DNA of 64,000 bases, taken from an uncultured bacterium. Lineage in GTDB: Bacteria > Omnitrophota > Omnitrophia > Omnitrophales > Abzuiibacteriaceae. This document shows, piece by piece, positions 1 through 64,000 of the stretch. The stretch is taken from assembly GCA_964387845.1 (NCBI GenBank), contig CAYLXA010000006.1, forward strand, positions 64,001-128,000, given 5' to 3'. How positions within the stretch are numbered: the first letter of the stretch is position 1; the number at the start of each line of letters is the position of its first letter. The notes below the pieces were generated by a model, which was given only the letters and a program-made list of their open reading frames with translations, had not been told where the DNA came from and made no database searches. The position numbers and the translations under genes were made by a program.

Positions 1-106
1 GGGAAGCAGAATCAGGCTCAGACGGCAAGGTTTTCGATCGATAAACTTGGCTTTAAGAATCGCCGGGCTCAGGCCGATAATTTAAGCACCAAAAAAGGGG
101 AGAGCC

Positions 107-1552
107 ATGAATTTCAAACACAAAAGCCAAGCTACCATTGCCGTTATTAGCATTGTTTCGCTGCTTATTCCTCATATCGCTTACGCAGTCGGTTCCTCCG
201 GATTCGAAAACGCTTCTTACAGCGCCCGCTCGCTGGGACAGTCTAATGCGGTAGTGGCGCGTCCGCAGGATCCGGATACGGTTGTTTTTAATCCTGCAGG
301 CATTCCCGACTTACCAGGTGTTCAGATTGGCGGCAATTTGGAAGCAATTCATGTTGTAACCTGGCATAAAAGCTCTGTTTCTCATAACACCGCAACAAGC
401 ACAAGTCCTTTGGCCCTTGTCCCCACAGGTTACGCAACTTATAACTTAGGCGAGCGTTTTGATAACCGTGTCGGCGTCGGCTTGGGCTTTAATTTTCCAT
501 TTGGCGTCAGCAACCGTTATCCGTCGCATTCTGAAATGGCGCGTTATGCTGGATATAAAAACAGTATCAAGTTAGGTGCGCTTACGATGGCAAGCGGCGT
601 CAAATTACATGAGAAATTCAGTATTGGCGGCGGCGCTGTATATTATAAAGTGTTTCAATATGATCAATCGTTTAACTACCCCAATGGGGCAGTGATGACT
701 CCTGCGACACCCGGCGCATTCCATGATGGGAAAGTCCAAACTTATCAACAAGGTGACGCATGGGGGTGGAATGCCGGTGCGCTTCTAAAACCAACGGAAC
801 AGCACCAGATCGGCGTGTCTTATCGAAGTCAAGTGACTATACCTACCAACGGGCGGGCTGTTGTCACTGGATTAGAAGGAATCCCCGGAGTTGGTTCGGC
901 GTGTACTTTACAAGGGTTTGACACCTGTCCTTACTGGGAAAGCGGAATTCATTCAGATATCCCGCTTCCGCAAAATATTACAGTCGGGTATGCTTATATT
1001 CCCTCAGAAAAATGGTCTGCCGAAATTGATTTGGGTTGGACGGGTTGGAGCGTTTTTGCTGATCAAGATGTTTCTGTGGATCGTCCTAATGCAGTTACGC
1101 AATCGCTTGGCAGAGTTCCAAGAAATTACCACAATACTTGGAGCGTCAACGCGGGCGGTCATTATAAAATGAACGAGAAAATAGATCTCCTTGGCGGCAT
1201 GTGGCTTTATTCGGCGGCTTCGCCAACTGAAAACTTTGATGCAGTTATTCCAGATTCCAATCGGCTTGGGTTATCGAGCGGGTTTACTTATTCACTGACA
1301 AAAAGCTTGGACATTACGACCATAGGGTTTGTGTCATTCTTTGAAAGGCGAAGCATATCTAACCGAGAATATTTTGCAAAGAATCGCGTCAGTCTTGATG
1401 GTGAGTACACCAGCATTTCTTATGGTTTAATGAGCGGTTTGACTTACCGGTTCGGTGAGGGCGCGGTAAAAGCTACGAATGAGCCGAAAGTGGCGAGTAC
1501 GCCGAAATTGGCGAGTTCTGCTATTGTGAGCCAGGCGGGGAACCTGGCTTAA
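107..1552 (+). CDS. Outer-membrane beta-barrel transporter, FadL/TodX (OMPP1) family (hydrophobic compound / long-chain fatty acid uptake)
   Basis: There is an N-terminal signal peptide (MNFKHKSQATIAVISIVSLLIPHIAYA). The N-terminal region carries an NPAG hatch-like motif (VVFNPAGIPDLPG) typical of FadL-family proteins. The body shows the alternating amphipathic beta-strand pattern of a barrel, and the last barrel strand ends in aromatic TYRF followed by a roughly 33-aa tail. A purine-rich RBS (AAAGGGGAGAG) precedes the ATG at 107. Confidence 0.55.
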   Translation: MNFKHKSQATIAVISIVSLLIPHIAYAVGSSGFENASYSARSLGQSNAVVARPQDPDTVVFNPAGIPDLPGVQIGGNLEAIHVVTWHKSSVSHNTATSTSPLALVPTGYATYNLGERFDNRVGVGLGFNFPFGVSNRYPSHSEMARYAGYKNSIKLGALTMASGVKLHEKFSIGGGAVYYKVFQYDQSFNYPNGAVMTPATPGAFHDGKVQTYQQGDAWGWNAGALLKPTEQHQIGVSYRSQVTIPTNGRAVVTGLEGIPGVGSACTLQGFDTCPYWESGIHSDIPLPQNITVGYAYIPSEKWSAEIDLGWTGWSVFADQDVSVDRPNAVTQSLGRVPRNYHNTWSVNAGGHYKMNEKIDLLGGMWLYSAASPTENFDAVIPDSNRLGLSSGFTYSLTKSLDITTIGFVSFFERRSISNREYFAKNRVSLDGEYTSISYGLMSGLTYRFGEGAVKATNEPKVASTPKLASSAIVSQAGNLA

Positions 1553-1555
1553 AAG

Positions 1556-2359
1556 TCAATCCGTTAAACCCAGATCCAAACAGCGTTTCGAGACAAGCTC
1601 GCAGAATTCTTCAAGATCAAAAGGCTTTGAACCAAAAATCGTTCCCGGCGGGAACGATTTTTTGTCTTCCGGGCTAAGCGGTGTTGCGGACACCACGAAA
1701 ACTTGTTTTGGATTCCAGCCGTCAAGGCCTGCCAGCTTTTGATAGAGTTCATCGGCGCGCATGTGAGGCATTTTCCAGTCCAGCACCACAAAATCGGGCT
1801 CAAAAAATCCGGCCTTTTCGATTCCCTCAAGACCTGTTAAAGCATACTGAGCTTCAAATTTTGCTTTCGAGTAGGATGCCAAAAAATTAGAGACGACTTC
1901 GCAATACTCTGCTTCGTGATCGATGATTAGGATTTTGGCTTTTGGCTTCGTGACGGTTTCGGAAAACTCCGGCTCATAGGCGATGGTTTCCGTGATTTCG
2001 TCAATCACGCGGATTAATTCATCAGTGTCAGGCGGTTTTGAAAGCATGCGGTCAGCCCGAATGTTCCGCAGCTTCGGCTCAAATTGAGGAAGCTTGCCGG
2101 ACAAAATGATGACTTTCAAATTTGGCTGCTGCTCGCGAAGGAGTGAAAGCACCTGAATCCCGTCCAATCTGGGCATCTGAAGATCCAAAATAACCAAATC
2201 CACAACCAAATGCCGCGCCAAGCGAACGGCTTTCTCAGGGTTCGTTTCCGCAATTACGTCGAAGCAGCTTTCTTTCAGAAAGCTTGAAATGGCTTCGTTG
2301 ATGCCGGGATCATCGTCAATGAGGAGAATGAGTTTGCGCTTATGGTCCATGCTTTCCAT
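1556..2359 (-). CDS. Response regulator with two tandem CheY-like receiver domains and no output domain
   Basis: Two receiver (REC) signatures are present. Each has an acidic pocket (LIDDDPG and LIIDHEAEY), a phospho-acceptor context (LVILDLQMP and VVLDWKMP) and a downstream conserved Lys (SKP and GSKP). The gene is convergent with the outer-membrane protein gene. Confidence 0.7.
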   Translation of the reverse strand: MESMDHKRKLILLIDDDPGINEAISSFLKESCFDVIAETNPEKAVRLARHLVVDLVILDLQMPRLDGIQVLSLLREQQPNLKVIILSGKLPQFEPKLRNIRADRMLSKPPDTDELIRVIDEITETIAYEPEFSETVTKPKAKILIIDHEAEYCEVVSNFLASYSKAKFEAQYALTGLEGIEKAGFFEPDFVVLDWKMPHMRADELYQKLAGLDGWNPKQVFVVSATPLSPEDKKSFPPGTIFGSKPFDLEEFCELVSKRCLDLGLTD

Positions 2360-2575
2360 AAAGTTTACCTAAGTCCTTATCCTATAATATCTTAAAGAAT
2401 ATACAAGTATTATTTTCAAGAATTCTGACTTTCAAGATACAATATAGCATCCAAGACGCTCCAAATGGCTCCTTTACTAAGTTTTAGGATAAGTCGATAA
2501 TTATATGCCATGTGTTTATCACTATTAACCATGCCTCACGATAAGCGAGGGTTGTCGCAAACTGTTATCTAACTT

Positions 2576-4150
2576 ATGAGCCCCACAAAAGATAAATCAA
2601 TTCAAATTAAGCTTGAGCGTCCCATCCACGCATCCAAACGCCAGGCCTTTGCCAAATTGCTCCGGATGACCGATTTTCAGAATTTCATGCCGAACGTCAA
2701 AGAAAGTAAGCTCTTAGAACATTCCGGCAACACAGCGCTCATGAAGTGGCATATTGAAATCGAGGGCTTTCCCATCAAGTGGGCGGAGCGCAATACGATC
2801 AACCGGCACAAATTTACGATTCAATTCAAAGCCATTGACGGAGATTTGGCGCTTTTTGAAGGCAAGTGGTCTATCACGGATCACAGCATCGGTTCTCAGA
2901 TCAGTCTCACCGCAAAAATTCAAACCGGAATTCCGTTTCTGGAAAAATTGGTGGGCGGTATTTTGAGGGAAAAAATCATGCGAAATTTTGAAGCGATGCT
3001 GGCATTCTTGGAGTGTGAAATCCGGGAAGATTTTTACCGCGTCAATTTGCCGAAGAAAAATTTAAGCGGCTACGGCCTGATTGGGCATCCCTACAATTAT
3101 CAACACATGCTTCGCTATTTACAGTCGCTTAATCCGGGCATGAAGCTTCCGTCGCGTGAGTTTTTGGGCAAGCTCTTTGACATGACGCCGCCGCACAAGT
3201 CGTGCGATATCCGCCCGATCGAATCAGTGACGGGCCGGAAATCTTACGGTCATTTTATTGTATGCCCGATTATTCCGGAAATGCTCGATGTAAACATTGA
3301 AGCGGTTTTTAGTCGTGTTATTGAAGCAATCCGGGTTGCGGAGAACCATCGCTGCGGCATTGTAACGCTCGGCGGATTTACGTCTATTGCGGGCGAGCGT
3401 TTTGGGAAAGAAATTCCTAAGCTGGTTTCAGTACCGGTCACGACCGGCAACACATTTACGGCTGCCCTTGCGGTGGAGGGTGTCCTGAAGGGCTGCGAGA
3501 CGATGGGGATCGATCTTTCGGTCGCCAAATTAGTTGTCATCGGCGGCAGCGGTGATATCGGAAGTGCCTGCGCGCGCGTGTTAGCCGAAAAGGTCAGGCA
3601 TGTGACGCTTCTTGCACGCAATATCGAACGTCTTCGGGTTGAGCAGGGTTACATTGAACGGCTTGGGAAAGCGACGGTCGATATCGGTTCCGATGTCAAT
3701 ATGTCGATTGCGGATGCGGATATTGTAATTGCAGCAGCCAGCGCAACGCAGTCGTTTATGGATCCGAGCAATTTTAAGTCCGGTTCTGTTATTTGCGACA
3801 TCGGTTACCCAAAGAACATTGCTTATTTAGCAAAAGACCGGCGCGACCTTCTCATTTTTTCCGGCGGGCTTTGCTCGATTCCGTCTGATTTTCATTTAGA
3901 AGCGAAGTTTGACTACGGCTTGCCGACACGGCGCGTTTTGTACGGTTGCTTCGCGGAAGCGATCTTGCTTGATTTGGATAAAAAGTATGAAAGCTTTAGT
4001 TATGGAAAGGGAAATATTACAAAAGAAAAAATGACCGAAATCATGCAGATTGCACGCAGACATGGTTTGGGCCTTGCGCCGTTTTTTTGGGGCGACCGGC
4101 TGCTGGGCGAGCAAGAATTTGAAATGATTCGCGAAAGAGTCAAAAAATAA
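2576..4150 (+). CDS. Fusion protein: N-terminal SRPBCC (polyketide cyclase/dehydrase-like lipid-binding) domain plus C-terminal long-chain acyl-ACP reductase (AAR)-like NAD(P)-binding reductase domain
   Basis: The C-terminal ~350 aa align motif by motif with cyanobacterial aldehyde-forming acyl-ACP reductase as I recall it. Shared motifs are GLIGH, xPEML, LGGFTSI, TTGNT, a (V/A)(I/V)GG(S/T)GDIGSA Rossmann loop, ARNxERL, D(I/G)GYPKN and CFAEA(I/M)LL(D/E). The N-terminal ~160 aa have an SRPBCC/START-like pattern (W-x-I-E...GD-x-A-x-F-x-G-x-W). The ATG at 2576 has no obvious Shine-Dalgarno sequence. Confidence 0.6.
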   Translation: MSPTKDKSIQIKLERPIHASKRQAFAKLLRMTDFQNFMPNVKESKLLEHSGNTALMKWHIEIEGFPIKWAERNTINRHKFTIQFKAIDGDLALFEGKWSITDHSIGSQISLTAKIQTGIPFLEKLVGGILREKIMRNFEAMLAFLECEIREDFYRVNLPKKNLSGYGLIGHPYNYQHMLRYLQSLNPGMKLPSREFLGKLFDMTPPHKSCDIRPIESVTGRKSYGHFIVCPIIPEMLDVNIEAVFSRVIEAIRVAENHRCGIVTLGGFTSIAGERFGKEIPKLVSVPVTTGNTFTAALAVEGVLKGCETMGIDLSVAKLVVIGGSGDIGSACARVLAEKVRHVTLLARNIERLRVEQGYIERLGKATVDIGSDVNMSIADADIVIAAASATQSFMDPSNFKSGSVICDIGYPKNIAYLAKDRRDLLIFSGGLCSIPSDFHLEAKFDYGLPTRRVLYGCFAEAILLDLDKKYESFSYGKGNITKEKMTEIMQIARRHGLGLAPFFWGDRLLGEQEFEMIRERVKK

Positions 4151-4151
4151 C

Positions 4152-6371
4152 ATGACCCCGCCGCTCCTGAGTCCGAGCGTTTACACTTTTAGCTGGTATG
4201 CTGTACCGACCTTAATAGTTGCCGCTGTTATTCTCGCGATCGGTAGTTTTGTCCTGAAGCAAAGTTTTAAATCCCAAACGAATCAATCATTTTTCTTGCT
4301 CTGTGCTGCACTTTTTGTGTGGCTGACCGGTTACAGCTGCATCTATATGCTGGACCAAGAAGACATTGCGCTAACAGCTTACCGCTACTACACATTTCTG
4401 GGTGTCGCTTTTATTGGATTTAGTGTTTATTTATTTTCAGTTCTTTGGCTCCAATTATGGGAGAAACAAAAATATTTTGTCATTTTTTCTTTCATGCTTT
4501 CAGCGTTCTTCTATATCGCTGCCTGGACAACCGACTGGGTTGTGCCGAGCATTGATCAATATTTTTGGGGTTTCTACTCACATTACGGGCCGCTCGGCAT
4601 CGTTTTTTTTGCAACGTTTGTGGCTTTTTTCTTTATCGCCTTTTTTAATTTTATTTACCGGCTCCGCAATCCGATTCCGAGTGTTCAAAAAAGCCAGATC
4701 AAGGCAGTTCTGCTCTCATTTTGCGTTGCCCTAACCGGCGCCTTTGATTTTGTTCCCAAAATGGTCCATGTCTCGCTATACCCGTTTGGATATCTTTCTG
4801 CGCTGCTGTGGATTTTGATCATGGCGTATGCCATTGTGAAGTACAAAGTGATGGATATCCAAACGGTTATTCATAAAACACTGCTGTGGCTTGCAACGTC
4901 TGTGATTTTCTTGGCGCCAATCGCACTCGTGTCTTATGCGGCCTGGGGCTGGCTGAGCCAGCTGTCGGCTGCATGGTTTGCATTAATCACATTTTGCTTT
5001 GTTGTGGCTTTCGTTCCGTACGTCCGTTTTGTGCAGCCTTACATTGATCAATGGTTCGAGCGCCGAAGCTGGAATTTAAACCAAGTGATCAAGCAGTTTA
5101 ATGATGAGCTCATTCATCTAAAAACCATAGAGGACCTTTCCAATCACATTCTACAAACCATTAAAAGAACCATTTACCCCGCAGATTTGGATCTTTTGCT
5201 TTGGGATGAGGGCGGCAAGGAATCCTTAGTATTTACGGGCGATGCGAAGGCGGTCAAGTATGATGCGAGGAAGTTTCACGATTTTTTCCGCTTCTTAGAA
5301 TCATACGATGCCGTCATTCTAGAGGATTATATTGAAATTGATCCGCGCCTTGAAGCTGCCAGGGGGCCGGCGCGCCATTATTTTTCCGCAACCCAAGGAA
5401 TTGTTTGTGTGCCGGTCGTTCTCAATGAAAAGCTGATAGGCGTCATCAATTTACGGCAAAAGGCGAATCTTAAAAATTACTCGCGGGAAGAAATAAGGTT
5501 TCTGTCTGATTTGCGCGGCAGCGCTACGATTGCTATTTCAAATTCACTGCGCCTGATCGCGATGCAGGCAAATCTCAGGCGGTGGAACGAGGAGCTTGAA
5601 AAGCAGGTTGAGGAACGCACCCGAGAGTTGAAAGATGCGCAGGGAAAATTGATTCAAGCGGAAAAATTAGCCACCATCGGAACTTTGGCGGGCGGTGTGG
5701 CGCATGAAATCAACAACCCATTGGCTGCTATTTTGACAAATGCGCAAATGTTACTGTCTGAAAAAATGGACCCTGCGTCTATGGAAAGCCTTCAGTTAAT
5801 TGAAGAAGCGGCGGAAAGATGCCGAATTATAGTGCAAAAGCTCATGAAATACTCCCGAAAATCGCCTCAGGGAGAGTCGTTTGAATCGGTTGATCTCAAT
5901 GAAGCTACCGAACAGACAATCGCTTTGCTGCAGTATCAATTAGAGCAAGACAACGTAAAACTGGTCAAAAAGTTAAATGCAAGAGGAGCCGTGCAGGGAA
6001 ATGCAAACGAATTGTCGCAGGTGCTGACCAATTTAATATTGAATGCGCGTGATGCGCTTCGAAACCGTCCGGATGCCGTTATTGAGGTGCGTACTTTTGA
6101 GAAAGACGGCAAAACCATTGTGGAAGTAGAAGATAACGGAGAGGGGATTCCCAAAGAAATCCTCTCGAAAATTTTTGACCCGTTTTTCACGACGAAAGAT
6201 GTGGGAAAAGGAACAGGTCTCGGGCTTTCAATTGTGCAAGGTATCGTAGAAAAACACAATGCCCAAATCGAAGTGAAGTCGAAAGTTGGATCGGGCACCG
6301 TGATGACCGTTATTTTTTCAAAACAAAACGCAAAATCAAAAAATGCTCAAACCGAACATAGCAACCGCTGA
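4152..6371 (+). CDS. Membrane-bound sensor histidine kinase (N-terminal multi-TM sensor region, GAF-like domain, HisKA, HATPase_c)
   Basis: The N-terminal ~300 aa are very hydrophobic, with 7-8 predicted helices. A GAF-like region follows (VCVPVVLNEKLIGVINLRQ). The H-box reads AHEINNPLAAI and the ATP-lid carries G1/G2 boxes (DNGEGIP...GTGLGLSIV). Confidence 0.8.
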   Translation: MTPPLLSPSVYTFSWYAVPTLIVAAVILAIGSFVLKQSFKSQTNQSFFLLCAALFVWLTGYSCIYMLDQEDIALTAYRYYTFLGVAFIGFSVYLFSVLWLQLWEKQKYFVIFSFMLSAFFYIAAWTTDWVVPSIDQYFWGFYSHYGPLGIVFFATFVAFFFIAFFNFIYRLRNPIPSVQKSQIKAVLLSFCVALTGAFDFVPKMVHVSLYPFGYLSALLWILIMAYAIVKYKVMDIQTVIHKTLLWLATSVIFLAPIALVSYAAWGWLSQLSAAWFALITFCFVVAFVPYVRFVQPYIDQWFERRSWNLNQVIKQFNDELIHLKTIEDLSNHILQTIKRTIYPADLDLLLWDEGGKESLVFTGDAKAVKYDARKFHDFFRFLESYDAVILEDYIEIDPRLEAARGPARHYFSATQGIVCVPVVLNEKLIGVINLRQKANLKNYSREEIRFLSDLRGSATIAISNSLRLIAMQANLRRWNEELEKQVEERTRELKDAQGKLIQAEKLATIGTLAGGVAHEINNPLAAILTNAQMLLSEKMDPASMESLQLIEEAAERCRIIVQKLMKYSRKSPQGESFESVDLNEATEQTIALLQYQLEQDNVKLVKKLNARGAVQGNANELSQVLTNLILNARDALRNRPDAVIEVRTFEKDGKTIVEVEDNGEGIPKEILSKIFDPFFTTKDVGKGTGLGLSIVQGIVEKHNAQIEVKSKVGSGTVMTVIFSKQNAKSKNAQTEHSNR

Positions 6372-6378
6372 TTAAGCC

Positions 6379-8688
6379 ATGATCCATCAAGAAGCTTTGG
6401 GAATTGCGAATGCGTTCATCTGCCTGATGGCAGCCGGGCTTGTGTTTGCCAAAGACCGTTACGGCCGCCTGAACCAGGCGTTTCTGATTTTTTCTTCCAG
6501 CTTAGCGCTTTGGCTGGTGCTGCAGCTTTTTTGGACTTACCACTTAGCAGAAGGTAGTGCGCCGCTCAATTTAGCATGGACGCAAGTCGTTTACATTTTT
6601 TCGCTTGTGATTGCAGCGTCCTTCATTGAGTTTTTGCTGTATTTAATCGATGACGAAGAGTCTTTCGCTTTACCCCGGACTTTAAACGTTTTGATCGGAA
6701 CCGTACCGGCTCTTATTTCGCTGGTTCCGGGTGTTTATGCAACCGTATCCCAACATCCGCTGTTTCAAGTTTTTTATCACCATTGGCCATCCCTATACCC
6801 ATCGACCAACTGGTTTATTGCCAATTTTATGTTTGCACAAGTTTGGATGTTGTTGGCCATTCTGAGGAAGCGCTATGCCATGACAAAGCGCAGGATCGGA
6901 TTTGTGCTGATGGCAACTTTTCTGGGATTTATCGGTATGGTAGTGAATCCGGTTGCGCCTGTTTCACAGTTATTGTTGTGCGTTTTTGTGATTACCATGA
7001 CCTACGCGATTATCAATTATAAGTTGATGGTCATTGAATCGATGGTGCGCAAGCTGACCGTTTTTCTGTTTATGTTTTTGTATGTGTTTATTGTTTTTGG
7101 AAGTGTCTCTTTGGTGCTTCAATCCGGCCTCACGATGGACAATTACGAGCGCTGGTTATGGGCGACCGTATCAAGTGTTTTTTTAATTGTTTTGACGTTT
7201 GATGCGGTCAAGCATTGGATGGCTTATATTACCGACCGCTTTTTGTTTCAAACCAGTTTTGATTATCAAAAACTTCTGCGCGATGCGTCAAAGGGCATGT
7301 CGCGTATCAAGAGCTTTAACCATCTTTGCTCACTCGTGGTTCACTTCATCACAATGCGGATGCTGGTCCGGAATGCCGGCATGCTGACGCGCCATCACGG
7401 GACAGACCGTTTTTATTTAAGCCACCGGCGCGGCTATGAGGCGCCGCCGCTTTTGGAAGCAATTGACGCAAACGACCCGTTTATCCGTTTCCTCGAAAAT
7501 GAGCGCGAGCCGATTGACATTGATCATGTGAATGAATGGCTGCAGGACCGCAACAAAAAGCGCGAGAAAGGCATCCGGCCGAAGCGCGATTATGATTATA
7601 AAGTCATTAAAAACCGGATGGCGATTTTGCGCGCCTCCGCATGTATCCCAAGCTTTTTGGGTGACGAACTGAGAAACGTTTTGATTCTCGGGGAGAAAAA
7701 ATCCGGAGATTATTTCACAGTCAGTGACCTGGACGTGCTTTTTACGCTTGCGCAGGAAGCGGCCATCGCAATTGAAAACGCGCGCCTCTATGATGAAGCG
7801 GTTACAAAATCCGCAGAGTTAACCGGTATCAACAAGCAGTTAGAAATTGCACAATCGAAATTGATTCGCGCACTCAACGAAACCGAAATGACAAACAAGC
7901 GGCTTCAGGATACGCAAGCACAGCTGATTCACGAGCAAAAAATGGCAACGCTCGGGCGCCTGGCATCGTCGGTCGGCCATGAAGTGAACAATCCGCTGAC
8001 GATTTTGTCGATGAATGTAAGCCGCGCGATTTTGAAATACCGCAAAGATCCCAATTTACGCGTTTCGGAAATTTTGGATGTGTTCCAGAAAATGGAGCAG
8101 AACGTCGGGCGCATCAAAGCGGTTGTGAATACGCTCACGGGCCTTCTCAAGAAATCCGAAAAAGGAAAATTTGAACCGCTTTCGCTTAAGTTGATTTTAG
8201 AAGAAACGCTGCCGCTTGTGCAATTCCAGACCTATTTAGATAATTTGACCGGGACGGATGTCGAATTCGATATTCCGGGCAATATCCCGCTGGTTCGAGG
8301 GGATTTGGAGCGCCTTCAGGAGGTTTTCCTTAATTTATTTATCAATGCTTATCACGCCATGGCAGGAAAACGTGACCGACGGATCAAAGTAACGGCCAAG
8401 CAGCATGAATCGAATCCGAACATGGTTCTAATCGAATTTTCCGATAATGGCTGCGGGATGTCGGAAGATGTGATGAATAAAATATTCAATTATGGTTTTA
8501 CCACCAAACCGGTCGGCAAAGGTTCCGGGATGGGGCTTTACATGTGCCGCTATATTATTGAATTGCATGGCGGCGAAATTAAGGTTGTCAGTAAGTCCGG
8601 CGAAGGCACGACATTTGTCATACTTCTGCCGGTCTATGAGGAAGAGTCCGGCATTGTAGGCGAAGAATCGAAGCGAGAGAAGCGCTGA
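6379..8688 (+). CDS. Membrane-bound sensor histidine kinase, paralogue of the preceding gene
   Basis: The architecture matches 4152-6371: an N-terminal polytopic membrane domain, a GAF-like segment, an H-box GHEVNNPLTIL and ATPase boxes (DNGCGMSEDV...GSGMGLYMC). The start lies 8 nt after the upstream kinase stop. Confidence 0.8.
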   Translation: MIHQEALGIANAFICLMAAGLVFAKDRYGRLNQAFLIFSSSLALWLVLQLFWTYHLAEGSAPLNLAWTQVVYIFSLVIAASFIEFLLYLIDDEESFALPRTLNVLIGTVPALISLVPGVYATVSQHPLFQVFYHHWPSLYPSTNWFIANFMFAQVWMLLAILRKRYAMTKRRIGFVLMATFLGFIGMVVNPVAPVSQLLLCVFVITMTYAIINYKLMVIESMVRKLTVFLFMFLYVFIVFGSVSLVLQSGLTMDNYERWLWATVSSVFLIVLTFDAVKHWMAYITDRFLFQTSFDYQKLLRDASKGMSRIKSFNHLCSLVVHFITMRMLVRNAGMLTRHHGTDRFYLSHRRGYEAPPLLEAIDANDPFIRFLENEREPIDIDHVNEWLQDRNKKREKGIRPKRDYDYKVIKNRMAILRASACIPSFLGDELRNVLILGEKKSGDYFTVSDLDVLFTLAQEAAIAIENARLYDEAVTKSAELTGINKQLEIAQSKLIRALNETEMTNKRLQDTQAQLIHEQKMATLGRLASSVGHEVNNPLTILSMNVSRAILKYRKDPNLRVSEILDVFQKMEQNVGRIKAVVNTLTGLLKKSEKGKFEPLSLKLILEETLPLVQFQTYLDNLTGTDVEFDIPGNIPLVRGDLERLQEVFLNLFINAYHAMAGKRDRRIKVTAKQHESNPNMVLIEFSDNGCGMSEDVMNKIFNYGFTTKPVGKGSGMGLYMCRYIIELHGGEIKVVSKSGEGTTFVILLPVYEEESGIVGEESKREKR

Positions 8689-8693
8689 GCGGC

Positions 8694-9080
8694 ATGGATA
8701 AGAGCGATACTCGAAAAATATTGGTTGTGGATGACGAAACTGAAATCGTCGACCAGGTGAAGGAATATTTTGAAAGCGAAGGCTTCGCCGTAATGACTGC
8801 CGAAACCGGCGATGCAGGCATCAAACTGATTACCAAAGAGTTTCCTGATATTCTGATTCTTGATATGAAATTACCCGACATGTCCGGCCTGTTGGTATTG
8901 AAGTACGCCAAAGCCCAGAGTCCAAAGACAAAAGTGATTGTCATGACCGGTTATATCGACCAAGTCATGTTTGACCAAGCGGAGGAGCTTGGCCGCGACG
9001 CATTTTTACAAAAGCCATTTGACCTTGAGCGATTGAAGTTTGAGGTCGATAAATTAGGGACAGTTGAAGAGGAAGAATAA
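8694..9080 (+). CDS. Single-domain CheY-like response regulator
   Basis: REC motifs are present: ILVVDDETEIVD, ILILDMKLPDMSG, VIVMTGY and a Lys in LQKPF. There is no output domain. The ATG follows the kinase stop by 6 nt. Confidence 0.8.
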   Translation: MDKSDTRKILVVDDETEIVDQVKEYFESEGFAVMTAETGDAGIKLITKEFPDILILDMKLPDMSGLLVLKYAKAQSPKTKVIVMTGYIDQVMFDQAEELGRDAFLQKPFDLERLKFEVDKLGTVEEEE

Positions 9081-9082
9081 AG

Positions 9083-9811
9083 ATGCCAAAACGCAAAATT
9101 CTAGTCGGGGATGACAGGGACCTATCGATCGGGTTCTTATCCGATTTCTTTTCGGAAACCAAATCTATTCCTATTTTTGCCAAATCGAAAGAGGATGTCG
9201 AAGAAGGGCTGAGCTTGATGAACCCGGACCTGGTTTTTATGCGCATCGATTGGATGGACGAAGCGCTCGGTTCTAAACTTGCCAAATACCGGAAAGACAA
9301 ACCGCAGACTAAATTTTTCAGCTTGGGATATTCGAAGAACGAATATTTTAAATGGGAAAATCAATTTGAAGTACCCTTAGAGCTTAAAGCATTCCGCAAG
9401 ACCTTGCTGGGCGAGCTTCAATTTCCGCCGCTGATTAAACTTCTCGTGATTGACGATGAAAAAGGAATCGGCGAGCTTTTCAAAGATTTCTTCGAACTTC
9501 GGAAAGATCCGCCGTTTCAGGTTGATTTTGCGCTTGACGGCCTGGAAGGCTTTAAAAAGATCGAAACTTTTAAGCCCGATTGCCTGATTCTGGATATCAA
9601 AATGCCGATCCGGAGCGGGATTGAAGTCTACAGAGATCTTCGAAAATCCCAGCGCGACATTCCTACCATTATTTTTATCGATGCCACTTCGGCTGACGAA
9701 ATTTCGGAGATGCGGAAAATAGGCAATCCGGTTTTTGTCGAAAAAAGCGGCTCCGAAAGTTCGATGCCCGAAATGCTGGCCCTTATTAAAAAAATGGTCT
9801 ATTTCGCATAA
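9083..9811 (+). CDS. Tandem receiver-domain protein (divergent N-terminal REC-like domain plus canonical C-terminal REC), no output domain
   Basis: The C-terminal domain has LLVIDDEKG, LILDIKMP and a Lys in FVEKSG. The N-terminal half keeps the fold-like pattern (ILVGDDRD...LVFMRIDWMDE) but is divergent. Confidence 0.6.
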   Translation: MPKRKILVGDDRDLSIGFLSDFFSETKSIPIFAKSKEDVEEGLSLMNPDLVFMRIDWMDEALGSKLAKYRKDKPQTKFFSLGYSKNEYFKWENQFEVPLELKAFRKTLLGELQFPPLIKLLVIDDEKGIGELFKDFFELRKDPPFQVDFALDGLEGFKKIETFKPDCLILDIKMPIRSGIEVYRDLRKSQRDIPTIIFIDATSADEISEMRKIGNPVFVEKSGSESSMPEMLALIKKMVYFA

Positions 9812-9885
9812 TTTCTTGAGTATTTTCCTTTAAATTAGGATATAATGCCCCCTCAATTAAATTCACCGGGGCGAATTACCTTTCC

Positions 9886-11712
9886 ATGAAGCCAACTAAC
9901 ATTTTGGGCATTTCTGCTTATTACCATGATAGTGCCGCCTGTCTTGTCCAGGACGGTAAGATTGTTGCGGCGGCGCAAGAGGAACGTTTCACACGGAAAA
10001 AACACGACCACGAGTTTCCCGCAAATGCTATTGAATATTGTCTCAAGGAAGGCGGTATCGATGCGAATCAAATTGATATCGTTACTTTTTACGATAAACC
10101 TTTTGTGAAGTTTGAACGGCTGCTTCAAACGTATCTTGCTTACGCACCTCAGGGCATCGCATCATTTATAAAGGCAATACCGCTTTGGATTAAGCAAAAG
10201 CTTTGGATTCGGGAATTAATTCGCGAAAGGCTTAATTTTACAGGCAAGGTATTATTCCCGGAACATCATGAATCTCACGCCGCTTCGGCATTTTATGCCT
10301 CACCTTACGAAGAAGCCGCATTTCTGACCATGGATGGAGTCGGCGAGTGGGCGACGACCAGTTATGGAGTTGGGAAAGGAAATCAAATCAAAATCTGGTC
10401 TGAAATTCATTTCCCGCATTCTATAGGCCTTTTGTATTCGGCATTTACTTATCATTTGGGTTTTAAGGTCAATTCTGGTGAATACAAAGTCATGGGGCTG
10501 GCACCTTACGGTGAGCCAAAATACAAAGATATCATTCTTTCTAAATTGATCGACTTAAAGGAAGATGGTTCTTTTAAAATGGACATGCAGTATTTTAATT
10601 ATTGCGCGGGCTTGACGATGACGAATGCCAAGTTCGATAGATTATTCGACGAGCCCCGCCGAAAGCCCGAATCAAAATTAACACAAAAGCACATGGATTT
10701 AGCGCGTTCTGTCCAGGAAGTGACCGAGGAAGCCATGCTCCGGATCACACGCCATGTTCACCGCGAAACCAAGCAGGAGAATCTTTGTCTGGCCGGCGGT
10801 GTTGCGCTCAACTGTGTCGGAAATGGCCGCGTATTGCGAGAGGGGCCGTTTAAGAATATTTGGATTCAGCCCGCAGCCGGTGATGCGGGTGGAGCGCTGG
10901 GAGCTGCTTTATTAGTTTGGCATCAATATTTGGAGAATCCGCGCATGATTAGCTCCAATCGAGATGTGCAGAACGGTTCTTATCTGGGTCCCGATTTTGA
11001 CCGGAATGAAATCAAGGATTATCTGGAGGAAAATCAAATTCCCAATACTGAATTAACCAATGCGGAATTAACGAACCGTGTTTCGGACTTGATTGCGGAA
11101 GGGAATGTGATCGGCTGGTTTCAAGGCAGGATGGAATTCGGCCCCCGCGCTCTTGGGAACCGCTCTATTTTGGGAGATGCGCGGTCTCCAGAGATGCAGG
11201 AAAAAATGAATTTAAAAATTAAATTTCGCGAAAGTTTTCGTCCTTTTGCACCGGCTGTAACGGAAGAAAGAGTTTCGGACTTTTTTGATATTGACCGTGA
11301 AAGCCCTTACATGCTTTTGGTTGCTCCCGTAAAGTCAGAGATTAGAAAAGAAATGACGGATGAGGAGAAGCGGCTTTTCGGAATTCAGAAATTGAATATT
11401 GCGCGCTCTGCAATCCCTGCGGTAACGCACGTCGATTATTCCGCACGCATCCAGACGGTCAGCCCTGACGTGAATCCGATATTTTACGATCTTCTCAAGC
11501 AGTTTGATAAAAAGCACCGCTGTCCGGTTCTTATTAATACATCATTTAATGTCAGGGGAGAACCCATTGTTTGCACGCCCGCAGATGCTTATCGCTGTTT
11601 TATGAGAACAAACATGGATTATCTGGTCCTCGGTAACTTTCTAATCAACAAGCAGGATCAAAAGCCGCTGGAAAAGGACACCAATTGGCTTCGCGAGTTT
11701 GAGCTGGATTAA
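9886..11712 (+). CDS. Carbamoyltransferase, NodU/CmcH family (O-carbamoylation of a sugar or metabolite)
   Basis: The N-terminus ILGISAYYHDSAACLVQDGKIVAAAQEERFTRKKHD is the Carbam_trans_N signature. The ~600-aa length and C-terminal motifs (GRMEFGPRALGNRSIL, FRPFAP) match the family. Confidence 0.85.
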   Translation: MKPTNILGISAYYHDSAACLVQDGKIVAAAQEERFTRKKHDHEFPANAIEYCLKEGGIDANQIDIVTFYDKPFVKFERLLQTYLAYAPQGIASFIKAIPLWIKQKLWIRELIRERLNFTGKVLFPEHHESHAASAFYASPYEEAAFLTMDGVGEWATTSYGVGKGNQIKIWSEIHFPHSIGLLYSAFTYHLGFKVNSGEYKVMGLAPYGEPKYKDIILSKLIDLKEDGSFKMDMQYFNYCAGLTMTNAKFDRLFDEPRRKPESKLTQKHMDLARSVQEVTEEAMLRITRHVHRETKQENLCLAGGVALNCVGNGRVLREGPFKNIWIQPAAGDAGGALGAALLVWHQYLENPRMISSNRDVQNGSYLGPDFDRNEIKDYLEENQIPNTELTNAELTNRVSDLIAEGNVIGWFQGRMEFGPRALGNRSILGDARSPEMQEKMNLKIKFRESFRPFAPAVTEERVSDFFDIDRESPYMLLVAPVKSEIRKEMTDEEKRLFGIQKLNIARSAIPAVTHVDYSARIQTVSPDVNPIFYDLLKQFDKKHRCPVLINTSFNVRGEPIVCTPADAYRCFMRTNMDYLVLGNFLINKQDQKPLEKDTNWLREFELD

Positions 11713-11713
11713 T

Positions 11714-12139
11714 ATGGAATTCACAATCCTAAAGGAAATCCGCGAAATTAAAAGCACCCGAAAAGAACTGCGTGATTTCGGCATTGTGATGGGCGTTGCT
11801 TTTTTGCTCATTGCCGGGTTTATATATTGGAAGTCTGCCAAGCTTAACTTGGTCATTTTCGCATTATCCGCTATTTTTGCTTTGTTGGGTGTGGCAGCAC
11901 CCGGTGTTCTAAAACCAATCCAAAAGGTATGGATGAGCATTGCCGTTGTAATGGGATGGATGGTTTCGCGCGTTATATTGTTCGTTCTTTTTTATGCTGT
12001 GCTAACGCCGATCAGCGTTTTGGCCAAGTTGTTTGGAGAAAGTTTTTTGGATTTAAAGATGAATGACGGGAAGGCTACTTATTGGGTTGATCGACGAACC
12101 AAGGAATTTCAAAAAAAACAGTACGAAAGGCAGTTTTAA
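11714..12139 (+). CDS. Small polytopic membrane protein, SxtJ-like, by context with the carbamoyltransferase
   Basis: The ATG sits 2 nt after the carbamoyltransferase stop; the ORF track extends to a TTG at 11699. The product is ~141 aa with 3-4 hydrophobic helices. The gene order carbamoyltransferase / ~145-aa membrane protein / ~50-aa protein mirrors sxtI-sxtJ-sxtK-type arrangements. Confidence 0.45.
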   Translation: MEFTILKEIREIKSTRKELRDFGIVMGVAFLLIAGFIYWKSAKLNLVIFALSAIFALLGVAAPGVLKPIQKVWMSIAVVMGWMVSRVILFVLFYAVLTPISVLAKLFGESFLDLKMNDGKATYWVDRRTKEFQKKQYERQF

Positions 12140-12149
12140 AGGAGGCGTC

Positions 12150-12308
12150 ATGAGTAAATTATCTATTTTGTCGGAATTCTGGGATTTTCTGAAAGAAAGA
12201 AAAAAGTGGTGGCTGACGCCTATCGTTATTTTTTTGGTTCTGTTTGGCGCATTGTTATTTTTTGCGCAAGGATCCGCGGTTGCTCCGTTTATCTACACAT
12301 TGTTTTAA
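12150..12308 (+). CDS. DUF5989 / SxtK-like micro-protein (52 aa, single TM) missed by the >=60-aa ORF track
   Basis: A strong RBS (AAAGGAGG) lies 6-7 nt before the ATG at 12150. The product is MSKLSILSEFWDFLKERKKWWLTPIVIFLVLFGALLFFAQGSAVAPFIYTLF. Its EFW-x-FLKERKKWWL ... GSA-x-APFIYTLF pattern matches the conserved small protein I recall encoded next to carbamoyltransferases. Confidence 0.55.
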   Translation: MSKLSILSEFWDFLKERKKWWLTPIVIFLVLFGALLFFAQGSAVAPFIYTLF

Positions 12309-12326
12309 GAGGCGCATGATTTTGCA

Positions 12327-12791
12327 ATGAATTCAGCGATTATAAAACAAAGCCAAATTCGAGATGTAAAATTTGGAAAGAGCGTGACCGTCATTCAACC
12401 CGTCAATTTATACGAGTGCGAAATCGGCGACGATGCTTTTGTGGGCCCATTTGTGGAAATTCAAAAGGGTGTCAAAATCGGAAAAAGAACCCGGGTTCAA
12501 TCGCATGCGTTCATTTGCGAGTTGGTGACAATCGGCGATGATTGCTTTGTTTCGCATGGCGCCATGTTTATTAATGATACTTTTGGGGAGGGCGCTCCCG
12601 AGCGTGACCCGCAAAAATGGAAAAAAACAACGATTGGCAATCACGTTTCGATCGGAACCAACGCAACGATCATGCCGGTAAAAATCGCTGATAGCGTTGT
12701 AATCGGCGCGGGTTCTGTAGTCACTAAGGATATCCTAGAGCCCGGTATCTACGCCGGAAATCCTGCAAAGAAAATCAGGAGCATAAAGTAA
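12327..12791 (+). CDS. Hexapeptide-repeat (left-handed beta-helix) acyl/acetyltransferase
   Basis: There are repeated [LIV]-G-x-x-x-x hexads (IGDDAFVGP, IGKRTRV, IGDDCFVSHGAMF, IGNHVSIGTNATI, IGAGSVV). The ~150-aa size is typical of sugar N/O-acetyltransferases. Confidence 0.7.
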   Translation: MNSAIIKQSQIRDVKFGKSVTVIQPVNLYECEIGDDAFVGPFVEIQKGVKIGKRTRVQSHAFICELVTIGDDCFVSHGAMFINDTFGEGAPERDPQKWKKTTIGNHVSIGTNATIMPVKIADSVVIGAGSVVTKDILEPGIYAGNPAKKIRSIK

Positions 12792-12795
12792 TTTC

Positions 12796-13224
12796 GTGAA
12801 CGACCAAATTCCGGAAGGCCTTAGACCTGCCTGCAAAATTTTAATCATCGATGACGAAGAAGCGGTCGGCGAGTTTCTGTCGGATGCGCTGATTAACTAT
12901 GCTAAAGGGACGCGCTACGAAGTCCGCTACGCTCAGAACGGGGAAGCGGCGCTTAAAATATCAAATGAATTCGAGCCGGATGTGGCGATCGTCGATATCA
13001 AAATGCAGCATATGTGGGGCGATGAGTTGATCCGCCGTTTTCAAGCCGGCGAAGCGCATACGCCGAAGGATTTTGTGATTTTTACGGGCACCAACACCGA
13101 TGAATTCCGCACGAAAGCAGCCAACGCCGGCTACACGTTTCTTACCAAATCGGCCCACATGGAAGACATTTTCGAAGCAGTTAAGAAGATCTGCATCAAG
13201 CACAACCTTCTGGAAAAAATCTAG
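12796..13224 (+). CDS. Stand-alone CheY-like receiver domain protein (GTG start)
   Basis: REC motifs are ILIIDDEEAVGE, VAIVDIKMQ, FTGTN and a Lys in LTKS. There is no output domain. Confidence 0.65.
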   Translation: MNDQIPEGLRPACKILIIDDEEAVGEFLSDALINYAKGTRYEVRYAQNGEAALKISNEFEPDVAIVDIKMQHMWGDELIRRFQAGEAHTPKDFVIFTGTNTDEFRTKAANAGYTFLTKSAHMEDIFEAVKKICIKHNLLEKI

Positions 13225-13253
13225 TTATCCTTTACCGCTCATCCCTTACACCG

Positions 13254-13892
13254 TTAATGAATTGCAGGCCGGGTGACTAAGAAAAGGCGAGCTTCAATTG
13301 AATCGATATTCCGGAATTTGTGCGGAATGCCGCCGTCAAAGTAGGCGGATTCATTGGCGTGCAGAGTCTTGATTTTGTTGCCGAAAGTAACTTCCAAAGT
13401 CCCTGACTCCAGGAAAATGCAGATCATCGAATTATCCCGGAACTTCCACTTCTTCAACTCTTTGAAGGGCTTAATATTCATAATGCCCATAAAAAAGTCA
13501 CGGCCGCTAGTGCCCGGAGGGCTCAGGGACTGAATAGAAAAGCCGTGCTGGCTATATTCAATGAAACCGCGCTGTCCAAATCCGCAGGTGTAGAAGGCGC
13601 CTTCCCATTCGCCCATCGCACGTGTGGCAAGTTCCGAAAATGAGATTTGAAAGGCAGATGCAATCTGTACAAGCTTATCGGATGATGGGTCCTGAATGCG
13701 TTGTGCAATGATATTGAATAAATGCTTTTCATTGATGCCTGCCTTTTCTGCAAGCCATCCCACTGAAGCATCATCGCCGCGTCCTCGGCGTTCTTCCATT
13801 AACACTTTGATTGCCGCGCCCCACAGTGGGATTTTTTTTCGAGGGTAGCTTTTGAACTGTTCGTCTAAGTCGCTTTTGATTTCGTTGTACAT
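13254..13892 (-). CDS. XRE-family HTH plus C-terminal cupin-domain transcriptional regulator
   Basis: The N-terminal helix-turn-helix (WLAEKAGINEKHLFNIIAQRIQDPSSDKLVQIASAFQISFSEL) is followed by a cupin beta-barrel motif (ESAYFDGGIPHKFRNID). It is divergent from the 14168-15341 operon. Confidence 0.75.
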   Translation of the reverse strand: MYNEIKSDLDEQFKSYPRKKIPLWGAAIKVLMEERRGRGDDASVGWLAEKAGINEKHLFNIIAQRIQDPSSDKLVQIASAFQISFSELATRAMGEWEGAFYTCGFGQRGFIEYSQHGFSIQSLSPPGTSGRDFFMGIMNIKPFKELKKWKFRDNSMICIFLESGTLEVTFGNKIKTLHANESAYFDGGIPHKFRNIDSIEARLFLVTRPAIH

Positions 13893-14111
13893 ATTTGGTC
13901 TTTCAGAAATGCTTTGATAGTTTGTTTAAATATCTATTAATTATTTATAACACACTAAGATAATAACTCGTGATTTTTGGTTTTTCAAGCTCTCTGACTC
14001 TGAAATTTAAAAAAACAACCACATTGGCTATTGACACAGATAAAAATGTCGGGTAAAGAACAAGCAAGTCATTGAATCGCCAAAAAGCATGTAATAAACA
14101 CGATTAAAATG

Positions 14112-14130
14112 AAGTTATTTTAAATAACTT
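14112..14130. promoter_or_regulatory. Perfect 19-bp palindrome AAGTTATTT-T-AAATAACTT in the divergent intergenic region, a candidate operator for the XRE-cupin regulators
   Basis: The sequence is read directly. The two 9-bp half-sites are exact reverse complements around a central T. It lies ~40 nt upstream of the strong RBS/ATG at 14156-14170. Confidence 0.35.
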
Positions 14131-14167
14131 TTTGGTATTGTCAATGATATTTTTCAAGGAGGCAGTG

Positions 14168-14311
14168 ATGTTGAACACTCTAAAAACAAGGTGCCTAATA
14201 CCAAGGGCCGTTCGGAATCCAAAGGCGTTTACGCGTTGGGTTCGAATGAAATGGATTGTCCGGGTCAGGTTAACGGAGCAAGAGTTGGGAGGTCAATTCG
14301 AGTGTTGTTAA
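14168..14311 (+). CDS. Candidate 47-aa basic micro-ORF (MLNTLKTRCLIPRAVRNPKAFTRWVRMKWIVRVRLTEQELGGQFECC), translationally coupled to the next gene
   Basis: A perfect Shine-Dalgarno AAGGAGG at 14156-14162 sits 5 nt before the ATG at 14168. The stop TAA at 14309-14311 overlaps the ATG at 14311 (TAATG). It is too short for the ORF track and has no homology support. Confidence 0.25.
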   Translation: MLNTLKTRCLIPRAVRNPKAFTRWVRMKWIVRVRLTEQELGGQFECC

Positions 14312-14673
14312 TGAAGGCACAGAGAAAGCCGGCCCCGGTTATCCTTAATGCACTCATTGCTCAGCATGCTTATTTTGTGATTGGCTTGCTGAGGATAGGA
14401 CTAGGGCGCATTAAAGTGAACGATGCTGAACTGATTCATCATTGCGAAGTTGCAGTCTATCACTTGGAATCGTTGATCGATCAGCTGGATGATGCCTTTA
14501 TGATTGCGACATGCCAGTCTTTGATCCAAGCGTTCCGAGAGTGTATTGCCCATCAAAACTTGCTTAGTTTGCAGAATCACTACCGGCTTCCGGCACGGTA
14601 TTTTATCGAGCGCTTTGGAACCCGGGAATTGGTCCGTGAATTTTTGAATAAACGAGAAAAGGTCATGGTATGA
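14311..14673 (+). CDS. Hypothetical alpha-helical protein (121 aa from ATG 14311; the ORF track extends to a GTG at 14191)
   Basis: The ORF is continuous. Its stop overlaps the next start (ATGA at 14670-14673). I recognise no motif. The start choice is uncertain. Confidence 0.35.
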   Translation: MKAQRKPAPVILNALIAQHAYFVIGLLRIGLGRIKVNDAELIHHCEVAVYHLESLIDQLDDAFMIATCQSLIQAFRECIAHQNLLSLQNHYRLPARYFIERFGTRELVREFLNKREKVMV

Positions 14674-15341
14674 AAAAAATGAAAAATCGTATCGCTTCTC
14701 ATCCATCCGATATTTACAGCAAATTAAGCTCGCAAGCCGCTCAAGCGTACGATTTTCAGCGAGTGAGCCAAAGCGGTGTCGGCGATACGATCCGAAGCTT
14801 CCGACAGACGAAAGGCATCAGAGCGGCGCATCTTGCCAGAAAGGCCGGGCTAGATCCTCGGACTTTGGCGGCTATTGAATCTGGGCATATCCAGAATCCT
14901 TCCCTTGAAAAGCTGCGAAACATTTCAGCTTCGCTTGAAGTTTCGATTGCGGATTTATTTTTGCATATGCAGGCTTCACAGCCTGAAAATTTTTATCTGG
15001 GCGAGCAGCGCGGCACCCATGCATTTGAATTTCAGCAAGAGGGGTTTAAAGCAGTTTCATACACTCCCATGAACCCGAGTTTTTTTATCGGAAAGGTGAC
15101 GCTTGCCGGGAAGGCATTTTTGAATGCAGGCGTGCTGCCGTCTGAGGGGCATTTCTTTATTCAAATGATTTTGGGAAAATTGAAATTGTCCATCCAGCAA
15201 GAGGAAGTGGTTGTGAAGGAGGGTTCGCATCTTTTGATGAATGGGCGGCTGCCGCACACATTTCAAAATCTGCTGATCAAAGAAACCTCCTTTCTTTTTG
15301 TGAGCGTCCCGTCCTTTGTTGCATTTTCATCCCGCCGTTAA
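14670..15341 (+). CDS. XRE-family HTH plus cupin-domain transcriptional regulator (paralogue of 13254-13892)
   Basis: The HTH (IRSFRQTKGIRAAHLARKAGLDPRTLAAIESGHIQNPSLEKLRNISASLEVSIADLF) is followed by a C-terminal cupin motif (GSHLLMNGRLPHTFQNL). Confidence 0.7.
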   Translation: MKKMKNRIASHPSDIYSKLSSQAAQAYDFQRVSQSGVGDTIRSFRQTKGIRAAHLARKAGLDPRTLAAIESGHIQNPSLEKLRNISASLEVSIADLFLHMQASQPENFYLGEQRGTHAFEFQQEGFKAVSYTPMNPSFFIGKVTLAGKAFLNAGVLPSEGHFFIQMILGKLKLSIQQEEVVVKEGSHLLMNGRLPHTFQNLLIKETSFLFVSVPSFVAFSSRR

Positions 15342-15429
15342 GCACTTTTTTTGGTTGCTTTAAAGATTAATAAACATTCAAAAAAGTTGCTGATTTTGCC
15401 GATAATTTTAGGTAACCTAAGCCGACAGA

Positions 15430-15457
15430 TTGACTTAGTGCTTTGATTCGATATAAT
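15430..15457 (+). promoter_or_regulatory. Sigma70-like promoter TTGACT-N16-TATAAT upstream of the efflux operon
   Basis: The -35 TTGACT is at 15430-15435, followed by a 16-nt spacer and the -10 TATAAT at 15452-15457. This is ~25 nt upstream of the ATG at 15483. Confidence 0.4.
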
Positions 15458-15482
15458 CAATTCACAAAACTTGCAGCGATCA

Positions 15483-17426
15483 ATGACCCAAAAATTATCC
15501 AAGTTCATCCGCCGGATTTGTTTTGCGCTGATCGTGGTTTTGACCTCCTCTATCTATTTAGATTCCAACCCCGTTTTATCTGATACTTTTAAGACCACCG
15601 TTAAACCGATCGATGCTAACCGGGATGAGCAGGAGATTATGCGCGACCGAGATAATGCCATTAACGCTGCATTCGGCGAAATTAAAAAGGAAACGCCTGC
15701 ACCGAGTGCCAAAGCAGAAAAGAAAGACAAAGACAATGAAATAAAAAAGCACGACCAGTCTTCTCCAGCTCCGGCCGAGAAAGAAACAAGGCCGAAAAAA
15801 CGGCGAAGTTGGTTTGCTTTCTGGGGAAAAAATGATTCAGACAGAGCTGCCCCCAATATCATGCAGGAGGTAAGGGAAAAGCGGAAAGAGCGCCTCGAGC
15901 AATTTCCGGGAATTGACCCGGAGCACGTCAGGGAATCGATCGACGAAATGAAAATTGTGACGAAGCGCGAATTTCTTGCCAAAGACAAACACAGCTTGGA
16001 AGACGTGATCAGCCGTGCGGTGCAAGTGCATTTACCGGCACAAATTGCGCGTGAGCGGATCGAACTTGCCGAGAAGCGAATTATAAAGGCGTTTAGAGAT
16101 TTTTTCAGCGATTTGGATTTTACGCGAACCCAGAAAGATGGAACTTTATCGACAGACGCTTACAAAAGCCGCAGCTGGCGCTTGGCATTTCGGCAGCCGC
16201 TTTTTCGCGGCGGGATTATTTGGAATACATTTCAGCTCGAAATGGAAGGGCGTGAAACCGCGCGGCGCGAATATGAAAAAACCGTTTCGAATTTAGTGGC
16301 TGATGTTTCAAAAGCTTATTTTGAGTACGAGCGCGCGTGGAACGTGCTGGAAGACCGCAAACGTCTCTTTGGCAAGGCGCAGGAGGCCAAGCGCGTATCG
16401 GATGAAAAAAATCAGGCAAAATTGATTTCTGAGATTGAAAAACTAAACGTCGATTCGCTTTTCAGCCAGGCTCAATATGATTTGGAAACGGCCCAACAGG
16501 ACTTAGAACTTGCAAAGCTTGATCTTCAGAAATATTTGGCGTTAGAAATTGCAGATCCGGTCTCGATCGAGTCCGTTTATCAGATCGATAACATTAAGCT
16601 GGTCGATTTGTCCGGAAAACCCATCCCGCTCTCGTTCGCGGATGAGCCCGAAGGCCAAGCGATTCCGAGGCCCGAGCTGCAGGAGAGTCGAAATGCTTTG
16701 GAGCAATATGTGGATATGGCCTATGCTCATCGTTCAGATTTAAGGGTAGAAGCCTCTAAGCTTCATGCGGCACGTCTTTCGCGTAAAATTTCCGGGGGCA
16801 AAATGCTCCCAGAATGGGATCTTGTGGTAGAATTTGGCGAGTTGGCGGAAGCGTTTCAAACAATTGCGCATCTTCCACCTTATCGTGACGAATGGAAAAT
16901 CGGTTCCGAATTATCATGGAACGTTGGCGGCAGCACGTTTCGGCACACGTATGATCATGACCAGCGCGCACCGAGCGTTTCGCAGTTTTTAGGAACGCAA
17001 GGCCCGATTTCGGATACGCATACGTTTAGTTTCGGGTTTTTTGACAATTTGAATTCGCTGGCGGAATTAAAAGAAACCAAGATCGCAGCGCTTGAGCAGG
17101 TGGTTGAGCTTGAGAAAACGGAGCGCGAAGTGATCCGTGAAGTCAAAGAGGCTTATTTTAATTACAACAAAGCGCTCATTCAGGTTGAATCGAATTACAA
17201 ACGGATGAATTACCGGGACCGTCTCGCGCAGCTGGCGCAGCACCGGTTGGAAACAAATGAAATTCAGGTTTCGGAATTTTTACAGTCCGAAATTGATTAC
17301 ACGGAAGAGCGAATGCAAGTCCATAAGGCGTTGTCCGATTTTTATACGTCGAAAGCGAATTTGAACCGGGCGATTGGTGTCCGGGACTATTTGCAAATCG
17401 AATCACATCAGTTTGAAAGCAGATAA
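15483..17426 (+). CDS. Outer-membrane efflux factor (TolC/OEP family) with an unusual K/E/P-rich N-terminal extension
   Basis: A hydrophobic signal/anchor (FIRRICFALIVVLTSSIYL) is followed by long alpha-helical coiled-coil repeats and OEP-like segments (two repeat halves). It is the first gene of the adaptor-RND operon. A TTG at 15471 is an alternative start. The segment KKETPAPSAKAEKKDKDNEIKKHDQSSPAPAEKETRPKKRR is low-complexity and charged. Confidence 0.65.
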   Translation: MTQKLSKFIRRICFALIVVLTSSIYLDSNPVLSDTFKTTVKPIDANRDEQEIMRDRDNAINAAFGEIKKETPAPSAKAEKKDKDNEIKKHDQSSPAPAEKETRPKKRRSWFAFWGKNDSDRAAPNIMQEVREKRKERLEQFPGIDPEHVRESIDEMKIVTKREFLAKDKHSLEDVISRAVQVHLPAQIARERIELAEKRIIKAFRDFFSDLDFTRTQKDGTLSTDAYKSRSWRLAFRQPLFRGGIIWNTFQLEMEGRETARREYEKTVSNLVADVSKAYFEYERAWNVLEDRKRLFGKAQEAKRVSDEKNQAKLISEIEKLNVDSLFSQAQYDLETAQQDLELAKLDLQKYLALEIADPVSIESVYQIDNIKLVDLSGKPIPLSFADEPEGQAIPRPELQESRNALEQYVDMAYAHRSDLRVEASKLHAARLSRKISGGKMLPEWDLVVEFGELAEAFQTIAHLPPYRDEWKIGSELSWNVGGSTFRHTYDHDQRAPSVSQFLGTQGPISDTHTFSFGFFDNLNSLAELKETKIAALEQVVELEKTEREVIREVKEAYFNYNKALIQVESNYKRMNYRDRLAQLAQHRLETNEIQVSEFLQSEIDYTEERMQVHKALSDFYTSKANLNRAIGVRDYLQIESHQFESR

Positions 17427-17447
17427 AACGGTTCAGAAAGATTAAGT

Positions 17448-18719
17448 ATGGATGAAAACGAGCTAAATCAAAATCCTTTGCCCGAAGATCCGAAAACACC
17501 GGACGAGCCGCCGGTCAATCCGGAGCACAAAACGCCCGTCAATCCCTATTTGAAATCGATCGCCAAGCTGCAGGGCATTCAGAACTCCCCCTATTTCAAG
17601 AAAATCGTCATCGGCGTTGTGATCTTGGCTGTGGCCGGTTTCGGTGCTCAGAAAGTTTTTGAAATCTTCGATAAAAAGTCAAAAGAGAAAATTTCGCAGG
17701 AAAAGCAAGGCGACCAGGTGATCGGCGTGAAGGCCTTTAAAGTTGGGCGTTACAATTACGAAGACTCGCTGAATGAACTCGGTACGATTAAGGGAGCGGT
17801 CGAATTTAAATTGAGTTTTGAAATACCGGGCGTTGTCAGCGCGATCAATTACCGCGAAGGCGAGCGCTACGAAGAAGGTGCATTGTTAATTTCGCTTAAG
17901 CAAGATGACATCCTGCTGCGCTTGAAGCGCGCGCAAGCGGAGCGGAGCAAAGCAGAAACCGCGCTTGCCATTGCGCAGGAAAAAATGAAAGAGCATGAGA
18001 AATTATTTCAAATCGGTGCGATTCCGCAGACCACCCTGGACAAAGTAAAGCTGGAAGTCGACAGCGCCCGGTTTGATGTGGAAGCCAATGATTTGGAAGT
18101 CAAAGCCAACGAAGTCATGCTTGAAAAATCAAATCTCTACGCGCCGACGGCTGGCACCATTGGCGAACTTCACGTCGAGGAAGGCGAGGCCATCACGCAG
18201 AATACGCTGGTCGGAACGCATCTTTCAACCGACCGCGTACTTGCCGAATTTGGCGTGACCGAAAAAGACCTCAATAAATTGTCGCTCGGCCAGAAGGCAA
18301 AAGTGTTTGTCGACGCTTATCCCGATAAAAATTTTGACGGAACGATTGAGAGTATCGGCAGTGTGGTGGTTGGTCAAAGCCGGACGGCAAACGTGAAAGT
18401 CCGTATTGAAAATCCGGAGAATATCCTGGTGCCCGGCATGTTTGCTCGGATTAAAATTCTCCTGTTTCAAAAGAAAAATACACTGGTTTTACCGACTGAT
18501 TCTCTTCAGGGCAAAGAGAAGGATTATTTTGTCTACATTATTGACCCCGGCCAAAAAACCGTTCACAAACAGCCAATCGTGGTGGGTTATCAAAGGACCG
18601 ACTACGCTCAAATTGATTCCGGTGTTAAGGAAGGCGATTTGGTCGCCGTAACCGGTTTAGACCGCCTGCAGGAAGACTCCAAAGTCCGCATTATCGAGAC
18701 CCAAGAAGCAGAATTATAA
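17448..18719 (+). CDS. Efflux RND periplasmic adaptor subunit (membrane fusion protein, HlyD/AcrA family)
   Basis: There is a single N-terminal TM (IVIGVVILAVAGFGA). A lipoyl-like hairpin (GTIKGAVEF...APTAGTIGELHVEEGEAI) is followed by a coiled-coil hairpin and beta-barrel/MP domains. It sits between the outer-membrane factor and the RND pumps. Confidence 0.8.
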   Translation: MDENELNQNPLPEDPKTPDEPPVNPEHKTPVNPYLKSIAKLQGIQNSPYFKKIVIGVVILAVAGFGAQKVFEIFDKKSKEKISQEKQGDQVIGVKAFKVGRYNYEDSLNELGTIKGAVEFKLSFEIPGVVSAINYREGERYEEGALLISLKQDDILLRLKRAQAERSKAETALAIAQEKMKEHEKLFQIGAIPQTTLDKVKLEVDSARFDVEANDLEVKANEVMLEKSNLYAPTAGTIGELHVEEGEAITQNTLVGTHLSTDRVLAEFGVTEKDLNKLSLGQKAKVFVDAYPDKNFDGTIESIGSVVVGQSRTANVKVRIENPENILVPGMFARIKILLFQKKNTLVLPTDSLQGKEKDYFVYIIDPGQKTVHKQPIVVGYQRTDYAQIDSGVKEGDLVAVTGLDRLQEDSKVRIIETQEAEL

Positions 18720-18803
18720 GCCCGAAATTTGCCTTCCGTTTTCACCCCTCCGAGCCGATAAATTATCTGTAGTGTATACTTATTCAAGTCTTTAAATTTG
18801 TAA

Positions 18804-21800
18804 GTGCGGAGCGCTATGACTTTACCTGAATACGCAATCAAGCGGCGTGTAACAACCGTGATGGTGTTCTGCGGCATCGTTTTTCTGGGCCTCATTGCGC
18901 TGACCCGGATGTCGCAAGAGCTTTTCCCGCGGATTAGTTTTCCGCAGGTTACCGTTGTGACGGATTACGCCAATGCCGCGCCGGAAGAAATCGAAACGCT
19001 CATCACACGGCCCCTCGAAGAAGCGATCAGCTCAGTGAGCGGCTTGCGCCGCATCGAATCCATCTCACGCGAAGGCAAAAGCACCGTTAGTGTTGCGTTT
19101 AATTGGAATCAGGACATCGATTTCGCGGCGCTCGCGGTCCGGGAAAAAATCGATCTTGTCAAAGAACGCCTTCCGAAGGAATCCGAAGATCCTGTCGTGC
19201 TCAAATTTGATCCGCTTTCAAAACCTGTTTTAATTTTATCCGTTACGGGAAAGATGTCGCCAGTTGAGCTGAAGGAAGTTGCCGAGCATACACTGCAGGA
19301 CAACCTCGAAAAAGTGGAAGGCGTGGCGTCCATTACCGTTTCGGGCGGCATGGACCGTGAAATCATTGCCGAAATCGACCAAGGTCAGCTTCAATCGGCC
19401 GGCGCATCACTGCTTCAGGTGATTGATTCCATTGATACGGCCAATGTTTCTTATCCGGCCGGCAGTATTAAAAAGGGTTTGTACGAATATCTCATCCGTA
19501 CGGTCGGAGAATTCCGATCGATTCCCGAGATCGGCTTTACGGTGATTAAAGCCGTGGCGCGCGACCGCTCACATGTGCGGGATACGGGGTTTGTGGAGCG
19601 CGGCGCCGAAGGTCCGCGCGCGACGCTGGATACCGAACGGGAACAAAAAGAGCGGGGCATTCAGGAAAAAAGATTAGTTCTTTTAAATGATATCGGAATT
19701 GTTCAAGATACTTTTGCCGAGCGGACAACGATTTCGCGGCACAATCAGCAGGAAAATGTGTCGGTGGCGATACAAAAACAGGCAACGACGAATTCGGTGG
19801 AACTCGTGGACCGGATCCGGCTCGCGCTCGTATTCTTACAGGAAGATTTAAACGCCCGGGGCATGCAAGTAAAAGTAGTTTACGATCAATCCGAGTTTGT
19901 CTCTCAAGCTATTGAGGATACGAAGCAAAGCGCGCTTGAAGGCGGCCTGCTGGCGGCGATCGTTTTATTTTTCTTTTTTTGGGATTTTAGAAGTGCGGGG
20001 CTCATCGCATTGTCGGTTCCCATTTCGGTGCTCGGTTCGTTCTTTCTCCTCAATCTGCAGGGAATCACGATCAACACGATGTCGCTAAGCGGCATGGCGC
20101 TCGGCATCGGGATGATGGTGGACAACTGTATTGTGGTGCTTGAAAATATTTTCCGGCTGCGGGAGGAAGGCCGTTCGCCCGAAGATGCATCGGTGGATGG
20201 CGCCAATGAAGTATTTTGGCCGGTTTTTTCTTCCACGCTTACGACTGATGCTGTTTTTCTTCCGCTGATTTTGTTTGTGCCCGGTGTTGCCGGCCAGTTA
20301 TTCAAAGATTTGTCGTGGGCGATTATCCACTGCTCGAACATTTCGTTCCTGATTTCTGTTTGGCTGATCCCGATGGCGGCCGTTTATATTCAGCCGCCCG
20401 CAAAAAAAGCAGCACAAAATGTCGAGAAACGCCAGCGTTTTCAAAAGCAAGTACAGGATTTCTTTGCCAAGCGTACGCACGCTCAGCAAAATACGGTCTT
20501 GCTTTCAATTGTCCTGGTGGCGCTTGTGCTATTTTTCGTCGGCGTTGCAATTTTTCGTTCTCTTGATACGGAAGTTCTGCCGAAGGTGGATCAGGGCAAA
20601 TTTTTTGTTAAACTGAATCTTCCGGTTGGATCGAGAATTGAAGCTACCGATGAACTGGCCAAGATTGTGGAAAAGCATTTAGACCGGATTCAGGAAGTTG
20701 AAACCATTCAAGTGGATATCGGCTCGGCTTCAAGTTCCAAAATCGGTGCTGTAAAAGTCGACACCTTGCGTGCATCGCAGGCATTGATTCTCGTATCGCT
20801 CAATAAGGATCGAAAACGATCCTCGTATGAAGTTATTGAAGATTTGAAACAATCTTTGGGTACTGAAAATTTAGCGCAAGCAAATATTGAATACATGCTT
20901 GAAGAAAATGAATTTGCGTTTGCGACTGCCGGCGGCAAGCCGATTGTAATCGAAGTGAAGGGGTATGATTTGGAAATTTTACGGTCGCTTGCGGAAGAAG
21001 CGGAAAGAAAAATCAAAAATATCCCGGGTGTTATGGAAGTGATTTCGGATGTCGGAGAGCGCTCGCCCGAAACCATGATTGAAATCGATAAGAAAAAAGC
21101 TTCACTGTACGCGATTTCGGCGCGTGATATTTCGCTCACAGCCAAAGCCGCAATCGACGGCGCGGTGGCGACAAAATACAAAGAGGCCGGCCGTGAAATT
21201 GACGTCCGGGTCCGGCTCCGCGAGAAAGACCGAGAGGACATGACGCGGCTCGGCGACCTTTTGGTCAGGAGTGATAGTCTCGAAATTTCCGTTCCGCTAA
21301 AAGCCATTGCAACCATCAAGTCCGGCTATGGGCCCAGTGAAATTAAGCGTAAAGATCAAATACGGACAGTCTCCGTTGCGGCTGCAATTAAGAAAGATTT
21401 TAAAGAAAAAAATGTCTTAAAATCGGTTGCAGAAGCTATTGCGCAAATAGACCGGCCTGAAACTTATGAAGTTAAGCTGGTGGGTAAAGCTCGCGAAGTC
21501 AGGGAATCATTCCGGATGATCGCATTTGCGATCACGCTCGCGCTCATTTTAAACTACATGATCATGGCCGCGCAGTTTGAATCATTCCTGCAGCCGTTTG
21601 TGATCATGCTTGTGGTTCCGCTGGCACTTTTCGGTATTGCGGTTGCGCTATTACTAACCGGGACGGCCGTAAGCGTTATTTCCTTGATGGGCATTTTGTT
21701 AATCGGCGGCTCGGGAACCAACTCCGGCATTATTTTGATTGATTTTATTAATCAGCGCCGCATTGAAGGCGCACGGCTCATGCAGGCTGCGATTGAATCC

Positions 21801-22037
21801 GCGTTTGTGCGCTTTCGTGCGATCATGATGTCGGCACTCACAGCTGCAGTCGGGCTCATTCCGCTCTCTTTTGGCGCCGATCTGCAAGCACCGCTTGCGA
21901 TTTCAATGATCGGCGGGACGATCAGCTCGACCTTGCTGACGCTTTGCGTGATTCCTGCGGTTTATGTGTTGATGATTCGCTTATCAGACCGAATTTTAAA
22001 TGGGCCGCTTTTAACGGATGAAGCCGTTTTGGAATAA
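18804..22037 (+). CDS. RND efflux permease (AcrB/HAE1 family), subunit 1
   Basis: The N-terminus (AIKRRVTTVMVFCGIVFLGLIALTRM...FPQVTVVTDYANAAPEEIE) matches the family. The 12-TM layout and two large periplasmic loops are present and the length is ~1077 aa. It starts with GTG at 18804, with an alternative ATG at 18816. Confidence 0.9.
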   Translation: MRSAMTLPEYAIKRRVTTVMVFCGIVFLGLIALTRMSQELFPRISFPQVTVVTDYANAAPEEIETLITRPLEEAISSVSGLRRIESISREGKSTVSVAFNWNQDIDFAALAVREKIDLVKERLPKESEDPVVLKFDPLSKPVLILSVTGKMSPVELKEVAEHTLQDNLEKVEGVASITVSGGMDREIIAEIDQGQLQSAGASLLQVIDSIDTANVSYPAGSIKKGLYEYLIRTVGEFRSIPEIGFTVIKAVARDRSHVRDTGFVERGAEGPRATLDTEREQKERGIQEKRLVLLNDIGIVQDTFAERTTISRHNQQENVSVAIQKQATTNSVELVDRIRLALVFLQEDLNARGMQVKVVYDQSEFVSQAIEDTKQSALEGGLLAAIVLFFFFWDFRSAGLIALSVPISVLGSFFLLNLQGITINTMSLSGMALGIGMMVDNCIVVLENIFRLREEGRSPEDASVDGANEVFWPVFSSTLTTDAVFLPLILFVPGVAGQLFKDLSWAIIHCSNISFLISVWLIPMAAVYIQPPAKKAAQNVEKRQRFQKQVQDFFAKRTHAQQNTVLLSIVLVALVLFFVGVAIFRSLDTEVLPKVDQGKFFVKLNLPVGSRIEATDELAKIVEKHLDRIQEVETIQVDIGSASSSKIGAVKVDTLRASQALILVSLNKDRKRSSYEVIEDLKQSLGTENLAQANIEYMLEENEFAFATAGGKPIVIEVKGYDLEILRSLAEEAERKIKNIPGVMEVISDVGERSPETMIEIDKKKASLYAISARDISLTAKAAIDGAVATKYKEAGREIDVRVRLREKDREDMTRLGDLLVRSDSLEISVPLKAIATIKSGYGPSEIKRKDQIRTVSVAAAIKKDFKEKNVLKSVAEAIAQIDRPETYEVKLVGKAREVRESFRMIAFAITLALILNYMIMAAQFESFLQPFVIMLVVPLALFGIAVALLLTGTAVSVISLMGILLIGGSGTNSGIILIDFINQRRIEGARLMQAAIESAFVRFRAIMMSALTAAVGLIPLSFGADLQAPLAISMIGGTISSTLLTLCVIPAVYVLMIRLSDRILNGPLLTDEAVLE

Positions 22038-22124
22038 ATTTAAATTTCAAAATTAAAAATTCAAAATATTTGAAATATTAGGATTATTCGCACGGTTTTG
22101 AACTTTTAGTTTTGAATTTGTGAA

Positions 22125-25100
22125 TTGAGGTCTATGGGTCTTCCGAACCTTTCAGTCAAAAAACCTGTTCTCGTCACGGTCGTTTTTGTCGGATTTCTTC
22201 TGCTTGGCATTCTCGCCGCATTCCGTTTGCCCGTCGAGCTTTATCAAGGCACTTCCAGCGGCATCATCAGCATCATCATCCGTGCGCGCGGCGGATTAGC
22301 ACCTGTCGAAGTGGAACACATGATCACACGGCCGGTCGAGGAGTCGGTATCGACCGTGAGCCGCCTGAAAACCATGTATTCGAATTCGCGTGAAGCCGAA
22401 AGCCGTGTAACGCTTGAATTTGAACCAGGCACCGACATGAACTTTGCCGCGCTCGAAGTGCGCGAAAAATTTTCGCGCGTGAAATCCAAGCTTCCGCCCG
22501 AAATCGAAAAACCTGTCATTGCCAATTACTCCGAAAGCGAAAGTGCCGTGATTGTGTTTGCGGTGATTTCCGATACCAAAACGCCGGAAGAACTTCGCGA
22601 AATGGTAGAAACGGATTTGAAACCGTGGCTGGAACGCGTCGACGGCGTCGCAAGTGTTGAAATTTACGGCGGCCGGGAGCGAAAGATTTTAGTCGAGTTG
22701 GACCGCGACAAAATGGTGGCTTATTCCGTTTCGGTGGAGCAAGTGATGGATGTGCTGGGCGCCAGCAACATTAATCTTCTTGCCGGAGACTATGAGCGCG
22801 GCGAGTATGATTTTGCAGTCCGGACTATGGGTGCTTTTACAAGCATTGATGAAATCGGCAACATCGGCGTCAAAGTAACGCGCCAAGGATCGATTATTCC
22901 GCTCAAGGAAGTCGCAACCATCAAAGATTCCTACCTCGAGCCTGAGGATTATGCGCGGCTCAACCTCAATCAAAACGTTTCCATTTATATCAAAAAAACA
23001 AGCCTCGCGAATACGATCAAAGTCGTCAAGCTCGCCAAACAAGTTGTGAAGGGCTATGCAGATGAAAAAGTGAGCGAGCTCAGAATCATCACGGTTTCTG
23101 ATCGCGCGCATTCCATCGAACGCGCCATCGGCGATGTCAGAGGGTCGCTTATTTTAGGTGTTTTTTTGGTGACTTTGATGATTTACTTTGCGCTCAGGAG
23201 TCCGGTTCTGGCGCTGATTATTTCAACCGCAATCCCAATTTCGGTTATTTCGACTTTTCTGTTCATGGATTTTTTCGGCATCAGTCTGAACGTGATGACC
23301 TTAAGCGGCCTGGCTCTATCAATCGGCATCATGGTCGACAGTGCAGTGGTCGTGATGGAAAACGTTTTCAAGAAGCGCGAAGAAGGTCTTAGCCACGAGC
23401 AGGCAGTCCGTGAAGGGTCGGAGGAAATGTGGATTCCGCTCTTGGCTGCATCCGTTACCAATTTAGTTGTCTTTTTGCCCATTATTTTCATTGATAAAGA
23501 AATCCAGCTCATTTATCAAGGATTTGCATTTACCGTTTGCATTTCGCAAGTCATGTCGCTCCTGGTAGCCATCATGCTGATTCCGATGCTTTTGTCGAAA
23601 ATCAATTTCGATGTACCATCCAAACCGCAAGAGAGCCCGGCGAAGCCTAATTTTATTTCGAAGTTTTATTTTTGGTATGAGCAGTTAATCCGGGCATCAT
23701 TCCGCTTGAGGTATTTAATGCTGTCTTTAATCGTTATGCTTTTTGTCGCTTCTGCCTGGGGTCTGGCGCATCGGGACATTGACCTGCCGTCAACACTCGA
23801 AGAAAACGAATTCCAGGTGGTTATATTCCCGCTAGCCGGAGCGAAGCTTGAAACAAATGACGAAGTGGTCAAGAAAATTGAAGAGATGCTCGGTCAATAC
23901 AAAGAAGTCGATTTGATCTCAACCACGGTCCGGAAGGACGATATCCGGATTTTTGTTCGGCTTGTTCCTCGGGCGAAACGTTCAGCATCGAAGGATGTCA
24001 TCATGTCGCAGATTAAGGAAAAGGGAAATGAAGAGATTAAGCAAGTGCATGAGGAATACTCGCTGATTGTTGATGAGGGAGCTTCGAGTGAAGAATCGAA
24101 AAAGATGATTATTAATATTTTCGGGCTCGAAAATGAAACACTCGAAAAGCTGGCGCATGAATTTGCAAAAAAAATAAATTCGGTCAAGGGATTGACCAAT
24201 CTGGTGATGACCGACCTTCGGAAGCGGCCCGAATACAGCTTGGTGGTTGACCGCGCAAGAGCTGCCTTTTATGGTTTAAACGTAAGGGAAGTTGCAGATT
24301 CTATTCACGCTCAGATTCGCGGAATGAGGCCGACGAAGTATCATGAGCTGACGGAAGGCCTGGAAATCGAAACTATTACGCGGCTTCAGCCGATTTTTCG
24401 GCAGAAAATTGATGACTTGAGGAATATTTTTGTGGTTTCACCGCAAACCGGCGTTCAGGTAGCGCTGGAACAATTTTCGAGTTTTTATCCGTCAACGGGG
24501 CCGCAGACGATTGACCGGCGGAATAAATACCGCTACGTATTTTTAAAGGGTGACGTTAACCGCCCGCTTGAAACGGTGGGCAAGGAAATCAAAGAGGCTG
24601 TGAAAGACGTTCCGATGCCGAAGGATTATTTTTGGCGCTTTGGCGGGCAATACGAATCATTGCTGCAAGGAAGGTCGGAGCTTTGGTTGGCGTTTGTGAT
24701 TACCGTTGTTTTAATTTACATGGTTCTGGCTTGCATGTTTCAATCTTTCAGCGAGCCCGTGCTGGTCATGATCGCAATTCCGCTGGCAAGTATCGGGGTT
24801 TGGCTTGCATTGACACTCACGCAAAAACCGCTCAGCCAGCCTGTTTTTATCGGTATGATTTTATTGGCCGGGTATGTTGTTAATAATTCCATTATCTTAA
24901 TCGACCGGATTAATCATCTGAAAAAGCATATCCGCGACCGCAATCAAATTCTAGTCAAAGCCGGGCTTGACCGCTTACGTCCGATCATGATGACCACAGG
25001 ATCAACCCTGATAGGATTCCTACCAATGGCCATTGCGGTGAGCGATTCCAGCGAGCTGTGGTCGCCGCTTGCCGTTACCGTGATTGGGGGGTTGTTGACT

Positions 25101-25199
25101 TCGACTATCTTGACCTTGTTTGTCATTCCGAACATGTTCCTCTATTTTTCCGACCTGACGCGTCTTTTTCGAACTGAAAAAACTTCCAAGCAAATCTAG
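22125..25199 (+). CDS. RND efflux permease (AcrB/HAE1 family), subunit 2
   Basis: The N-terminus (VKKPVLVTVVFVGFLLLGILAAFRLPVELYQ) and the conserved GxxxD motif region (GLALSIGIMVDSAVVVMENV) match the family, and the length is 1024 aa. The start codon is uncertain (TTG 22125 or ATG 22134). Confidence 0.9.
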   Translation: MRSMGLPNLSVKKPVLVTVVFVGFLLLGILAAFRLPVELYQGTSSGIISIIIRARGGLAPVEVEHMITRPVEESVSTVSRLKTMYSNSREAESRVTLEFEPGTDMNFAALEVREKFSRVKSKLPPEIEKPVIANYSESESAVIVFAVISDTKTPEELREMVETDLKPWLERVDGVASVEIYGGRERKILVELDRDKMVAYSVSVEQVMDVLGASNINLLAGDYERGEYDFAVRTMGAFTSIDEIGNIGVKVTRQGSIIPLKEVATIKDSYLEPEDYARLNLNQNVSIYIKKTSLANTIKVVKLAKQVVKGYADEKVSELRIITVSDRAHSIERAIGDVRGSLILGVFLVTLMIYFALRSPVLALIISTAIPISVISTFLFMDFFGISLNVMTLSGLALSIGIMVDSAVVVMENVFKKREEGLSHEQAVREGSEEMWIPLLAASVTNLVVFLPIIFIDKEIQLIYQGFAFTVCISQVMSLLVAIMLIPMLLSKINFDVPSKPQESPAKPNFISKFYFWYEQLIRASFRLRYLMLSLIVMLFVASAWGLAHRDIDLPSTLEENEFQVVIFPLAGAKLETNDEVVKKIEEMLGQYKEVDLISTTVRKDDIRIFVRLVPRAKRSASKDVIMSQIKEKGNEEIKQVHEEYSLIVDEGASSEESKKMIINIFGLENETLEKLAHEFAKKINSVKGLTNLVMTDLRKRPEYSLVVDRARAAFYGLNVREVADSIHAQIRGMRPTKYHELTEGLEIETITRLQPIFRQKIDDLRNIFVVSPQTGVQVALEQFSSFYPSTGPQTIDRRNKYRYVFLKGDVNRPLETVGKEIKEAVKDVPMPKDYFWRFGGQYESLLQGRSELWLAFVITVVLIYMVLACMFQSFSEPVLVMIAIPLASIGVWLALTLTQKPLSQPVFIGMILLAGYVVNNSIILIDRINHLKKHIRDRNQILVKAGLDRLRPIMMTTGSTLIGFLPMAIAVSDSSELWSPLAVTVIGGLLTSTILTLFVIPNMFLYFSDLTRLFRTEKTSKQI

Positions 25200-25228
25200 A
25201 TTCTTGACTTTCCCCGTTGTTTTCATCC

Positions 25229-25259
25229 GCTTATTTTTTATTTCAGACCGAAAATAAGC
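25229..25259 (+). terminator. Weak AT-rich hairpin (GCTTATTTT ... AAAATAAGC) after the second RND gene
   Basis: The arms are 9-bp exact reverse complements with a 13-nt loop and no clean downstream T-tract, so it is low-stability and only weakly supported. Confidence 0.2.
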
Positions 25260-25354
25260 ATTTCAATTTCTGCCCTATCCAAGCGCACTTTTTAGATCGG
25301 CATATATCACGGTAAACACTAGGGTTACGTTAAATACTTTTCTCAGTTCCGGGT

Positions 25355-25383
25355 TTGACAGGGGGGTATTCAAACTGTATACT
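25355..25383 (+). promoter_or_regulatory. Near-consensus sigma70 promoter TTGACA-N17-TATACT driving the giant gene
   Basis: The -35 TTGACA is at 25355-25360, followed by a 17-nt spacer and the -10 TATACT at 25378-25383. This is ~107 nt upstream of the ATG at 25491, in a 291-bp AT-rich intergenic region. Confidence 0.45.
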
Positions 25384-25490
25384 TTTATCAAAGATTTTAA
25401 AAGATAAATTAAGTGTTTTTTATCTCACTTTATTTTTAGATGTAAGCACGACTCGAAAAAACCCCGGCAGTGAAAAGAGATTCCTAACAA

Positions 25491-28400
25491 ATGCGCCAGG
25501 TTGAAAAGAGTAAAACTTTTAATCTTTATCTAAAAGTTGTCGCGCTGATTGTTTTATTTACTTTTACGCTCAACACAATCGCGTGGGCTGACGGGTCTAG
25601 TAACTTAATTCAGTCGCTGCAGAATAATAAAGCCAGCACCTACCGTGACATTTTAGAATCCAACTTAGTGATTGATCAGTCCCTTCTCGACACTTCAATC
25701 ATTCCTGATAAAGTCGGGCACATCAAAAGCCGGTTTCAAGGTAAAAAGCCTCAGACGATTTACCATATTCAAGATGCGCACATCAACTACGATGCCCAGA
25801 TCAATATTTCCAAAATTATCGAGCAGGTATCAAAAGCAAACGGCACTGATTTGATCAACGTCGAAGGAGCCATGGGGCGACTGAACAATTACTGGCTCTC
25901 TTCATTTCCAAATGCAGAAGCGCGTGAATTGGTCGGTGATTACTTTGTCAGGGAAGGACGATTGAGCGGGCCGGCTTTCGCATCGATTGTCACACTTCCG
26001 AGATCAATCATCAATGGCGTCGAAGATGAAGCGCTTTATGAAGAAAACAGGCAGGCATTTTTAACGGCGCTCGCGTTTCGCGACCGGAATGAAGGGCTTT
26101 TGCAATCACTCCGGAATGGACTGGATCATGTGGCGCGCTACATTTTTCCGGATGATTTGCGCGAGCTCAGAATTCGCCATGACGCATTCCAGGAAGATTC
26201 GCTTTCGATGAAAGCATTTGTCCGGTATTTGGTGGAGTTGGCGCAGGCAAACAGCGTTAGCTTGTACCGTTACCGCCACATCGACGCGTTCATGAAATTA
26301 GTCGAGCTTGAAAAGTCGATCAATTTTGAAACAGCCGAAAAGGACCTCGAGGGATTATTGTCTGAGATTAAGAAGCGTATGCCGGCCCAGGATGTATCGG
26401 CTTTCGGGTTCAAAGTACTCCAATATCACCGCAAGAAATATTCCCGCAAAGATTTTTTTGAATATATTGATCAACTCATCAACAAATTACAGATTAGTGG
26501 CGAAGCGTTCATGCCGGCATTGAACTATGTGGCGTATATGCGCAGCTTCGACACAATCGGCGTGGAGCTTTTTGATGAGATCCGGCTCGCCGAGGATGAT
26601 TTGAAAAATAAATTGTTCCGCAACGAGACGGAAGTCAAGCTGGACCGGCTTTACCGGCTGCACGAATTGTTGAAGCACATTTTTGATTTCTCACTCACCA
26701 AAGAAGACGCCGAGTTTTTTTATTCCTATCGGGATGAATTTAAAATCACAAATTTCAAAGCCTTTATCGGCGAACAGGCGAAGGCGCTCGGTATTGAAGT
26801 CGAGCTGGATCCGAAACTCGAGCAGATTGACGATGATTTGCTGAAGGTCGAGAAATTTTACGAAATTGCTCTGAAGCGCGACAAAGTGTTGATCGAACGT
26901 TCTTTAAAAGCGATGGAAGCGGAAGGCCGCAAAAGCGCTTTTATAGTCACCGGCGGATTTCATACGCCCGGCATTGAACGCTATCTTCGAGAGCGTGATA
27001 TTTCTTATGTTGTGATCGCGCCCCGGATTTCTAGCAAAATCGACGAAGTCAAAGAAGCTATGCGCTATGAAAGCGCCATGCGCGATATGCCGTCCAAAAT
27101 CGAATCGCTGCTCAAAGAAGTTTACCAGCCGCAGAAAGCGATGATGCTGAACGATCCACGGTATCAAGTGTCGGCGCCGCAAGTGATTCGTCCGTTCGGG
27201 TCAGAAGGAAAGTTTGAAATTGGCGCCGGCGCAATTTTGCGCGGGTTTGTCGGAAAATCAGAACTTCGCCGGTGGCTGCCGGCTTTATCGGAAAATCTAA
27301 TCGCATCGGGCATCGATAGCAATTTGGCAGCACGCACACTGGAACGGTTTCAGGATTTCCAGCGAAACTTTGATTCTTACATCAAAGTCGAAATCAACAA
27401 GACCCATGTGATTGCGAGCAGGCTTCCGGATGGAAGAGTATTGATGACAGTGATGTATCCATCGAAAGATAAATCCGAAGTTGGCCGGCCGGGCGGTATG
27501 CATGATTACGCTAAAATTGCTGAAATCGGAAAGTTTGTCATTGAAGTATTTATAACGGATCGTGCTTTCTTGGAATCAATTTTGAAACGCGATGGTGCGA
27601 AGGTTGTTGAATCATCAGATTGGGTCTCTGAAGCATTGCCGCCAAGTTCACAGAGCACAGTTCCCGAAAGAGCCATTTCGGTTGATCTTGCCATGGCCAA
27701 GATGCATAACGGCGGCCAGACTTGGGAGTTATTGCAGAAAATCGCGCAAAGCAGCGACCTTAACTGGACTGCGATGAGCGTTAACGAAAAGTTGGCATCA
27801 ATTGAAAGTATTCTGATTGACCGGAAAATTAACCGGGACAATCTCGCGAGAGCCGCCTCCGAAGAATTAAAAATCATATCGCCATCCGCGGAAATCACGC
27901 TGCAATCTCGGTTCAGCGTTCGCGTCTTTATTTTTTTAGCGGAAAACGCCTTCGATTTAAAAAAGATGAGAATTAGGGATGAACTTTTATCCTTGATTCA
28001 ATCTCGTAACCGTTTTGATGAAGAGGTTGACGTAGCCGTATCCGCCGGTCCGGCCGCCTTGGAATCACTGCGCAGTGAACTTAGGCACTTAAACGCACTT
28101 GCGGGCGATACGCGCGTTGTGTCTCAGGCAGTCATTCGGGTCAATTCCGAGCTCCGAAAAATTTCAGCTCCCGTTTCAGAAGAAGTAAAGCCTGTTGCTT
28201 TAGAATCCGGCGCTCCTGCTGAAACTGCAAAAGTAGAAAAATCAGCCACAGAAGTTACGGAGCCGAAAGCACAAGAAGTAAAGCCAACGCGCGCTCCTCC
28301 TGCTCCAAAATTAAGCAAGGCGGAGATCATTAATAAAATTCTTGCTAAGCAAGCCGCAAAATCTTCAGAGCCGCTTAACTTTATTTCCAACATTTCACTC

Positions 28401-31400
28401 AAAGCAAAGACGGCCGACATTATCGCCGCAATCAAAGCGATTGGGTTTGATGATGAAGATCTCGAGCTTCTGTCGCAGCTTTCCGGCATTAACGCGGATT
28501 CTTCCGTTCAGGAATGGCGTTATGTTTACACGCAGGTCCGCCGGATCTTCGAAAAAATGTACAAAGTCCGAGACCAGCGCCACGGTGAAGCAAAAGCGGA
28601 ATCCAAAGAACCTTTGGTGGACCGCATTCTGCGCGCGTCCTGGAGTGCTGTGAAATGGTTTTCGAATCCATTCAAAGTGGGTAAGTGGCTGATCACGGTT
28701 GGCCCTCACTTGCTCGATAGTTTTTATTTTGGCTACACACGCCGCGCTTGGCAAATGACGCTTTTTGGAAAAGATATTAAACCATTTAACCGAGCGGATC
28801 ATATACAACAGGTTGTGGATACTTTGTCCGGAGCGATGTTGAATGCCAGAGAAAAGAACTTTGATTCATTTTTAAACCGGAGTCGGTTTGGAAATTCCAA
28901 TTGGAGCATTGTGTACCGTTTTGTTGATAAATACATCTCAAAATTATTTGTATTGCCGCACTTTGAATTTTTCATGAAACGCTGGAAGATGGCAGTTTTT
29001 GGTGTATTTGCACTCGGAACCGTGTCTGTGTTGCTGCCTGCAAGCGTCGCCGGCTACAGCTTGCTCGGTCCGGTGGGCATCTGGATTACAAGCGCTTTTG
29101 AAGGCGCAGGGTTCCTTAGCGTTGCTGCCAATGCTTTTGTTCATGCATTTACGGTTTCTTCATTTCTCAACACAGCGATTTTAGCGTTCATGCTTACTAT
29201 TCCTAATTTTGCAAAGCGTTTCTCCAATCTTCGCATGGACCGTATGATCATTACCCAGCTCGGGCGTTTGAAAAATCTGCAATCTTTGGATTATCCGGTT
29301 GTGCGTAAAGTTCTGAGCGATGTTACGCAGGGCGGGTTGCCCGTGGAGCAAAAATTACAAATCATTTTGGAATTGCAATCACTTCTTCCGCATGTCCGTT
29401 ACGATAATGACTCGCAGAAAACTTTATTTACGACTTTGGTCCATGACGAAGTGAGCCGAATTCAGGATGCGCTCAAAAGCAGCACGCAGGAACGCGCACC
29501 GCCAGTAGTTGAATCACCAAACTTGATCCAACGCTACATCATTTCTCCTCTCTTTGGTGTCATTCGCGCTACTTTCACAATCAACTTCGCAAAAGCGTTC
29601 GCAAAATCCATGTTTGGCATGCTGACGGTCGGTGCCGAAATCGGTGCTTTGGCGGGCGGCCATGCTCCAGGCGAGTACGGCGCTGCGCATTACATGGATG
29701 AATACCTGCTCTCGAAGCCCGTTTCATTCATCATGAAAAATATCACCGGCAATGCGGATTTCGATATCCAGGTTTCTTACTTTGAACCGGCGGTCAATTA
29801 CGTTGAACGCTTCATGATCAATGTCGGCCACTATGCGGTTGAAGGTGTCGAACACACATTCGGATTTAGTGCAGCAGAAATAGTCGCCAAAACATGGGCG
29901 AGCGTCCTCAATACTTTCGGCATTAAAACCGAGGTCGGTCAATTACTCTCAGAAGGCATCAGCCTTCAAGAAATTGAAGTGGCTCGTCAATTAGGCCTGC
30001 CGGCACAATTTCTAAAGTTCGGACAAAAAATACCAGAACCGCAAAAACAAATCGCCGCAGCGCCTGCCACAGGCGGCGCAGCGGGTATGGGACTTGCCAT
30101 GAACCCGATGCTGGCGATCGCTCAGATTGCCGCTATCAGCGCGATGGGTTCTACAAAAGAAGTACGGGATGGTACCGAATACAAAGATGAAAAGCCGAAG
30201 GGGGCGGCGATTCCGCCCGTTCTTTTTGAGAAATTTGAATTTGCGGTACCGCTTCATTCAAGCGTAGCAAATTTAGAAAACCTGAGAAAAGACTACGGAT
30301 CAGTTCCTGCTTCAGAAAGATACCAGGCTGCTCTGGCATTGCCAAAAGCCGAGGAAGAATATGAGGCGGCAAAGAAGAAAGCTTTCCTGAATTTGTTTGC
30401 CTCAGAGCGTCTGGCCGCAAAAGAAAAAGTTGATAGGTTGCAGTCGCTTACCGGAGATTCGATCTTAAAAGAAAAACAAAAAGTTTTCTGGAAACTGATC
30501 AAAGAAATTGACGAGCGCCAGAAATCCCTCGATAAGACCATCGAACAAATTTATAAAAGCGTTACCCATTACACTTCCGATAAGAAAGCAGCAGAACAAT
30601 TTATTGAGGAAGCCAGAGATCAGATTTCGGCGATGCGCGCGATGACGGATTATTTTTCCGCAGATGACGCGCGCTACGCCGTTAGAACCGGCGCCTGGCA
30701 GGTCATGGATGCCGCAGCTTCGGATAAAGAAGTAGCAAAAATTCGCGCGGATATGGCAAGCCGTGAACAAAAAATGGTGGGCCAACTCGAAAGAGTCAAA
30801 GATATTTTAGACCAGTGGCCGACCTATGTAGAAAGTGTTTTGAGCGGCGCTGACGTTGATGTGCCGGCACGTCTCATTGATGAAGAATATCTTCCATGGG
30901 GCGAGCGGGCAAAAGTTTGGCTGGCGGGAAAAGGCATTCCGAATGAAGTGATTGTTTCCACCGAAGGATTAATGACTTTGCTCCATGGTGTGCCTATTCC
31001 GATGCCGTGGGCTCAAAATGAAAGTTGGAAGGGGTCTTTACGGGTCGCGCAACATGATGTGAATCAGGGGCGGGCGGTTCTTGTTGTAACTGATCAAGGC
31101 AATGACTCTATCCGGCATGATGGTGCCGAAGTTTTTAGAGCAGGCTTGAAGGCAGGCATTAAAGAGGCTCTCGTGCTGCGTCATGACCTGATGCCATCGC
31201 AACGAAACAACTTCGTCGTAACGGCGACTTTTTATAGCGCTTCTGCTGAGCGGCTCATTCCTGTGCTCCTGGATGTGGTACGTCAGAATCCGGATATCAA
31301 ATTCAACGCGCGGATGTACGACACGACATTGCAAAAAACCAGTTCCAAACAAGCCGAAACAATCGCCAAACTGGAACAGGATGCTAAAGTTCTGCCCAAT

Positions 31401-34400
31401 CTTTTTGTTCTCAATTTGATCATGGATGACGGCGGTTATTCAAACAAGGGAATTGACGGCACGCCGGATCGGGTGGTCAATTATGAGGTGAGGCGCAACA
31501 ATGGGAAAGGTCCTTTTATCGGACATTTCCCCGGTATTGGCGGAGCTGACGACCCGGATACATTTGCTGCTGTTATGAAATTTAGAAAACAAGAGATAGG
31601 CGCGGCCTCTTCTGCAGCAGCAGAACCAGTTTCTGAGCCCAAAACGAGACATCACGTTGTTGTGGTGTATCAGGGAAAATCGGCCACACCTCCTGTCGAT
31701 AAGGTTGTTGATCAAGTTGAAGGATTGGGCGGCTGGCAGATCGCGAGAATGAAGGGCAATGAATTCAGCGATACAGTCCGTTCTCAAAAAGCGCTTGTCG
31801 CAAAAAAAGTTGAAGAATTCAAGTCTTTAAATCAGCCAGTAAAAGCGGTGACTCGCGTTGATCAATTTGAACGCGCTTTAATTAAAGAAACAGAGTCAGA
31901 AATCGTGCCGCAGCAAACCGCTGAGGTAAAAGCAGAGACAGAAAAGATTCAGGTTGCATTGACTAGCGCAATGCCGAAGCTTCAAGAGGTCGAGCCGGTT
32001 GCCGAAGAAGCGATTGAGCTTGTGTCGGCGGCACAAAAGAAAAGTGCTGTCGAGCAGCCGGTCTTGCTTTCGGATCTACCGCCCTTGTCCTATAGCCAAT
32101 ACCGCTCAGAACAAACCCCGGGCGAACAGCTTTCCGGAATTGATCAATTCGTTTCAAAAGATATTGCGGAACAAATGAGAAAGGATGCCAGCATTTTCTC
32201 ACCGCTTGCCGGCGCACCAGTCGGAACGCCGACGTATGGATTTAGGGACCAAAAGGGCGGGGATATTTTTGAAACTGAAAATCTGAGCGCGCTTGAGCTT
32301 AAGAATCTTGAGAATGAAAGCGAATTTCAATCTGCGGATTTCGCGACTTCCATTCATGTTTTTCTCAAAGCGCGCGATTTGATTAACCGAGGGGCTGCCG
32401 AACGCCGGCTCGAGCTTTTCCTCGAAGCGCTTCGAAAAGTCGAGCTCAGTCCGGACGGCTTGCTGTATGACCGTTACGATATCAAGCGACATTCTAAAAT
32501 AGGCGAGAAGACCAACCTTCAAACATCTAAAGCTATCTACGAATTGGCGGTTCAAATCCAGAGCGAGTACGAACAAATCGCAAAAGGCCGTAGCAAGATT
32601 GATATTCGCCTGATCAAAGAAAAGAATCTGATCCGGCTGGCAGGTTTGGTCAAAGAAAAATTTACGCGCGCACAAAACATCCGCTTACCTGAAATTCCGC
32701 AGCCCGAATTGCCGAAGCGGTTGTTTGTCGAAAAAGATGCCGAACCGCTTCAAATCGAAGAATCCGTCGCAGCATCCAAGCCTTTGCTTGCGCCTGAAGT
32801 GGTGCGCGTACCTCAAACCGCAGCGGTGAGCGGTGAGCGTGCGGTTGTTTCGAGCGTTGAAGAAATTGAGTTGGTGGCAGTGTCAACCCGGCCGCTTGTC
32901 GAAGAAAAAGTTTTGGAGCCGGCCGTTGAAAAGCAAGAGCCGGCGGTTGCGCTTGTTGAATCAATTCCGGCGCCGGAGCAGGAAAAAGTTGAACCAAAAC
33001 CGGCGGTCATATCAGTCCAATACGAAATGCCGGGAAAAGGCGGTGATGTTAAAGTCGCTTATCCGGAATTTGAGCCCGGCCAAGTTCAAGTCATGTTCCA
33101 AACGGAAGTATCCGTTCCGGAAAAACCGGCTCCGGTTCCTGCTTCTGCTCCGCCTAGCACGACTCAAGCCAATCAGCCGGCAAGCCTTCAGGCAATTGAA
33201 GAAAAAACAGTTCAAGCCGTTCCGGCCGCAGCGCCGAGTTTGGTTTCGGCGAATAAGCCCGTTTCAATTGATGAAAGAGAGCCGGTTGAAATGGAAATCA
33301 AAATTGCCCAACAGCCTGAGAAGGTTGAAGAAGTTGAAAAGGCGGAACCAAAGGTGCCCGCCCAAAAGTTGCGCATTCAGCTTCCGGATTTCAAGCGATG
33401 GATAAAATCCGCCAAAATTGCGGCTGCAGGACTCGTGGCACTTTCCGGCGCCTGGGTCAATGAAGTTTCGGCAAAATTTCAAGCAATTCCTCCCGCTACT
33501 GTTCAAAAGGCACCAGAAGTAAAAGAAGCCAAAGAAGAAATCGTAAAAGAAGAAATTGCACTCACTCCGCCCGTCAAAATTGAAGCACCAAGCCAGGAAA
33601 AATGGACGGATCTTGAGCATCAAAAGACGGCCGATGTAGTCATGGCGGCTTTGCGCAGCGCGCCGCAGGATTTGCGCGAGAAAGTTTTGGAACTTATCCG
33701 GTCAAAAGCCGGCGCTCCGGATTACATCCGAGAATTTGATGATTTGGTTCCGGTTCCTGAAGACATTCGCTCGCGCGCCAAAATAGAAACTGTCTCTCCG
33801 GGGCAGGAAATTAAATATTTCGGTGAAAAAGAATTTTGGGACGCCATGCAGGCAATTTATCCGCCGGATAAGGATCGTCCGCATTTTACTCCGTCTTATA
33901 TCCGCGACAATAAAGTTGCGATGACGCATGAAGAATTATTGAACCGAAAAGACCTTGAAATTTACGTGAATGGCCGATCGCTCGGCCAAAAATCAGCCGA
34001 TCATTTACGCCAATCTAAAGAACTCGAAAAATTACCCATTTTCTTTATCCGTGTCGGCGCCGGTTTTGTCGGCTTTGATTATACGGGTGCGACGATTTCA
34101 ATCGGTTTGCGCGGCCAATATTCATTGGGCCATGATTTAGCCGAGTGGCGGCAGGTGCTTAATGTGATGTCGGAAGAACATAAAGTAGCGGCAGATATTC
34201 TGAAACGTTACGTTGCGTTCAGGGCCGTTGGATATCAATACGCACAAGCGCAAGAAAAAGTGAGTAATGCGGATGCGGAAATCAAACGCATGAACGAACA
34301 GCTTGCGAAGGGAATCTATCAAGTCGCAACTCATCAGGACGAATACGCGATCGGAAAAGCCATCAGCATCATTCAGCATGAAATTAAAACTCAGCAACAA

Positions 34401-37400
34401 TGGCGTTACAACCAGTACGACACGAGCCGTGTTTTAGGCGAAATCATGAAGCTTGACTCGCGTCAAGTGCATGTTGAATTAAATTCCGATTATGTGCGCC
34501 AAATCCGAAAAGAGTTTGCGGATGCGCCCAATTCTCTGAAATCGTTGGATCCCTATAAGCAGCAGGAAATTTATTTGAAGACAGCGATGGAAATTTTGAG
34601 TGACCGGATTGAATTGGCCCAGAGGCACCTGTCCAGCATCAGCTACGAACTTCGTTTCGATATCTTTTTGGCCAATAAGGCTTCGGACCTTTTGGCTCTG
34701 ATCGGCGGCTTTGGCGTCAGGAAAGGCAACGACCGGACACTTGGGCAAAAATACATTGACATCGCCAAAAAACAGATCGACCGCTACAAACAGTACGGCG
34801 ATGAGCGTTACAAGGTTGAAAAACTGGTTCGTGATTATCAAAAATTGAAAGAAAGATACGACACGACCTATACGGAATCCGTGAAGGCAGCGCAAAAACA
34901 TTATGAATTGGCCAAAAAGTTGGATGCGCTCGAAGTCATTCCGATTAACGAACTAGAACAGGCTTGGAAGGCCTATGAAAGTCAACTCAAGGAGAAAGAT
35001 GCGCTGTATGTACAACTTCAACGCATTGTTGCTGAGATGGAAGGGCTCCGCACTGCCCAGCTTTCAGCAGAATCGATTGAGAATCCGTCGCCAACCATGC
35101 GCGAACTTCAAAAGCTTGAGCAGCGCCTCAAAGATACGGATCAAATTGATTCGTTGGTTCAAATCAGGGAAGCCGAAGGTGTCACCGGCAATGAGCTTCA
35201 GTTTTATAAACGCATCCAGCAAAATCCGGACAAGGAAAGATCGGATATTCAAGCGGAGCGGGTTGAATTGGTAAGACAGCTGCGCGAAGATGCGAGCCGC
35301 ATTAGAGCGATTCAGGATAAAAGCGGGCTCAATATTGATTATCTCTATCCTCTGGATTCTCGAAAAGGTGAATGGATGTGGAAAACCGGCCGGGCAATCA
35401 AGGGGTTGGACGGTAAATATTACACAATCCCAATGCTAATTCCCATTAAGGCCGAATACCAGAGTTATGCGGAAAGTTTGATGGAACGCGGCCTCGCAAA
35501 ACAAAATTTCCTGGGTAACTTTCAATCATCATTTTCGGACCGCCATATTGAAGACCAAGCTCACGAGTTAATGAACCGGTATCTCGAAATCAGGCCGAAA
35601 GACGGACAAAAGCCTGCTTGGAGCCGCGAGGAACGAACACAGAAGATAAAAGAATTTAATGAAATGGCAGAGAGTTATTTAAAACGCCTCGAGGAACTTG
35701 TTCCGGCCTACGCTGCGCTTGATTATGCAGGAAGGCCGAAAAGTTATGGCGAGCGGCTCATGTCCGATGAGGAGTGGCAAAATTTTCACAGCGAATACAA
35801 AAAATTCGAGCGCAGTTATTATGCTGCGCAAGAAATGGTTGCGGAATTAAGCCAGGAAATTTTGCCGGCGACAGGCGATGCCGTCAATCCGCAGATTGAT
35901 GTCTTAAAAGCGCAAAAGTTAGCGGCTGAAACGGCCAAAAAATCAATCGATCTCAACATGTTTGATGAAGCGACAAACATCGCCGATGCTTCTGATTTGA
36001 CAATCCCTGAGCATATCATCGGGCCCGCGACTGTAAGGGCACAAACCACCGATGTGCCGGTCCGGGCTTGGCAAGAAGGCTTATTGTCGGCGGCAATGCC
36101 GATGATCCGAAAGCAGTCCAACGTTCTTTTTGACCTCAATATCCAGGGCTACAACTTCGAATTAGAAAGACTCTTCAAAAAAGATTTTGAAACCAAGGAA
36201 CTCCAGGCAATTCCCGTAATCGGCTGGTTTGTTCCGGGCAGCGATTCTGAAATTACGGAAATGAGAGCGCAGGTGTTGGTTATCCGCCAGAAAGTCATGA
36301 AGCCGGATGACAGCGGTTCGGGCGGCGGCCTTGGCGGTGGCATGGGTGGTGGCGGGCAATTACAGCTTCCGGGCAAATTGGGCAAACTCCAACAAATGAT
36401 GGGACAGATGCAGCAATTGATGGGTTCGTTTCAGGGCCTTGGAAACGGCGCGCAAACATTTCTCGGTGCGGCTGGTCAACGGTTTCCGATGGTAGCCCGT
36501 GCACAGGGCTTGCTGCAAGGAATCAATGCTCAGCAGCAAATCTTTAATCAATTTACAGGCGGCCAGAATTCTTCCCTCCTGCCGTTTGTCACAGGTCAAA
36601 TGAATCAGCTTAATCAAACCGGCCGGATTCCGTCTGTCGGTCTCGCGTCTTCCGGAGCGACAGGGCCGCACGGAGCACTGCAAACATCGACACCGGGCCG
36701 AGTCAGCGGCGAAGCTTATTCGGCGGATGCGTTTAATCAGGGACTTGATTCACTCAGGCAGGGCGGTGATTTAGCGAAGGAAGTGACGGGTAAGCTGCAA
36801 GGTCAAGGCGGTGAGCAGGGTGGTATGACAGAAGAGATCGAATATGAAATTGCCGGCGTGTTTACGGTCCAATTCAAATTAACGGGCAGCAATGAAGAAA
36901 AACAGAATCAGCTGCGCACTCTTATTGCACTTAATGAACAAAATAAAGTGCTTTACGAAACTGACCAGCAGAAGAAACTCCTCGAAATCGCAATTGATTA
37001 TGAGGGTAAGGTCCAGTTGCTCAGGGCAAGAAAGCTTCACCGCGAATTTGTCAATACCACACGGCGAGCTATCCTCGATAAATTCACCGAGTGGCGTGTA
37101 ACGCCGGCGAAACAGGTCGAATTTGAAGCAGATTTAGCCGTCATCGACAAGAACATTGACGACCTAGAAAAAGAAATCGCCGAGACGCCCAATAAAATCA
37201 GGGAAGCGCTGAAGGTTACACCGGAAGCTGCCAACGGCCTGCTGCACATGATGAAATCTGAAATCGAAAAGCACGGCATTGTCGATATTCGCGAACTGAA
37301 CGGCATTGAGAATTTACGCCGCCAAATTGTTGAGAACCCATATGCCGACCGGGCCGCAGGGTACCGTGTGCTTGCTGCTCAGCTGGAAGAATCGCGCGCA

Positions 37401-40400
37401 AAGTTATTTGAGAAAATCAAGAACGCTTATCAGGTTGAGCTGAGCGTCAGCACAAAGCTGGAATTCAATGTGGTGCTTCAGGAATTGGGTTACGCGATCC
37501 GCAATGCAGTCGCGGGTGAACAGCGCGGTACGATTAATGATTTTCTGGGTCAGATTCAAACGGGCCTGAATCCGCAGGAAATGCAAGGCCAAAGAGACCG
37601 GTTAGAGGCGTTGACGACCGCGATCCGGAAAAGCGGTCTCAAGCGCGAAGTGATGGATGCTTTATTTGAAGTTGCGATCGTCGAACGTGTCATGCAGGAA
37701 CGGGTCCGTCAAAATGAGAAAAATCGAATGGAGCAGCTCATTCGTTTAGAGGAAGCGAAGCTGCGTCTTCGGCGCGAAGAAATCCAGCTTGCAAAAATCC
37801 ATGAACAGAAAAGAATCACGCCCGCGGACAATTGGATCAAGCAAGTCCTTCTGTCCGCGGAGATCTATATTCAGGAGCTTTTGCTTATGGGTGCGCGGGA
37901 TGATCTGGCGAAAGCGATAATGCAGTCGCTTTCTGCGATCGCGATGAGCGAGGAAGAAATCCGGTCTTTGCAGGTTTTAACCAACGCAGAGCAGAGAATT
38001 CATGAATCAAACCGCCGGATCGGTCTCCTACAGGCGCAAGCCGTTGAAAGTGATGTGTCAACCCGGGAAGAATTTTTTGAACTCCAGAGAGAGTTGAAAT
38101 GGCTTTATGAGCGAAGAGACCAATATTCCTTGCCAAGCACACCGGACGGCTCTTTGAATGAGTTAGACCAAAAAATTGCAGAAAATCATAAAGCCATTCA
38201 AGCATTGGTTGCTGATGCGCTTCTGCGCAATCCGAAAATCAAAGAAAAAGTTACGAAAGAAGAAGTCATTCGTGATGAGCTCTTAATTTCTAAAAAGAAT
38301 ATCGAAGAAGAAAAGCAGGCTGTGATCAGCCGCCACGATCAAGAGGTGAAAGTGATTTTGGATCCGATGATCCAGCTCCATCAAGAACGTGCACAATTGG
38401 GAATTGATGCGGCCAATCGGCTCGATGTTGAGCGCGCCAAAAAGGGAGAGGACCCGGTTTTGGTCGAGCTCAGCGATGCGCGCCTTGCGCAAAGCGTGAG
38501 CGAAGTGGAGGGAATTGACCGAAACGCTGTCTTGGATGTGATGAGTAAGGTCATGAACGTGATCGGTGATATTGAAGTGGCGCAAACCATGCTGCGGGAA
38601 TGGGACGGAAAAGCGTTACCCCGTTACCTGGATCGCCTGCTCAGGAATCTGTATTTTCTGGCCGGCACCAATCAATTAGACGATGTGCTGCGCGGGACGG
38701 CGCAAGGGTCATTCAAAATGGGTATCGGCGGTTCGCTCATTAGCGATGAAGACCTGAGAAATTTAATCCGCGCGGAAGCCTCGCGCTGGGCGATTCGTGT
38801 GAAAGAAGTTGTCCGCGATAAGATCATCCGGGACGAGCAGGCAAAAATCTACAGCGAATATCTGCAGTATGTCAGTTTGATTGAAGAACTTTATATCGAC
38901 CTCAAAAATATCCGAGCCCTCGAGAAAGCAATCAAGGCTTACGAAGCCCGCGCTAAACGCCAATACGATACAGAGCGCTTAAACGATGCAACCGGCCCTT
39001 ATGAAAAATTAGAACAGGCGAAAGTCCGGCTTTATGTGTCTTTAAAAAGAATCAAGGTCCAGCGCGCACAGCTCGAATTTTTGACTCAGGAATATTTACC
39101 GCACAATGTGTCGGTCTTTAAATCCGTCAAGGCGTCAGGGAAGAGTGTTGAGGAAAATCTGGAGATCGAATTCCGAACCTCGGCGGCTCATGAACAAGGC
39201 GTCGACTTGGAAGCGCTTGGGGCCATGCTCAGCGGTGAAGTGGCTGCCGAAAATCCGTTTCCGGCCGGTTCCGACAAGGCAGTGTTTTGGAATAAATTTT
39301 ATAGATCCAATATCCGCGGCGATGAATTTATCCGTGAAGTCCGCAAGCTGCGGATGTCTCCGGAAGATGTGTCAAAACTCAAAAAAGAAAACGGGCTCGA
39401 GCAATGGATTTGGGGTTCTTCGGACAATCAGTTTCAAGTCGCAAAGGCCATGAACGAAAATTTAAATGCCGATGCCATTGGCTTTTTCCTATTTCCATTT
39501 GGCAGCTTCAAGTTTGACATCAACGCGTTTTTGGGCGGTTCCTGGGACTTCAAAAATAAACCCGAGTTCTTGAATATTATCAACGCTTCAGCCGAAGTGG
39601 AGTTTGACTGGGGCGCCAAATGGCAAGCCTTCCAATCGGCCGTTCAGAAATCTTTGAATGAAGCGTTTAAGCTAGATGAAATTTCAAATGACGCCGTCCG
39701 CCGACGCCATCAAATGCTCATGGAATATGCGTTTATGCAAATCATGTACGAAGCGTCCCAAGAAATATTGAAAACCGCCATCGAAAATGAATCCACATGG
39801 TATAAAGCGCTCATGAGGGGCAAGATTGACTGGGATAAATATTACACATCAAACACGCACGGCCTTGCGCGTATTTGGGACCTCGAGCGTACATTAAAAG
39901 AAGAATGGGTTGCATTGCATGCAGCCAGCCGCAACATTCAAAATTCTCTTGAGGAATCAGGAATTCAAAGCACCTCTGTTTTGATCCAGTCTTTCCCGCT
40001 TCCATTGCCGCCTGAAATTGAACACAAACTGGTGTCGGAAGCCGAGATTCAATTACAAGAGCATGCCGCCCAACAAGAAAAGGCGGCTCTTGAAAAAGCT
40101 GCCCAAGATGCAGCTGCAAGAACGAAATTCTTTTCCGAATTTAAAGACTTATTTTCAAGATTAAAATCACTGACCGAGAACATGTTGGTTAATCTCGAAA
40201 ACGTCATGAATAAACTCGGCGACCTGCAGGATCAATATAAGCCCACGCAGCATCACGGGGAGCTCTCACCTGAAGCAAAAGCAATTTTGCCTGACACGAA
40301 TGAATTTCTGAGAGTCTTGAAAGTCAAAACCCAGAGCGGTGTTGATTCTGTTGATTTGGAAACATTTGCCGAACGAATGGCAACGTTTGGAAGAGAGCGG

Positions 40401-43400
40401 CATATGTCGTCCGAGGATCTGCAAAATCTAATACGGTCTGCGATTGAAATTGCCAAAAAATTAGAAGCTGCACCGGGCGAAGCCCCGAATGAATTACAGA
40501 CAAAATGGGCTGCCATGTCTGCGCCCGGCACAAAAGCGGACGGCTCTGCGTTCTTGATGAGTGAACGTTGGCCGCCATTCCTGGAAATTCCTTTGCGGCA
40601 TCTGTTTACTCAGGAAGAAATCATACGCTCGAGAGGTTCTATCGCTGATAAGAATCTCAATTTATATCAAATCGGCGCCATTCTACTTTCCGCTATGCGC
40701 GAGCAAGCGGCTAAGGAGCTGGACTATCGGTTTGAGAACAATTTAGACGAACTGGTAAACGGTGTTGAAGCCTACAAACAAATCCGTGCCGGCTCCGGCG
40801 ATGCGTCAGCTGTGCAGCGCTATCTAAGTTGGTATAGGAAATGGGTGATCCCCGTAGGCAGTGCCGAGTCACTATTTTCAACCGGAGTTCTCCTTTACCG
40901 TCCTTGGGTTAAATTCCAAAGAGCCGGGGATCAGGAAATTAACATTGATGACATCAGACAGCATTGGTCGTTTGTGTCAACGTCATTTGTGAAGCATATT
41001 CAAAAATCCGAGAAATTTCAGGCAATCGCGCAATATTTAGGTCTGGATCCGGTTGAGTTTTTTGACAGTCAAAAAGATCAAGGCAGGCTCTACGCCATTA
41101 TTTCAGAACTGCTTAATACCGGCATTATTAAGACGCTGCCGACAACCGAAGCCGAACTGGAAGCTCTGAACGCCGAAATTGATCATTTCTTTGGCGAGCT
41201 CATGCCTTTGATTGAAGAACGCAAGTATTTCTACCTGACCGTAGGCGCTCTTCCGAATTACAGTGATTTAACCCAAATGCAGCATTACACCGCATTGGAC
41301 GGCAGATTAACAGGAACCGGCGGAGCGGAACTGCCATTCGCTAAATTCCAAGAAGATGCAGCGCGGATGGAAGACGGTATCGGCAAGTTACAAAAACTCT
41401 TACCTTCCGATATTATTTTTTATCAGCAAGTTAAAGAGGCGAAAAATGTTTTGGATGTTATCAAGAATGCCTCCGATTACTCTCAAATTTCAGACTTAGA
41501 AGGTCTCATGGACCATTTGCGAGAAATCGTGGACTACGCCCGCGAAACCTATGCGTCGTTGCTGCTGGGCGATGCCTACTATCATTATGGATTTTTCCGG
41601 GAGAATAAAGCAGTGCTGGTCCAGTTAAATTTAATAGATAAAAAGGATCTTAACTCCAAGGGGGCGCTGAAGCCGGATAGCTTGCGGCCAGTTACGCAAA
41701 AGTATAACCAGCTACTTCTCCATTCAAAGGATTACATTGAGCATTTTTACTTGGGTAAACCAATTGATTTCTCAAGCATGGATCAAATTGGTGTTTGGAA
41801 TGCGCTTGCGCAGACCAAAGCCGCCGGTTTGGATGATACGGTTTTCTCTGCGTATTTGAATTGGGCAAGCCGAATTGCAGGTATTCGTGAGAAAAGTGCG
41901 CTGTCCGATGCTAACCGCGAGCTTGCAGCGCAATTATGGAAAATCATTCCGGGACTTCAAGATAAAATATCAGAACAAAAATATGCGGAAGCTCTCGCAT
42001 CAGGCCTTGCGGTCCATATTCTTTTAAATCCCGAGCTGACCGAAGCTGATTTGATCCAGCTCATACAAAATATCAAGGCAATGTTGCAGAATCCGGAGTT
42101 GGTAGAGAGCGTTATACGAGAGTCACAGTCGGAGCTGGAAATTATATACGGCGAATTACGCTCCATTGATTTAACACGGCAGAAAGATTTTGGCATTTTC
42201 TTCAACGCATTTGCGGAAGCCCATGAATTGGGATTCAGCCAGTTTCTGGTCCGTCATCAGAGAACTATGAATTTGATTCAAGAGCATCAACGCATCCGGG
42301 AGCAGGAGAAAGGCACCGGCTCTCGAGCGGAAACCGCTTTGAGCCGCGCTATCCTGATCGGCAGTCAAATTGAAAGAGTTAAGAACGGTGACGGCGCAGT
42401 ACAGATTGATGAAATCTCATTCTTCCAAAATCAAAAAGCGCGCAATTCGGTCATGTGGGTTTTGAGCGGCATGGCAGACGAAGGTGTTGATCCTTTTGTT
42501 TTGAAATCTGAAGCTATTTTGGATTTTCTTAGGGAATTTTATTCAGATCAGCCGGTTCGTTACGATCATCTTGGCCGTGTTAGCGTGGATGCCGAGTCGA
42601 AAACAGCTGTGGAATTAGCAGCCGAGCTTGCTCGTGAGCGTGAAGTTGTATTTCAAGGCCAGGACGCACTCACTATTTCGGCAGAAGGCATCAAGCAAAG
42701 CCGTGTGATTTGGAACCGGGTGATGGCAGAGTTGGGCGGCATGGCGGACGAAGGCCTCCAAACCTGGATCCAAAAGCATCGCGGCAGCGATAAGCAAATC
42801 GGCGTCTTTCCAATGCTCTCAAACCGCGAACAGTTGAACAAATTATTTCCGTCTATTGAAGCATTCTATCAATCTATATTTGGAGCTGCCAATACACCCG
42901 AAATCAATCCAGAGACTTTCAAAGCCAATAAAAGGGTACAGATGCTTGTCACAGCCTGGTTGGGTTCGGCTGCTGAAGAGGGATTGGCAGAATGGAACGC
43001 CAAAAGCGATGTGATTGCTCGAATATTAAGCAATCCTGAAGAAAGAAAGCAAGTGATCGAAGCAACGCGGGAATATGCACATGCTCTGGAAAAAATATTG
43101 AAGATTGATTATCCGGAAATCAGCGAACAATCTTTGGTTGATGATCGCCGCGCGCGCGCTTTGGTTTTGGCTTGGACGGGCGCGCAGCAAGAGGACGGAA
43201 AAGTAAAATGGGCACGGAAAAACTCGGATATCATCACTTTCTCAGAGCGAGTCAATGCGCAAGCCGATTTTGCGGAGGGATTGGATAATGTCACGAGGCA
43301 TTATTATGAGGCCAAGTATGGGGAAGCGGTCGGCAGGTCCTGGACGCCGAGCCAACGAGGCCAGCAAGTCGGTTTGATTTTCATGCTGGCACGCCAGTAT

Positions 43401-46400
43401 GTGGAAAATCCAAATCTAACGGATGGCCGGCTGATCGAGTATGTTAACGCAATGGCTGATCTTGCCCCTGTCTTTATCGGAAGAGATGCATCATCCCGTT
43501 CGTTTGATCAATCCAGAATTCATCAAACCTATTTGAGGCTGATTGGTGAGACGAAATCGCGCCATGATCAGCAGCATGAAATGGGATGGGTTGATGCAGA
43601 ATTGGCGTATATGGCCGAACTGATTGGCTGGGATGGAGTTAATTGGAAGAAGCGAGACCGCTGGCGCTCACTAAGTTCTTCCGAAAAAATCGAGCACCGC
43701 TATCGAGTGCTCGAAAAAGCGACGGACCCTGTGATCCAGCAAGAAGCCAGGGATTTGATGGCGCTGGTTTCTTCCAAATCTTCGGATCAATGGGATCTGC
43801 GCGCTCATCCTTCAGACTTGGGCTTTTTGGTGACATGGGCAGACATGAAAATGGAGGCCGGGGAAGCAACCGATCTTTTCGGACAATACCGGCATGTGAT
43901 TGATTCTTCGGCATTCAGCCGTTATTTAAAGGAATTTGATATTGCCCAAGAATTCCGAAAGGAACTTGCGTCGACTTTTTCTGAAGTTGTGAAGAAGGCG
44001 AACGGGGAAGACGCGGACCGAAACCAAATCGAGCGTTTTTATGAACTCATGGGCCGCGTGTCATCTTTTGCGAAATTTACATCACTGCAATTTGATCAAA
44101 AAATAAAAGTCAATTTGGAAGTCATCGATGCGCTGAAGCGCTATTATGGCCAGTCTGCTTCTGATTCCAGCCAGGCAATGATCGACGGCGTCATTGATTT
44201 GTTATCCGTCCTTAAGATTGAGCCGGTTGAGCTGGCCGGAATGCAAGCTGAGAATTATTATCAACTCCGCGAAATGATGTACCTCATGGCAAAGATTTCT
44301 GAATACCGCAGAAACCGCGAGATGGCAAATGACGGCCCCGTTCCGCAAGCCTATGTTGAAGATATGAAAAGGGAATATAGGTCTGTTTTTGTTGAAAGTA
44401 TGCTGCCGGGATTTGCGCAGAAAATAGTGCCGGCCAAACACGGAAAATTGGAAAACTGGATCGGTGATTTTGAAAGCATTATCCGTGAATTGGCTGATTA
44501 TCCCATAGAGCTTGAGAGCAGCGATGCAATTTCTCAATATAATTTTGCGCGATTCCTGAAAAATCTAGAAGAGGAAGGCATTGTGCTTGATGACGCGTCA
44601 GTTAAAATTTACGAGCGGGTGTTCAAGCAGTACCAGCTCATGGGCCTCGCAAGCTGGTGGCTTGATCAGAAGCTTCCTGAGGCCGAGGAGCAATTTACGC
44701 TTTCTGAAATTAAAGAAAGGATTCAGAGAAAGAAGCTTGTCTGGGCTCTGAATGAGAAATACTGGAATTCAGAAAGTTTGCACATGCCAGTAACTGCGGA
44801 CGAGATATCATTCTTGGCCGATTTAGAGCTTTACGAAGACGAGTATGAACACTTTTTTAGAATGAGTGCCCTTTTCCAGAACTGGGCATCAGCTCACTTG
44901 GGCCGCCATCTTTTCTTTGATGAAATTATCTACTTCTATTTTGCTCCCGGTAAATATTTCGGTGACCTGGTCATGCCATTCCGCGGCGGCTTGTCTCGGC
45001 TTTTAACTTGGGGCCAGGACCCCGATTTGCTCTCCAGGTTTAGAGCGAAACATTTATTTGAAAATGTTTTAACCGGACCCGAACAAGCGCTTTATCAAGT
45101 GGCCATGAATCGAGAGAATGAAGAAAGGCGCTTTATTTTGTGGCATGGACAGAAACAGTTGCTAAGAGTGATTGGGCTGGGCCCGGATTATGAAGATTAC
45201 TGGTATGACATTCTGCATGAAAAGCAAACGCTGGGCGAATATGCAAGCGAGAAATATCTTAAAGAGTTGTTGGTAATGGGGCGTGTTCTGAGCGAGGGTG
45301 TTCGATGGCTTGCACTCGGCAATCACTTTTCATATGACGACAACATGCTGACTGATGAATTTAAGCGGAATCAATACATCATTTTAAGGCTGCTGACACG
45401 CCGCGAATACCGCATATTGACTTCAGATGAAGAGAAAATGAGCATCAAAAAGTTGATTGAGTATACGCGCGATCAAACCAAAAACAAGAAAGTCGAAATT
45501 GAAAATCCTTCGGAATGGGTTGAATCGCTAAAGGAATTAGCCCGAGCCCATAATCGTGTTATTGAAACCGAGCAAGAGCTTAAAGAAATCATTAAAAGTA
45601 TTTTATGGGATGCGGAAACGATTATCGACGAAGCTGATCGCGAATACGATGTGAAGCTTGATCAGGATTCTGTCCTGAAAGTAATCATGGAGCAGCGCAT
45701 CAACGGAGAGCTGCATCAAATCACCAAAGCAGAAGAAATGATTACAAAACATTTCGCCAATTCAGTTATTGGCAGGAATTCGATCGAATTGAGCAATGAA
45801 GAAAATCAGATGCCTGTCTCTGTATTGATTGAAAAATGGCTCAACGATTATGAACTTCAAAATACGCCGATTGCAGGCCTGAAAGACCGCTGGATATTGG
45901 CTGCCAATGACAGATCGTTGGATTATGTTTCGATTAAGACGATCTTTTCAGACCTTAAAACAATGCAGGACGCTTGGCGTAATGCGCCGCTGTTTAGGCC
46001 GATGGATTTAATCGAGTCATTAAAACTTGTGAATAAAGTCCGGCGCTTTGGTTTGGATAATATCGGCATTGTGGAGCCTGAAATATTAACGCCCGTTCAA
46101 AGAACGGAAAAATATAAGAAGAATAAGAAATTGTTTTTAGGAATGATCGGAAGCGATTTGATCGCGGATTCAACACAGCAAATCGCCATTCTTTTCAACC
46201 AGCAAACTAAAAACTGGAGCATTCAAAAAACAATTGACGATCTTGAGAAAGACAAATCAATTGAAACAAAACAAGAAAGCTTCCGCTTGATCCATGGTGC
46301 CGCCGTTGTATTGGTCCTGTCTCTTATTTTAGTAACCATTCGGGCGCATTATTTGAAATGGAGACAAATGCAGTCGGCTAAGAAGGCAGGGCTGCCGACA

Positions 46401-49400
46401 CCGCAAACGCCGTATCGCCAGGGTTTGTTCAAGAAAGTGAGCGAATCGGTTAAAGGGTTTTCGCCTTTGACTTGGGTCAATATTATTTATTTTGCCTCGG
46501 TGTTGCTGATCGCCGGCTCTATGTCGTGGGCTTACTTTGTTGCGCACGCTTGGGCAATTTCACATTCAACGTTTTCGACTTTGATGGTCATTATGTTTTC
46601 TTATTTGAGTTTAACCAACGCTCACATCTTGGTTGATCGTCTGATTACGCTCCCAAAATTCAGGGACCGATTATTTAGAAAGCAGCCTGTGGATGATGTA
46701 AAAACACCTAATTTTAAAGATGCTTTCCGTGCAGGAAATTTTCCTCCCGGGCATCAGGCGGTTGTTGCCATTATCACTCAAGCCAAAGGGAACACTTTTG
46801 GGAAGCTTGATCAAAGAACCGGCGAGTTGAAAGGGCAAGTGATTGAAAATTTAATGGTCTCATTAAAGAATAATCCCGGCGTGCCCGGTGTCATTATTCA
46901 GGCCGGACAGGATTTGGATGATGTAGAAACGAACCGGCAAATCCGCATGATCGAGGCGCTTGAGAAGGCGTTAGGAACGCGCGTTTATTATTTCAGGCGC
47001 AATAATTTATTTTCGGCAGGTGATATCAATCTTGAGAAGAAATTCGGTGCTTTCCAGGAATATATGCGATTTGTCGGTGACGGAGCTATGTTTGCCGAGA
47101 ATGAAACCGATCAATATCCGGGCCGTCACTTTGGCTTGGATGTTACGAAGAATGTGAGTTGGGTTGCGGGTTGGACAGTTTTAGCAGCAACGCTTTTCAA
47201 TGCATTAATTCCCGGGCTGTTATTGAATCCTCTTGGGCTTGTCGTTGGCATTCTGGGAATTTCTCTTGGCGTTGGGTATCTTTGGACTTTGTGGAAATAT
47301 GGGCAAGCGAAGCGAATCTCAATTAAGACCATTGTCGGAAAGAATGAGCTCTCGGCGTTGACGCGTTCAACCCTTCCATATTATGACGTCATCTACGGCG
47401 ACTTAGGAGCGATCGGTTTTGTCGATATGGAAAGCGGACAATCTCTCCAAGGAAGCAGGACTTGGCGTGCGGACGAGGCATATTGGCAAAAAATAAAATT
47501 AGACACTGAACACCCGAACAAAATTTGGCTTTCATTTATCTTGGACGACAAAAACAAAGTTGGCATGAACTCTACCAACGAAGACACGGAGGGTCTGACA
47601 GAGGCGGATCGATGGCTGCGAGACCGAATGAAAGTTGAGAACCCTCTTGAGCGGCGCGAACAAAATGCCTATTACGAAGCAGTTCGAAAAGCAGCGGAAA
47701 CGATGTATCGCGAAAGTTGGGCAGCCATGGGGCAGCCCGTTTATGAAATTGGCAACCCGAATGCCAGCATGTTTTCGGAGATGCTTTCAATTGCTGCCCG
47801 AGTCGGTGAATTTTATGCGGGCGCGCAGAAAATATTCGGCCGCGGACGGGCGAATTTTACCGGCAAAGGGCCCGTTGTCGTGGACAGGTGGCTGCATGGA
47901 ACGCGTGAACGCCATCAGAAAATCATGTGGGGTTTCGGCTTGGGCAGTATCGGCGGTGTTTTGGTGGGTGCGCTGATTTCGTCTTTGCTCTTTGGTGTTG
48001 GGAATATCGGCTTCGGAATGCTAATTGGATATTTCTTGGGCGGAGCAATCCTCGGGAATTTTGAAATGCGGTACGGAACCGCATACGGCGTTATTTATTA
48101 CGGAGAACTTTCACATGATTATGCGGAAGGCGGCAGTGTGGGTGCGGCCTATCTCAGCAATGTCGGAATCACGGAAGATGCAACAACGGATTTGGCTAAA
48201 GAGAACGAGCGCGGCCCAACGCGCTGGTTCCAAGGCGTTATCCCGTACTGGCGTCATCAATTTGGCCCGGGCTACACACTCATTGATCGTTGGATGATGT
48301 TTCTGGCGGAGAAAATGTATTTAAATGATACGTTGTTCCTATTTTGGTTAATAGGCGGATTTGTCGGGATTACGTTTTCCGGTTTGGCTGACACTTTCTA
48401 TCCAGTGGCGCGTCTTCAAGAATATTCAGAACCTCTTTATGCAATGGGGTTGTATATATTGAACATGTTGGTCATCATAGGTTTTGCTAACTTTGTTGGA
48501 GCTTTTTGGAAGAGCGCCGATAACGCAGGCGTCGCTACTTCTAAGGAGAGGTTCCAGGCAATTGCTCGTTCCACGATGATTTATCTCAACAAACCCTTTA
48601 TCACGACCGCATACGCAATTCCGAACTTGTTCCGCGTATTAGTCGGCGGCGAACATCCGAGAGCGCGCGATTGGGCTCCGGAGCACAAGCTTAGGGCATT
48701 GGTTTTTGGATCACTTATTGGGGCAATTAATTTACTCTTACTTGCCAACCTTTTTGTCGGCTGGGTGTCGATTTCGTGGATGGTGCCGGCGGCAGTTTTT
48801 GTGGCTTCATTTTATGCGATTCATCGTTTGGCGGGGCGGTATATTCCGGTAGCCCGAATTTTTGCGGAACTTTTATATTTAACTCTCAAATTTTCTCTAT
48901 TTGCTATTCCAATCGTGGTTTTATCGGCCTATTCGTATATAAATGAACCTTTAGTGGCTTTTCTCGAGAAATTCTCGTTCATCAGCTTTATCAGCGCACC
49001 TATCCAGGCGCTCTTGATTCAAATTTTCGGAACTATCATTTTAGAGGCCAAAGCATTGAAATGGATTCGTGAACTTGAAGAAATTTTAAAAGAACCGCTG
49101 CCTTGGAGAGGGTTTACGCTGGTCGCCGGGTCGAAGGGGCCTTTGAAAATGTATGAATCGGCTGTGATGGTAAAGTGGTCGTTGATTACTACCGTTGCGG
49201 TGATTTTATCCCACGTAGTCATCACCTCTAACTTTTGGGTTATTTCAGGATGGGGAATTCCTCTCTTCGTGTCCTGGTCAATTGGGTGGTTTTATGTTTG
49301 GTATACCTCAAAAATGATGCCTGATTTTGTTCGTGAAACAAAAACAGATAAATCCGGAGAAGTCATTAAAGATGCTCAAGGTAAAGCCAAACTATTCCCG

Positions 49401-52400
49401 CGGCTATGGAAATCTATACCGAAACTGGCCATCGCCGAACTTGTAAAGACTTCGAAGAATAAAGAAGATAAGGAGATAATCAGAATCGGAGATGTGCAGA
49501 TTAAAATGGAAGACATTCGATGGAGGACGGTCCCGACCATTCTCTTTCTTTATACGAAAGAAGCCCTGTCTCTTAGCAGTATGAAGCAAAATTTGAATCC
49601 AAGTGTTCTTTGGAAGAAAATTAAATCTGCGCCTGCGCGGGCAGACCATTGGGCAAATGGTCTTTTTATGCTCGGAGTGGTGTTCGGCACTTTCCTATTT
49701 TTGGGTGTTGTGATCGGCACTCCGCTTTATTTATGGTTCGGGACCGGTCACTTATTTTTACCAACCGCATCGTTCTGGTCGAAGGTCGGAATCGTTTGGC
49801 AGTATTACATCGGAGCCGTAGTTGCCGCTCTGGTGTTGCCGGGCGTGTTTGGCCATTTATTTGCATTGACCGTATTTCCGCTGGTTTGGATCAATCGCCA
49901 ACTTGTCTTAATTAAAACGTTCTTCACGAAGGTTGTTGATACCAAGGGGCCTAATTTTAAAAAGGGCCATGACGACAAAGGATCGCCCGAAAGTATTCAA
50001 GAAGGCGTGCAAAATGTTCAACTCGAAGTTGCTAACTTTATTTCTCAAATTTCAAACCGCAAGATTTCAGGATTTGCCGATGAAGTGATGAGAGAAAAAG
50101 ATCCGGTCAAAATATTCGACATGTTCTTCAATCTGGATGCTTTTAAAATATGGAAATTTAGGATCGGCGGCAGTCTTTTCAGGTGGATTCATCAAGTAAA
50201 AATGAAGCGAGAAGCTTGGCGGATGAGTCAGCGTCCAGACGATTATATGTCGGTTGCACAACATCAGAACGAGATGTTTATTGCCTTAAAGGCGCTTTTT
50301 GAAGGCCGTACAGATTTTCTGAATCAAAAGACTTTTGATAAACAGGCTTTAGATTCCGCGCTCTTGAAGCGGCTACAAGAAAGCGTGGACAGTTTGAGCG
50401 AGAGAGAAAAAACATTGCTTGCCTTGACGGTTGTGCTCAAAGATTTTGGTAAAATCGCGACTGCAGGCCCCCTGGACCCTGTTGCAGGTTCGAATATCGT
50501 AGAAAAATTGCTGACAAAGCTCCAATTTGATCCGAAAGATGTCCACTTTATCAAGCAGCTTATTCTCAGAAACCGCGAGCTTGGGTCATTGCATTGGGGT
50601 GAAAAAGACCCGCTCAAGATTTTATCCGGTTTGGAAGTTGAAAAAACAGAGCTATTTCTAAAACTGCTGACCATTATTTATGTGGTGGATGTTTCGGCGG
50701 TAGGCACGGGAAAGCTAACCTCCACACATTTAAGTAATGCATTATTTATGCAGGATCAAAGCAACCTTTATTCCTTTGCTTTGACCTGGCCCGAGTTTCG
50801 CGCGGCAAGTTTTTATAGTAAAGCCGCAGGGCAGGTATTGGATTTAAACCAGCCGCAGTTTACCAATCATATAGATCCGGTTTTGTTGCAGGAAATCAAA
50901 GAGAGCGGCGGAAATTATGATTTCCGGGAATTTATGTATAACGTTACATTTCAAAGAGCGATCAATATTTTCCGCTATTTTGTCCGGAACGGACACCCCG
51001 AAAATGTCACCAAACTTTTATATATCTTTTTCAGGCTGTATCAAATTACCGGTATGAAATACATCGGAATTTTGGATGACAGCGAGCCGGTAGCCGAAGC
51101 TTTGGATAAAAAACTGTCCTCGATTTCATGGGAGGAGCTCCGGTTTGCTCGTGTTGAAGCCCCGTCTGTTGAAGTGAAATTGCAGAAAGAAACGGAGTGG
51201 GATACGACGCGGGATACTGTCTATGCTATCGAAAAGAGCACGGTGGTGGTAAGAAAGAAAACAAATTTAGATACCGTAGAAACCGTTCTGAGCCTGCCTT
51301 TTCAATATACGGATGACCACCAGCAAGTTCTTATTAACGCAGATCCGGACCCGTCCCCCCGCTCAGAGCTTCGCCAAATTAAAATCGGTGATTTGACATG
51401 GCTTTCTTCTATCAGTGAGTTTCAGAAACTCAAGGCTACAAACCCAGCTCGCGCAGCTCATATGGCAGAAGTGGTTCGATATTTTAAAGCATTTTCCGAA
51501 GGTGATTTTGCCTATTTTGCGGAAAGGCTGCAAGATCGTGCTGCAACTCAGCCGGACAAAATTGCAAGGTTTGAAACAAAGATGAGTGATCTCAAGAAGA
51601 AATTCGATAGTTTGAACGATGACCAGCGTTTGGCGCTGTGGCTTGCGGTCAATCTACACGATATCGGCTATTTAACCGGCGGAAGCAAAGACGAGAGCAC
51701 GCGAGGTTCCGTCTTGGCTGAAGAAATTTTGACACGGGAAGGCGTAAAGGAATCTGTAGTTGACCTTGCAAGCCGGATCGTGCTCGCGCATGAACTGTTG
51801 GGCAATGTGGTGGTCGGAGAGCGCGCACCGCAATCGGCCTGGCCCAGCATCGCGCCGTTATTTGATTTTCTGCAAATCCACACGGTGGTTGATGTGGCTG
51901 GTTATGGGTTGATGACTACTTATGTGTTGGATTGGTTTTTGGAAGTCAAAGACAAGTTAGAGCAGATTGCACAGACTTTTGATCAATATAGGTTGGAACG
52001 TTTGGTCAAGCCGGCTCCTAATGCTGATGCTATTAGTGCAGATGCTCTGGAGCATTTAAACGATGCTATCCGAAAAATTTTTGGAGATGAAGAAGAGATT
52101 TTGCGTTCTGTGCTGCGAAGCCGAGTTGAATTTTTAAGCCGCTCCAGCACCATTGCCCGCAAATTGGCTGCAATAGATCCTTCATATGAAGGTTATGCCA
52201 AATTTATGCGCATGGCCGGGCATCTCGCTCTCTTGGCGGGTGAGGACGCCAGCATTTCTGTTTTCAGCGATTTAGATCGGTTTGATGGCCGGCCCACTTC
52301 TAAAAAGGATATGGATCAGGCGTTGGAAGCTATCGCTCAGCGCATATTAGAATTGCCAAACACGATCAGTATTACGGATGCACGGTATCATTTGGAAGAG

Positions 52401-53606
52401 TCGGGTTGGAGGAGTTATTTTGAAGTTCCAATTATGCGTAAAGAGAATCAGATTACAATTTCAACGGTCAAATCGCACAAACCTCTTCTTGTATCGGAGA
52501 GCGATCTTTCAAATATCAGCGCGAATCAACTTCCGGTTCGCGATGCATGGGGAGTTGAAGCGAGAATTTTTAAAGACGAGTCTGGTGAGCATGGCGAAAA
52601 GGGAAAGTGGTATTTAAAAGTTGAAAACCTTTCTGATCGAGAACAATATCCTTGGGTTAAGTTTCCGTTTGAAATTTTTAAAGAGTTATACACGCCATTT
52701 TTTATAAAGGATGTTTCAAAAAGCCAAGCGCGATCCGGCTACGATATTTTATTTAATGCTAAAGGCCAGAATGGCAAGCCGGGAAATATCAATCCCGAAA
52801 CGGGTGAAATAGTCTTTCATTTAAGATCGTATCAACACCACCTGTTTGATCTCAGCACGATCAGCGTCATTGAAGATCGAGAGGTGCAAGATCAGGAAGG
52901 TGCGGTGAGTATTCATCGCATTATCCCGTCACAATTTTTTGAGCTTGGGCGTTCAGAGCTTCGGATTGCGGAAAATCGGGCGAGTGCTGCACCGGCCGGA
53001 TTGGTGGACGCGGTTTCATCCGCTCAACAAATGAAAAATGTCCAACGCTTGACAGCGCTTGAAGCTTCTCTGGGCGGGTATGATGCTGCGAATCGCGCGG
53101 TTGGGAATTTCTTAGCGCTTAACCTTGGTGAATTAGTTCCGAGCGTGCAAGGGTCAACGCGTGTTGTGATTGATTTGACCAGTTTCGATAATCTTGCTTC
53201 CGTCAGCGACTTGTTTAACAGTCAATCCATCGTGACTGTGCGCGCGGCAAATGAAGCGCAAAAGGCAAAATTAATAGCAGAGCAGGTTGAGCTGGGTATT
53301 TCCACTAAAGAATTGCGTATCATAACAGGTGATTTGGAAACAATTGTCCGCGGCGAGTGGGAAAAGCTGGGCACTGACTCACCTGATGCGCTCAGGCAAA
53401 TCATACCGCTTACCGGAACGGAGCGTTATCATGGGGCGATTGCCAGGGCGACGATTTTACAAGCTGTGCCTGGTGTTAACATCTTATCAACACAAGAGTT
53501 ACCGATGGTCAAAGACAGTGCTAAACACAGGATTTCGGTGGAAGACCTTGTGTTTGCAATGCAAGTAGCGGAAGAGGCAGAGAGACTGATCGGCCGTTTC
53601 GCGTAA
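25491..53606 (+). CDS. Giant 9,371-aa multi-segment protein with no recognisable catalytic domain
   Basis: A single uninterrupted 28,116-nt reading frame cannot arise by chance. Codon and GC usage are consistent with the neighbouring genes. The N-terminus KVVALIVLFTFTLNTIAWA is a signal/anchor sequence. A hydrophobic cluster at nt ~28640-29230 has 3-4 helices. There are extensive heptad-like, E/K/Q/L-rich coiled-coil tracts. A polytopic membrane region spans nt 46280-49920. Confidence 0.8.
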   Translation: MRQVEKSKTFNLYLKVVALIVLFTFTLNTIAWADGSSNLIQSLQNNKASTYRDILESNLVIDQSLLDTSIIPDKVGHIKSRFQGKKPQTIYHIQDAHINYDAQINISKIIEQVSKANGTDLINVEGAMGRLNNYWLSSFPNAEARELVGDYFVREGRLSGPAFASIVTLPRSIINGVEDEALYEENRQAFLTALAFRDRNEGLLQSLRNGLDHVARYIFPDDLRELRIRHDAFQEDSLSMKAFVRYLVELAQANSVSLYRYRHIDAFMKLVELEKSINFETAEKDLEGLLSEIKKRMPAQDVSAFGFKVLQYHRKKYSRKDFFEYIDQLINKLQISGEAFMPALNYVAYMRSFDTIGVELFDEIRLAEDDLKNKLFRNETEVKLDRLYRLHELLKHIFDFSLTKEDAEFFYSYRDEFKITNFKAFIGEQAKALGIEVELDPKLEQIDDDLLKVEKFYEIALKRDKVLIERSLKAMEAEGRKSAFIVTGGFHTPGIERYLRERDISYVVIAPRISSKIDEVKEAMRYESAMRDMPSKIESLLKEVYQPQKAMMLNDPRYQVSAPQVIRPFGSEGKFEIGAGAILRGFVGKSELRRWLPALSENLIASGIDSNLAARTLERFQDFQRNFDSYIKVEINKTHVIASRLPDGRVLMTVMYPSKDKSEVGRPGGMHDYAKIAEIGKFVIEVFITDRAFLESILKRDGAKVVESSDWVSEALPPSSQSTVPERAISVDLAMAKMHNGGQTWELLQKIAQSSDLNWTAMSVNEKLASIESILIDRKINRDNLARAASEELKIISPSAEITLQSRFSVRVFIFLAENAFDLKKMRIRDELLSLIQSRNRFDEEVDVAVSAGPAALESLRSELRHLNALAGDTRVVSQAVIRVNSELRKISAPVSEEVKPVALESGAPAETAKVEKSATEVTEPKAQEVKPTRAPPAPKLSKAEIINKILAKQAAKSSEPLNFISNISLKAKTADIIAAIKAIGFDDEDLELLSQLSGINADSSVQEWRYVYTQVRRIFEKMYKVRDQRHGEAKAESKEPLVDRILRASWSAVKWFSNPFKVGKWLITVGPHLLDSFYFGYTRRAWQMTLFGKDIKPFNRADHIQQVVDTLSGAMLNAREKNFDSFLNRSRFGNSNWSIVYRFVDKYISKLFVLPHFEFFMKRWKMAVFGVFALGTVSVLLPASVAGYSLLGPVGIWITSAFEGAGFLSVAANAFVHAFTVSSFLNTAILAFMLTIPNFAKRFSNLRMDRMIITQLGRLKNLQSLDYPVVRKVLSDVTQGGLPVEQKLQIILELQSLLPHVRYDNDSQKTLFTTLVHDEVSRIQDALKSSTQERAPPVVESPNLIQRYIISPLFGVIRATFTINFAKAFAKSMFGMLTVGAEIGALAGGHAPGEYGAAHYMDEYLLSKPVSFIMKNITGNADFDIQVSYFEPAVNYVERFMINVGHYAVEGVEHTFGFSAAEIVAKTWASVLNTFGIKTEVGQLLSEGISLQEIEVARQLGLPAQFLKFGQKIPEPQKQIAAAPATGGAAGMGLAMNPMLAIAQIAAISAMGSTKEVRDGTEYKDEKPKGAAIPPVLFEKFEFAVPLHSSVANLENLRKDYGSVPASERYQAALALPKAEEEYEAAKKKAFLNLFASERLAAKEKVDRLQSLTGDSILKEKQKVFWKLIKEIDERQKSLDKTIEQIYKSVTHYTSDKKAAEQFIEEARDQISAMRAMTDYFSADDARYAVRTGAWQVMDAAASDKEVAKIRADMASREQKMVGQLERVKDILDQWPTYVESVLSGADVDVPARLIDEEYLPWGERAKVWLAGKGIPNEVIVSTEGLMTLLHGVPIPMPWAQNESWKGSLRVAQHDVNQGRAVLVVTDQGNDSIRHDGAEVFRAGLKAGIKEALVLRHDLMPSQRNNFVVTATFYSASAERLIPVLLDVVRQNPDIKFNARMYDTTLQKTSSKQAETIAKLEQDAKVLPNLFVLNLIMDDGGYSNKGIDGTPDRVVNYEVRRNNGKGPFIGHFPGIGGADDPDTFAAVMKFRKQEIGAASSAAAEPVSEPKTRHHVVVVYQGKSATPPVDKVVDQVEGLGGWQIARMKGNEFSDTVRSQKALVAKKVEEFKSLNQPVKAVTRVDQFERALIKETESEIVPQQTAEVKAETEKIQVALTSAMPKLQEVEPVAEEAIELVSAAQKKSAVEQPVLLSDLPPLSYSQYRSEQTPGEQLSGIDQFVSKDIAEQMRKDASIFSPLAGAPVGTPTYGFRDQKGGDIFETENLSALELKNLENESEFQSADFATSIHVFLKARDLINRGAAERRLELFLEALRKVELSPDGLLYDRYDIKRHSKIGEKTNLQTSKAIYELAVQIQSEYEQIAKGRSKIDIRLIKEKNLIRLAGLVKEKFTRAQNIRLPEIPQPELPKRLFVEKDAEPLQIEESVAASKPLLAPEVVRVPQTAAVSGERAVVSSVEEIELVAVSTRPLVEEKVLEPAVEKQEPAVALVESIPAPEQEKVEPKPAVISVQYEMPGKGGDVKVAYPEFEPGQVQVMFQTEVSVPEKPAPVPASAPPSTTQANQPASLQAIEEKTVQAVPAAAPSLVSANKPVSIDEREPVEMEIKIAQQPEKVEEVEKAEPKVPAQKLRIQLPDFKRWIKSAKIAAAGLVALSGAWVNEVSAKFQAIPPATVQKAPEVKEAKEEIVKEEIALTPPVKIEAPSQEKWTDLEHQKTADVVMAALRSAPQDLREKVLELIRSKAGAPDYIREFDDLVPVPEDIRSRAKIETVSPGQEIKYFGEKEFWDAMQAIYPPDKDRPHFTPSYIRDNKVAMTHEELLNRKDLEIYVNGRSLGQKSADHLRQSKELEKLPIFFIRVGAGFVGFDYTGATISIGLRGQYSLGHDLAEWRQVLNVMSEEHKVAADILKRYVAFRAVGYQYAQAQEKVSNADAEIKRMNEQLAKGIYQVATHQDEYAIGKAISIIQHEIKTQQQWRYNQYDTSRVLGEIMKLDSRQVHVELNSDYVRQIRKEFADAPNSLKSLDPYKQQEIYLKTAMEILSDRIELAQRHLSSISYELRFDIFLANKASDLLALIGGFGVRKGNDRTLGQKYIDIAKKQIDRYKQYGDERYKVEKLVRDYQKLKERYDTTYTESVKAAQKHYELAKKLDALEVIPINELEQAWKAYESQLKEKDALYVQLQRIVAEMEGLRTAQLSAESIENPSPTMRELQKLEQRLKDTDQIDSLVQIREAEGVTGNELQFYKRIQQNPDKERSDIQAERVELVRQLREDASRIRAIQDKSGLNIDYLYPLDSRKGEWMWKTGRAIKGLDGKYYTIPMLIPIKAEYQSYAESLMERGLAKQNFLGNFQSSFSDRHIEDQAHELMNRYLEIRPKDGQKPAWSREERTQKIKEFNEMAESYLKRLEELVPAYAALDYAGRPKSYGERLMSDEEWQNFHSEYKKFERSYYAAQEMVAELSQEILPATGDAVNPQIDVLKAQKLAAETAKKSIDLNMFDEATNIADASDLTIPEHIIGPATVRAQTTDVPVRAWQEGLLSAAMPMIRKQSNVLFDLNIQGYNFELERLFKKDFETKELQAIPVIGWFVPGSDSEITEMRAQVLVIRQKVMKPDDSGSGGGLGGGMGGGGQLQLPGKLGKLQQMMGQMQQLMGSFQGLGNGAQTFLGAAGQRFPMVARAQGLLQGINAQQQIFNQFTGGQNSSLLPFVTGQMNQLNQTGRIPSVGLASSGATGPHGALQTSTPGRVSGEAYSADAFNQGLDSLRQGGDLAKEVTGKLQGQGGEQGGMTEEIEYEIAGVFTVQFKLTGSNEEKQNQLRTLIALNEQNKVLYETDQQKKLLEIAIDYEGKVQLLRARKLHREFVNTTRRAILDKFTEWRVTPAKQVEFEADLAVIDKNIDDLEKEIAETPNKIREALKVTPEAANGLLHMMKSEIEKHGIVDIRELNGIENLRRQIVENPYADRAAGYRVLAAQLEESRAKLFEKIKNAYQVELSVSTKLEFNVVLQELGYAIRNAVAGEQRGTINDFLGQIQTGLNPQEMQGQRDRLEALTTAIRKSGLKREVMDALFEVAIVERVMQERVRQNEKNRMEQLIRLEEAKLRLRREEIQLAKIHEQKRITPADNWIKQVLLSAEIYIQELLLMGARDDLAKAIMQSLSAIAMSEEEIRSLQVLTNAEQRIHESNRRIGLLQAQAVESDVSTREEFFELQRELKWLYERRDQYSLPSTPDGSLNELDQKIAENHKAIQALVADALLRNPKIKEKVTKEEVIRDELLISKKNIEEEKQAVISRHDQEVKVILDPMIQLHQERAQLGIDAANRLDVERAKKGEDPVLVELSDARLAQSVSEVEGIDRNAVLDVMSKVMNVIGDIEVAQTMLREWDGKALPRYLDRLLRNLYFLAGTNQLDDVLRGTAQGSFKMGIGGSLISDEDLRNLIRAEASRWAIRVKEVVRDKIIRDEQAKIYSEYLQYVSLIEELYIDLKNIRALEKAIKAYEARAKRQYDTERLNDATGPYEKLEQAKVRLYVSLKRIKVQRAQLEFLTQEYLPHNVSVFKSVKASGKSVEENLEIEFRTSAAHEQGVDLEALGAMLSGEVAAENPFPAGSDKAVFWNKFYRSNIRGDEFIREVRKLRMSPEDVSKLKKENGLEQWIWGSSDNQFQVAKAMNENLNADAIGFFLFPFGSFKFDINAFLGGSWDFKNKPEFLNIINASAEVEFDWGAKWQAFQSAVQKSLNEAFKLDEISNDAVRRRHQMLMEYAFMQIMYEASQEILKTAIENESTWYKALMRGKIDWDKYYTSNTHGLARIWDLERTLKEEWVALHAASRNIQNSLEESGIQSTSVLIQSFPLPLPPEIEHKLVSEAEIQLQEHAAQQEKAALEKAAQDAAARTKFFSEFKDLFSRLKSLTENMLVNLENVMNKLGDLQDQYKPTQHHGELSPEAKAILPDTNEFLRVLKVKTQSGVDSVDLETFAERMATFGRERHMSSEDLQNLIRSAIEIAKKLEAAPGEAPNELQTKWAAMSAPGTKADGSAFLMSERWPPFLEIPLRHLFTQEEIIRSRGSIADKNLNLYQIGAILLSAMREQAAKELDYRFENNLDELVNGVEAYKQIRAGSGDASAVQRYLSWYRKWVIPVGSAESLFSTGVLLYRPWVKFQRAGDQEINIDDIRQHWSFVSTSFVKHIQKSEKFQAIAQYLGLDPVEFFDSQKDQGRLYAIISELLNTGIIKTLPTTEAELEALNAEIDHFFGELMPLIEERKYFYLTVGALPNYSDLTQMQHYTALDGRLTGTGGAELPFAKFQEDAARMEDGIGKLQKLLPSDIIFYQQVKEAKNVLDVIKNASDYSQISDLEGLMDHLREIVDYARETYASLLLGDAYYHYGFFRENKAVLVQLNLIDKKDLNSKGALKPDSLRPVTQKYNQLLLHSKDYIEHFYLGKPIDFSSMDQIGVWNALAQTKAAGLDDTVFSAYLNWASRIAGIREKSALSDANRELAAQLWKIIPGLQDKISEQKYAEALASGLAVHILLNPELTEADLIQLIQNIKAMLQNPELVESVIRESQSELEIIYGELRSIDLTRQKDFGIFFNAFAEAHELGFSQFLVRHQRTMNLIQEHQRIREQEKGTGSRAETALSRAILIGSQIERVKNGDGAVQIDEISFFQNQKARNSVMWVLSGMADEGVDPFVLKSEAILDFLREFYSDQPVRYDHLGRVSVDAESKTAVELAAELAREREVVFQGQDALTISAEGIKQSRVIWNRVMAELGGMADEGLQTWIQKHRGSDKQIGVFPMLSNREQLNKLFPSIEAFYQSIFGAANTPEINPETFKANKRVQMLVTAWLGSAAEEGLAEWNAKSDVIARILSNPEERKQVIEATREYAHALEKILKIDYPEISEQSLVDDRRARALVLAWTGAQQEDGKVKWARKNSDIITFSERVNAQADFAEGLDNVTRHYYEAKYGEAVGRSWTPSQRGQQVGLIFMLARQYVENPNLTDGRLIEYVNAMADLAPVFIGRDASSRSFDQSRIHQTYLRLIGETKSRHDQQHEMGWVDAELAYMAELIGWDGVNWKKRDRWRSLSSSEKIEHRYRVLEKATDPVIQQEARDLMALVSSKSSDQWDLRAHPSDLGFLVTWADMKMEAGEATDLFGQYRHVIDSSAFSRYLKEFDIAQEFRKELASTFSEVVKKANGEDADRNQIERFYELMGRVSSFAKFTSLQFDQKIKVNLEVIDALKRYYGQSASDSSQAMIDGVIDLLSVLKIEPVELAGMQAENYYQLREMMYLMAKISEYRRNREMANDGPVPQAYVEDMKREYRSVFVESMLPGFAQKIVPAKHGKLENWIGDFESIIRELADYPIELESSDAISQYNFARFLKNLEEEGIVLDDASVKIYERVFKQYQLMGLASWWLDQKLPEAEEQFTLSEIKERIQRKKLVWALNEKYWNSESLHMPVTADEISFLADLELYEDEYEHFFRMSALFQNWASAHLGRHLFFDEIIYFYFAPGKYFGDLVMPFRGGLSRLLTWGQDPDLLSRFRAKHLFENVLTGPEQALYQVAMNRENEERRFILWHGQKQLLRVIGLGPDYEDYWYDILHEKQTLGEYASEKYLKELLVMGRVLSEGVRWLALGNHFSYDDNMLTDEFKRNQYIILRLLTRREYRILTSDEEKMSIKKLIEYTRDQTKNKKVEIENPSEWVESLKELARAHNRVIETEQELKEIIKSILWDAETIIDEADREYDVKLDQDSVLKVIMEQRINGELHQITKAEEMITKHFANSVIGRNSIELSNEENQMPVSVLIEKWLNDYELQNTPIAGLKDRWILAANDRSLDYVSIKTIFSDLKTMQDAWRNAPLFRPMDLIESLKLVNKVRRFGLDNIGIVEPEILTPVQRTEKYKKNKKLFLGMIGSDLIADSTQQIAILFNQQTKNWSIQKTIDDLEKDKSIETKQESFRLIHGAAVVLVLSLILVTIRAHYLKWRQMQSAKKAGLPTPQTPYRQGLFKKVSESVKGFSPLTWVNIIYFASVLLIAGSMSWAYFVAHAWAISHSTFSTLMVIMFSYLSLTNAHILVDRLITLPKFRDRLFRKQPVDDVKTPNFKDAFRAGNFPPGHQAVVAIITQAKGNTFGKLDQRTGELKGQVIENLMVSLKNNPGVPGVIIQAGQDLDDVETNRQIRMIEALEKALGTRVYYFRRNNLFSAGDINLEKKFGAFQEYMRFVGDGAMFAENETDQYPGRHFGLDVTKNVSWVAGWTVLAATLFNALIPGLLLNPLGLVVGILGISLGVGYLWTLWKYGQAKRISIKTIVGKNELSALTRSTLPYYDVIYGDLGAIGFVDMESGQSLQGSRTWRADEAYWQKIKLDTEHPNKIWLSFILDDKNKVGMNSTNEDTEGLTEADRWLRDRMKVENPLERREQNAYYEAVRKAAETMYRESWAAMGQPVYEIGNPNASMFSEMLSIAARVGEFYAGAQKIFGRGRANFTGKGPVVVDRWLHGTRERHQKIMWGFGLGSIGGVLVGALISSLLFGVGNIGFGMLIGYFLGGAILGNFEMRYGTAYGVIYYGELSHDYAEGGSVGAAYLSNVGITEDATTDLAKENERGPTRWFQGVIPYWRHQFGPGYTLIDRWMMFLAEKMYLNDTLFLFWLIGGFVGITFSGLADTFYPVARLQEYSEPLYAMGLYILNMLVIIGFANFVGAFWKSADNAGVATSKERFQAIARSTMIYLNKPFITTAYAIPNLFRVLVGGEHPRARDWAPEHKLRALVFGSLIGAINLLLLANLFVGWVSISWMVPAAVFVASFYAIHRLAGRYIPVARIFAELLYLTLKFSLFAIPIVVLSAYSYINEPLVAFLEKFSFISFISAPIQALLIQIFGTIILEAKALKWIRELEEILKEPLPWRGFTLVAGSKGPLKMYESAVMVKWSLITTVAVILSHVVITSNFWVISGWGIPLFVSWSIGWFYVWYTSKMMPDFVRETKTDKSGEVIKDAQGKAKLFPRLWKSIPKLAIAELVKTSKNKEDKEIIRIGDVQIKMEDIRWRTVPTILFLYTKEALSLSSMKQNLNPSVLWKKIKSAPARADHWANGLFMLGVVFGTFLFLGVVIGTPLYLWFGTGHLFLPTASFWSKVGIVWQYYIGAVVAALVLPGVFGHLFALTVFPLVWINRQLVLIKTFFTKVVDTKGPNFKKGHDDKGSPESIQEGVQNVQLEVANFISQISNRKISGFADEVMREKDPVKIFDMFFNLDAFKIWKFRIGGSLFRWIHQVKMKREAWRMSQRPDDYMSVAQHQNEMFIALKALFEGRTDFLNQKTFDKQALDSALLKRLQESVDSLSEREKTLLALTVVLKDFGKIATAGPLDPVAGSNIVEKLLTKLQFDPKDVHFIKQLILRNRELGSLHWGEKDPLKILSGLEVEKTELFLKLLTIIYVVDVSAVGTGKLTSTHLSNALFMQDQSNLYSFALTWPEFRAASFYSKAAGQVLDLNQPQFTNHIDPVLLQEIKESGGNYDFREFMYNVTFQRAINIFRYFVRNGHPENVTKLLYIFFRLYQITGMKYIGILDDSEPVAEALDKKLSSISWEELRFARVEAPSVEVKLQKETEWDTTRDTVYAIEKSTVVVRKKTNLDTVETVLSLPFQYTDDHQQVLINADPDPSPRSELRQIKIGDLTWLSSISEFQKLKATNPARAAHMAEVVRYFKAFSEGDFAYFAERLQDRAATQPDKIARFETKMSDLKKKFDSLNDDQRLALWLAVNLHDIGYLTGGSKDESTRGSVLAEEILTREGVKESVVDLASRIVLAHELLGNVVVGERAPQSAWPSIAPLFDFLQIHTVVDVAGYGLMTTYVLDWFLEVKDKLEQIAQTFDQYRLERLVKPAPNADAISADALEHLNDAIRKIFGDEEEILRSVLRSRVEFLSRSSTIARKLAAIDPSYEGYAKFMRMAGHLALLAGEDASISVFSDLDRFDGRPTSKKDMDQALEAIAQRILELPNTISITDARYHLEESGWRSYFEVPIMRKENQITISTVKSHKPLLVSESDLSNISANQLPVRDAWGVEARIFKDESGEHGEKGKWYLKVENLSDREQYPWVKFPFEIFKELYTPFFIKDVSKSQARSGYDILFNAKGQNGKPGNINPETGEIVFHLRSYQHHLFDLSTISVIEDREVQDQEGAVSIHRIIPSQFFELGRSELRIAENRASAAPAGLVDAVSSAQQMKNVQRLTALEASLGGYDAANRAVGNFLALNLGELVPSVQGSTRVVIDLTSFDNLASVSDLFNSQSIVTVRAANEAQKAKLIAEQVELGISTKELRIITGDLETIVRGEWEKLGTDSPDALRQIIPLTGTERYHGAIARATILQAVPGVNILSTQELPMVKDSAKHRISVEDLVFAMQVAEEAERLIGRFA
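32690..33600 (+). repeat. Low-complexity P/E/V/K/A-rich (PEVK-like) disordered linker, ~300 aa, inside the giant protein
   Basis: Examples of the composition are PAVEKQEPAVALVESIPAPEQEKVEPKPAV, VPEKPAPVPASAPPSTT and KAPEVKEAKEEIVKEEIALTPPVKIEAP. It is followed by one hydrophobic helix (IAAAGLVALSGAWV). Confidence 0.6.
36300..36835 (+). repeat. Q/G/M/N-rich low-complexity segment, ~175 aa, inside the giant protein
   Basis: Examples of the composition are DDSGSGGGLGGGMGGGGQLQLPGKLGKLQQMMGQMQQLMGSFQGLGNG and GQGGEQGG. It has prion-like or FG-like character. Confidence 0.6.
42440..43375 (+). repeat. Four degenerate tandem ~80-aa modules with core W(V/L/T)xG(M/A)A(D/E)EG(x)xxW inside the giant protein
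   Basis: The cores are MWVLSGMADEGVDPF, VMAELGGMADEGLQTW, VTAWLGSAAEEGLAEW and LAWTGAQQEDGKVKW. They recur with a period of ~240-270 nt. Confidence 0.5.
46280..49920 (+). other. Polytopic membrane-embedded region of the giant protein (roughly 16-20 predicted TM helices with soluble loops)
   Basis: Hydrophobic runs include AAVVLVLSLILVTI, VNIIYFASVLLIAGSMSWAYFV, WTVLAATLFNALIPGLLLNPLGLVVGILGISLGVGYLW, SIGGVLVGALISSLLFGVGNIGFGMLIGYFLGGAIL, LFLFWLIGGFVGITFSGL, LYILNMLVIIGFANFVGAF, ALVFGSLIGAINLLLLANLFVGWV, AVILSHVVITSNFWVISGWGIPLFVSWSIGWFYVWY and LFMLGVVFGTFLFLGVVIGTPLYLWF. Confidence 0.6.
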
Positions 53607-53650
53607 AAGTACTCATTTTTTTAAATCGCACGGCCGATAATTAATTTGAT

Positions 53651-54241
53651 ATGAACGATACTCCTAATAATAATCCATCACAGCCGAAAGCCTCAGACAG
53701 AAGGTCCGTCCGCAACATCATCATTCACAAGCCGATGCAGCAGCAGTTTACGCTCATCACGATTGCGATCATGATGTTCTCGGCGTGCGGTGTGAGTTTC
53801 GTTATCCATTCGACACTTCATGAAACGATCGCGGACAGTGTGGGAAGGATCGGCGGAATCGGCGCATATACGATCCTTTCGGATGTCAGTTATGATTTGA
53901 TCGTCCGCGTTGTTCTTGTTTTCTTTGCAACGATTATTGCAGTCGGGCTTTTCGGCATATTTTTCCTGCACCGGGTTGCGGGGCCGGCGTACCGGTTCCA
54001 TCAATTGTTTAAAAGCCTGAGCCGCGATCAAATTCCGTCGGATGTCACGCTGCGCGAGAAAGATTTCTTCAAGGAAATCGCGGTTGAATTGAACATGGTT
54101 TTTAAGTCGCTCCGGAAGCGCCAGCAGGCGATTGAACAGGTCGAAACCATCATCTCATCCATGTCCTCAGCGCAGCTGCCGCCCGAGACCAAGCAAAAAG
54201 TGGAACAGCTTCGTTCTATTCTCCAAGAGTTAAAGAAGTAG
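53651..54241 (+). CDS. Small two-TM membrane protein with a HAMP-like juxtamembrane segment and no output domain
   Basis: TM1 is FTLITIAIMMFSACGVSFVI and TM2 is LIVRVVLVFFATIIAVGLFGIFFL. TM2 is followed by HRVAGPAYRFHQLFKSL, which is HAMP-like, and a helical C-terminal tail. It lies 45 nt downstream of the giant gene. Confidence 0.4.
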   Translation: MNDTPNNNPSQPKASDRRSVRNIIIHKPMQQQFTLITIAIMMFSACGVSFVIHSTLHETIADSVGRIGGIGAYTILSDVSYDLIVRVVLVFFATIIAVGLFGIFFLHRVAGPAYRFHQLFKSLSRDQIPSDVTLREKDFFKEIAVELNMVFKSLRKRQQAIEQVETIISSMSSAQLPPETKQKVEQLRSILQELKK

Positions 54242-54277
54242 AATCGCCGGCTTTACCTCCTAAAATGCCTTATTGCC

Positions 54278-54305
54278 TTGACAATATATAGAAGCTGAGT
54301 ATAAT
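54278..54305 (+). promoter_or_regulatory. Consensus sigma70 promoter TTGACA-N16-TATAAT for the nusA-infB operon
   Basis: The -35 TTGACA is at 54278-54283 and the -10 TATAAT at 54300-54305. Confidence 0.5.
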
Positions 54306-54327
54306 TACTTCACTTTTTGTGGTGACA

Positions 54328-54360
54328 AAAGTGGGCCCAATGCCCACTTTTTTTATTTTG
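54328..54360 (+). terminator. Intrinsic-terminator-like hairpin in the nusA leader (probable NusA-dependent attenuator)
   Basis: The stem AAAGTGGGC (54328-54336) pairs with GCCCACTTT (54342-54350) around the loop CCAAT. It is followed by TTTTTTATTTT. The position is between the promoter and the nusA ATG at 54382. Confidence 0.45.
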
Positions 54361-54381
54361 AAGGAGAATTTAGGTGTCAAA

Positions 54382-55602
54382 ATGGCACAAGGCCTATTGA
54401 GTATTTTAGAAGCAATCGAGAAAGAAAAGGGAATTCAGCGCGAAGTCCTCTTGGAGGCAATCCGCTCGGCCCTTATTTCCGCATGCCGTAAAACCTTCGC
54501 CAATCCGGAAGGTGTGGATGTCCAGATTGATGTGAATACGGGCGCTATCCACGTACTGGAAAACGGGAAGGAAGTTTTTAACGCCGATTTCGGCCGTATT
54601 GCCGCACAGACCGCTAAGCAAGTCATCATGCAGAAAATCCGTGAAGCGGAGCGCGAAACTATCTTAGGCGAATTTACCAAAAAGGCCGGTGATATCGTAA
54701 CCGGGCACGTTCATCGCGTGGAGGCACGTGCGATCCTGGTAGATCTCGGAAAAGCGGAAGGGATTTTGCCGGCTCGCGAGCAATCCGCCAACGACGATTA
54801 CCGCCAAGGCGATGTAATTCGTGCGTATGTTGTCGAGGTGAAAAAGACAACGCGCGGCCCCGAAATTATTCTGTCGCGCGCACATGAAAATTTGGTCAAG
54901 AAAATGTTTGAGATCGAAGTCCCCGAAATTCATGACGGCATTGTTGAAATCAAGGGCGTATCACGCGAAGCCGGTTCGCGTACTAAAATCGCCGTGATTT
55001 CGCACGATGAAAAAATCGATTCCGTCGGTTCCTGTGTCGGCATGCGCGGCCAGCGCGTTAAAAATATTGTTCGCGAAATCGGCGGCGAAAAAGTCGATAT
55101 CATCCGCTGGAATGAAGATCCCGATATTTTTATACGGAATGCTTTAGGCCTTCCTGAAAACTCTGAAGTGAAACTCAACAAGAAAGAACTTGCCGCCGAA
55201 ATTTTGGTAAGCGATGATCAGCTGTCGATTGTGATCGGCAAGAAAGGCCAGAACGTTCGCTTAGCGTCAAAATTAACCGGTTGGCGGCTTGAAATCCGTC
55301 CGATGAGCCAACGTGTTCCGATTGAGTCGCTTGACGGCGTGGGTAAAAAAACGGCGGAACTTTTGAAAGGCGCGGGTATTAACTCTATCAAGGACTTGCT
55401 GAAAACGAGCGCCGAAGAACTCGTGAAGATCGAAGGGATCGGCCAAAAGACGGCCGAAAAAGTCATTGCCGCGGCGCATCAAGCGATCTTTCAAGGTAAG
55501 CCCCAGGAAGCAGCAGCGCCAAGCGAGGCTGAGGCCAAAGAAACAGGAGCAGAAAGCCGGCAAGAAAACGAGGCTGAAAACCAGGAAAGTAAAGACAAAT
55601 GA
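54382..55602 (+). CDS. nusA: Transcription termination/antitermination factor NusA
   Basis: The N-terminus LLSILEAIEKEKGI and the S1 and two KH regions match NusA, as do the helix-hairpin-helix motif (KIEGIGQKTAEKV) and the acidic tail. The stop overlaps the infB start (ATGA at 55599-55602). The true start is the ATG at 54382; the ORF track extends to a TTG at 54319. Confidence 0.9.
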   Translation: MAQGLLSILEAIEKEKGIQREVLLEAIRSALISACRKTFANPEGVDVQIDVNTGAIHVLENGKEVFNADFGRIAAQTAKQVIMQKIREAERETILGEFTKKAGDIVTGHVHRVEARAILVDLGKAEGILPAREQSANDDYRQGDVIRAYVVEVKKTTRGPEIILSRAHENLVKKMFEIEVPEIHDGIVEIKGVSREAGSRTKIAVISHDEKIDSVGSCVGMRGQRVKNIVREIGGEKVDIIRWNEDPDIFIRNALGLPENSEVKLNKKELAAEILVSDDQLSIVIGKKGQNVRLASKLTGWRLEIRPMSQRVPIESLDGVGKKTAELLKGAGINSIKDLLKTSAEELVKIEGIGQKTAEKVIAAAHQAIFQGKPQEAAAPSEAEAKETGAESRQENEAENQESKDK

Positions 55603-57899
55603 AAGTTAACGAACTCGCCAAAGAGCTTGGCGTCTCAAGCAAAGAACTTCTCGAAGTCTTGAAGGAGAAGGATTCTAAACTTAAGAATCAGTTTACCGAG
55701 CTTGATAAAAATCAAATCGCTTACGCCAAGAAACATGTAAAACCTTCCGCAAAAACGAAGAAAGAAACGAAGGTCGCCGTAGCTCAAAAAGAAAAAATCA
55801 GTGCGGCGCTCAAAAAATTATCCGAAAAAGCCGCAAAAAAAGAAGCAAAAGAAAAGGAAGTCAAGGCCGCTGCCAAAGCAAAAACAGTGGAGGTTAAGAA
55901 GCCCGTTGCGCCAAAGCCCGTTGCGCCGAAAATTGAAAAGCCGGCTGTGCCCGCAAAGCCGGCTCCTGAAATTAAAAGAGCACCTGCGAAATCAGTGCCT
56001 TTGACAAGTTCGCCGGTAGCCGCAAAACCGTTTGTTGCACCAAAAGCCCATCCAGAAGTTAAAAAGCAAGAAAGGCCGGTTTTTGTACCTAAATCAGCGC
56101 CTGTTGTCCAAACACCTCCTTCTCCGCCACCGGTTCAGGAAAAGAAGCCGATTAAGCTTGATATTCCGATTACGGTTGGTAACTTGGCGAATGCGTTTAG
56201 CATGACGCCTGCCGAATTAATCAAAGCGCTCATCAGCATTGGTGTATTTGCGAATATTAACCAGCTTTTAAATGATGAGATTGTCTTTAAAGTTGCAGCG
56301 GAACTCGAAATCAAAGTCGAAAAAAATGAAGCCGTTTCCGAAAAAATTTACAGCGCGAAAAAAGAAGATCCTAAGAAATTAAAGTTCCGCGCTCCCGTGG
56401 TCACGATGATGGGCCATGTCGATCACGGAAAGACATCGCTCCTGGATGCGATTCGCAAAACACATGTGGCGGCAGGCGAGGCCGGCTACATCACACAACA
56501 CATCGGTGCTTACATGGTCGAGCTTCCGGGAAAAGGTTATGTCACATTTCTCGATACCCCTGGCCATGAGGCGTTTACTGCCATCCGTGCCCGCGGAGCA
56601 CACGTGACGGATATGGTTGTTCTTGTGGTGGCGGCCGATGACGGCATCATGCCGCAAACGCGCGAAGCGATTGATCACGCGCGCGCCGCTGAATGCCCAA
56701 TCATTGTCGCAATTAATAAATCCGATTTGCCGGCTGCCAATCCGCAACGCGTGATGACACAGCTGCAAAAAATCGAACTCGTTCCCGAGGAATGGGGCGG
56801 TAAGACAATTTGCGTGAAGGTTTCTGCAAAAACCGGTGATGGAATTGATGAACTGCTCGAGATGCTGCTTTTACAGGCGGAAGTTATGGAACTCAGAGCC
56901 AATCCTGATTGCGAAGCGCAGGGGACGGTTCTTGAGGCCAAGCTAACAAAAGGCCAGGGAGCGGTTTCGACCATTCTTGTTCAGCGCGGCACGCTGCATG
57001 TGGGTGACGTGGTTGTGGCGGGCCCTTATTTCGGCCGCGTGCGTGCGATGAAAAACGATCGCGGTAAAAATGTGAAAGAAGCTCGGCCCTCCCATGCCGT
57101 TGAAGTGCTCGGCCTTTCCGGTGTTCCGGATGCCGGAGAGCTTTTCGCGGTGGTGGGTGATGAAAAAATGGCGCGTACGATTGCAGAAAAGCGCGAGCTT
57201 GAACTCCGCGAAAGAAGTATGCAGGGCATTCATTCGAAACACATGTCTCTGCAAGAGCTTTACAGCAAGATTAAAGAAGGCCAGAAGGAGCTCCGGCTCA
57301 TCATTAAGGCCGATACCCAAGGTTCTATCGAAGCGCTTTCGCAGATGCTTGAAAAATCGTTTTCAGATAAAATCAGTGTTCGCATTATTCATACCGGGGT
57401 CGGCGGTCTTAACGAATCAGACGTCATGCTCGCAGTCGCAAGCGATGCCATTCTGATCGGTTTTCATGTGAAATCCGAAACGCGCGCACAGGAGATCATC
57501 GAAAAAGAAGGGATTGATGCCCGCTTTTACAGCATTATTTATGAAGTCGTGCAGGATGTCCAAAAAGCGCTCGAAGGGTTGCTGGAGCCGACCCTGAAGG
57601 AAGTGGTCGAAGGAAGGTTTGAAATTCGTAAGATTTTTAAATCATCGAAAGTCGGCACAATCGGCGGCGGTACGGTGATTAAAGGCAAAATCAGCCGCAA
57701 CAATCCCGTTCGCGTGATCCGCGATAATATTGTCGTATTTGAAGGAAAGCTGGCGTCATTAAAACGGTTTCAGGATGATGCGCGCGAAGTTCAGGAAGGC
57801 TTTGAATGCGGTGTTGCCGTACAGGGTTTTGACGGGATTCAGGAAAAAGACATTGTGGAGTCCTACCGCGTTGATAAAATCGCGACGAAACTCGTTTAA
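55599..57899 (+). CDS. infB: Translation initiation factor IF-2
   Basis: The IF2_N start is [27 protein letters not shown]-rich linker follows. The GTPase motifs [20 protein letters not shown] and NKSD are present, as is the C-terminal beta-barrel. Confidence 0.95.
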
Positions 57900-57904
57900 A
57901 TCAA

Positions 57905-58186
57905 ATGATTTTGGGAACGCTCCAGCTTGAACTTTATTTCCCGGATCCTCAATCTTTGAAAGAAAAACGCCACATTTTAAAAAGCGTTCTCACACGGCTG
58001 AAGCAGCGGTTCAATGTTTCAGTGGCCGAGCTGGATAATATGGGCAAATGGCAGTCATCGATTATCGGTGTTGCCTATATCGGAAGTAACCGGAACGATG
58101 TGGACCGCGGTTTGAATTCGGTGCTCGAGTTTTTTGACGCAGAAGATAAGCTCGAAGTGGTCAGGCAAATGAAGGAGTTATTGTAA
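57905..58186 (+). CDS. ylxP: DUF503 family protein (YlxP-like)
   Basis: The 93-aa product MILGTLQLELYFPDPQSLKEKRHILKSVLTRLKQRFNVSVAELD has the characteristic L-x-L-x-xP...SLKEKR motif. It sits between infB and rbfA. Its stop overlaps the rbfA start (TAATG). Confidence 0.7.
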   Translation: MILGTLQLELYFPDPQSLKEKRHILKSVLTRLKQRFNVSVAELDNMGKWQSSIIGVAYIGSNRNDVDRGLNSVLEFFDAEDKLEVVRQMKELL

Positions 58187-58554
58187 TGCAGGGAAAAAGA
58201 GCAGATAAAGTCGCAGAACTTGTGAGAATGGAGCTGAGCTCAACGGTTTTGACACGCCTCAAGGATCCGCGTGTCGGATTTATCACGATTACGCGTGTCG
58301 AGATGAGTAATGACCTGCAAATCGCAAAAGTTTTTTACAGTGTTTTAGGAGACCGCGAGAAAAAGCGTGCCACCGGCGAAGCGCTCGAGCATGCGCGCGG
58401 ATTTTTACAGCGCGACGTGGGTGATGTTTTGAAGCTCCGCTACACGCCGCATTTACAGTTTCATCTCGATGAATCCGCCGACAATTCCGAAGAAGTTGAA
58501 AATATCATTAAAAAAATACATACGAATACTGGAAAAAATCCGGGTCAATTATGA
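58186..58554 (+). CDS. rbfA: Ribosome-binding factor A
   Basis: The product matches RbfA (RADKVAELVRMELSSTVLTRLKDPRVGFITITRVEMSNDLQIAKVFYSV). The RBS GAAGGAG lies 9 nt upstream. Confidence 0.85.
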   Translation: MQGKRADKVAELVRMELSSTVLTRLKDPRVGFITITRVEMSNDLQIAKVFYSVLGDREKKRATGEALEHARGFLQRDVGDVLKLRYTPHLQFHLDESADNSEEVENIIKKIHTNTGKNPGQL

Positions 58555-59555
58555 CAACGATCAAAACAAAGCAAAATAAGGTCGATCACCAGATTGCCGA
58601 ATTCTGCAAAGGGCTTGAGTCTAAAAGCCACTTTATATTAGCGTCGCATGTGAACCCGGAAGGCGATGCGGTGGCGTGTCTTTTGGCGATGGAATCGCTT
58701 TTGAAACGCCTGGGGAAAAAGACCATTATCGTTTGCGAAGACCCGTTTCCTGCGAGACTCCGGTGCCTGGACTCCAAACATTGGAATCAAGTGAAAGACG
58801 TGAAGCTTGATCCGAATCAGTACGATGCGCTGGTAGTGGCCGATTGCCCGACGCTGGAGCGCGTCGGAACAACACGTCGATTCGTCAACGAAAAAACAAC
58901 GATTTTCAATATTGATCACCACGTCACGAATTTACGGTTTGGGACTTATAATTTTGTGCAGCCCAAAGCCTCTGCATGCGGCGAAGTTGTGTATGAGTTC
59001 TTTAAATACTTTAAACTTCCGCTGACCAAAGAAGAAGCGGCCGCGCTCTACGTTTCGATTTCGACGGACACCGGTTCATTCAAATACAGCAACACCACCG
59101 TCGGTTCTCATTTAATTGCGGCGGAGCTAATTAAAACCGGCATTGATATCGAAGCGATCAACGAAGATCTTTATGCGACCTATTCGCTCAATCAAATGAA
59201 GCTTTACAGCCTCTTGATGGGACGTGTCCGCAACGAATTTAACGGTCAAGTGGCTTGGGTGGGAATGCGCCGTCACGATCTTCACAGTTCCGGCGCGACG
59301 TATGAAGATGCCGAAGGTTTTATCGATTTTTTGAAGTACATGCAGGAAGTGCAATTTGCGTTTTTTCTTCTTGAAACCGAAACGCCGAATCAAATCCGCG
59401 TTTGCCTGCGCGCCAAAGGCCATCATGATGTCAGTAAAATCGCGATCCATTTTGGCGGCGGCGGACACTCCAAAGCGGCTGGCTGTATTATTGAAGGTAC
59501 GCTCCAGAAAGCGGCGGATTTGCTGCTCGCTGAAATCCGGAAAGAATTGAAATAA
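58551..59555 (+). CDS. nrnA: DHH/DHHA1 family phosphoesterase, NrnA-like bifunctional oligoribonuclease / pAp phosphatase
   Basis: The DHH motifs are ILASHVNPEGDAVAC, VVADCP and NIDHH. The DHHA1 C-terminus is GGGHSKAAG. The start overlaps the rbfA stop (ATGA). Confidence 0.75.
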   Translation: MTTIKTKQNKVDHQIAEFCKGLESKSHFILASHVNPEGDAVACLLAMESLLKRLGKKTIIVCEDPFPARLRCLDSKHWNQVKDVKLDPNQYDALVVADCPTLERVGTTRRFVNEKTTIFNIDHHVTNLRFGTYNFVQPKASACGEVVYEFFKYFKLPLTKEEAAALYVSISTDTGSFKYSNTTVGSHLIAAELIKTGIDIEAINEDLYATYSLNQMKLYSLLMGRVRNEFNGQVAWVGMRRHDLHSSGATYEDAEGFIDFLKYMQEVQFAFFLLETETPNQIRVCLRAKGHHDVSKIAIHFGGGGHSKAAGCIIEGTLQKAADLLLAEIRKELK

Positions 59556-59562
59556 GCCATCC

Positions 59563-60261
59563 ATGAACGGAATCCTCATCGTTGATAAAGAAAAAGGCTG
59601 GACATCGCACGACGTGTGCGCTTTTATCCGAAGCCGTTTTAAGATCAGTAAAGTCGGGCATGCCGGCACGCTGGATCCTTTGGCAACGGGCTTGCTGGTT
59701 GTTTTGCTGGGGCGCGCGACAAAATTATCCCAGTCGTTATCGGCTTGCGACAAAGAATATAACGGTACGATGCGGCTTGGCATAAAAACCGATTCACATG
59801 ATTTGGAAGGAAAAATATTGGAAGAAAGATCTTGGCAGGATGTGACGCCCGAAAAGCTGGAAACCGTTTTGGCCGGTTTCCGAGGCGATATTGAACAAAT
59901 GCCGCCGATGGTTTCAGCGCTCAAACACAAAGGCGTTCGTCTTTATAAATTGGCGCGGCAGGGCAAAACGGTTGAACGGGAAAGCCGAAAGATCACAGTG
60001 CATCAGCTTGAAGCGACAAAAATTCAATTCCCCGATGTGGATTTTACCGCCCGGGTTTCAAAAGGCACCTATTTACGGACGCTTGTTAATGATATCGGAG
60101 AAAAATTAGGATGCTTTGCTTCGCTGGCATCATTGCGCAGGACCCGCTGCGGCGATTTTAGTATTGAAGATGCGATTACAATCGCGCAGTTGAAAGAATT
60201 GAAAGCCGATTCGCTGGGGCGCTGGGTGCGCATGGCAACGCTGGCTTATTCCAGCGCATAG
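59563..60261 (+). CDS. truB: tRNA pseudouridine(55) synthase
   Basis: The product reads GILIVDKEKGWTSHDVCAFIRSRFKISKVGHAGTLDPLATGLLVVLLGRATKL with a catalytic Asp in the GTLDP motif. Confidence 0.9.
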   Translation: MNGILIVDKEKGWTSHDVCAFIRSRFKISKVGHAGTLDPLATGLLVVLLGRATKLSQSLSACDKEYNGTMRLGIKTDSHDLEGKILEERSWQDVTPEKLETVLAGFRGDIEQMPPMVSALKHKGVRLYKLARQGKTVERESRKITVHQLEATKIQFPDVDFTARVSKGTYLRTLVNDIGEKLGCFASLASLRRTRCGDFSIEDAITIAQLKELKADSLGRWVRMATLAYSSA

Positions 60262-60266
60262 TTTTT

Positions 60267-61289
60267 ATGATTCATGTTGTGACCGACTTGAAGCGGTTCC
60301 GAAAGAAGGAACACGCGGCGCTGGTCGTGGCGCTGGGTAATTTTGACGGCGTACATACGGGTCATCAGGCAATTCTGAAGCAAATCCGCGACCATGCGCG
60401 TCAGATCAATGGCAATGCCGCGGTTTTGACTTTTGAGCAGCATCCGCAGCACGTTTTGCACAAAAAAGGCGACCCGCTGCTTTTGACGTCGTTTCATCAA
60501 AAGCTGGCGCTTTTGGAACAAAACGGGATTTCGCTTTGCATCCTTGAGAAGTTTACGATTGATTTCTCGAAACAATCGCCCGAGCAGTTTGTTAAAGAAG
60601 TGTTGATCGGGCATTTGGGTGCAAAAGCTGTTTGCATGGGCTTTAATGCCAAATTCGGCCGCGACCGGACGGGCGATGTGCAGAGCATGCACGATCTGGC
60701 CGAGAAGTATCACTTTCGTTTTTTGGAAATCAAGCCGGTTGAGTCGGGGCATGTGTCGGTCAGCAGTACCGAAGTCCGCGCCAGCATTACAAAAGGCAAT
60801 TTGGAATCCGCCGCTCAATTTTTAGGCAGGCCTTTTTCGGTTTATGGAACGGTGGAGCGTGGCTCAGGGCGCGGTGTGGCGTTAGGTTTTCCAACCGCCA
60901 ACCTAAAATTGTCGAGCGAAGTGCTCCCGCCTTGCGGCGTCTATGCGGTATGTGCCGATTTGATCGAAGAAAAGATCAAAACCACGGACGATGGTTTTTC
61001 TTTTGAGAAAACCACGGCTCAAAAAGGCATGCAAGGGGTTCTGAATTATGGCTTGCGGCCCACCTTTGAGGCGGGTCAAAACCCCCGGATGGAAGTGCAT
61101 TTATTAGGTGAAAATCGGGATTTTTTGAGTAAAACGCTCGAAATCTCGTTTATTCGTAAGCTACGGGATGAAAAGAAGTTCGCAAATCCCGGAGAATTGG
61201 CATCTCAAATTAAGGAAGATATTAAAGACGCAAAATCGGCATTTTCTGGTAAAATGTCCGGTCTTGGCATTATTCAAAAAGGTAATTAG
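60267..61289 (+). CDS. ribF: Bifunctional riboflavin kinase / FMN adenylyltransferase
   Basis: The N-terminal nucleotidyltransferase motif is ALGNFDGVHTGHQ and the C-terminal riboflavin-kinase motif is GRGVALGFPTANL.... Confidence 0.9.
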   Translation: MIHVVTDLKRFRKKEHAALVVALGNFDGVHTGHQAILKQIRDHARQINGNAAVLTFEQHPQHVLHKKGDPLLLTSFHQKLALLEQNGISLCILEKFTIDFSKQSPEQFVKEVLIGHLGAKAVCMGFNAKFGRDRTGDVQSMHDLAEKYHFRFLEIKPVESGHVSVSSTEVRASITKGNLESAAQFLGRPFSVYGTVERGSGRGVALGFPTANLKLSSEVLPPCGVYAVCADLIEEKIKTTDDGFSFEKTTAQKGMQGVLNYGLRPTFEAGQNPRMEVHLLGENRDFLSKTLEISFIRKLRDEKKFANPGELASQIKEDIKDAKSAFSGKMSGLGIIQKGN

Positions 61290-61302
61290 GAGGAGTTTAA
61301 GA

Positions 61303-61572
61303 ATGAGTATTACGAAAGAAAAGAAAACTGAAATTGTGAAGTCATTTCAGAAAGCGAAGAACGATACCGGCTCTTGTGAAGTCCAGGTCGCTGTTTTGAC
61401 CGAAAGGATCAATAAGCTGACGGATCATCTGAAAACCAATTCAAAAGACAAGCATTCCAAACTGGGTCTTTTGAGGATGGTTGAACGCAGAAAGAAGCTT
61501 CTGGCTTATTTGTCGAAAACCGATGAAAAGACTTACAAGTCGCTGATCGGCAAGCTGGATATCCGGAAGTAA
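61303..61572 (+). CDS. rpsO: 30S ribosomal protein S15
   Basis: The 89-aa product MSITKEKKTEIVKSFQ...DTGSCEVQVAVLTERINKLTDHLKTNSKDKHSKLGLLRMVERRKKLLAYL matches S15. The RBS AGGAGG is at 61288-61293. The ORF track entry 61168-61572 is an upstream in-frame extension. Confidence 0.9.
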   Translation: MSITKEKKTEIVKSFQKAKNDTGSCEVQVAVLTERINKLTDHLKTNSKDKHSKLGLLRMVERRKKLLAYLSKTDEKTYKSLIGKLDIRK

Positions 61573-61638
61573 GCGGGTATTGAAGAATTGAAGAGAAGAA
61601 AAATAAAATTCAGAGGGAAGTAGAGGGGATAAAAGAGA

Positions 61639-63762
61639 ATGGCTACAAAAGTTAGCGCGAAAGTTGGTAATGAAGAAGTTAGTATCGAAACAGGCAAGTT
61701 GGCAAAACAAGCGGACGGTTCGGTTTTAATCCAGGCGGGCGGCACGGTTGTGCTGGTCAGCGCAGTTGCGGAAAAGGAAGTTGATGAAGGGCAGGATTTC
61801 TTCCCGCTTACAGTGGATTATCGAGAGAAAACTTACGCGGCCGGCAAAATTCCCGGAGGATTTTTTAAACGCGAAGGCCGTCCGACCGAGAAAGAGATTT
61901 TAACGAGCCGCTTGATGGATCGCCCGATCCGTCCTCTTTTCCCCTCAAATTATTTAAACGAAGTTCAAGTGATTGCTATGGTTCTTTCCGTGGACGGTGA
62001 AAACAACCCCGATACCCTCGCGATGGTCGGTGCCTCAGCCGCTCTCATGGTTTCCGGAATTCCGTTCGAAACGCCGGTCGGCAGTGTCCGGGTCGGTATG
62101 ATCGGAGAAGAATTTGTGATTAATCCGACTTACGCGCAAATGGAAGAAAGCCGATTGGATCTGGTTTTGGCTGCAACCGAGAAAAACGTAACGATGATTG
62201 AAGCCGGTGCCCATGAGCTTTCGGAAGAAACCATTCTGAAAGCCATTCAATTCGGCCATTCAAAAGCTCAGGAATTAATCCGCATCCAGAAAGAGCTGGC
62301 AGCCAAGTGCGGAAAGTCTAAACCCAAAGTTGCCGAGCGAGTAATTCCCGCGAACGTGGCAAAGCAAGTCAAAGACAAAGTCGGCAATGAATTTTCCAAA
62401 ATTTTTAAACTTCCGACAAAGGAAGAGCGCGCAGATGCCCGCACCGAACTTTATAAGGCAGTGTTGGCAAGTTTTAATGCAGAGGCTCCGGATTTCAAAG
62501 AGGGTGATGTGAAGTATGCTTTTGATGTTCTGGAAGAACAATTCGTCCGCATTGCGATAGCCGATAAGCATCAGCGCCCGGACGGCCGCCAGTTAACGGA
62601 ATTTCGTAAAATTACGTGCGAAACCGGCATATTGCCCAGAACGCACGGCTCTTCGCTTTTTACGCGCGGCGAAACTCAAAGTCTTTCAACCGCTACCTTG
62701 GGCAGCGGCCAAGATGAGCAGAGAATCGATGCGTTGGAAGGCGAAATGTTCAAGCAGTTCATGCTCCATTACAATTTCCCGCCGTTTAGCGTGGGCGAAA
62801 CAGGGCGCAACAGCGGCCCGGGCCGCAGAGAAATCGGCCATGGCGCGTTGGCTGAGCGGGCATTAAGAGCTGTTATTCCTTCACAGGAAGAATTTCCGTA
62901 TGTGATTCGTGTGGTGTCGGAAATTTTGGAATCAAACGGTTCCAGCTCCATGGCCTCGGTCTGCGCCGGAACTTTGGCGCTGATGGATGCCGGCGTTCCG
63001 ATTAAAGCGCCCGTGAGCGGTATTGCGATGGGCCTTGTGACGGAAGGCGATAAATGGTGCGTTTTGACCGATATCGCAGGCGTCGAAGACCATTTGGGTG
63101 ATATGGATTTCAAAGTCGCCGGAACCAAGCAGGGCATCACGGCGCTTCAAATGGATATTAAGATTTCAGGAATTTCGGAAGCGATCTTGAAAAAAGCACT
63201 CGAAGACAGCAAGGTCGCACGCCTCAAAATTTTGGATATTATGTTGCAGTCAATTCCGTCTGCGCGTAAAGATTTGTCCGAATTTGCACCGCGGATTACG
63301 ACGGTACGCGTAAATCCGGAGAAAATCGGCGAATTGATCGGCCCCGGCGGTAAGAATATTAAGAAAATTATCGCAGAATCCGGTGCCAAGGTTGATATCG
63401 AAGATGATGGCCGTGTCAATGTGTCCTCAAATGACGCAAAGGCAGTTGAAATGGCCTTGAAAATGATTTCAGCGATTGCTGAAGAGCCCGAGCTTGGGAA
63501 AATCTATCAAGCCAAAGTTCGGAAGATCGCTGCGTTCGGTGCATTTTGTGAAATTTTGCCCGGCACGGATGGTCTGCTGCACGTTTCTGAAATTGCCGAA
63601 GGATTTGTGAAGAAAGTGGATGATTATTTGAAAATGGGCGATATTGTTCCCGTCAAAGTCATCAACATTGACGAAAACGGCAAAATCAGCCTGAGCCGCG
63701 TAAAGGCACTGAAAGAATTGGGCATCACGGATACCAAAACAGCAGCGAGTCCCAAATCTTAA
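61639..63762 (+). CDS. pnp: Polyribonucleotide nucleotidyltransferase (PNPase)
   Basis: Two RNase PH domains are present, followed by KH and S1 domains ([10 protein letters not shown] and [28 protein letters not shown]), and the length is 707 aa. Confidence 0.95.
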
Positions 63763-63784
63763 ACCAAAAGCGCTGAGGCAAAGC

Positions 63785-64000
63785 ATGGCGCGCCAAAAAC
63801 TCGAACTTCTCATCAAGCGCCTTCCGCATCATGAAGGCCTTGAGATGCCTGCCTATATGAGCGAGCATGCAAGCGGGATGGACTTAGTGGCTGCCGTGAC
63901 TGAGCCCGTGACACTTTTGCCAGGCAAGCGCGCCCTCATTCCAACCGGTATTTCGATCGCAATTCCCGAAGGTTTCGAAGTGCAGGTACGCCCGCGGAGC
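63785..64000 (+). CDS. dut: dUTP diphosphatase (partial; the 3' end lies beyond the window)
   Basis: The product [63 protein letters not shown] has the Dut motifs SGMDL and LIPTG(I/L)AI. Confidence 0.8.

Follow-up and report, generated by a model that had tools for sequence, protein, structure and literature searches.

An SRPBCC-linked, AAR-like reductase encoded with 7TM-GAF histidine kinases across Omnitrophota

Reductases of the AAR (acyl-ACP reductase) type have so far been described in cyanobacteria, where they serve alkane synthesis, and in a small number of pathways to pigments and alkaloids. The protein described here shares with AAR itself (Synpcc7942_1594; PDB 6JZQ, 6JZU and 6JZY) a three-part fold, a cysteine nucleophile, a GxxGDIG loop and an Arg/Lys pocket, and judging from its sequence it presumably converts a thioester into an aldehyde by the same ping-pong reduction. 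Unlike AAR, however, it has an SRPBCC domain at its N-terminus and, at its C-terminus, a conserved tail of ~25 residues, its gene keeps company with those of histidine kinases in the non-photosynthetic Omnitrophota, and it has no partner aldehyde-deformylating oxygenase (ADO). That an AAR-like enzyme is here fused to a putative lipid carrier and tied to two-component sensors across a largely uncultured phylum points to an undescribed link between an enzyme predicted to form fatty aldehydes and two-component signalling.

Two further groups of enzymes share the reductase fold. The reductase-transaminase fusions of secondary metabolism, PigE, KecF and TamH, are as similar to the reductase domain as AAR is, and the homologous domain of PigE reduces a thioester to an aldehyde (PMC8341465). 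The PigE-like logic of reduction followed by amination is found in some Omnitrophota, where the gene that directly follows the enzyme (loci L028, L030, L042 and L082) encodes a class-III transaminase that matches PigE better than any other model (467 bits). In contrast to PigE, KecF and TamH, though, the partner fused to the reductase is a lipid-binding domain rather than a transaminase, and the gene does not stand in a pyrrole or alkaloid cluster. No aminotransferase domain is present in the protein or in the window (the whole 64-kb stretch of DNA analysed), which places the protein outside the PigE-type bifunctional class (NF053554). The terminal amidation domain (TAD) found in the carmabin NRPS (PDB 9E4S and related entries), our second-best structural match, likewise has an AAR-like fold with an invariant cysteine beside the nicotinamide, but the identity is 20%, the TM score is ~0.7 and the N-terminal lobe is different. 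While TAD is made NAD-specific by an Asp after strand beta-2, the fusion protein has Arg348 there, in the position of AAR-type NADPH binding, and while TAD is embedded at the end of an NRPS module, the SRPBCC-reductase is encoded by a free-standing gene; it is thus not a member of the TAD group.

The genetic setting invites comparison with a different set of systems. In the RpfF-RpfC (DSF), CqsA-CqsS (CAI-1) and ComQXPA systems an enzyme acting on a fatty-acyl or lipid precursor is encoded beside a multi-TM histidine kinase; hydrophobic signals of this sort can depend on pumps for export, and their tailoring varies by lineage. The present locus, with an enzyme gene and a polytopic sensor kinase gene in conserved linkage, has the gene layout of a signal-synthase/receptor-kinase cassette. 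Unlike those systems, the fusion has no sequence relationship to RpfF, CqsA or the ComQ-type synthases, its partner sensor combines HisKA_7TM with GAF, and the module, instead of being patchy, runs through the whole phylum, an unusual distribution for a quorum-type signal. In the Des-DesK-DesR system of membrane-lipid homeostasis the gene of a lipid-modifying enzyme also lies beside that of a polytopic, membrane-reading kinase, but there the enzyme and kinase families are other ones, and the regulators found here have no DNA-binding output.

Domain architecture and catalytic residues

The fusion gene runs from ATG to TAA at positions 2576-4150 of the plus strand, exactly where the initial annotation had placed it, and encodes a soluble protein of 524 amino acids with no predicted TM segment. 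An N-terminal SRPBCC domain, a 41-residue helix and the AAR-like reductase make up its architecture, for which an AF2 model was obtained with a pLDDT of 91 and a two-domain pTM of 0.88. The divergent intergenic region of 216 nt (2360-2575) that separates the gene from that of a minus-strand regulator with two REC domains is presumed to be its promoter region. With Rfam, neither the 5' region nor the window as a whole matched a known RNA family, and a riboswitch clue is therefore absent; promoter and terminator patterns were no more numerous than in shuffled sequence, and for that reason were left out as evidence.

The SRPBCC, or helix-grip, domain (aa 9-160; 2600-3055, plus strand) matches Pfam Polyketide_cyc (PF03364) over aa 17-141 with E 5e-14 and 53 bits, well above the gathering cut-off of 23.4, and DSSP analysis of the AF2 model revealed the seven strands of the fold and its C-terminal helix (aa 120-160; 2933-3055, plus strand), which is the connector into the reductase. 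Foldseek aligned the domain with TTHA0849 (TM 0.88, rmsd 1.7), and ZhuI, TcmN and Bet v 1 also matched. The fold and the Pfam family are thus common to TTHA0849, to the Coq10/RatA-type proteins and to TcmN and ZhuI, which are typically binders of hydrophobic ligands or polyketide-handling enzymes; unlike TTHA0849, TcmN and ZhuI, the domain is joined to a reductase by its extended helix, and it has an invariant set of its own (W69, F84, G89, D90 and W98), with W58 nearly invariant. It may conceivably have a catalytic role besides ligand carriage. In Desulfobacterales a gene of this SRPBCC subfamily (32% identical, E 8e-25) stands by itself and shares an operon with a stand-alone reductase; that operon contains no kinase.

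The AAR-like (COG5322) acyl-thioester reductase domain occupies aa 166-524 (3071-4147, plus strand). The NCBIfam model TIGR04058 (AcACP_reductase) spans aa 166-498 with E 9e-50 and 169.9 bits, the match to the PigE model (163 bits) extends to aa 520, and the solved AAR structure 6jzq was matched with E 8e-37 and with its nucleophilic cysteine aligned. Identity to the AAR of S. elongatus is 32.8% over 326 columns, and in Foldseek the domain has the fold of AAR (6jzy_A; E 2e-25, TM 0.83 normalised to AAR, 31% identity). The shikimate dehydrogenase and glutamyl-tRNA reductase models reached only ~31 bits each, as against 170 for AAR and 163 for PigE; the domain thus falls with AAR and PigE, and the outcome that the initial annotation had named as refuting it did not occur. 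Both domain assignments of the initial annotation, START/SRPBCC at the N-terminus and AAR-like at the C-terminus, therefore hold, and seven of the eight AAR motifs that it quoted are present verbatim, the exception being LPEML, which reads IPEML; GLIGH, LGGFTSI, TTGNT, ARNxERL and CFAEA are common, letter for letter, to the fusion protein and S. elongatus AAR.

Cys458 (3947-3949, plus strand), the counterpart of the acyl-enzyme nucleophile C294 of AAR, is invariant in all 116 aligned members, as are A388 and the glycines and Ile of GGxGDIG, and D327, R348 and S389 are each conserved in at least 90% of them. The dinucleotide-binding loop itself, GGSGDIG (aa 323-329; 3542-3562, plus strand), corresponds to 162-GATGDIG-168 of AAR, and none of 28 family members departs from it at the Gly, Asp and Ile positions. 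The same 28 sequences all have Cys458, Arg348 (3617-3619, plus strand) and A388-S389 (the region of AAR 222-VASM-225), and 27 of them have K or R at K478 (4007-4009, plus strand). Since Arg348 and K478 match R189 and R314 of the phosphate pocket in which AAR binds NADPH (PMC7089970), NADPH rather than NADH is predicted as the reductant; the NADPH site of AAR is present, and within the set of 28 the R193 equivalent alone varies. With its conserved Cys and NAD(P)H site the domain belongs to the COG5322 thioester-reductase superfamily, together with AAR, PigE-N and KecF-C, and in terms of sequence it is probably an NADPH-dependent acyl-thioester reductase that yields a fatty aldehyde, while AAR-fold domains may do other chemistry, the putative amidating TAD domain being an example.

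The domain is no orthologue of AAR, given that its TIGR04058 score falls short of the equivalog cut-off of 449.7 bits and that the residues for ADO docking have been lost: across the family R73 is replaced by N, D or S and R79 is S, E, Q, N or R, with K80 kept as K or R.

Genomic context in the window and among relatives

The fusion gene heads an operon in which 7TM-GAF kinases and CheY-like regulators follow, all on the plus strand. HK1 (4152-6371), a HisKA_7TM - GAF - HisKA - HATPase_c histidine kinase, begins ~1-2 nt past the fusion stop codon. A gap of 7 nt leads from there to HK2 (6379-8688), the second polytopic histidine kinase with a GAF domain, a gap of 5 nt to RR1 (8694-9080), a single-domain CheY-like response regulator, and one of 2 nt to RR2 (9083-9811), in which a REC domain is preceded by an N-terminal region without assigned domain. 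RR2 showed no DNA-binding domain, and the regulators of the window, being devoid of such domains, probably act by protein contact. The divergent response regulator with two REC domains (1556-2359, minus strand) has the same arrangement in a 76%-identical relative (L008).

Beyond this regulator lies the gene of a FadL/TodX-family outer-membrane channel (107-1552, plus strand), which passes Pfam Toluene_X with E 8e-49 and 166.7 bits (gathering score 29.7) over positions 5-421 of the 421 in the profile. The initial annotation had drawn attention to this channel as lying two genes upstream on the same strand, and so it does, but the gene at 1556-2359 between them runs in the opposite direction and FadL is therefore outside the operon of the fusion gene. 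Nor is it the main partner, since it forms a separate transcription unit here and, of the 80 species loci, 8 have it next to the fusion gene, as a facultative neighbour. The 7TM-GAF kinase directly downstream of the fusion gene had been missed.

The fusion had been called unusual, but it is not rare: it occurs in no fewer than 779 protein clusters and no fewer than 153 species genomes, and nearly all of these genomes are Omnitrophota by taxon labels that, for the relatives, derive from MAGs. Neighbourhoods were counted in 80 of the 153 genome hits. A HisKA_7TM-GAF kinase, followed by CheY-like regulators, lies downstream on the same strand in 66 of the 71 informative loci, and in 45 loci an HK1-type kinase is directly adjacent, many with small overlaps. 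The pairing is kept in relatives of 34% and 29% identity and in a PilZ-bearing variant, two of these having 4-nt overlaps; in L094 the kinase aligns end to end with HK1 and the cognate regulator is a REC-nucleotide cyclase. In other lineages PilZ, HTH or GAF domains are fused to the enzyme, including the combination HTH-PilZ-SRPBCC-reductase. The fusion thus constitutes a family conserved in Omnitrophota, and the partner that stays with it is a 7TM sensor kinase, not FadL or an alkane enzyme. Literature searches for acyl-ACP reductase with SRPBCC, Omnitrophica or Omnitrophota found no papers, and those on HisKA_7TM found domain censuses and no ligand assignment.

Lipid genes accompany the enzyme in a more variable manner. 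Of 74 loci, 25 have a PlsC-type acyltransferase gene that overlaps the start of the fusion gene. An RND pump is encoded no more than 10 kb away in 20 of 80, an association that may be inherited synteny; in the window, 11 kb downstream of the enzyme gene, such a pump is found beside a TM199 homologue. Acyl supply is encoded beside the enzyme in relatives as an AMP-binding/PP-binding/acyltransferase protein, as an ACP with a FabA-like dehydratase, or as an acyl-AMP ligase with a carrier protein. Relatives also have SDR/NAD_binding_4 reductases with an HxxxDG-type domain, a GNAT and a formyltransferase, and in some a GMC oxidoreductase adjoins the enzyme; the tailoring genes are clade-specific. 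The ~530-aa HxxxDG domain fused to SDR had no Pfam, NCBIfam or PDB sequence match, and a wax-synthase-like acyltransferase is a first guess at its nature. A ketosynthase downstream in 10 loci was considered as a pathway gene and set aside as housekeeping fabF, because it passes the FabF equivalog cut-off. The window contains none of the tailoring or acyl-supply genes known from relatives.

Proposed mechanism

Given that relatives place SDR, transaminase, PlsC, acyl-AMP ligase/ACP and FadL genes adjacent to the enzyme, the fatty-aldehyde lipid route with a built-in carrier that the initial annotation suggested is plausible, but 7TM-GAF kinases and CheY-like regulators are the dominant context, and this moves the likely role from bulk synthesis of membrane or wax lipid towards signalling. 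We therefore considered how such a route might serve a sensor, relying for activity, ligand and interaction alike on predictions from homology and gene order. The reading that we prefer, to which we give almost as much credence as doubt, is that an acyl-thioester reductase passes an aldehyde on to the carrier domain fused to it and works in functional coupling with the kinase, which reads the product.

The cytoplasmic enzyme would load an acyl chain from acyl-ACP or acyl-CoA onto Cys458, where it would be reduced with NADPH to the fatty aldehyde. In the model the SRPBCC domain would sit on the N-terminal side of the reductase, by the region where cyanobacterial AAR docks ADO and releases its product, and it may, in a judgement that is evenly poised, be a built-in acceptor and carrier for the water-insoluble product. 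That enzyme and kinase work together is very probable, because it is their pairing that is conserved, both in Omnitrophota and in other lineages. The aldehyde on its carrier, or an alcohol, amine, amide or ester that a given clade makes from it, would then become a ligand of the kinase by way of its membrane domain or its GAF domain; that the kinase reads the product in this manner, as a self-made lipid signal or as a measure of lipid status, is a tentative proposal that we hold slightly short of even. FadL and RND pumps, where present, would carry the hydrophobic compound across the envelope, and FadL can indeed be required for the uptake of a hydrophobic signal (PMC9938287). The stronger form of the proposal, that the SRPBCC-reductase and the HisKA_7TM-GAF kinase constitute a previously unrecognised lipid signalling unit with the kinase as dedicated receptor, we regard as rather doubtful.

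Were the coupling functional, it would suggest a class of ligand for the HisKA_7TM sensor domain, and it would yield an aldehyde-forming enzyme that is fused to a carrier by nature and might prove useful in the biocatalytic production of fatty aldehydes, alcohols or amines, for which the release of insoluble product is a limit of AAR. It would also offer a first handle on lipid sensing or communication in the Omnitrophota, many of which are ultra-small and host-dependent, and would, if true, endow these and some other uncultured lineages with a self-produced lipid signal or a sense of lipid status.

Alternative readings

The enzyme might instead be the output of the circuit, with the 7TM-GAF kinases sensing the state of the envelope or membrane, or contact with a host, and CheY-like regulators or second messengers switching the reductase so that the aldehyde or a derivative is produced when required, much as DesK-DesR controls des. 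Fusion to PilZ (a c-di-GMP receptor) and GAF is the usual signature of allosterically controlled enzymes and suits a regulated output at least as well as a signal source; the REC-nucleotide cyclase of L094, the probable action of the window's regulators by protein contact, and a module of phylum-wide distribution, which fits a housekeeping circuit, also argue in this direction. On the other hand, the enzyme gene is always upstream of the kinase and is often translationally coupled to it and not to the regulator, and HTH-PilZ-SRPBCC-reductase resembles an input module placed on an output domain, and on balance we consider control of the enzyme by the kinases unlikely.

It is distinctly less probable still that the locus serves a bulk lipid pathway for the envelope, as the initial annotation envisaged, producing a fatty alcohol, wax ester, ether lipid or aminolipid, with FadL as the channel for hydrophobic substrates and the kinases as mere transcriptional neighbours or generic regulators. 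The PlsC, SDR/HxxxDG, GNAT, formyltransferase, FadL and RND genes of relatives are consistent with such a pathway, as is the kinase-free operon of Desulfobacterales. The accessory genes of lipid metabolism are clade-specific, however, and none of them occurs in this window, where FadL is in addition set apart by an opposite-strand gene, whereas the kinase is the only constant partner, down to 29% identity; the repeated fusions to PilZ, HTH and GAF would also be left unexplained.

While the preferred reading has the enzyme making an aldehyde, the AAR-like module could be mainly a sensor that binds acyl-ACP and NADPH, releases no aldehyde and informs the kinase of lipid or redox status, or could resolve the Cys-thioester by non-reductive chemistry, as proposed for amidation by TAD. 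The fold of TAD, with its invariant Cys, can serve chemistry besides aldehyde release, the HTH-fused variant suggests an input-domain role, and no turnover of NAD(P)H could be measured with purified PigE in vitro (PMC8341465). But the full NADPH pocket is kept, including the phosphate-binding Arg and Lys, unlike in the NAD-specific TAD, genes for an aldehyde-using transaminase and for SDR are adjacent in relatives, and the domain is nearer to AAR than to TAD in both identity and TM score, which makes a sensory or non-reductive module improbable.

Finally, we rejected as extremely improbable a true cyanobacterial-type AAR whose product an ADO, encoded at another place in the genome, would turn into alkane, since, for all the common motifs and the standing of AAR as best structural match, the score is far under the equivalog cut-off, R73 and R79 are replaced across the family, no ADO was found in the 64 kb or in any of the inspected neighbourhoods of relatives, and hundreds of stand-alone non-cyanobacterial relatives outscore AAR. 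As the initial annotation had noted, the window is free of ADO-like genes; this holds for its substantive ORFs of at least 150 aa, the few unscanned ones lying inside or antisense to larger genes. The COG5322-type relatives form 270 representative clusters at E<=1e-30 and include both stand-alone and multidomain forms.

Domain makeup and predicted active site of the fusion protein

The fusion gene (2576..4150, forward strand) encodes a soluble protein of 524 aa with no transmembrane segments, and the two-domain makeup proposed in the initial annotation was borne out by our searches. In Pfam the N-terminus matched Polyketide_cyc/SRPBCC (aa 17-141, 53 bits against a cut-off of 23.4), and for the C-terminal half Pfam offered nothing more specific than a Rossmann hit (Shikimate_DH, 31.5 bits). 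In NCBIfam the model for the cyanobacterial acyl-ACP reductase AAR (TIGR04058) scored 169.9 bits over aa 166-498 and that for PigE 162.6 bits over aa 210-520, against only 30.9 bits for glutamyl-tRNA reductase, which places the reductase with AAR and PigE rather than with the shikimate or glutamyl-tRNA enzymes; the grouping that the initial annotation had named as grounds for refutation was not seen. When solved structures were searched by sequence, S. elongatus AAR ranked first (E 8e-37) and PigE second, followed by the SRPBCC protein TTHA0849 as a match to the N-terminus. Seven of the eight AAR motifs originally quoted occur exactly as given; the eighth, LPEML, reads IPEML in the protein.

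An AlphaFold2 model computed with 116 homologues as input was confident (pLDDT 91.3, pTM 0.88). Its best structural match was AAR (TM 0.83), and its SRPBCC domain matched TTHA0849 (TM 0.88) and polyketide aromatase/cyclases. Second to AAR was the AAR-like TAD domain, which resembles the reductase in fold but is only 20% identical (TM about 0.7), and which cautions that such a fold can support other outcomes (bioRxiv 10.1101/2024.10.28.620694).

We mapped the defining features of AAR, taken from its structure paper (PMC7089970), onto a 28-sequence family alignment, with a cross-check on 116 sequences; the reductase is 32.8% identical to AAR over 326 columns. The AAR nucleophile C294 corresponds to C458, invariant in the family, and 162-GATGDIG-168 to GGSGDIG (323-329), with Gly, Asp and Ile in 28/28; R189 corresponds to R348 (28/28), R314 to K478 (K/R in 27/28) and A223-S224 of the VASM loop to A388-S389 (28/28). 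The larger alignment shows no variation at the Cys, the loop glycines or A388, and conservation of 90% or more at D327, R348 and S389. Whereas the nucleophile, the GxxGDIG loop and the NADPH-site Arg/Lys positions are thus common to both proteins, the residues R73 and R79, with which AAR docks its aldehyde-deformylating oxygenase partner (ADO), are AAR's alone, being replaced by N240 (D/S/N/G in the family) and S246 (E/Q/N/R). Judged from these alignments, the domain is an AAR-like (COG5322) member of the thioester-reductase superfamily, and its NADPH-type active site is complete. Two findings show that it is no orthologue of cyanobacterial AAR: its 170 bits fall short of the 450 that the equivalog model requires, and the interface for ADO is gone. 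No ADO-like gene was found among the substantive ORFs of the window, in agreement with the first reading.

Distribution and architectural variants

A protein search with the fusion protein returned at least 779 clusters; among the best 120 of these, all but a few truncated entries were about 520-550 aa long with both domains and 44-80% identity, and the named proteins were nearly all from Candidatus Omnitrophota. Database names are generic only, such as 'SRPBCC family protein' or 'NAD(P)-binding domain-containing protein'. Relatives were present in at least 153 of the species-representative genomes scanned, and the 80 retained all match over both domains and are nearly all labelled Omnitrophota, with a few labelled as Planctomycetia or Uhrbacteria MAGs. 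The window, which has an ORF of 9371 aa, fits an origin in Omnitrophota. Where MAGs labelled Uhrbacteria, Planctomycetia or Planctomycetales carry the gene and operon of Omnitrophota type (loci L009, L041, L042, L066, L067, L069, L078, L080, L083 and L085), errors of labelling or binning are a likelier cause than genuine spread.

When only the reductase domain served as query, an exhaustive search gave 270 representative clusters at E<=1e-30. Many of these are stand-alone proteins (350-380 aa); others include SRPBCC-reductase fusions of greater divergence (29-34% identity), PilZ-SRPBCC-reductase and HTH-PilZ-SRPBCC-reductase architectures, and a Myxococcales reductase-GAF fusion. Fusions of the enzyme to signalling domains (PilZ, HTH, GAF) thus recur. 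The reductase-GAF fusion (L089, GCA_016191815.1) lies amid GAF-nucleotide-cyclase and Ser/Thr-kinase genes, so that in this other phylum an AAR-like enzyme may be controlled by cyclic nucleotides.

The kinase partner and a proposed mechanism

One nucleotide 3' of the fusion gene begins the histidine kinase gene HK1 (4152..6371, forward strand; HisKA_7TM-GAF-HisKA-HATPase), followed after 7 nt by a second, HK2 (6379..8688, forward strand), after 5 nt by a CheY-like regulator and after a further 2 nt by a second REC protein. The proteins of the window served as queries against the ORFs of the 80 species loci, of which 71 have at least 1.5 kb of downstream sequence. An HK1-type kinase is directly adjacent on the same strand in 45/71, at gaps of -169 to +305 nt, many of them small overlaps of about 3-13 nt, and lies within 5 kb behind 1-3 inserted genes in a further 21; among loci with ample downstream sequence it is missing in L054 only. 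The first kinase is detectably similar to the 7TM region of HK1 in 59/66 loci, and extra kinases and single-domain regulators usually come after it. A HisKA_7TM-GAF kinase also follows the divergent fusions, with a 4-nt overlap in both L090 and L092, and in L094 its alignment with HK1 spans the full length of both (E 2e-51); the conserved unit is therefore the enzyme-kinase pair.

The kind of enzyme is already known: the homologous domain of PigE reduces thioesters to aldehydes (PMC8341465), and those of KecF and related transaminase fusions are predicted to do so (PMC6498172, PMC10829540). In the searchable literature we found no description of the fusion with SRPBCC, of its close and ancient linkage with HisKA_7TM-GAF kinases, or of the variants that carry PilZ, HTH or GAF.

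Alignment and model together show that one confidently modelled polypeptide combines a full AAR-type active site with the SRPBCC fold. By homology, the acyl chain would be transferred to C458 and then reduced with NADPH to the aldehyde. The SRPBCC domain joins the reductase at the N-terminal lobe, and since in AAR this lobe bears the tunnel exit and the ADO dock, it probably replaces ADO as product acceptor. Gene order and domain fusions suggest a joint action of enzyme and 7TM-GAF kinase, in which information may flow from the enzyme or its product to the kinase. We lean to this direction because the enzyme gene is the first cistron and is coupled to the kinase instead of to a regulator, because the tailoring genes vary in a manner reminiscent of signal diversification, and because an HTH-fused variant exists. 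A role of the enzyme as a controlled output accords equally well with the PilZ and GAF fusions and with conservation throughout the phylum.

Neighbouring genes and product chemistry

In the relatives' loci, the genes between enzyme and kinase or abutting the enzyme vary by clade. Among them is a class-III transaminase that fits the PigE model best (467 bits), with a formyltransferase or a GNAT-like protein after it. Extended SDR/NAD_binding_4 reductases also occur, in some cases fused to an unassigned HxxxDG-motif domain, as do a short GMC oxidoreductase, an AMP-binding/carrier/acyltransferase protein and, in 25/74 loci, a PlsC-type acyltransferase gene that runs across the start codon of the enzyme. 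Upstream of the Myxococcales reductase-GAF gene lie an ACP and a FabA-like dehydratase. In one Desulfobacterales genome the reductase stands alone (42% identical), in an operon that shares several of these parts: SRPBCC is encoded by a gene of its own, at 32% identity to the N-terminal domain of the window's fusion protein (E 8e-25), the GMC oxidoreductase recurs at 40% identity to its Omnitrophota counterpart, and an acyl-AMP ligase, a carrier protein and an RND pump are encoded as well. Such surroundings speak for acyl thioesters on a carrier as the substrate and for an aldehyde as the product, which would then undergo reduction, amination or acylation, and they show SRPBCC and reductase to be a functional pair, fused or separate. 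The window itself contains none of the relatives' transaminase, SDR, GMC, AMP-binding/carrier or PlsC-type genes.

At nine related loci a domain of about 530 aa with the motif FSHIP(V/A)DG is fused to, or lies 3' of, the extended SDR (for example L012 11654-14392, L041 12498-14096 and L064 11582-14167); it has no match in Pfam, NCBIfam or PDB sequences and may be a new acyltransferase-like family. The GMC-type flavoprotein, about 430 aa with a Cys-rich CxxCxxCxxxC insert, adjoins the reductase in Omnitrophota, the PilZ-variant locus and Desulfobacterales (L057 11578-12870, L095 6722-7999, L093 3281-4579), a third conserved partner at 40% identity between phyla. Right after the regulators, window 9886-13892 holds a NodU/CmcH-type carbamoyltransferase (9886-11712), a hexapeptide-repeat transferase (12327-12791) and an opposite-strand cupin, which might modify the module's product and are not conserved in relatives.

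The upstream FadL gene reported initially (107..1552) is confirmed as to family (Toluene_X, E 8e-49), but an opposite-strand 2xREC response regulator intervenes before the fusion gene. FadL adjoins the fusion gene in 8/80 loci (six directly upstream on the same strand, L008 as in the window, L030 downstream), and 20/80 have an RND pump no more than 10 kb away. FadL and pump are facultative and neither defines the module; both fit a hydrophobic product needing passage across the envelope, and long-chain acyl-homoserine-lactone signals are known to enter through FadL proteins (PMC9938287).

The window's RND set (15471-25199, forward strand) has two tandem AcrB-type pumps (OEP, MFP, AcrB, AcrB); the matching set in the 20 loci is usually upstream of the fusion gene, and its proximity may be functional or inherited synteny. 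Directly 3' of these four genes is an uninterrupted 9371-aa ORF (25491-53606, forward strand), which, scanned as three pieces, had zero Pfam-A matches over its whole length. Beyond it lies the gene for a 196-aa membrane protein without a Pfam match (53651-54241, forward strand). In 21 other Omnitrophota loci homologues of this protein (E 5e-37) are encoded upstream of the SRPBCC-reductase fusion, adjoining a secreted CBM11-like protein; in the window the gene has moved past the giant ORF.

Follow-up and report, generated by a model that had tools for sequence, protein, structure and literature searches.

A 9,371-residue modular protein of an Omnitrophota bacterium with a TIKI-type header, a Cgs-like glycosyltransferase core and a recurrent RSE[LV]R motif

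The window analysed here, 64,000 nucleotides of contig CAYLXA010000006.1 (assembly GCA_964387845.1) from an uncultured Omnitrophota bacterium, carries one giant gene (Table 1). The single open reading frame recorded in the initial annotation was recovered at its full length. Frame 0 had coding scores of +40 to +99 nats in every 300-codon window, against +32 to +114 nats for the neighbouring genes, and the scores of the other frames were negative throughout; GC content was close to that of the flanks, in agreement with the earlier remark that codon and GC usage resemble those of the neighbours. The near-consensus promoter noted earlier was found in the 291-nt intergenic region upstream, as a candidate judged by its consensus match alone. 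As to the tiny TM-HAMP protein annotated downstream, a two-TM protein does begin 44 nt past the gene, but its HAMP assignment found no support in Pfam.

Table 1 Features of the giant gene and its surroundings (window coordinates)
Feature	Residues (aa)	Position (nt)	Strand	Basis or remark
Sigma-70-like promoter candidate, TTGACA-17-TATACT		25355..25383	+	11/12 consensus
Giant ORF	9,371 plus stop	25491..53606	+	Single ATG start; ORF call and translation
Signal peptide or signal anchor, K/R-rich N-end, ending TIAWA/DG	1-33	25491..25589	+	Hydropathy, charge bias
N-module, TIKI/erythromycin-esterase/TraB/ChaN-fold hydrolase domain (predicted), ~290-aa helical insertion	60-585	25668..27245	+
Motif copy 1, K-SELR	589-593	27255..27269	+	Low-confidence linker right after N-module
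Motif copy 2, RSELR	861-865	28071..28085	+
Motif copy 3, N-SELR	885-889	28143..28157	+
First membrane cluster, 2-3 helices	1165-1240	28983..29210	+	Hydropathy
P/E/V/K/A-rich linker, weakly hydrophobic helix at ~2637-2657	2400-2700	32688..33590	+	Composition
Assembly junction, ~130 nt in neither Logan contig	~3084-3127	34742..34871	+
G/Q/M-rich low-complexity segment	3600-3790	36288..36860	+	Composition (G 22%, Q 14%)
4-5 copies of a ~75-100-aa helical module, W/L-x-G-x-A-[DE]-E-G	5644-6127	42420..43871	+
Conserved family core, helical region plus polytopic membrane domain	5726-8155	42666..49955	+	Colinear in P0038, P0039, P0040, P0042, P0043, P0045, P0046
Polytopic membrane region, ~15-16 hydrophobic helices	6932-8141	46284..49913	+	Hydropathy
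Cgs-like processive GT-A glycosyltransferase domain (predicted), broken by hydrophobic hairpins at 7222-7261 and 7478-7521	~7085-7610	46743..48320	+
Catalytic signature S-H7542-D-x-x-E7546...T-E7562-D7563...R7574...R7578-W7579-x-x-G7582		48111..48236	+	Invariant columns, alignment A1
HD-like module 1, degenerate	8228-8630	50172..51380	+	34% identity to P0047 7234-7603
Motif copy 4, RSELR	8624-8628	51360..51374	+	Border after HD-like module 1; RSELR at equivalent P0047 border
HD-like module 2 (H8657, H8719-D8720, H8767, D8801)	8640-8810	51408..51920	+	Motif read in sequence
Motif copy 5, RSELR	9154-9158	52950..52964	+	218 aa before C-terminus
C-terminal alpha/beta-looking module, ends GRFA	9159-9371	52965..53603	+	Family-wide Ala-ending tail
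196-aa two-TM protein, possible partner		53651..54241	+	HAMP-like AGPxxRF by eye only; no Pfam family

Two independent Logan contigs matched the gene at 100% identity over the stretches fetched and compared (SRR15237813_37960, aa 1-3083; SRR15237813_85822, aa 3128-9371). The short segment between them lies outside both contigs, and the same sequencing run apparently stands behind all three assemblies, which speaks for a mis-assembly that fused two or more genes or masked frameshifts. Such an artefact is extremely improbable and already largely refuted: no repeats were seen at the junction, codon usage was equal on either side of it, and an ortholog from another sample and another assembler (L088) was colinear to aa 3607, its alignment of aa 2450-3607 crossing the junction. 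The ortholog showed no stop across 3,923 aa, and its RND operon was syntenic at 69-86% identity. The order of N-module, core and RSELR with C-terminal module also recurred in P0038, P0039, P0045 and P0047. The ORF is real, one genuine gene of an Omnitrophota-type bacterium.

The N-terminal signal or anchor annotated earlier was found, its hydrophobic stretch at aa 12-30 being preceded by three K/R residues and followed by none. The W-A-D-G junction was kept in relatives, and cleavage probably falls between TIAWA and DG. The header of about 525 aa behind it was modelled by AF2 (pLDDT 85.5, pTM 0.75), and the model has the alpha+beta fold with a parallel beta-sheet core that marks the TIKI superfamily. 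Q94, D95, H97, E125, R463 and GGFH (488-491) were invariant, with 21 aligned relatives for D95, H97, E125, R463 and H491. These residues follow the TIKI pattern of two His and two Glu plus a basic residue, and their order and spacing match those of the RRSP counterparts E3900, H3902, E3930, R4001 and H4030 (PMC6254334). The header has a predicted TIKI/erythromycin-esterase fold, and its sequence contains every element of the active-site pattern (D/E-x-H, E, R, H). Compared with TIKI, Ere, TraB-PrgY and ChaN proteins (Bcr135/136, EreC, HopBA1 and RRSP of MARTX; PMC6254334), it has Asp for the first Glu, its two halves are split by the insertion, which is all-helical, it has no match to Pfam TraB, Erythro_esteras or Cofac_haem_bdg, and it follows a signal peptide and opens a giant ORF.

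The N-module profile returned only helical noise from PDB sequences. A GH94 cellobiose phosphorylase stretch scored E 0.0085 to this profile and was treated as chance. Some TIKI-type hydrolases are site-specific proteases, and the fold is found in esterases and a haem binder as well. We call the header protease-like, with a putative hydrolytic (peptidase or esterase) activity. The N-terminal 560 aa had 37 database relatives, the named ones nearly all Candidatus Omnitrophota or Omnitrophica, and the same header opens hundreds of very long metagenome ORFs (at least 486 loci). Some of these relatives carry SecA domains (P0023). The lineage is read from the database names of relatives; PNPase reached at best about 55% identity among GTDB representatives, with scattered phyla as the nearest matches.

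Towards the other end of the protein, exhaustive HMMER searches found a membrane core of 2,400 aa that is common to at least nine other proteins of 2.5-8 kaa. The ~1,200-aa polytopic region described initially was confirmed, although its helices number about 15-16 instead of 16-20. The whole giant has about 20 hydrophobic helices, this block included, and positive-inside analysis gave no single topology for it. Within the core, the glycosyltransferase (GT) invariants in the family alignment were GKG, HD..E, E, R, RW and G, and the catalytic signature was aligned to LSHDxxEG...VED...RWARG of Cgs. R7578-W7579 was invariant and T-E7562-D7563 aligned to V-E-D. A near-invariant L-D7352-D7353-K-N, outside the HMMER alignment, is a candidate for the Cgs DxD (D624/D626). 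In Cgs, D739 is the base and R773 lies in the RW motif (PMC10901819). Cgs was the top match of the GT-core profile in PDB (E=0.007, two colinear stretches) and of the Foldseek search (probability 0.99), where only membrane processive synthases came next. The model (mean pLDDT 57) places a GT-A (modified GT2) fold under a TM bundle; it is confident in the soluble core only, the catalytic C-terminal part being poorly modelled.

The giant is not an ortholog of Cgs. It is three times longer and has about 15-16 TM helices where Cgs has six, its GT is split by two hydrophobic hairpins, and it lacks the GH144-like cyclase and the GH94 phosphorylase of Cgs as well as a conserved D527 equivalent. An SGL or cyclase domain was not found in the giant with phmmer --max, nor was a GH94 or Glycoamylase match found in Pfam. 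A CY-like domain was present in one relative only: P0043, which has the same core, carries a fused domain of the beta-1,2-glucanase/CGS-cyclase type (PF10091; 8XUJ, E=9e-64; Cgs CY, E=6e-7). Another protein with this core, P0046, is fused to a GT5+GT1 glucan synthase. Identity to processive GT2 synthases (BcsA 4P00, hyaluronan synthases 8SMM/7SP7, CesA, CslF6 and chitin synthase) was 6-13%. Unlike them, the giant has no PilZ or c-di-GMP module and no match to Pfam GT2 families (Glycos_transf_2, Glyco_trans_2_3 etc.) at E<=1 on 1,000-aa tiles, and it has family-specific invariant G-K-G and L-D-D-K-N motifs. No ordinary GT2 was among the 19 matches of the exhaustive HMMER search. At the cytoplasmic face, the core would build a sugar polymer from a nucleotide-sugar, most probably a chain of the beta-glucan type, and thread it through the membrane domain that the core itself contains.

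The ~1,230-aa C-terminal soluble region was confirmed. Its aa 8228-8810 may form two HD-like domains, with support below curated cut-offs only. In module 1, LKDFGK stands against FHDYGR in P0047, so that KD replaces HD, and the P0047 region itself scored under the cut-off against PF01966 (E=7e-4). Module 2 reached E=0.014-0.038 against PF01966 (14.7-16.1 bits versus a cut-off of 22) and E=4.4e-5, far under the cut-off, against NCBIfam GlnD PRK03381. The HD module would act on a phosphoester, either in regulation or as an accessory enzyme. An HMM made from the C-terminal modules of relatives missed the giant, pairwise similarities were mostly insignificant and Pfam gave no match; the module has its position, size and Ala terminus in common with relatives, and we do not claim homology.

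The initial annotation had seen no recognisable enzymatic domain. This holds at the level of Pfam, NCBIfam and PDB sequences, as nothing passed the Pfam or NCBIfam thresholds on halves and ten 1,000-aa tiles and phmmer matched neither half to PDB sequences, but it was overturned by family profiles and structure prediction. When aa 6901-9371 were used for a word-seeded search, 5.8 billion proteins likewise gave no match, a false negative because exhaustive HMMER found relatives; in GTDB representative genomes, no close relative of this segment was found. The initial annotation had named homology to a characterised family over the greater part of the protein as evidence against its reading, and no such homology appeared. 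About 15% of the length was assigned, the remaining 85% including aa 1500-5700.

Could these modules be dead relics in a protein that works as membrane transporter, sensor or docking platform? The position of D527, the first UDP-coordinating Asp of Cgs, aligns to a non-conserved Q/T/D, and in the TED motif the Glu is invariant in the family while the Asp, D7563 in the giant, varies in relatives; these differences make a pseudo-enzyme possible. The first HD-like module shows visible degeneration, every curated profile fails, and the TIKI-fold protein PMT is inactive (PMC6254334). On the other hand, the residues that stay invariant among relatives of 25-50% identity occupy the catalytic positions (in the GT, HD..E, E and RW; in the header, D-x-H, E, R and H), which is hard to explain without catalysis, and the fusion partners are active-looking carbohydrate enzymes. 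We consider the relic explanation unlikely.

Between header and core, several annotated features were borne out. The first hydrophobic cluster (aa 1169-1237, nt 28995-29201) falls within the range given earlier (nt 28640-29230), and aa 852-1500 around it were conserved in P0001 at 33% identity. The PEVK-like linker contains E, V, A, P and K at 15, 14, 14, 13 and 9%, relatives showing similar linker-plus-helix arrangements, and the Q/G/M segment was likewise recovered. The four W-x-G-x-A-E-E-G modules became four to five under a slightly wider consensus, with related repeats in P0043 and P0051. The several thousand residues of heptad coiled coil were not confirmed: 3.5-residue periodicity over aa 2800-6900, assessed by a crude Fourier test, was mostly weak with scattered peaks. 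Searches with aa 2700-4900 (word-seeded, 5.8 billion proteins) and with the conserved pre-GT helical region (profile A3, PDB) gave no match. A beta-hairpin-plus-long-helix pattern at aa 2850-4720 might reflect a TolC-like arrangement, and no OEP signal was seen.

About 5,000 aa of this middle (aa ~1500-5700 and 5726-6900) have a helix-favouring composition rich in E, K, Q, R and L, without an assignable domain, and the middle evolves fast, at about 45% identity to the ortholog versus 69-86% for neighbouring genes. Together with the PEVK-like and G/Q-rich segments, these properties favour the proposal that the protein has no enzymatic role and spans the envelope as a scaffold, structural or mechanical (of the cytoskeleton, S-layer-anchor or contractile-tether type), made mainly of coiled coil and elastic linkers. 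As an account of the whole protein this is quite unlikely. Three enzyme-type modules with conserved catalytic residues were found (the TIKI/Ere-type fold, the Cgs-like processive glycosyltransferase and the HD-like domains), heptad periodicity is mostly weak in the middle, the internal repeats typical of fibrous giants were not detected by BLASTP, and in relatives many ordinary enzymes share the reading frame. The middle region itself may have a structural role and could be a fast-evolving spacer or scaffold.

A short motif, RSE[LV]R, recurs along the protein. SELR occurred five times in the giant against 0.49 expected, a count reached in none of 2,000 shuffles, and no copy was present in the 22 other proteins of the window. 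RSEV and SEVR emerged as the top shared 4-mers without any prior. Position -1 was Arg in 41 of 50 instances, and close relatives contained 22 strict copies in 43,813 aa against 0.14 expected; R-S-E-[L/V]-R was enriched more than 100-fold in proteins with a close N-module. Density in an independent metagenome set was 47 per 100 kaa in ORFs with a close N-module, 5.6 in neighbouring ORFs and 6 in a distant subfamily. Motif coordinates compared with homology and Pfam bounds placed this enriched, family-specific motif at domain borders: every close full-length relative has a copy 194-262 aa before its C-terminus, and in P0046 the motif brackets the GT5-GT1 unit. A literature search gave RSELR/RSEVR only in papers on PL7 alginate lyases, as a conserved lyase motif, which we judged a coincidence.

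The exported N-terminal hydrolase, or another protease, might cut the precursor at RSELR sites and so release or separate the modules, in which case the gene would work as a polyprotein. We put forward tentatively, as a possibility that is more doubtful than probable, a bacterial polyprotein system with RSE[LV]R as its processing site, in which the exported TIKI-fold header is a site-specific (auto)protease, here and in hundreds of Omnitrophota giant ORFs, and cuts a megadalton precursor into header, spacer, Cgs-like polymer synthase, HD enzyme and C-terminal module. The exported N-module and the C-terminal RSELR sites may lie in different compartments. MARTX toxins and viral polyproteins, as a functional analogy only, likewise combine a giant precursor, enzyme-sized modules, short conserved linker sites and a built-in protease, which in MARTX is an InsP6-activated cysteine protease domain. 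Their sites are not homologous to those of the giant, whose processing we only infer.

The initial annotation considered proteins of this size extremely rare in bacteria. In Omnitrophota, thousands of at least 10 kaa have been reported (bioRxiv 10.64898/2026.06.07.730766). Its comparison with Omnitrophota giants found support, the named N-module relatives being nearly all Omnitrophota and the core recurring in long proteins. As described in two preprints (West-Roberts et al. 2023, bioRxiv 10.1101/2023.11.21.568195; Nielsen & Lui 2026, bioRxiv 10.64898/2026.06.07.730766), these giants come from the same lineage and share with our protein a very long single ORF, a signal peptide, many TM helices, a mosaic of enzyme modules with carbohydrate-related content, middle parts of unique sequence, an N-terminal region 'lacking identifiable domains' and suspected post-translational cleavage. 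At 9.4 kaa, our protein is under their 10-30 kaa thresholds. It has no SecA-DEAD, C39 or S8 peptidase, dockerin or TSP3 in Pfam and corresponds to their 'Pfam-dark' fraction; the marks of the 'Archaeovorin'/dockerin type (SecA-DEAD/SecA_PP_bind, C39/S8 peptidase, dockerin/TSP3, more than 30 kaa) were not found. In the searched text of both preprints, neither cleavage points nor a core of the glucan-synthase type nor an N-terminal domain of the TIKI type is mentioned, and 'cleav' is absent from that of 2026. According to the 2023 authors, the central open question is whether such proteins act as one chain or are cleaved, no cleavage points being known (bioRxiv 10.1101/2023.11.21.568195).

The same 2023 preprint proposes attachment and predation for these giants, and the signal sequence, as well as a polysaccharide product that could itself aid attachment, would suit an exported, displayed adhesin or host/prey-attachment protein like RTX adhesins or the dockerin-type/'Archaeovorin' proteins. 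This is very unlikely for the present protein. Pfam gave no Ig-like, cadherin, RTX, dockerin, TSP3, SecA-DEAD or C39 domains; RTX, Big, cadherin or NRPS/PKS modules over most of the length found no Pfam match; and the hydrophobic helices, the polytopic block among them, speak for an integral protein of the inner membrane. BLASTP found no internal or tandem repeats, and a repeat-adhesin model is therefore rejected.

The giant is best read as a new variant among the known Omnitrophota giant proteins. We consider it probable, with appreciable doubt, that it is a modular enzyme of the envelope, embedded in the inner membrane, which produces a glucan-like polymer, exports it and is possibly processed at RSELR sites. 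Giant genes of Omnitrophota are known already, and their products are largely without annotation. Three handles on them are offered here. The header is widespread and has the fold and invariant residues of TIKI-type hydrolases, the motif is short, highly enriched, located at module borders and directly searchable in proteomics data, and the core is conserved and related to cyclic-glucan, cellulose and hyaluronan synthases, which points to polysaccharide production in one family of these giants. If processing proves false, the locus would still be well supported, and a partly deciphered example of a protein class that is poorly understood. If it proves true, annotation and folding of such ORFs would change, with a cut at RSE[LV]R first, and the giant genes of Omnitrophota would be operon-like 'one ORF, many proteins' units and not giant proteins.

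The giant protein is encoded by one ATG-initiated ORF on the + strand (see table), with a GC content (0.44-0.51) that did not differ from that of its flanks. In a codon model trained on the window's 22 other genes, frame 0 scored +40 to +99 nats in every 300-codon window (neighbouring genes: +32 to +114 nats per 900 nt), whereas frames 1 and 2 were strongly negative. Because the frame-0 scores were uniform, the whole 28 kb is coding in one frame, homologue-free parts included. These data agree with the initial annotation, which had described a single uninterrupted ORF with codon and GC usage like its neighbours, and the promoter proposed upstream was found as a promoter-like site (11/12 match). 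An assembly artefact was considered, as two Logan contigs (independent assemblies, run SRR15237813), one carrying the upstream genes and aa 1-3083 and the other aa 3128-9371 and the downstream genes, leave ~130 nt supported by the window's own assembly only. Both contigs were identical to the window over the 20-21 kb stretches compared, and no repeat lies at the junction. Moreover, an ortholog from a different sample and assembler (locus L088, 440-kb contig Ga0268299_1000056) has an ORF open over 3,923 aa and colinear with aa 1-3607 of the giant, and one alignment block (aa 2450-3607) spans the junction gap; an artefact is thus very unlikely. The giant gene is real.

Features of the giant protein and its neighbourhood
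Feature	Window position	Residues (aa)	Details
Giant ORF	25491..53606		+ strand, 9,371 aa
Signal/anchor		12-30	ends ...TIAWA
N-module		60-585	TIKI/erythromycin-esterase-type (model)
First hydrophobic cluster		1169-1237	
PEVK-like linker		2400-2700	
Segment outside both Logan contigs	34,742-34,871		no repeat
Beta-hairpin-like stretches	~34040-39650	2856-2885, 3785-3800, 3975-3995, 4405-4420, 4650-4715	within aa ~2850-4720
G/Q/M-rich segment		3600-3790	
W-x-G-x-A-E-E-G modules		5644-6127	4-5 copies
Core		5726-8155	colinear in seven giants
Polytopic membrane region		6932-8141	about 15-16 helices
Putative glycosyltransferase (GT)		~7085-7610	
HD-like block		8228-8630	shared with P0047
HD-like module 1, compared site	50418-50522	8310-8344	
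HD-like module 2		H8657, H8719-D8720, H8767, D8801	
C-terminal module	52965-53603		~215 aa
SELR copies		590, 862, 886, 8625, 9155	n=5
Histidine kinases, response regulators	1556-9811		7TM-type kinases
Carbamoyltransferase cluster	9886-12791		
RND efflux operon	15471-25199		OEP, MFP, two tandem AcrB-type pumps
Sigma-70 consensus and hairpin	54278-54351		TTGACA-16-TATAAT, 12/12

Most of the anatomy proposed initially was recovered in the translation, from the signal/anchor, hydrophobic cluster, linker and low-complexity segment to the W-x-G-x-A-E-E-G modules, the polytopic region and a soluble C-terminal part of 1,230 aa. The coiled coil, proposed to extend over several thousand residues, was not recovered, since a crude periodicity test gave scattered peaks only. 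The small gene 44 nt downstream does encode a two-TM protein, but its HAMP label found no Pfam support. Internal repeats were absent from the giant. The claim that it has no recognisable enzymatic domain held for the curated libraries and PDB sequences, which gave no match above threshold, but not for the protein as a whole, which is a mosaic with enzyme-type modules. Within aa ~2850-4720, long helices follow each of several short beta-hairpin-like stretches; this pattern looks like a TolC-type outer-membrane factor, a candidate idea, and a Pfam OEP signal was absent there.

The N-module was aligned with 21 relatives (23-44% identity), in which Q94, D95, H97, Q103, E125, G126, G176, E178, Y183, R463, G488-G-F-H491 and P511 were invariant. 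In an AlphaFold2 model made with this family alignment (mean pLDDT 85.5, pTM 0.75), the module's two ends build a beta/alpha core and the stretch between them is a helical insertion of ~290 aa; on this model the N-module is a predicted TIKI-fold hydrolase header. For aa 1-1600, 37 relatives were found, the named ones nearly all Candidatus Omnitrophota/Omnitrophica, with homology limited to aa ~6-580 except in P0001, where it reaches aa 1500. Past the common N-module, the relatives diverge into unrelated enzymes, among them SecA, PutA, aldolase, NUDIX, M48, ABC1 and GH130. At least 486 N-module loci were found in metagenomes, and in most of the 80 kept the ORF exceeds the 10-kb flank, i.e. >3,800 aa; the N-module thus commonly heads very long ORFs. 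Locus L084 (316-18304) has a separate 10,237-aa gene 184 nt behind that of the N-module protein P0014 (2,662 aa), which shows that long genes can stand in tandem in this family. From the database names of its relatives, the giant was assigned to the Omnitrophota long-protein class; the PNPase of the window organism showed only ~55% identity, to scattered phyla.

The initial annotation had asked whether homologues are also giant and syntenic with an RND locus. Relatives found with aa 6930-8129 are mostly 2.5-8 kaa. In the window, the RND operon lies immediately upstream of the giant gene, and L088 (1-9480), on its independent metagenome contig, keeps the OEP-MFP-AcrB-AcrB operon in this arrangement, at 69-86% aa identity. 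The giant evolves far more quickly than its neighbours: it shares with its L088 ortholog 63% identity over aa 1-949 (86% inside the N-module, by tblastn) and ~45% over aa 1063-3607, whereas the RND proteins beside it keep 69-86%.

An exhaustive HMMER search of 1.84 billion representatives with aa 6930-8129 gave only 19 relatives, mostly 2.5-8 kaa. BLASTP mapping showed the core to be colinear in seven giants, the N-module to be common to the giant, P0038, P0039, P0045 and P0047, and the HD-like block to the giant and P0047. When aa 7030-7680 were aligned with 11 relatives, G7458-K7459, H7542-D7543, E7546, E7562, R7574, R7578-W7579 and G7582 were invariant and L-D-D-K-N (7351-55) nearly so. Two colinear stretches matched cyclic-glucan synthase (Cgs), the second aligning with Cgs LSHDxxEG...VED...RWARG. 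In Cgs, D739 is the catalytic base and R773 lies in the RW motif (PMC10901819); their counterparts in the giant are E7562/D7563 and R7578. The AlphaFold2 model of the GT was mediocre overall (pLDDT 57) with a confident soluble core, and the top Foldseek match was Cgs (prob 0.99), after which came only synthases of cellulose, hyaluronan and chitin. Fusion partners lend the assignment indirect support: P0043, with a core as in the giant, has a PF10091 domain matching the beta-1,2-glucanase EeSGL1 (8XUJ, E=9e-64), the CGS cyclisation domain (8WY1, 7e-14) and the Cgs CY domain (6e-7), and P0046 carries a GT5+GT1 glucan synthase in the same protein. These results indicate that the giant's core resembles a working processive membrane synthase of the Cgs-like polysaccharide type, as judged from alignment and model. 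Orthology to Cgs was rejected: cyclase and GH94 domains were looked for in the giant and not found, Cgs has far fewer TM helices, and, unlike in Cgs, the GT domain is split by two hydrophobic hairpins.

Behind the core, the HD-like modules scored weakly, all below threshold (NCBIfam GlnD E=4.4e-5; PF01966 E=0.014-0.038). Module 1 has a homologous segment in P0047, in which HD is kept where the giant has KD (F-H-D-Y-G-R / L-H-P-V-V-G in P0047, L-K-D-F-G-K / L-D-P-V-A-G in the giant), and its putative metal-binding histidines are thus lost in the giant and retained in P0047. The C-terminal module is alpha/beta-looking, with almost no sequence conservation. Nearly all full-length family members (P0010-P0047) end in Ala (…SAA, TAA, RAA, MAA, RFA), which hints at a candidate C-terminal recognition signal.

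A short motif, R-S-E-[L/V]-R, recurs along this mosaic. Five SELR copies were observed in the giant against 0.49 expected (0/2,000 shuffles reached five), and the motif was absent from the window's other 22 proteins. Across all fetched relatives, Arg occupied position -1, which lay outside the search pattern, in 41 of 50 instances, with no other flank position conserved. Close N-module proteins contained 22 strict copies outside that module (43,813 aa) against 0.14 expected, and RSEV and SEVR were their most widely common 4-mers in a prior-free count. In an independent metagenome set, density was 47 per 100 kaa in ORFs with an N-module >=36% identical, 6 in the distant subfamily and 5.6 in other same-contig ORFs, an imperfect control, some neighbours being long family members themselves. 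The 10,237-aa gene beside P0014 probably contaminates these control ORFs. The motif positions are non-random. One copy falls within the disordered linker behind the N-module, one lies 194-262 aa ahead of the C-terminus in each close relative of full length, and one marks the equivalent HD-module border in the giant and P0047; in P0046, copies at 5849 and 6432 flank the GT5-GT1 unit (Pfam domains 5870-6414). P0042 and P0043 have neither motif nor N-module in the available sequence. Such a pattern is the signature of a putative short linear motif recognised at module borders, and, together with a protease-family header, suggests putative polyprotein processing. TM1 is predicted N-in/C-out, by which the N-module would be exported, whereas a cytoplasmic location is expected for the GT and HD parts; the motif sites near the C-terminus may therefore be out of the header's reach.

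Two further observations concern the neighbourhood. The Logan contig annotation places a carbamoyltransferase, an SxtJ-family protein, DUF5989 and a hexapeptide-repeat transferase in one cluster, flanked by histidine kinases and several response regulators. Just 5' of nusA, the sigma-70 consensus is followed by a terminator-like hairpin (10-bp stem) overlapping the start of the longest nusA ORF, and the Logan gene call uses a later start (406 aa); the site could represent a leader, an attenuator or simply the true promoter of a shorter nusA.

Giant genes of Omnitrophota are well documented, and one preprint proposes that N-terminal C39 or S8 peptidases cut their products; its authors state that the cleavage points are not known (bioRxiv 10.1101/2023.11.21.568195). 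As such long proteins are a known kind, size alone is no surprise. The searched text of a 2026 survey gives 15% of proteins >=10 kaa as "Pfam-dark" and defers their structure prediction (bioRxiv 10.64898/2026.06.07.730766). A TIKI-type header, a glucan-synthase-type core and cleavage points go unmentioned in the searched text of both. The motif string was not found in this context in the searchable literature; RSELR/RSEVR matched only papers on PL7 alginate lyases, where it is a conserved lyase motif, which we judge a coincidence. The giant runs from a predicted TIKI-fold hydrolase header through a fast-evolving ~5,000-aa middle to a predicted Cgs-like polysaccharide synthase of the membrane, behind which come the HD-like modules and the C-terminal module, and RSELR punctuates the whole. 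With the motif and the header in hand, cleavage of giant proteins becomes a directly testable question.

Follow-up and report, generated by a model that had tools for sequence, protein, structure and literature searches.

A proline-rich linker at a module junction of a 9,371-residue protein from an Omnitrophota bacterium

The 64,000-nt window analyzed here (assembly GCA_964387845.1, contig CAYLXA010000006.1, positions 64,001 to 128,000) originates from an uncultured member of the Abzuiibacteriaceae (Omnitrophota) and encodes a giant protein with an internal segment of about 300 residues biased towards proline, glutamate, valine and lysine. A sequence-only reading of this DNA had likened the segment to the extensible PEVK region of titin and proposed that, together with a single hydrophobic helix, it crosses or bridges an envelope compartment, possibly the periplasm. 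This raises the question of whether the segment is a spring, a ruler spanning the envelope, the surroundings of a membrane anchor or a linker between modules located on the same side of the membrane.

Host protein and genomic setting

25491..53606, + strand: giant ORF containing the linker, 9,371 aa, from the ORF list and its translation

The biased segment (nt 32690-33600) corresponds to aa 2401-2704 and lies in frame within this single ORF; the entire linker spans aa 2398-2704 (nt 32682-33602). Frame +1 contains only 4 stops across the linker region. An alternative-frame ORF (32833..33405) and antisense ORFs were taken as by-products of the biased composition within the 28-kb open frame.

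Judged from its homologues, the 9,371-aa ORF is a member of a giant membrane-protein family of the Omnitrophota. The 161 homologues identified, which are mostly named Omnitrophota or Omnitrophica, have only the N-terminal ~570 aa in common, and 113 of the 120 listed align to aa ~1-570 of the giant protein. Behind a signal-peptide-like N-terminus (AWA↓DG, judged by eye), the protein contains a conserved module of ~500 aa (HIQDAH...GGFHT) with the invariant residues H97, Q103, E125, G488, G489 and H491, and the N-terminal fold resembles TIKI/ChaN. Cysteine is absent from the protein, and a Pfam scan returned zero domains at E<=0.01 with the exception of one chance match. GT2-like motifs noticed by eye near aa 7560-7580 found no Pfam support and were set aside. 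Based on the N-terminal signature, the TIKI/ChaN-like fold and the absence of cysteine, we infer that the linker is probably extracytoplasmic.

Like previously described Omnitrophota giants (10.1101/2023.11.21.568195; 10.64898/2026.06.07.730766), the protein comprises several thousand residues, carries a putative signal peptide and TM helices and is largely unannotatable. Unlike these, it contains no SecA-DEAD, C39 or S8 domains, and at 9.4 kaa it is below their size classes. The main texts of both studies mention neither linkers, disorder, proline nor cysteine content. This host-protein context, an Omnitrophota giant with no Pfam domains, no cysteine and a TIKI/ChaN-like N-terminus, is more interesting than the linker itself.

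The ten flanking genes that were scanned encode an RND efflux system, NusA, IF-2, a DHH phosphoesterase, RibF and PNPase. The relative P0003, which is central to the comparisons below, is encoded directly behind OEP-MFP-AcrB-AcrB genes, exactly the same order as upstream of the 9,371-aa ORF. Three further loci with a giant gene after AcrB (L072, L032 and L022) were found via the upstream AcrB gene; their contigs all stop well short of residue 2400 and do not cover the linker region.

Composition and predicted disorder of the linker

32682..33386, + strand: linker part 1, aa 2398-2632; acidic, P/E/V/A/K/Q-rich, non-repetitive, predicted coil
33003..33116, + strand: strand-like island in the linker, AVISVQYEMPGKGGDVKVAYPEFEPGQVQVMFQTEVSV, aa 2505-2542; alternating hydrophobic/polar pattern and a local TOP-IDP dip
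33387..33488, + strand: helix island, DFKRWIKSAKIAAAGLVALSGAWVNEVSAKFQAI, aa 2633-2666; 34 residues, proline-delimited, with the layout of a signal peptide or anchor
33489..33602, + strand: linker part 2, PPATVQKAPEVKEAKEEIVKEEIALTPPVKIEAPSQEK, aa 2667-2704; assigned from composition, TOP-IDP and coil in the model

Residues 2401-2704 consist of 14.8% E, 13.5% V, 13.5% A, 12.5% P and 8.9% K, with glutamine at 6.6%. P+E+V+K account for 151 of these 304 residues (49.7%) compared with 25.2% of the whole protein (+9.8 SD, binomial), and the protein-wide maxima of 100-aa windows for both the PEVK fraction (0.58) and the proline fraction (0.17) fall within the linker. The claim of a PEVK-rich linker of ~300 aa within the giant protein is thus borne out, and the peptides quoted for it are present. 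Alanine is enriched as much as valine, and 'PEVKA-rich' is a better label than 'PEVK'. Prolines punctuate the segment at short intervals (39 in 311 residues; median spacing 6 residues, compared with 17 protein-wide), and the helix island is the sole proline-free run longer than 26 aa.

Several indicators suggest that the linker is disordered. On the TOP-IDP disorder-propensity scale, it forms the longest top-5% stretch of the giant protein (aa 2403-2629 and 2668-2714), and its sequence entropy is 3.2-3.6 bits versus a mean of 3.81. A low-confidence AlphaFold model of aa 2230-2900 places coil at aa 2396-2633 and 2664-2706 and helices in both flanks. This model was run without an alignment and its mean pLDDT of 37.5 stays below 50 almost everywhere including the flanks, which makes pLDDT unusable as a disorder test, and the secondary-structure pattern alone was used. 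The single-sequence model predicted no strands at aa 2505-2542. Its abundance of V, A, I and L places the linker just inside the 'ordered' region of the Uversky charge-hydropathy plot (mean H of 0.467, boundary at 0.439).

The linker is not built from repeats. Tandem Repeats Finder detected just two trivial microrepeats of 7 and 9 nt in its DNA, a BLASTP self-comparison found no internal repeats, and an exhaustive search of 1.84 billion protein representatives returned no homologue of the linker itself. Similar stretches occur elsewhere in the protein:

28161..28343, + strand: shorter linker of similar style, aa 891-951; TOP-IDP top 5%, weak compositional similarity to the main linker
31590..32099, + strand: two short linkers of similar style flanking a small domain, aa 2034-2063 and 2124-2203; TOP-IDP top 5%

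By TOP-IDP, the linker style thus recurs three more times within the giant protein; PEVK windows of at least 0.45 begin at aa 2091-2103. Among relatives, it was seen in 14 of the 20 closest and in 4 of 100 distant ones.

The PEVK region of titin is composed of tandem PPAK-type repeats of ~28 residues and/or poly-E blocks, with very high proline and about 70% or more P+E+V+K. The linker shares with it the enrichment of the same four residues and a probable unstructured, extensible character. The likeness goes no further: the linker contains neither PPAK-type repeats nor poly-E blocks, has no Ig/Fn3 context and no homology to titin, and reaches just 50% P+E+V+K at 12.5% proline, with alanine and glutamine equally prominent.

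The module junction and its counterpart in P0003

32103..32681, + strand: upstream helical module X, aa 2205-2397; homology to P0016, helices in the model, ends at the linker start
33603..35198, + strand: downstream module Y, aa 2705-3236; common to the positional orthologue P0003

The linker coincides with the boundary between two modules that are defined by homology, at aa 2397 upstream and at about aa 2705-2764 downstream. Upstream, aa 2264-2372 of P0016 align with aa 2282-2397 at 31% identity; downstream, aa 2355-2825 of P0003 align with aa 2764-3236. A first protein homology search with aa 2205-3300 gave no match, probably because low-complexity words swamped the candidates, and an exhaustive HMMER search recovered P0003 as the sole true match (E = 5.6e-13, in module Y). 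The second match of that search, P0121, was dropped as a tandem-repeat artefact. Scans of genome and metagenome contigs for module Y retrieved no relative, and a search of PDB sequences gave no match to it.

P0003 is the only colinear relative found and follows the 9,371-aa protein over about 4,000 aa. At the equivalent junction it contains a linker of closely similar composition (composition r = 0.92, enrichment r = 0.86), which shows no sequence similarity to that of the 9,371-aa protein, does not align with it and contains no hydrophobic helix. The P0003 linker comprises ~105 aa compared with ~305 aa, an about threefold difference in length. In this comparison of two proteins (n=2), position and composition of the linker thus appear to be conserved, whereas sequence and length are not. 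The junction is a mosaic, as the cassette upstream of it differs between the orthologues, being glucanase-like in P0003 and unrelated in the 9,371-aa protein. The glucanase-like domain was considered as an indicator of the compartment and proved uninformative, because beta-1,2-glucanases exist in both signal-peptide-bearing and signal-peptide-free forms (PMC12102758).

Proline spacing, the coil in the low-confidence model, the absence of repeats, the position at module boundaries and the counterpart in P0003 together uphold the proposal of a non-globular, low-complexity linker; no folded repeat domain was predicted for the segment, which is present in the colinear homologue. The linker is probably an ordinary disordered inter-module tether. 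It shares low complexity, the position at a module boundary and recurrence within the protein and its relatives with the generic disordered inter-domain linkers of giant multidomain bacterial proteins, from which it shows no essential difference; its particulars are the embedded signal-peptide-like helix and a style largely confined to the closest clade. Such a tether would connect the upstream cassette flexibly to module Y and the rest of the protein (from aa 2705), allowing the neighbouring modules to fold and act independently. By our estimate, the 233 residues preceding the helix would have their ends roughly 10 nm apart on average, with an extended length of up to about 70-80 nm. Only composition and junction position would be maintained, and linker sequence and length could drift freely.

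An extended length of this order would exceed the width of the periplasm, which is 20-30 nm. Together with the enrichment of all four PEVK residues and a plausible extended, proline-rich conformation, this speaks for a titin-like entropic spring or a periplasm-spanning ruler, with functional elasticity and a length matched to envelope width. TonB/TolA-like transducers carry a TM anchor with an SHLS motif directly before the proline-rich domain and are driven by an ExbBD/TolQR motor. The linker resembles their architecture in that a basic-flanked hydrophobic helix is followed by a non-globular stretch rich in Pro, Glu, Lys, Val and Ala and then by a folded domain. However, it is located inside a protein of 9,371 aa with most of its length (235 aa) upstream of the helix, (EP)n/(KP)n arrays are lacking and the helix is only marginally hydrophobic. 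The S-H-L-S pattern is absent from the helix KIAAAGLVALSGAWV, no TonB_C or TolA C-terminal domain was identified by Pfam in the giant protein, and no ExbBD/TolQR genes are among the ten flanking genes. Furthermore, both ends of the linker join large modules of one polypeptide rather than a motor and an outer-membrane partner. Proline-rich domains that span the periplasm are known in TonB and TolA, where domain II keeps its composition more than its sequence and proline-rich, helical and disordered variants exist (PMC12204202). That linker length varies threefold between positional orthologues speaks against an envelope ruler; together with the missing PEVK-type repeats, this variation leaves the spring or ruler reading, and with it the earlier proposal of a periplasm-spanning spacer, very improbable.

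Helix island, membrane topology and significance

33417..33458, + strand: hydrophobic core of the helix, IAAAGLVALSGAWV, aa 2643-2656, 14 residues
28713..29666, + strand: conserved membrane module, helices H0-H4, aa 1075-1392; homologous to P0001-P0005 and P0019, used in the crossing count

The sequence-only reading located the hydrophobic helix at the correct nucleotides and took it to follow the linker; it is instead embedded about 80% along, with about 40 P/E/V/K-rich residues after it. The AlphaFold model predicts a helix at aa 2634-2663 with low confidence. The island comprises a basic n-region, a 14-residue apolar core and V-S-A (KRWIKSAK / IAAAGLVALSGAWV / NEVSA↓K), with 5 K+R upstream and 1 downstream of the helix. 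This layout fits the n-h-c criteria of Sec-type signals (basic n, apolar h of 7-15 residues, small residues at -3/-1) but is internal, starting at residue 2634. A crude n-h-c pattern occurs at 3 sites in the 9,371 aa (aa 16, 1170 and 2643), where 0.045 are expected per shuffle, a test devised after the site at aa 2643 had been seen (p about 0.045); of the other two sites, one corresponds to the true N-terminus and one to TM1 of the conserved membrane module. The helix itself is only marginally hydrophobic, with a Kyte-Doolittle 19-residue maximum of 1.33 (threshold 1.6), a crude Hessa-scale sum of +6.2 compared with -1.9 to 3.4 for clear TM helices in the giant protein, and a TopPred-like score of 0.91, which qualifies as 'putative' only; the usual benchmark for a TM helix is about 19 or more consecutive apolar residues or above-threshold hydrophobicity. 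In overall appearance the helix resembles a signal peptide or signal anchor placed internally. The in-frame Met nearest to the helix is M2601. An SD-like AAAGAGA before it resembles the sequence upstream of the true start; it encodes E-R-E and was not taken as internal initiation.

Does this helix cross the membrane, as had been proposed? Between the conserved membrane module and module Y, P0003 contains no credible TM segment, which requires an even number of crossings in this interval of the 9,371-aa protein, zero being the simplest. The only other TM candidate there is Hx (aa 1526-1553), whose counterparts in aligned homologues are polar amphipathic helices. Sub-threshold hydrophobicity, the missing helix in P0003 and the crossing count all speak against a crossing.

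Alternatively, the proline-rich stretches could be juxtamembrane linkers around a real crossing, in which aa 2634-2663 would act as a weak type-II signal anchor (N-side cytoplasmic, C-side outside), similar to a TonB/TolA-style anchor with a proline-rich stalk. This would place the linker part of 235 residues in the cytoplasm and that of 40 residues in the periplasm. This arrangement agrees with the asymmetry of K+R around the helix and with the positive-inside enumeration, in which the best models have the helix as an in-to-out crossing (scores of 21 and 19 versus 18 without it, nearly tied), and the proline-delimited island of 34 residues is long enough for a bilayer. In addition, six relatives (P0001, P0009, P0013, P0014, P0017 and P0018) contain strongly hydrophobic, basic-flanked single helices within proline-rich segments, suggesting that a true crossing flanked by proline-rich linkers is a recurrent design of the family. 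Flanks with at least 10% P accompany isolated TM helices of the family in 11% of cases compared with 4% of background windows (Mann-Whitney p = 6e-6 upstream, 0.02 downstream). However, the 14-residue core scores below every clear TM helix of the giant protein on all three measures, P0003 has module Y without the helix, and a second crossing would be needed for which the polar Hx is the sole candidate. We therefore regard a crossing at this site as possible but unlikely.

The reading that we favor, and consider probable, is that aa 2398-2704 form a disordered, proline-punctuated, net-acidic tether at a mosaic junction; modules X and Y would lie together with the linker on one side of the cytoplasmic membrane, which the helix would not cross. 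The embedded helix would most probably be a weak membrane-associating or helix-packing element, or else what remains of the signal anchor of an exported protein that was originally independent and became fused in frame.

The last option touches on another explanation, in which module Y would be the mature part of an exported protein that used to be encoded separately, and the island a fossil of its signal peptide or anchor. In that case, the low-complexity sequence would be a neutral remnant of a C-terminal tail, an intergenic region and an N-terminal stalk, of which only the frame was kept open. Regarding the origin of the helix, this scenario overlaps with the tether reading. The n-h-c layout with V-S-A at -3/-1, found at one of just three sites in the protein, is consistent with a fusion, as are the different upstream cassettes in the orthologues and the unconstrained length and sequence of the linker. 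Against it, neither the contig scans nor the exhaustive search found a homologue of module Y that stands alone behind an N-terminal signal peptide, and the pattern test was post hoc. Furthermore, a like composition recurs at the P0003 junction and at other junctions, suggesting that composition is selected, and a neutral scar appears improbable.

Internal signal sequences that are cut by signal peptidase are a feature of flavivirus polyproteins. By analogy, the island might be a functional internal signal sequence that is cleaved at V-S-A↓K after insertion, splitting the precursor into separately acting polypeptides, with the proline-rich linkers keeping the cleavage site accessible; we consider this quite improbable.

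Taken alone, the linker matters little, as disordered proline-rich tethers between modules are common. It does mark a module seam in a protein that is beyond annotation by domain libraries. West-Roberts et al. (2023) tiled giants arbitrarily at 1,000 aa (10.1101/2023.11.21.568195), and cutting at compositional seams would offer a rational split for structure prediction instead. The recurrent proline-rich segments around basic-flanked helices in the closest relatives provide a testable handle on the topology and possible processing of these proteins. The cleavage points of Omnitrophota giant proteins were stated as unknown in the same study (10.1101/2023.11.21.568195); internal cleavage, if true, would supply these missing points, and linker-plus-anchor cassettes would mark the seams where exported proteins fused into giants.

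Composition and anatomy of the linker

The segment at nt 32690-33600 corresponds to residues 2401-2704 in the translation of a single forward-strand ORF (25491..53606), which encodes a giant protein of 9,371 residues, and the peptides quoted in the sequence-only reading are found at this position. Its composition is dominated by E (14.8%), V (13.5%), A (13.5%), P (12.5%), K (8.9%) and Q (6.6%), with P, E, V and K contributing 151 of 304 residues compared to 25.2% in the whole protein (+9.8 SD), and alanine being enriched to the same degree as valine. The protein-wide maxima of PEVK and of proline content (100-residue windows) both lie inside the linker, which is also the longest stretch in the top 5% of a TOP-IDP disorder-propensity scan of the giant protein. 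By these measures the segment is PEVK-rich as proposed, with a genuine compositional bias that chance comes nowhere near explaining. The likeness to a titin PEVK spring, however, did not hold, as the linker lacks the repeats and poly-E blocks of titin PEVK and has half of its characteristic composition. No DNA tandem repeats other than two microrepeats and no protein-level internal repeats were found in the linker.

Residues 2396-2706 contain 39 prolines in 311 residues, with a median proline gap of 6 residues compared to 17 protein-wide. Two features lie within this stretch:

aa 2633-2666: proline-free island DFKRWIKSAKIAAAGLVALSGAWVNEVSAKFQAI, 34 residues between P2632 and P2667-P2668, the only long part of the linker that lacks proline
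aa 2643-2656, nt 33417-33458, + strand: hydrophobic stretch IAAAGLVALSGAWV, 14 apolar residues

The linker is net acidic (49 D+E vs 34 K+R) and falls slightly on the 'ordered' side of a charge-hydropathy plot owing to its richness in V, A, I and L; disorder is therefore argued chiefly from the spacing of prolines and the low complexity. AlphaFold2, run without an alignment on aa 2230-2900, returned pLDDT < 50 nearly throughout, which makes its confidence unusable as a disorder test; its secondary-structure pattern is nonetheless clear, with coil (aa 2396-2633), a helix (aa 2634-2663), coil to aa 2706 and helices in both flanks. By scaling laws, the 233 residues before the helix are estimated to average ~11 nm from end to end and to reach 72-84 nm when extended. 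Overall, the segment has the properties of a generic disordered inter-module linker, and the sequence-only reading was right to interpret it as a linker.

The module junction and its orthologue

When aa 2205-3300 were searched exhaustively with HMMER against 1.84 billion representative proteins, the search retrieved one true relative, the homologue P0003, which matched the downstream module only (query aa 2757-3214, E = 5.6e-13), and no homologue of the linker itself. Scans of genome and metagenome contigs likewise found no relatives. The second HMMER match, P0121 (E = 3e-10), consists of 2,073 aa of perfect ~63-residue tandem copies and was rejected as an assembly or repeat artefact; entries of this type can contaminate homology lists. 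The linker ends coincide with module boundaries: the alignment of another homologue, P0016, covers aa 2282-2397, while that of P0003 begins at aa 2757-2764, the downstream module probably starting at W2705 (W2286 in P0003).

P0003 is the positional orthologue of the giant protein: the two are colinear in four blocks over ~4,000 residues, and its gene follows OEP, MFP, AcrB and AcrB genes in the same order as in the window. Upstream of the junction P0003 carries a different cassette with glucanase-like domains (PF10091, PF11329). At the same junction it has its own linker of ~105 residues (aa ~2178-2283), which is similar in composition to that of the window protein (r = 0.92; enrichment r = 0.86), shares no sequence similarity with it and contains no hydrophobic helix. 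A linker is thus present in the colinear homologue, whereas its absence there had been named as a refutation of the proposal. The threefold difference in length between the orthologues (~105 vs ~305 residues) argues against a length-tuned envelope ruler, and the suggested periplasm-spanning role is not supported. Linkers of the same style also occur elsewhere in the giant protein (aa 891-951, 2034-2063 and 2124-2203) and, among the matches listed, in 14 of the closest 20 but only 4 of 100 more distant relatives.

The hydrophobic helix and membrane topology

The hydrophobic helix is embedded within the linker, not placed directly behind it as the sequence-only reading had stated. Its hydrophobicity is marginal: the Kyte-Doolittle 19-residue maximum is 1.33 (under the usual 1.6), the crude Hessa-scale sum is +6.2 vs -1.9 to 3.4 for obvious TM helices of the giant protein, and the TopPred-like score of 0.91 is classed as 'putative' only. 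Five K/R residues occur in the preceding 15 residues and one after the helix, and V-S-A comes after the 14-residue apolar core, a layout that resembles a signal peptide or signal anchor. A crude n-h-c pattern, designed after the site was seen and expected 0.045 times per shuffle in the soluble region, matches three sites in the whole protein: besides the linker helix, these are the genuine N-terminus and the opening helix of the conserved membrane module. Strongly hydrophobic helices within proline-rich segments, most with a basic N-flank, are also present in the homologues P0001, P0009, P0013, P0014, P0017 and P0018; family-wide, proline enrichment at the flanks of isolated TM helices is modest, with 11% of flanks reaching ≥10% P vs 4% of background windows. 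The placing of an anchor-like helix ahead of a proline-rich stalk recalls TonB/TolA domain II, but this identity was rejected, the SHLS anchor, EP/KP arrays, TonB_C domain and nearby motor genes all being absent.

The lead-in to the linker helix, LPDFKRWIKSAKIAAAGLVAL (aa 2631-2651, nt 33381-33440), resembles that to TM1 of the conserved membrane module, LPHFEFFMKRWKMAVFGVFAL (aa 1155-1175, nt 28950-29000), with 43% identity over 21 aa, which is not significant (E = 2.9). An in-frame M2601 (nt 33291) lies 42 residues before the hydrophobic core and is preceded by GAAAGAGAG (region 33270-33293), which resembles GAAAAGAGA upstream of the true start codon of the giant gene (region 25470-25493). 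This would bear on any internal-initiation idea; the likeness is probably coincidence, since GAAAGAGAG encodes Glu-Arg-Glu.

Positive-inside topology enumeration nearly ties, with models including the helix as a TM segment scoring 21 and 19 vs 18 for models without it, and the orthologue-based crossing count is more informative. In P0003, nothing that separates the conserved membrane module (helices H0-H4) from the downstream module is a credible TM segment, the sole weak candidate lying inside a glucanase-like domain, which places the membrane-module exit and the downstream module on the same side. The same arrangement in the window protein requires an even number of crossings in this interval. 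That the linker helix is a genuine TM segment is unlikely: its only possible partner crossing, Hx (aa 1526-1553), has amphipathic helices of polar and charged character as its counterparts in five homologues. The simplest reading is zero crossings in this interval, and the linker helix probably does not span the membrane.

The host protein and its gene neighbourhood

A signal-peptide-like N-terminus (AWA|DG, by eye), an N-terminal TIKI/ChaN-like fold class and the lack of cysteine suggest an extracytoplasmic side for the linker. Cysteine is absent from all 9,371 residues of the giant protein, whereas the window's remaining 22 ORFs (80 Cys in 10,556 residues, 0.76%) predict ~71. Exported or unfolded-secreted proteins typically exclude cysteine. 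The nearest relatives are likewise cysteine-free or nearly so (P0001, 0/7569; P0003, 0/3380; P0017, 0/7079; P0020, 0/6753), and 120 listed homologues have a median cysteine content of 0.17%. Beta-1,2-glucanases are known both with and without signal peptides (PMC12102758), so the glucanase-like cassette of P0003 does not settle the compartment.

No Pfam domains were found in the giant protein. Another low-complexity region (aa 3606-3790, window 36306-36860) is quite unlike the linker, being dominated by Gly, Gln, Met, Leu, Asn and Ser (SGSGGGLGGGMGGGGQLQLPGKLGKLQQMMGQMQQLMGSFQGLGNG...); it gives several weak 'putative' hydrophobic peaks, and the C-terminal third contains ~20 strongly hydrophobic helices (aa 6930-8135, window 46188-50090). 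A weak HD-domain signal at aa ~8710-8768 (window 51618-51794) is below cut-off (E = 0.03), and motifs resembling those of processive GT2 synthases by eye (ITEDATT, TRWFQG, near aa 7560-7580) have no Pfam support.

Giant proteins have already been described in Omnitrophota (West-Roberts et al. 2023, 10.1101/2023.11.21.568195; 10.64898/2026.06.07.730766), and neither main text mentions cysteine absence. Among the matches listed, almost all relatives are named Omnitrophota/Omnitrophica; they have in common essentially the N-terminal ~570 residues only, the rest being mosaic. The linker belongs to an ordinary class of features, although the protein that carries it is unusual.

The giant gene is followed by nusA, infB and genes for a DHH phosphoesterase, RibF and PNPase, and is preceded by an RND efflux system consisting of an OEP, a HlyD-type MFP and two AcrB proteins, an AcrB being 68% identical to that of Omnitrophica MAG CG11_big_fil_rev_8_21_14_0_20_45_26. 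The order OEP, MFP, AcrB, AcrB, giant gene (window 15471-25199 plus 25491) is kept in the P0003 contig (L080, 246-20143) and in a minimum of three further Omnitrophota genomes (loci L072, L032 and L022). Its conservation suggests that the RND efflux system and this giant-protein family are linked functionally or transcriptionally.

Follow-up and report, generated by a model that had tools for sequence, protein, structure and literature searches.

A candidate low-complexity variable hinge with amphipathic helices in a giant membrane-anchored Omnitrophota protein

The window (the whole 64,000-nt stretch of DNA that was analysed) encodes a giant protein with a Gly/Gln-rich segment of unusual composition. 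With a probability of about 0.5, we read this segment as a lineage-specific low-complexity variable hinge that carries conditionally folding amphipathic helices and lies between two conserved helical modules. The segment and the gene that contains it are located as follows.

36300..36835, + strand: the low-complexity segment, aa 3604–3782 (179 aa), from translation and composition
25491..53606, + strand: the giant ORF, encoding a long membrane-anchored Omnitrophota protein, from the ORF list and translation
25491..27200, + strand: signal/anchor helix (aa 9–30, by hydropathy) and family-defining N-terminal domain (aa ~60–570) of EreA/ChaN/TraB/Tiki-like fold
28992..29201, + strand: first internal TM cluster, aa 1168–1237, from a Kyte-Doolittle hydropathy scan
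46284..49913, + strand: second TM cluster of ~16 helices, aa 6932–8141, from the same scan

The ORF runs uninterrupted over 28 kb and encodes 9,371 aa, and the peptide quoted in the original prediction is reproduced exactly when 36300–36835 is translated in its frame. GC content and GC1/2/3 are those of the flanking genes over the full length. Very long membrane-anchored proteins are a known class in Omnitrophota (West-Roberts et al. 2023, 10.1101/2023.11.21.568195; Nielsen & Lui 2026, 10.64898/2026.06.07.730766). The giant protein belongs to this class, given its Omnitrophota genome, its signal/anchor and TM clusters and its N-terminal homology, although at 9,371 aa it falls below the cut-off of at least 10 kaa used in the catalogue of Nielsen & Lui 2026. 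The best NusA matches of the host (64–69% identity) are from Candidatus Omnitrophota MAGs. The N-terminal ~570 aa match 156 long proteins (E down to 1.7e-206), mostly from Omnitrophota/Omnitrophica where a source is named. Like other members of the class, the protein is sequence-unique: beyond the N-terminal domain it is largely an orphan in sequence searches, with zero homologues found for the C-terminal 2,471 aa, and Pfam, NCBIfam and PHROGs hold essentially no family for it. It is thus 'Pfam-dark', as are 15% of the published catalogue. The neighbourhood differs, with T2SS/pilus or GH genes next to the published genes and the RND efflux and nusA-infB operons here. Rfam and tRNA scans found nothing in the window. 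The 9,371 residues include no cysteine, an amino acid that is unmentioned in West-Roberts et al. 2023 (10.1101/2023.11.21.568195); both papers are silent on segments of low complexity, disorder or Gly/Gln richness.

The most obvious peculiarity of the segment is its composition. Gly accounts for 41 of the 179 residues (22.9% versus 5.4% in the remaining protein, ~4-fold; binomial P = 3e-15) and Gln for 14.5% (versus 5.0%, 2.8-fold; P = 1e-6), the joint enrichment of Gly, Gln and Met reaching P = 1e-22. Charged residues (D+E+K+R) are depleted, at 11% versus 26% (P = 4e-7). The original description as Gln/Gly/Met/Asn-rich is accurate for Gly and Gln, marginal for Met (4.5% versus 2.2%, ~2-fold; P = 0.04) and wrong for Asn, which is at background (3.9% versus 3.7%; P = 0.5). 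Leu equals the protein average (10.6% versus 10.0%) and Pro is unenriched (3.9%). The segment contains the most extreme 80-aa window of the protein for Q/N/G/M/S content (0.625; mean 0.234, sd 0.063) and also its lowest-entropy window. It further includes the longest run free of acidic residues:

36312..36710, + strand: longest Asp/Glu-free run, aa 3608–3740 (133 aa), with 6 basic residues, net charge +6 and a fraction of charged residues (FCR) of 0.045

All other long acid-free runs of the protein fall in TM clusters, and its other linkers are of charged P/E/V/A/K types (FCR 0.25–0.29). In 120 related long proteins (412,505 aa) not a single 80-aa window reaches a G+Q+N+M fraction of 0.39, compared with 0.59 in the segment. 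That the composition is unusual, as originally claimed, therefore holds against both the protein itself and its relatives. The same 120 proteins hold 384 non-TM low-complexity segments, none of them of the G+Q type; low-complexity linkers are thus common in related long proteins, which favours a linker reading.

The segment is true coding sequence, and its compositional bias is upheld at the level of the protein. The bias cannot be attributed to assembly collapse, because tandem, direct and inverted DNA repeats are absent across the segment and codon usage is mixed for both Gly (GGT 15, GGC 18, GGA 6, GGG 2) and Gln (CAA 14, CAG 12). In addition, the segment shares its reading frame with the homologous blocks upstream and downstream of it, and in an independent Logan contig from SRR15237813 the frame is open across the region and onward to the contig end. 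Local GC is raised (0.55–0.56 versus ~0.47), as might be seen if a low-complexity repeat had collapsed in assembly, if the frame were shifted or the stretch non-coding, or if the contig had been wrongly joined, but this rise is what Gly codons are expected to produce. An artefact of any of these kinds, including the low-complexity collapse that the original prediction had allowed for, is therefore largely refuted and scarcely credible.

Comparison with the sole collinear and syntenic orthologue, P0003/L082, which is truncated by a contig end, places the segment within a variable region flanked by conserved blocks.

33780..35198, + strand: conserved block A, upstream, aa 2764–3236, collinear with P0003 aa 2355–2825 (BLASTP E = 1e-15; Smith-Waterman z = 32 against shuffles)
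35199..36929, + strand: variable region between the blocks, aa 3237–3813, without significant similarity (z = 1.9 and -0.4)
36930..37490, + strand: conserved block C, downstream, aa 3814–4000, collinear with P0003 aa 3149–3335 (Smith-Waterman z = 12.6, 0/300 shuffles)

The segment fills the 3' part of the variable region, which measures 577 aa here versus 323 aa in P0003 and is unalignable between the two. The low-complexity stretch of P0003 in this region (aa 3061–3113) is V/P/T/A-rich. The expectation that composition would be conserved where sequence is not thus fails in this one orthologue, which has a shorter, V/P/T/A/S-rich linker at the same place. Flanks that are conserved around a part variable in sequence, length and composition are what a linker would display, and the position of the junction, as judged from a single truncated orthologue, appears to be conserved while its composition is not. 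The closest GTDB representatives (L002 and L003) do not have the giant gene, as seen from synteny via NusA. A long ORF at the same site in a further genome (L004) was rejected as an orthologue because it is dissimilar to the giant protein (z <= 2.2). Two other candidates, P0001 and P0002, share only aa ~1–1500, sit in different genomic surroundings and are truncated by contig ends.

Broader searches returned no relatives of this part of the protein. There was no match in a word-indexed search with aa 3251–4150, in an exhaustive HMMER search of aa 3100–4299 against 1.84 billion representative proteins, in scans of genome and metagenome contigs with aa 3401–4000 or in metagenomes scanned with the alignment of block A. 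The PDB sequence search gave noise only, and the segment alone drew a single Pfam hit, YlbD_coat, at E = 0.6. A TolC/OEP-like 'helix-strand-loop-strand-helix' arrangement was considered for the flanks and dropped: Pfam shows no trace of OEP at E <= 1, and the single-sequence AF2 model is too poor to judge it.

Internally, the segment is divided into five parts. AF2 assignments in this list and below come from a single-sequence model with pLDDT of 25–43, which is unreliable.

36309..36356, + strand: N-terminal Gly hinge, aa 3607–3622, DSGSGGGLGGGMGGGG, with muH of ~0.03–0.16 and no periodicity; coil in AF2
36357..36626, + strand: uncharged amphipathic core, aa 3623–3712, of 3–4 Gly-punctuated helices, from muH, helical wheel and AF2
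36627..36710, + strand: Ser/Thr/Gly/Pro coil, aa 3713–3740, with muH of 0.05–0.17; coil in AF2
36711..36800, + strand: charged amphipathic helix, aa 3741–3770, with muH of 0.30–0.38; AF2 helix at 3746–3770
36801..36824, + strand: C-terminal Gly/Gln hinge, aa 3771–3778, GQGGEQGG, from sequence

Composition-matched shuffles say nothing about scores that depend on composition only, but they are informative on residue order. On the Fauchere-Pliska scale, the mean muH of the 90-aa core is 0.313 versus 0.184 +/- 0.034 in shuffles, none of 2000 reaching it, and the periodicity peaks solely at 100–110 degrees (z = 3.7–3.8); on the Eisenberg scale the amphipathicity is weaker and not significant (P = 0.09). 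Since shuffling abolishes the amphipathicity, residue order matters. The helical wheel puts Leu, Met and Phe on one face, with two Lys at its start, and uncharged Gln, Gly, Ser and Asn on the other. At aa 3629–3652 the polar face reads GQQGQQQGSGN, uncharged and Gly-rich with Gln in place of Ser/Thr, opposite KLKLMMMLMFQLG. AF2 draws helices at aa 3631–3661 and 3666–3688, with low pLDDT. The core is thus a string of Gly-punctuated amphipathic helices and not a random coil-type repeat, with the reservation of P = 0.09 on the Eisenberg scale.

The ordered hydrophobic spacing, the avoidance of acidic residues and the atypical composition exceed what a pure spacer needs, and the segment may therefore do something specific. 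One such function would be binding to a membrane, the cell's own or that of prey, or to a hydrophobic client, with uncharged Gly-punctuated helices folding onto it in the manner of ALPS-type sensors or of the Met-rich groove of the SRP54 M-domain. ALPS motifs (ArfGAP1 and others) have an uncharged face of small and polar residues including Gly, with bulky hydrophobics opposite; their canonical polar face is Ser/Thr-rich. The core resembles them in its charge-free, Gly-containing polar face and bulky hydrophobic face, and its hydrophobic moment at ~100 degrees lies above the composition-matched expectation, as in ALPS-like amphipathicity (Fauchere-Pliska; Eisenberg P = 0.09). The 133 acid-free residues with net charge +6 also agree with putative membrane binding, as does the membrane anchoring of the protein, whose class has been proposed to contact prey (West-Roberts et al., 10.1101/2023.11.21.568195). 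However, Gln prevails on the polar face, unlike in canonical ALPS, the helices occur several in tandem and in a bacterial context, and the nearest TM cluster is ~2,400 aa away. Moreover, Pfam, HMMER and PDB searches found no homology to such families, and the orthologue P0003 does not have the segment. Accordingly, we consider a membrane- or client-binding module unlikely.

The original prediction was of a cohesive, prion-like domain in which the Q/G/M-rich, low-charge segment drives self-association into a mesh or condensate. Prion-like domains are documented for bacteria (PMC6400439), and several properties of the segment fit such a role, namely its enriched Gln, its very low charge (FCR 0.045) and a FoldIndex on the compact side. 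The L/M/F spacing is compatible with heptads and could support Q-rich coiled-coil association. Charge depletion and Q and G enrichment are shared with yeast-type Q/N prion-like domains and GLFG/FG nucleoporins. By the Michelitsch-Weissman criterion, a prion-like stretch has at least 30 Gln+Asn per 80 residues; the maximum here is 24, at aa 3630, and Asn is at background. Our re-implemented, PAPA-style score tops at 0.081 near aa ~3685, above the PAPA limit of 0.05, but FoldIndex there is +0.15 instead of negative, and no window anywhere in the giant protein satisfies both conditions. The FG-like mesh that had been suggested, which would call for several GLFG or FxFG motifs set apart by uncharged spacers, finds no basis in the residues, as the 7 Phe in 179 aa form neither FG nor GF dipeptides. 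Prion-like domains of the yeast type are normally poor in Leu, in contrast to the average Leu and twofold enriched Met of the segment, and the ordered amphipathic spacing is a further difference. Finally, P0003 does not have this composition, and the segment occurs once per 9,371-aa chain, without repeats. A prion-like or condensate-forming domain is therefore quite improbable. Some cohesion and self-association of the uncharged core is still conceivable.

The surroundings had been described as coiled coils of a giant scaffold. What stands of this is a helix-rich stretch, ~5,700 aa long and TM-free by the Kyte-Doolittle scan, between the two TM clusters, in which the flanks of the segment are 59% and 81% helical in the low-confidence single-sequence AF2 model. 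Heptad regularity, by contrast, is barely above shuffles: in a crude scan, strict-heptad windows cover 3.9% of the protein versus 1.1–3.4% in block-shuffled controls, those nearest the segment being aa 2907–2951 and 3952–3991. Within the segment, L/L/M/M/M/F occupy a/d-like positions over ~3 heptads, yet there is a Gly in every heptad, a residue that canonical coiled coils, with hydrophobic a/d and otherwise polar positions, lack along with Pro.

Returning to the variable hinge, the segment would occupy a junction fixed in position and free in sequence within a fast-evolving mosaic giant. Gly-rich hinges (aa 3607–3622 and 3771–3778) bracket the core, and the whole is probably flexible and, in solution, compact rather than extended. 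Its main job would be the mechanical uncoupling of the flanking modules, and the amphipathic helices may fold only upon meeting a hydrophobic partner, possibly the helical modules next to them, further copies of the same protein or a membrane. Gly/Gln/Pro-rich disordered linkers are familiar in bacteria from the intrinsically disordered linker of E. coli SSB and the P/Q-rich tethers of FtsK and ZipA. Like these, the segment is low in charge, G/Q-rich, set between folded modules and poorly conserved in sequence and length between orthologues; it differs in its unenriched Pro and helically spaced Met/Leu/Phe and has no sequence similarity to them. A more speculative and rather improbable extension is that the acid-free, Gly-punctuated Gln/Met/Leu array forms a 'sticky joint' in a giant protein of the surface or membrane of a host-dependent bacterium, a joint which on contact folds and self-associates or inserts in a target membrane. 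If true, this would give bacteria a counterpart to cohesive low-complexity domains, with amphipathic helices replacing FG or Q/N motifs.

Taken alone, the segment is of little weight, since modules are commonly joined by low-complexity hinges, and the prion or condensate reading fails standard sequence criteria. Its ordered, uncharged amphipathic pattern is nonetheless atypical among the 384 low-complexity segments of relatives, and the ~180-aa fragment offers a cheap and well-defined probe for conditionally folding or membrane-active elements in the giant proteins of uncultivated bacteria. The surrounding gene offers more, with its complete lack of cysteine, an EreA/ChaN/Tiki-like N-terminal domain found in more than 150 long proteins and its presence or absence at a conserved chromosomal site. 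The segment would also mark a junction at which a giant Omnitrophota protein tolerates wholesale sequence replacement, which may help to explain how such mosaic giants evolve.

The Gly/Gln-rich segment (36300–36835) is in frame within a single forward-strand ORF (25491–53606) encoding a giant membrane-anchored protein of 9,371 aa, and our translation of aa 3604–3782 is identical to the peptide quoted in the original prediction. The host is an Omnitrophota bacterium, its NusA being 64–69% identical to those of Omnitrophota MAGs. The giant gene is bordered on one side by an RND efflux operon (OEP, MFP and two AcrB) and on the other by a 196-aa gene followed by nusA-infB-rbfA-truB-ribF. Scans against Pfam, NCBIfam and PHROGs recognised essentially no family in the giant. 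The giant fits a published class of Omnitrophota proteins (10.1101/2023.11.21.568195; 10.64898/2026.06.07.730766) that are very long, anchored in the membrane and often 'Pfam-dark' and unique in sequence. The segment lies within its ~5,700-aa TM-free middle. The features of the giant (all forward strand) are:

aa 9–30: signal/anchor helix
aa 1168–1237: TM cluster
aa 3607–3622: Gly hinge of the segment
aa 3623–3712: uncharged core of the segment, 90 aa
aa 3713–3740: S/T/G/P coil of the segment
aa 3741–3770: charged amphipathic helix of the segment
aa 3771–3778: GQGGEQGG hinge of the segment
aa 6932–8141: ~16 TM helices
50256–50801 (aa 8256–8437): first HD-like repeat, near the C-terminus
51453–51992 (aa 8655–8834): second HD-like repeat, near the C-terminus

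The two HD-like copies are diverged (25% identical to each other). The second contains the motif LAVNLHDIGY and has two weak matches, one to Pfam HD (E = 0.024) and one in NCBIfam to the GlnD/PII uridylyltransferase HD region (E = 3.8e-5). Another internal repeat, at aa 5581–5916 (42231–43238; offset ~84 aa), aligns aa 5581–5843 with 5665–5916 at 24% identity (E = 5e-13) and has no family assignment. The C-terminal ends of four apparently complete relatives, P0013, P0016, P0018 and P0019, are alike (...AMAKSA, ...AVQYSA, ...AVESSA and ...QIGKSA), and the giant itself ends in ...ERLIGRFA (~53560–53603); the similar short motif may be a shared C-terminal signal.

The giant ORF has no in-frame cysteine codons (TGT 0, TGC 0), whereas its two remaining frames contain 285 and 445. 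Given 0.70% Cys in the 17 flanking genes, ~66 Cys would be expected (P ~ e^-66). Cys is scarce in its closest relatives too, with 13 of 120 being Cys-free and a family mean of 0.26%, and cysteine is not mentioned in West-Roberts et al. 2023 (10.1101/2023.11.21.568195). At a conserved site (25200–53650), the giant gene is present in some relatives and absent from others. It follows AcrB2 in a closer relative (L082), while two more distant relatives (L002 and L003) have no giant gene there, the 196-aa gene and nusA coming immediately after AcrB2. At a fourth locus, L004, the position just before the 196-aa gene is taken by another ORF, Cys-free and helix-rich, which is at least 1,172 aa long, runs off the contig and has no detectable similarity to the giant.

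The unusual composition of the segment is genuine and lies well outside what chance would give. Relative to the remainder of the giant, it is enriched in Gly (22.9% versus 5.4%, binomial P = 3e-15), Gln (14.5% versus 5.0%, P = 1e-6) and, marginally, Met (4.5% versus 2.2%, P = 0.04) and depleted in D+E+K+R (11% versus 26%, P = 4e-7). Asn is at background level (3.9% versus 3.7%, P = 0.5), so the label 'Asn-rich' was wrong. The segment is the lowest-entropy and most extreme window of the giant, and aa 3608–3740 form its longest Asp/Glu-free run (133 aa, with six basic residues); all remaining long acid-free runs are inside transmembrane clusters. A set of 120 long relatives totalling 412,505 aa reaches at most 0.39 G+Q+N+M per 80-aa window, versus 0.59 in the segment, and none of its 384 non-TM low-complexity segments is of the G+Q type (8 are Gly-led and 1 Gln-led). 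Other linkers of the giant, aa 2417–2709 (32739–33617) and aa 883–988 (28137–28454), are P/E/V/A/K-rich (PEVK-like), with an FCR of 0.25–0.29 versus 0.045 in the segment core. The segment is overlapped by a reverse-strand ORF of 107 aa (36360–36683), in all likelihood a side effect of the bias in Gly/Gln codons and not a gene.

Assembly error, the caveat raised in the original prediction, is highly improbable. The DNA has no tandem, direct or inverted repeats, and codon usage is mixed for both Gly (GGT 15, GGC 18, GGA 6, GGG 2) and Gln (CAA 14, CAG 12). Selection on the protein, rather than slippage or collapse, accounts for the bias. In each 3-kb slice, the giant ORF agrees with the 17 flanking genes in GC content and GC1/2/3 pattern. 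Furthermore, a Logan contig from run SRR15237813, with the same infB neighbourhood, carries an ORF that stays open over 6,244 codons to the contig end and covers the segment region.

The N-terminal ~570 aa of the giant are common to 156 long Omnitrophota proteins. No relative of aa 3100–4299 was detectable among 1.84 billion representative proteins, nor of the C-terminal 2,471 aa by word-indexed search. One of the 156, P0003 (locus L082, contig OBEQ010469814.1; ending at aa 3380, where the contig stops), is a syntenic orthologue and follows HTH, OEP, MFP, AcrB and AcrB genes; its neighbouring RND genes are 61–73% identical to those of the window, except for OEP (46%). Identity between the two giants falls from 46% in the N-terminal domain to 26% (aa 1067–1501) and 21% (aa 2764–3236). 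The orthologues are mosaic: conserved blocks are kept on either side of aa 1501–2763 (29991–33779), which are unalignable with P0003 aa 1536–2354 (z = 0.55); P0003 aa 1733–2029 form a Glycoamylase (PF10091)/DUF3131 (PF11329) module that the giant lacks. Homology restarts at aa 3814–4000 (P0003 3149–3335, z = 12.6). Between the blocks at aa 2764–3236 and 3814–4000 lie 577 aa in the giant, with the G/Q/M segment at their end, and 323 aa in P0003, closing with a low-complexity stretch rich in V/P/T/A/S (3061–3113); both begin with a GGSGS-like motif. Thus, in this one orthologue, the position of the linker is conserved and its length and composition are not, contrary to the compositional conservation proposed as a check.

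By its sequence, the segment qualifies neither as a prion-like nor as an FG domain. Q+N peaks at 24 per 80-aa window, where the classical threshold is 30, and the PAPA-style peak of 0.08 falls where FoldIndex is positive, so that no window qualifies as prion-like. The suggested FG-like character finds no support, FG and GF dipeptides being absent. A cohesive, prion-like or condensate domain is improbable. As for the flanks, 'helix-rich' is fair, being 59% and 81% helical in an unreliable single-sequence AF2 model of aa 2901–4100 (mean pLDDT 36.9), while 'giant coiled-coil scaffold' says more than a crude strict-heptad scan bears out, with 3.9% of residues in heptad windows versus 1.1–3.4% in block-shuffled controls.

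The core is more than composition. Its mean hydrophobic moment (18-aa windows, Fauchere-Pliska scale) is 0.313, a value that none of 2000 composition-matched shuffles reaches (0.184 ± 0.034), and the excess is confined to 100–110 degrees, the alpha-helical period; on the Eisenberg scale it is weaker (P = 0.09). On a helical wheel, aa 3629–3652 have a hydrophobic face KLKLMMMLMFQLG and a polar face GQQGQQQGSGN, with L/M/F also at a/d-like heptad positions and Gly in each turn-pair. The same unreliable AF2 model places helices at 3631–3661, 3666–3688 and 3746–3770. The ordered amphipathic spacing, total lack of acidic residues and family-atypical composition leave room for a specific function. 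A specific module binding membranes or hydrophobic clients, ALPS-like or Met-bristle-like, seems unlikely. We favour, with a probability of roughly 0.5, a variable hinge particular to this lineage, with Gly-punctuated amphipathic helices that would fold conditionally. The original observation is real and its interpretation supported in part only. The segment belongs to a known kind, the inter-module low-complexity hinge, within an already described protein class; the incidental findings on the giant gene are more notable.
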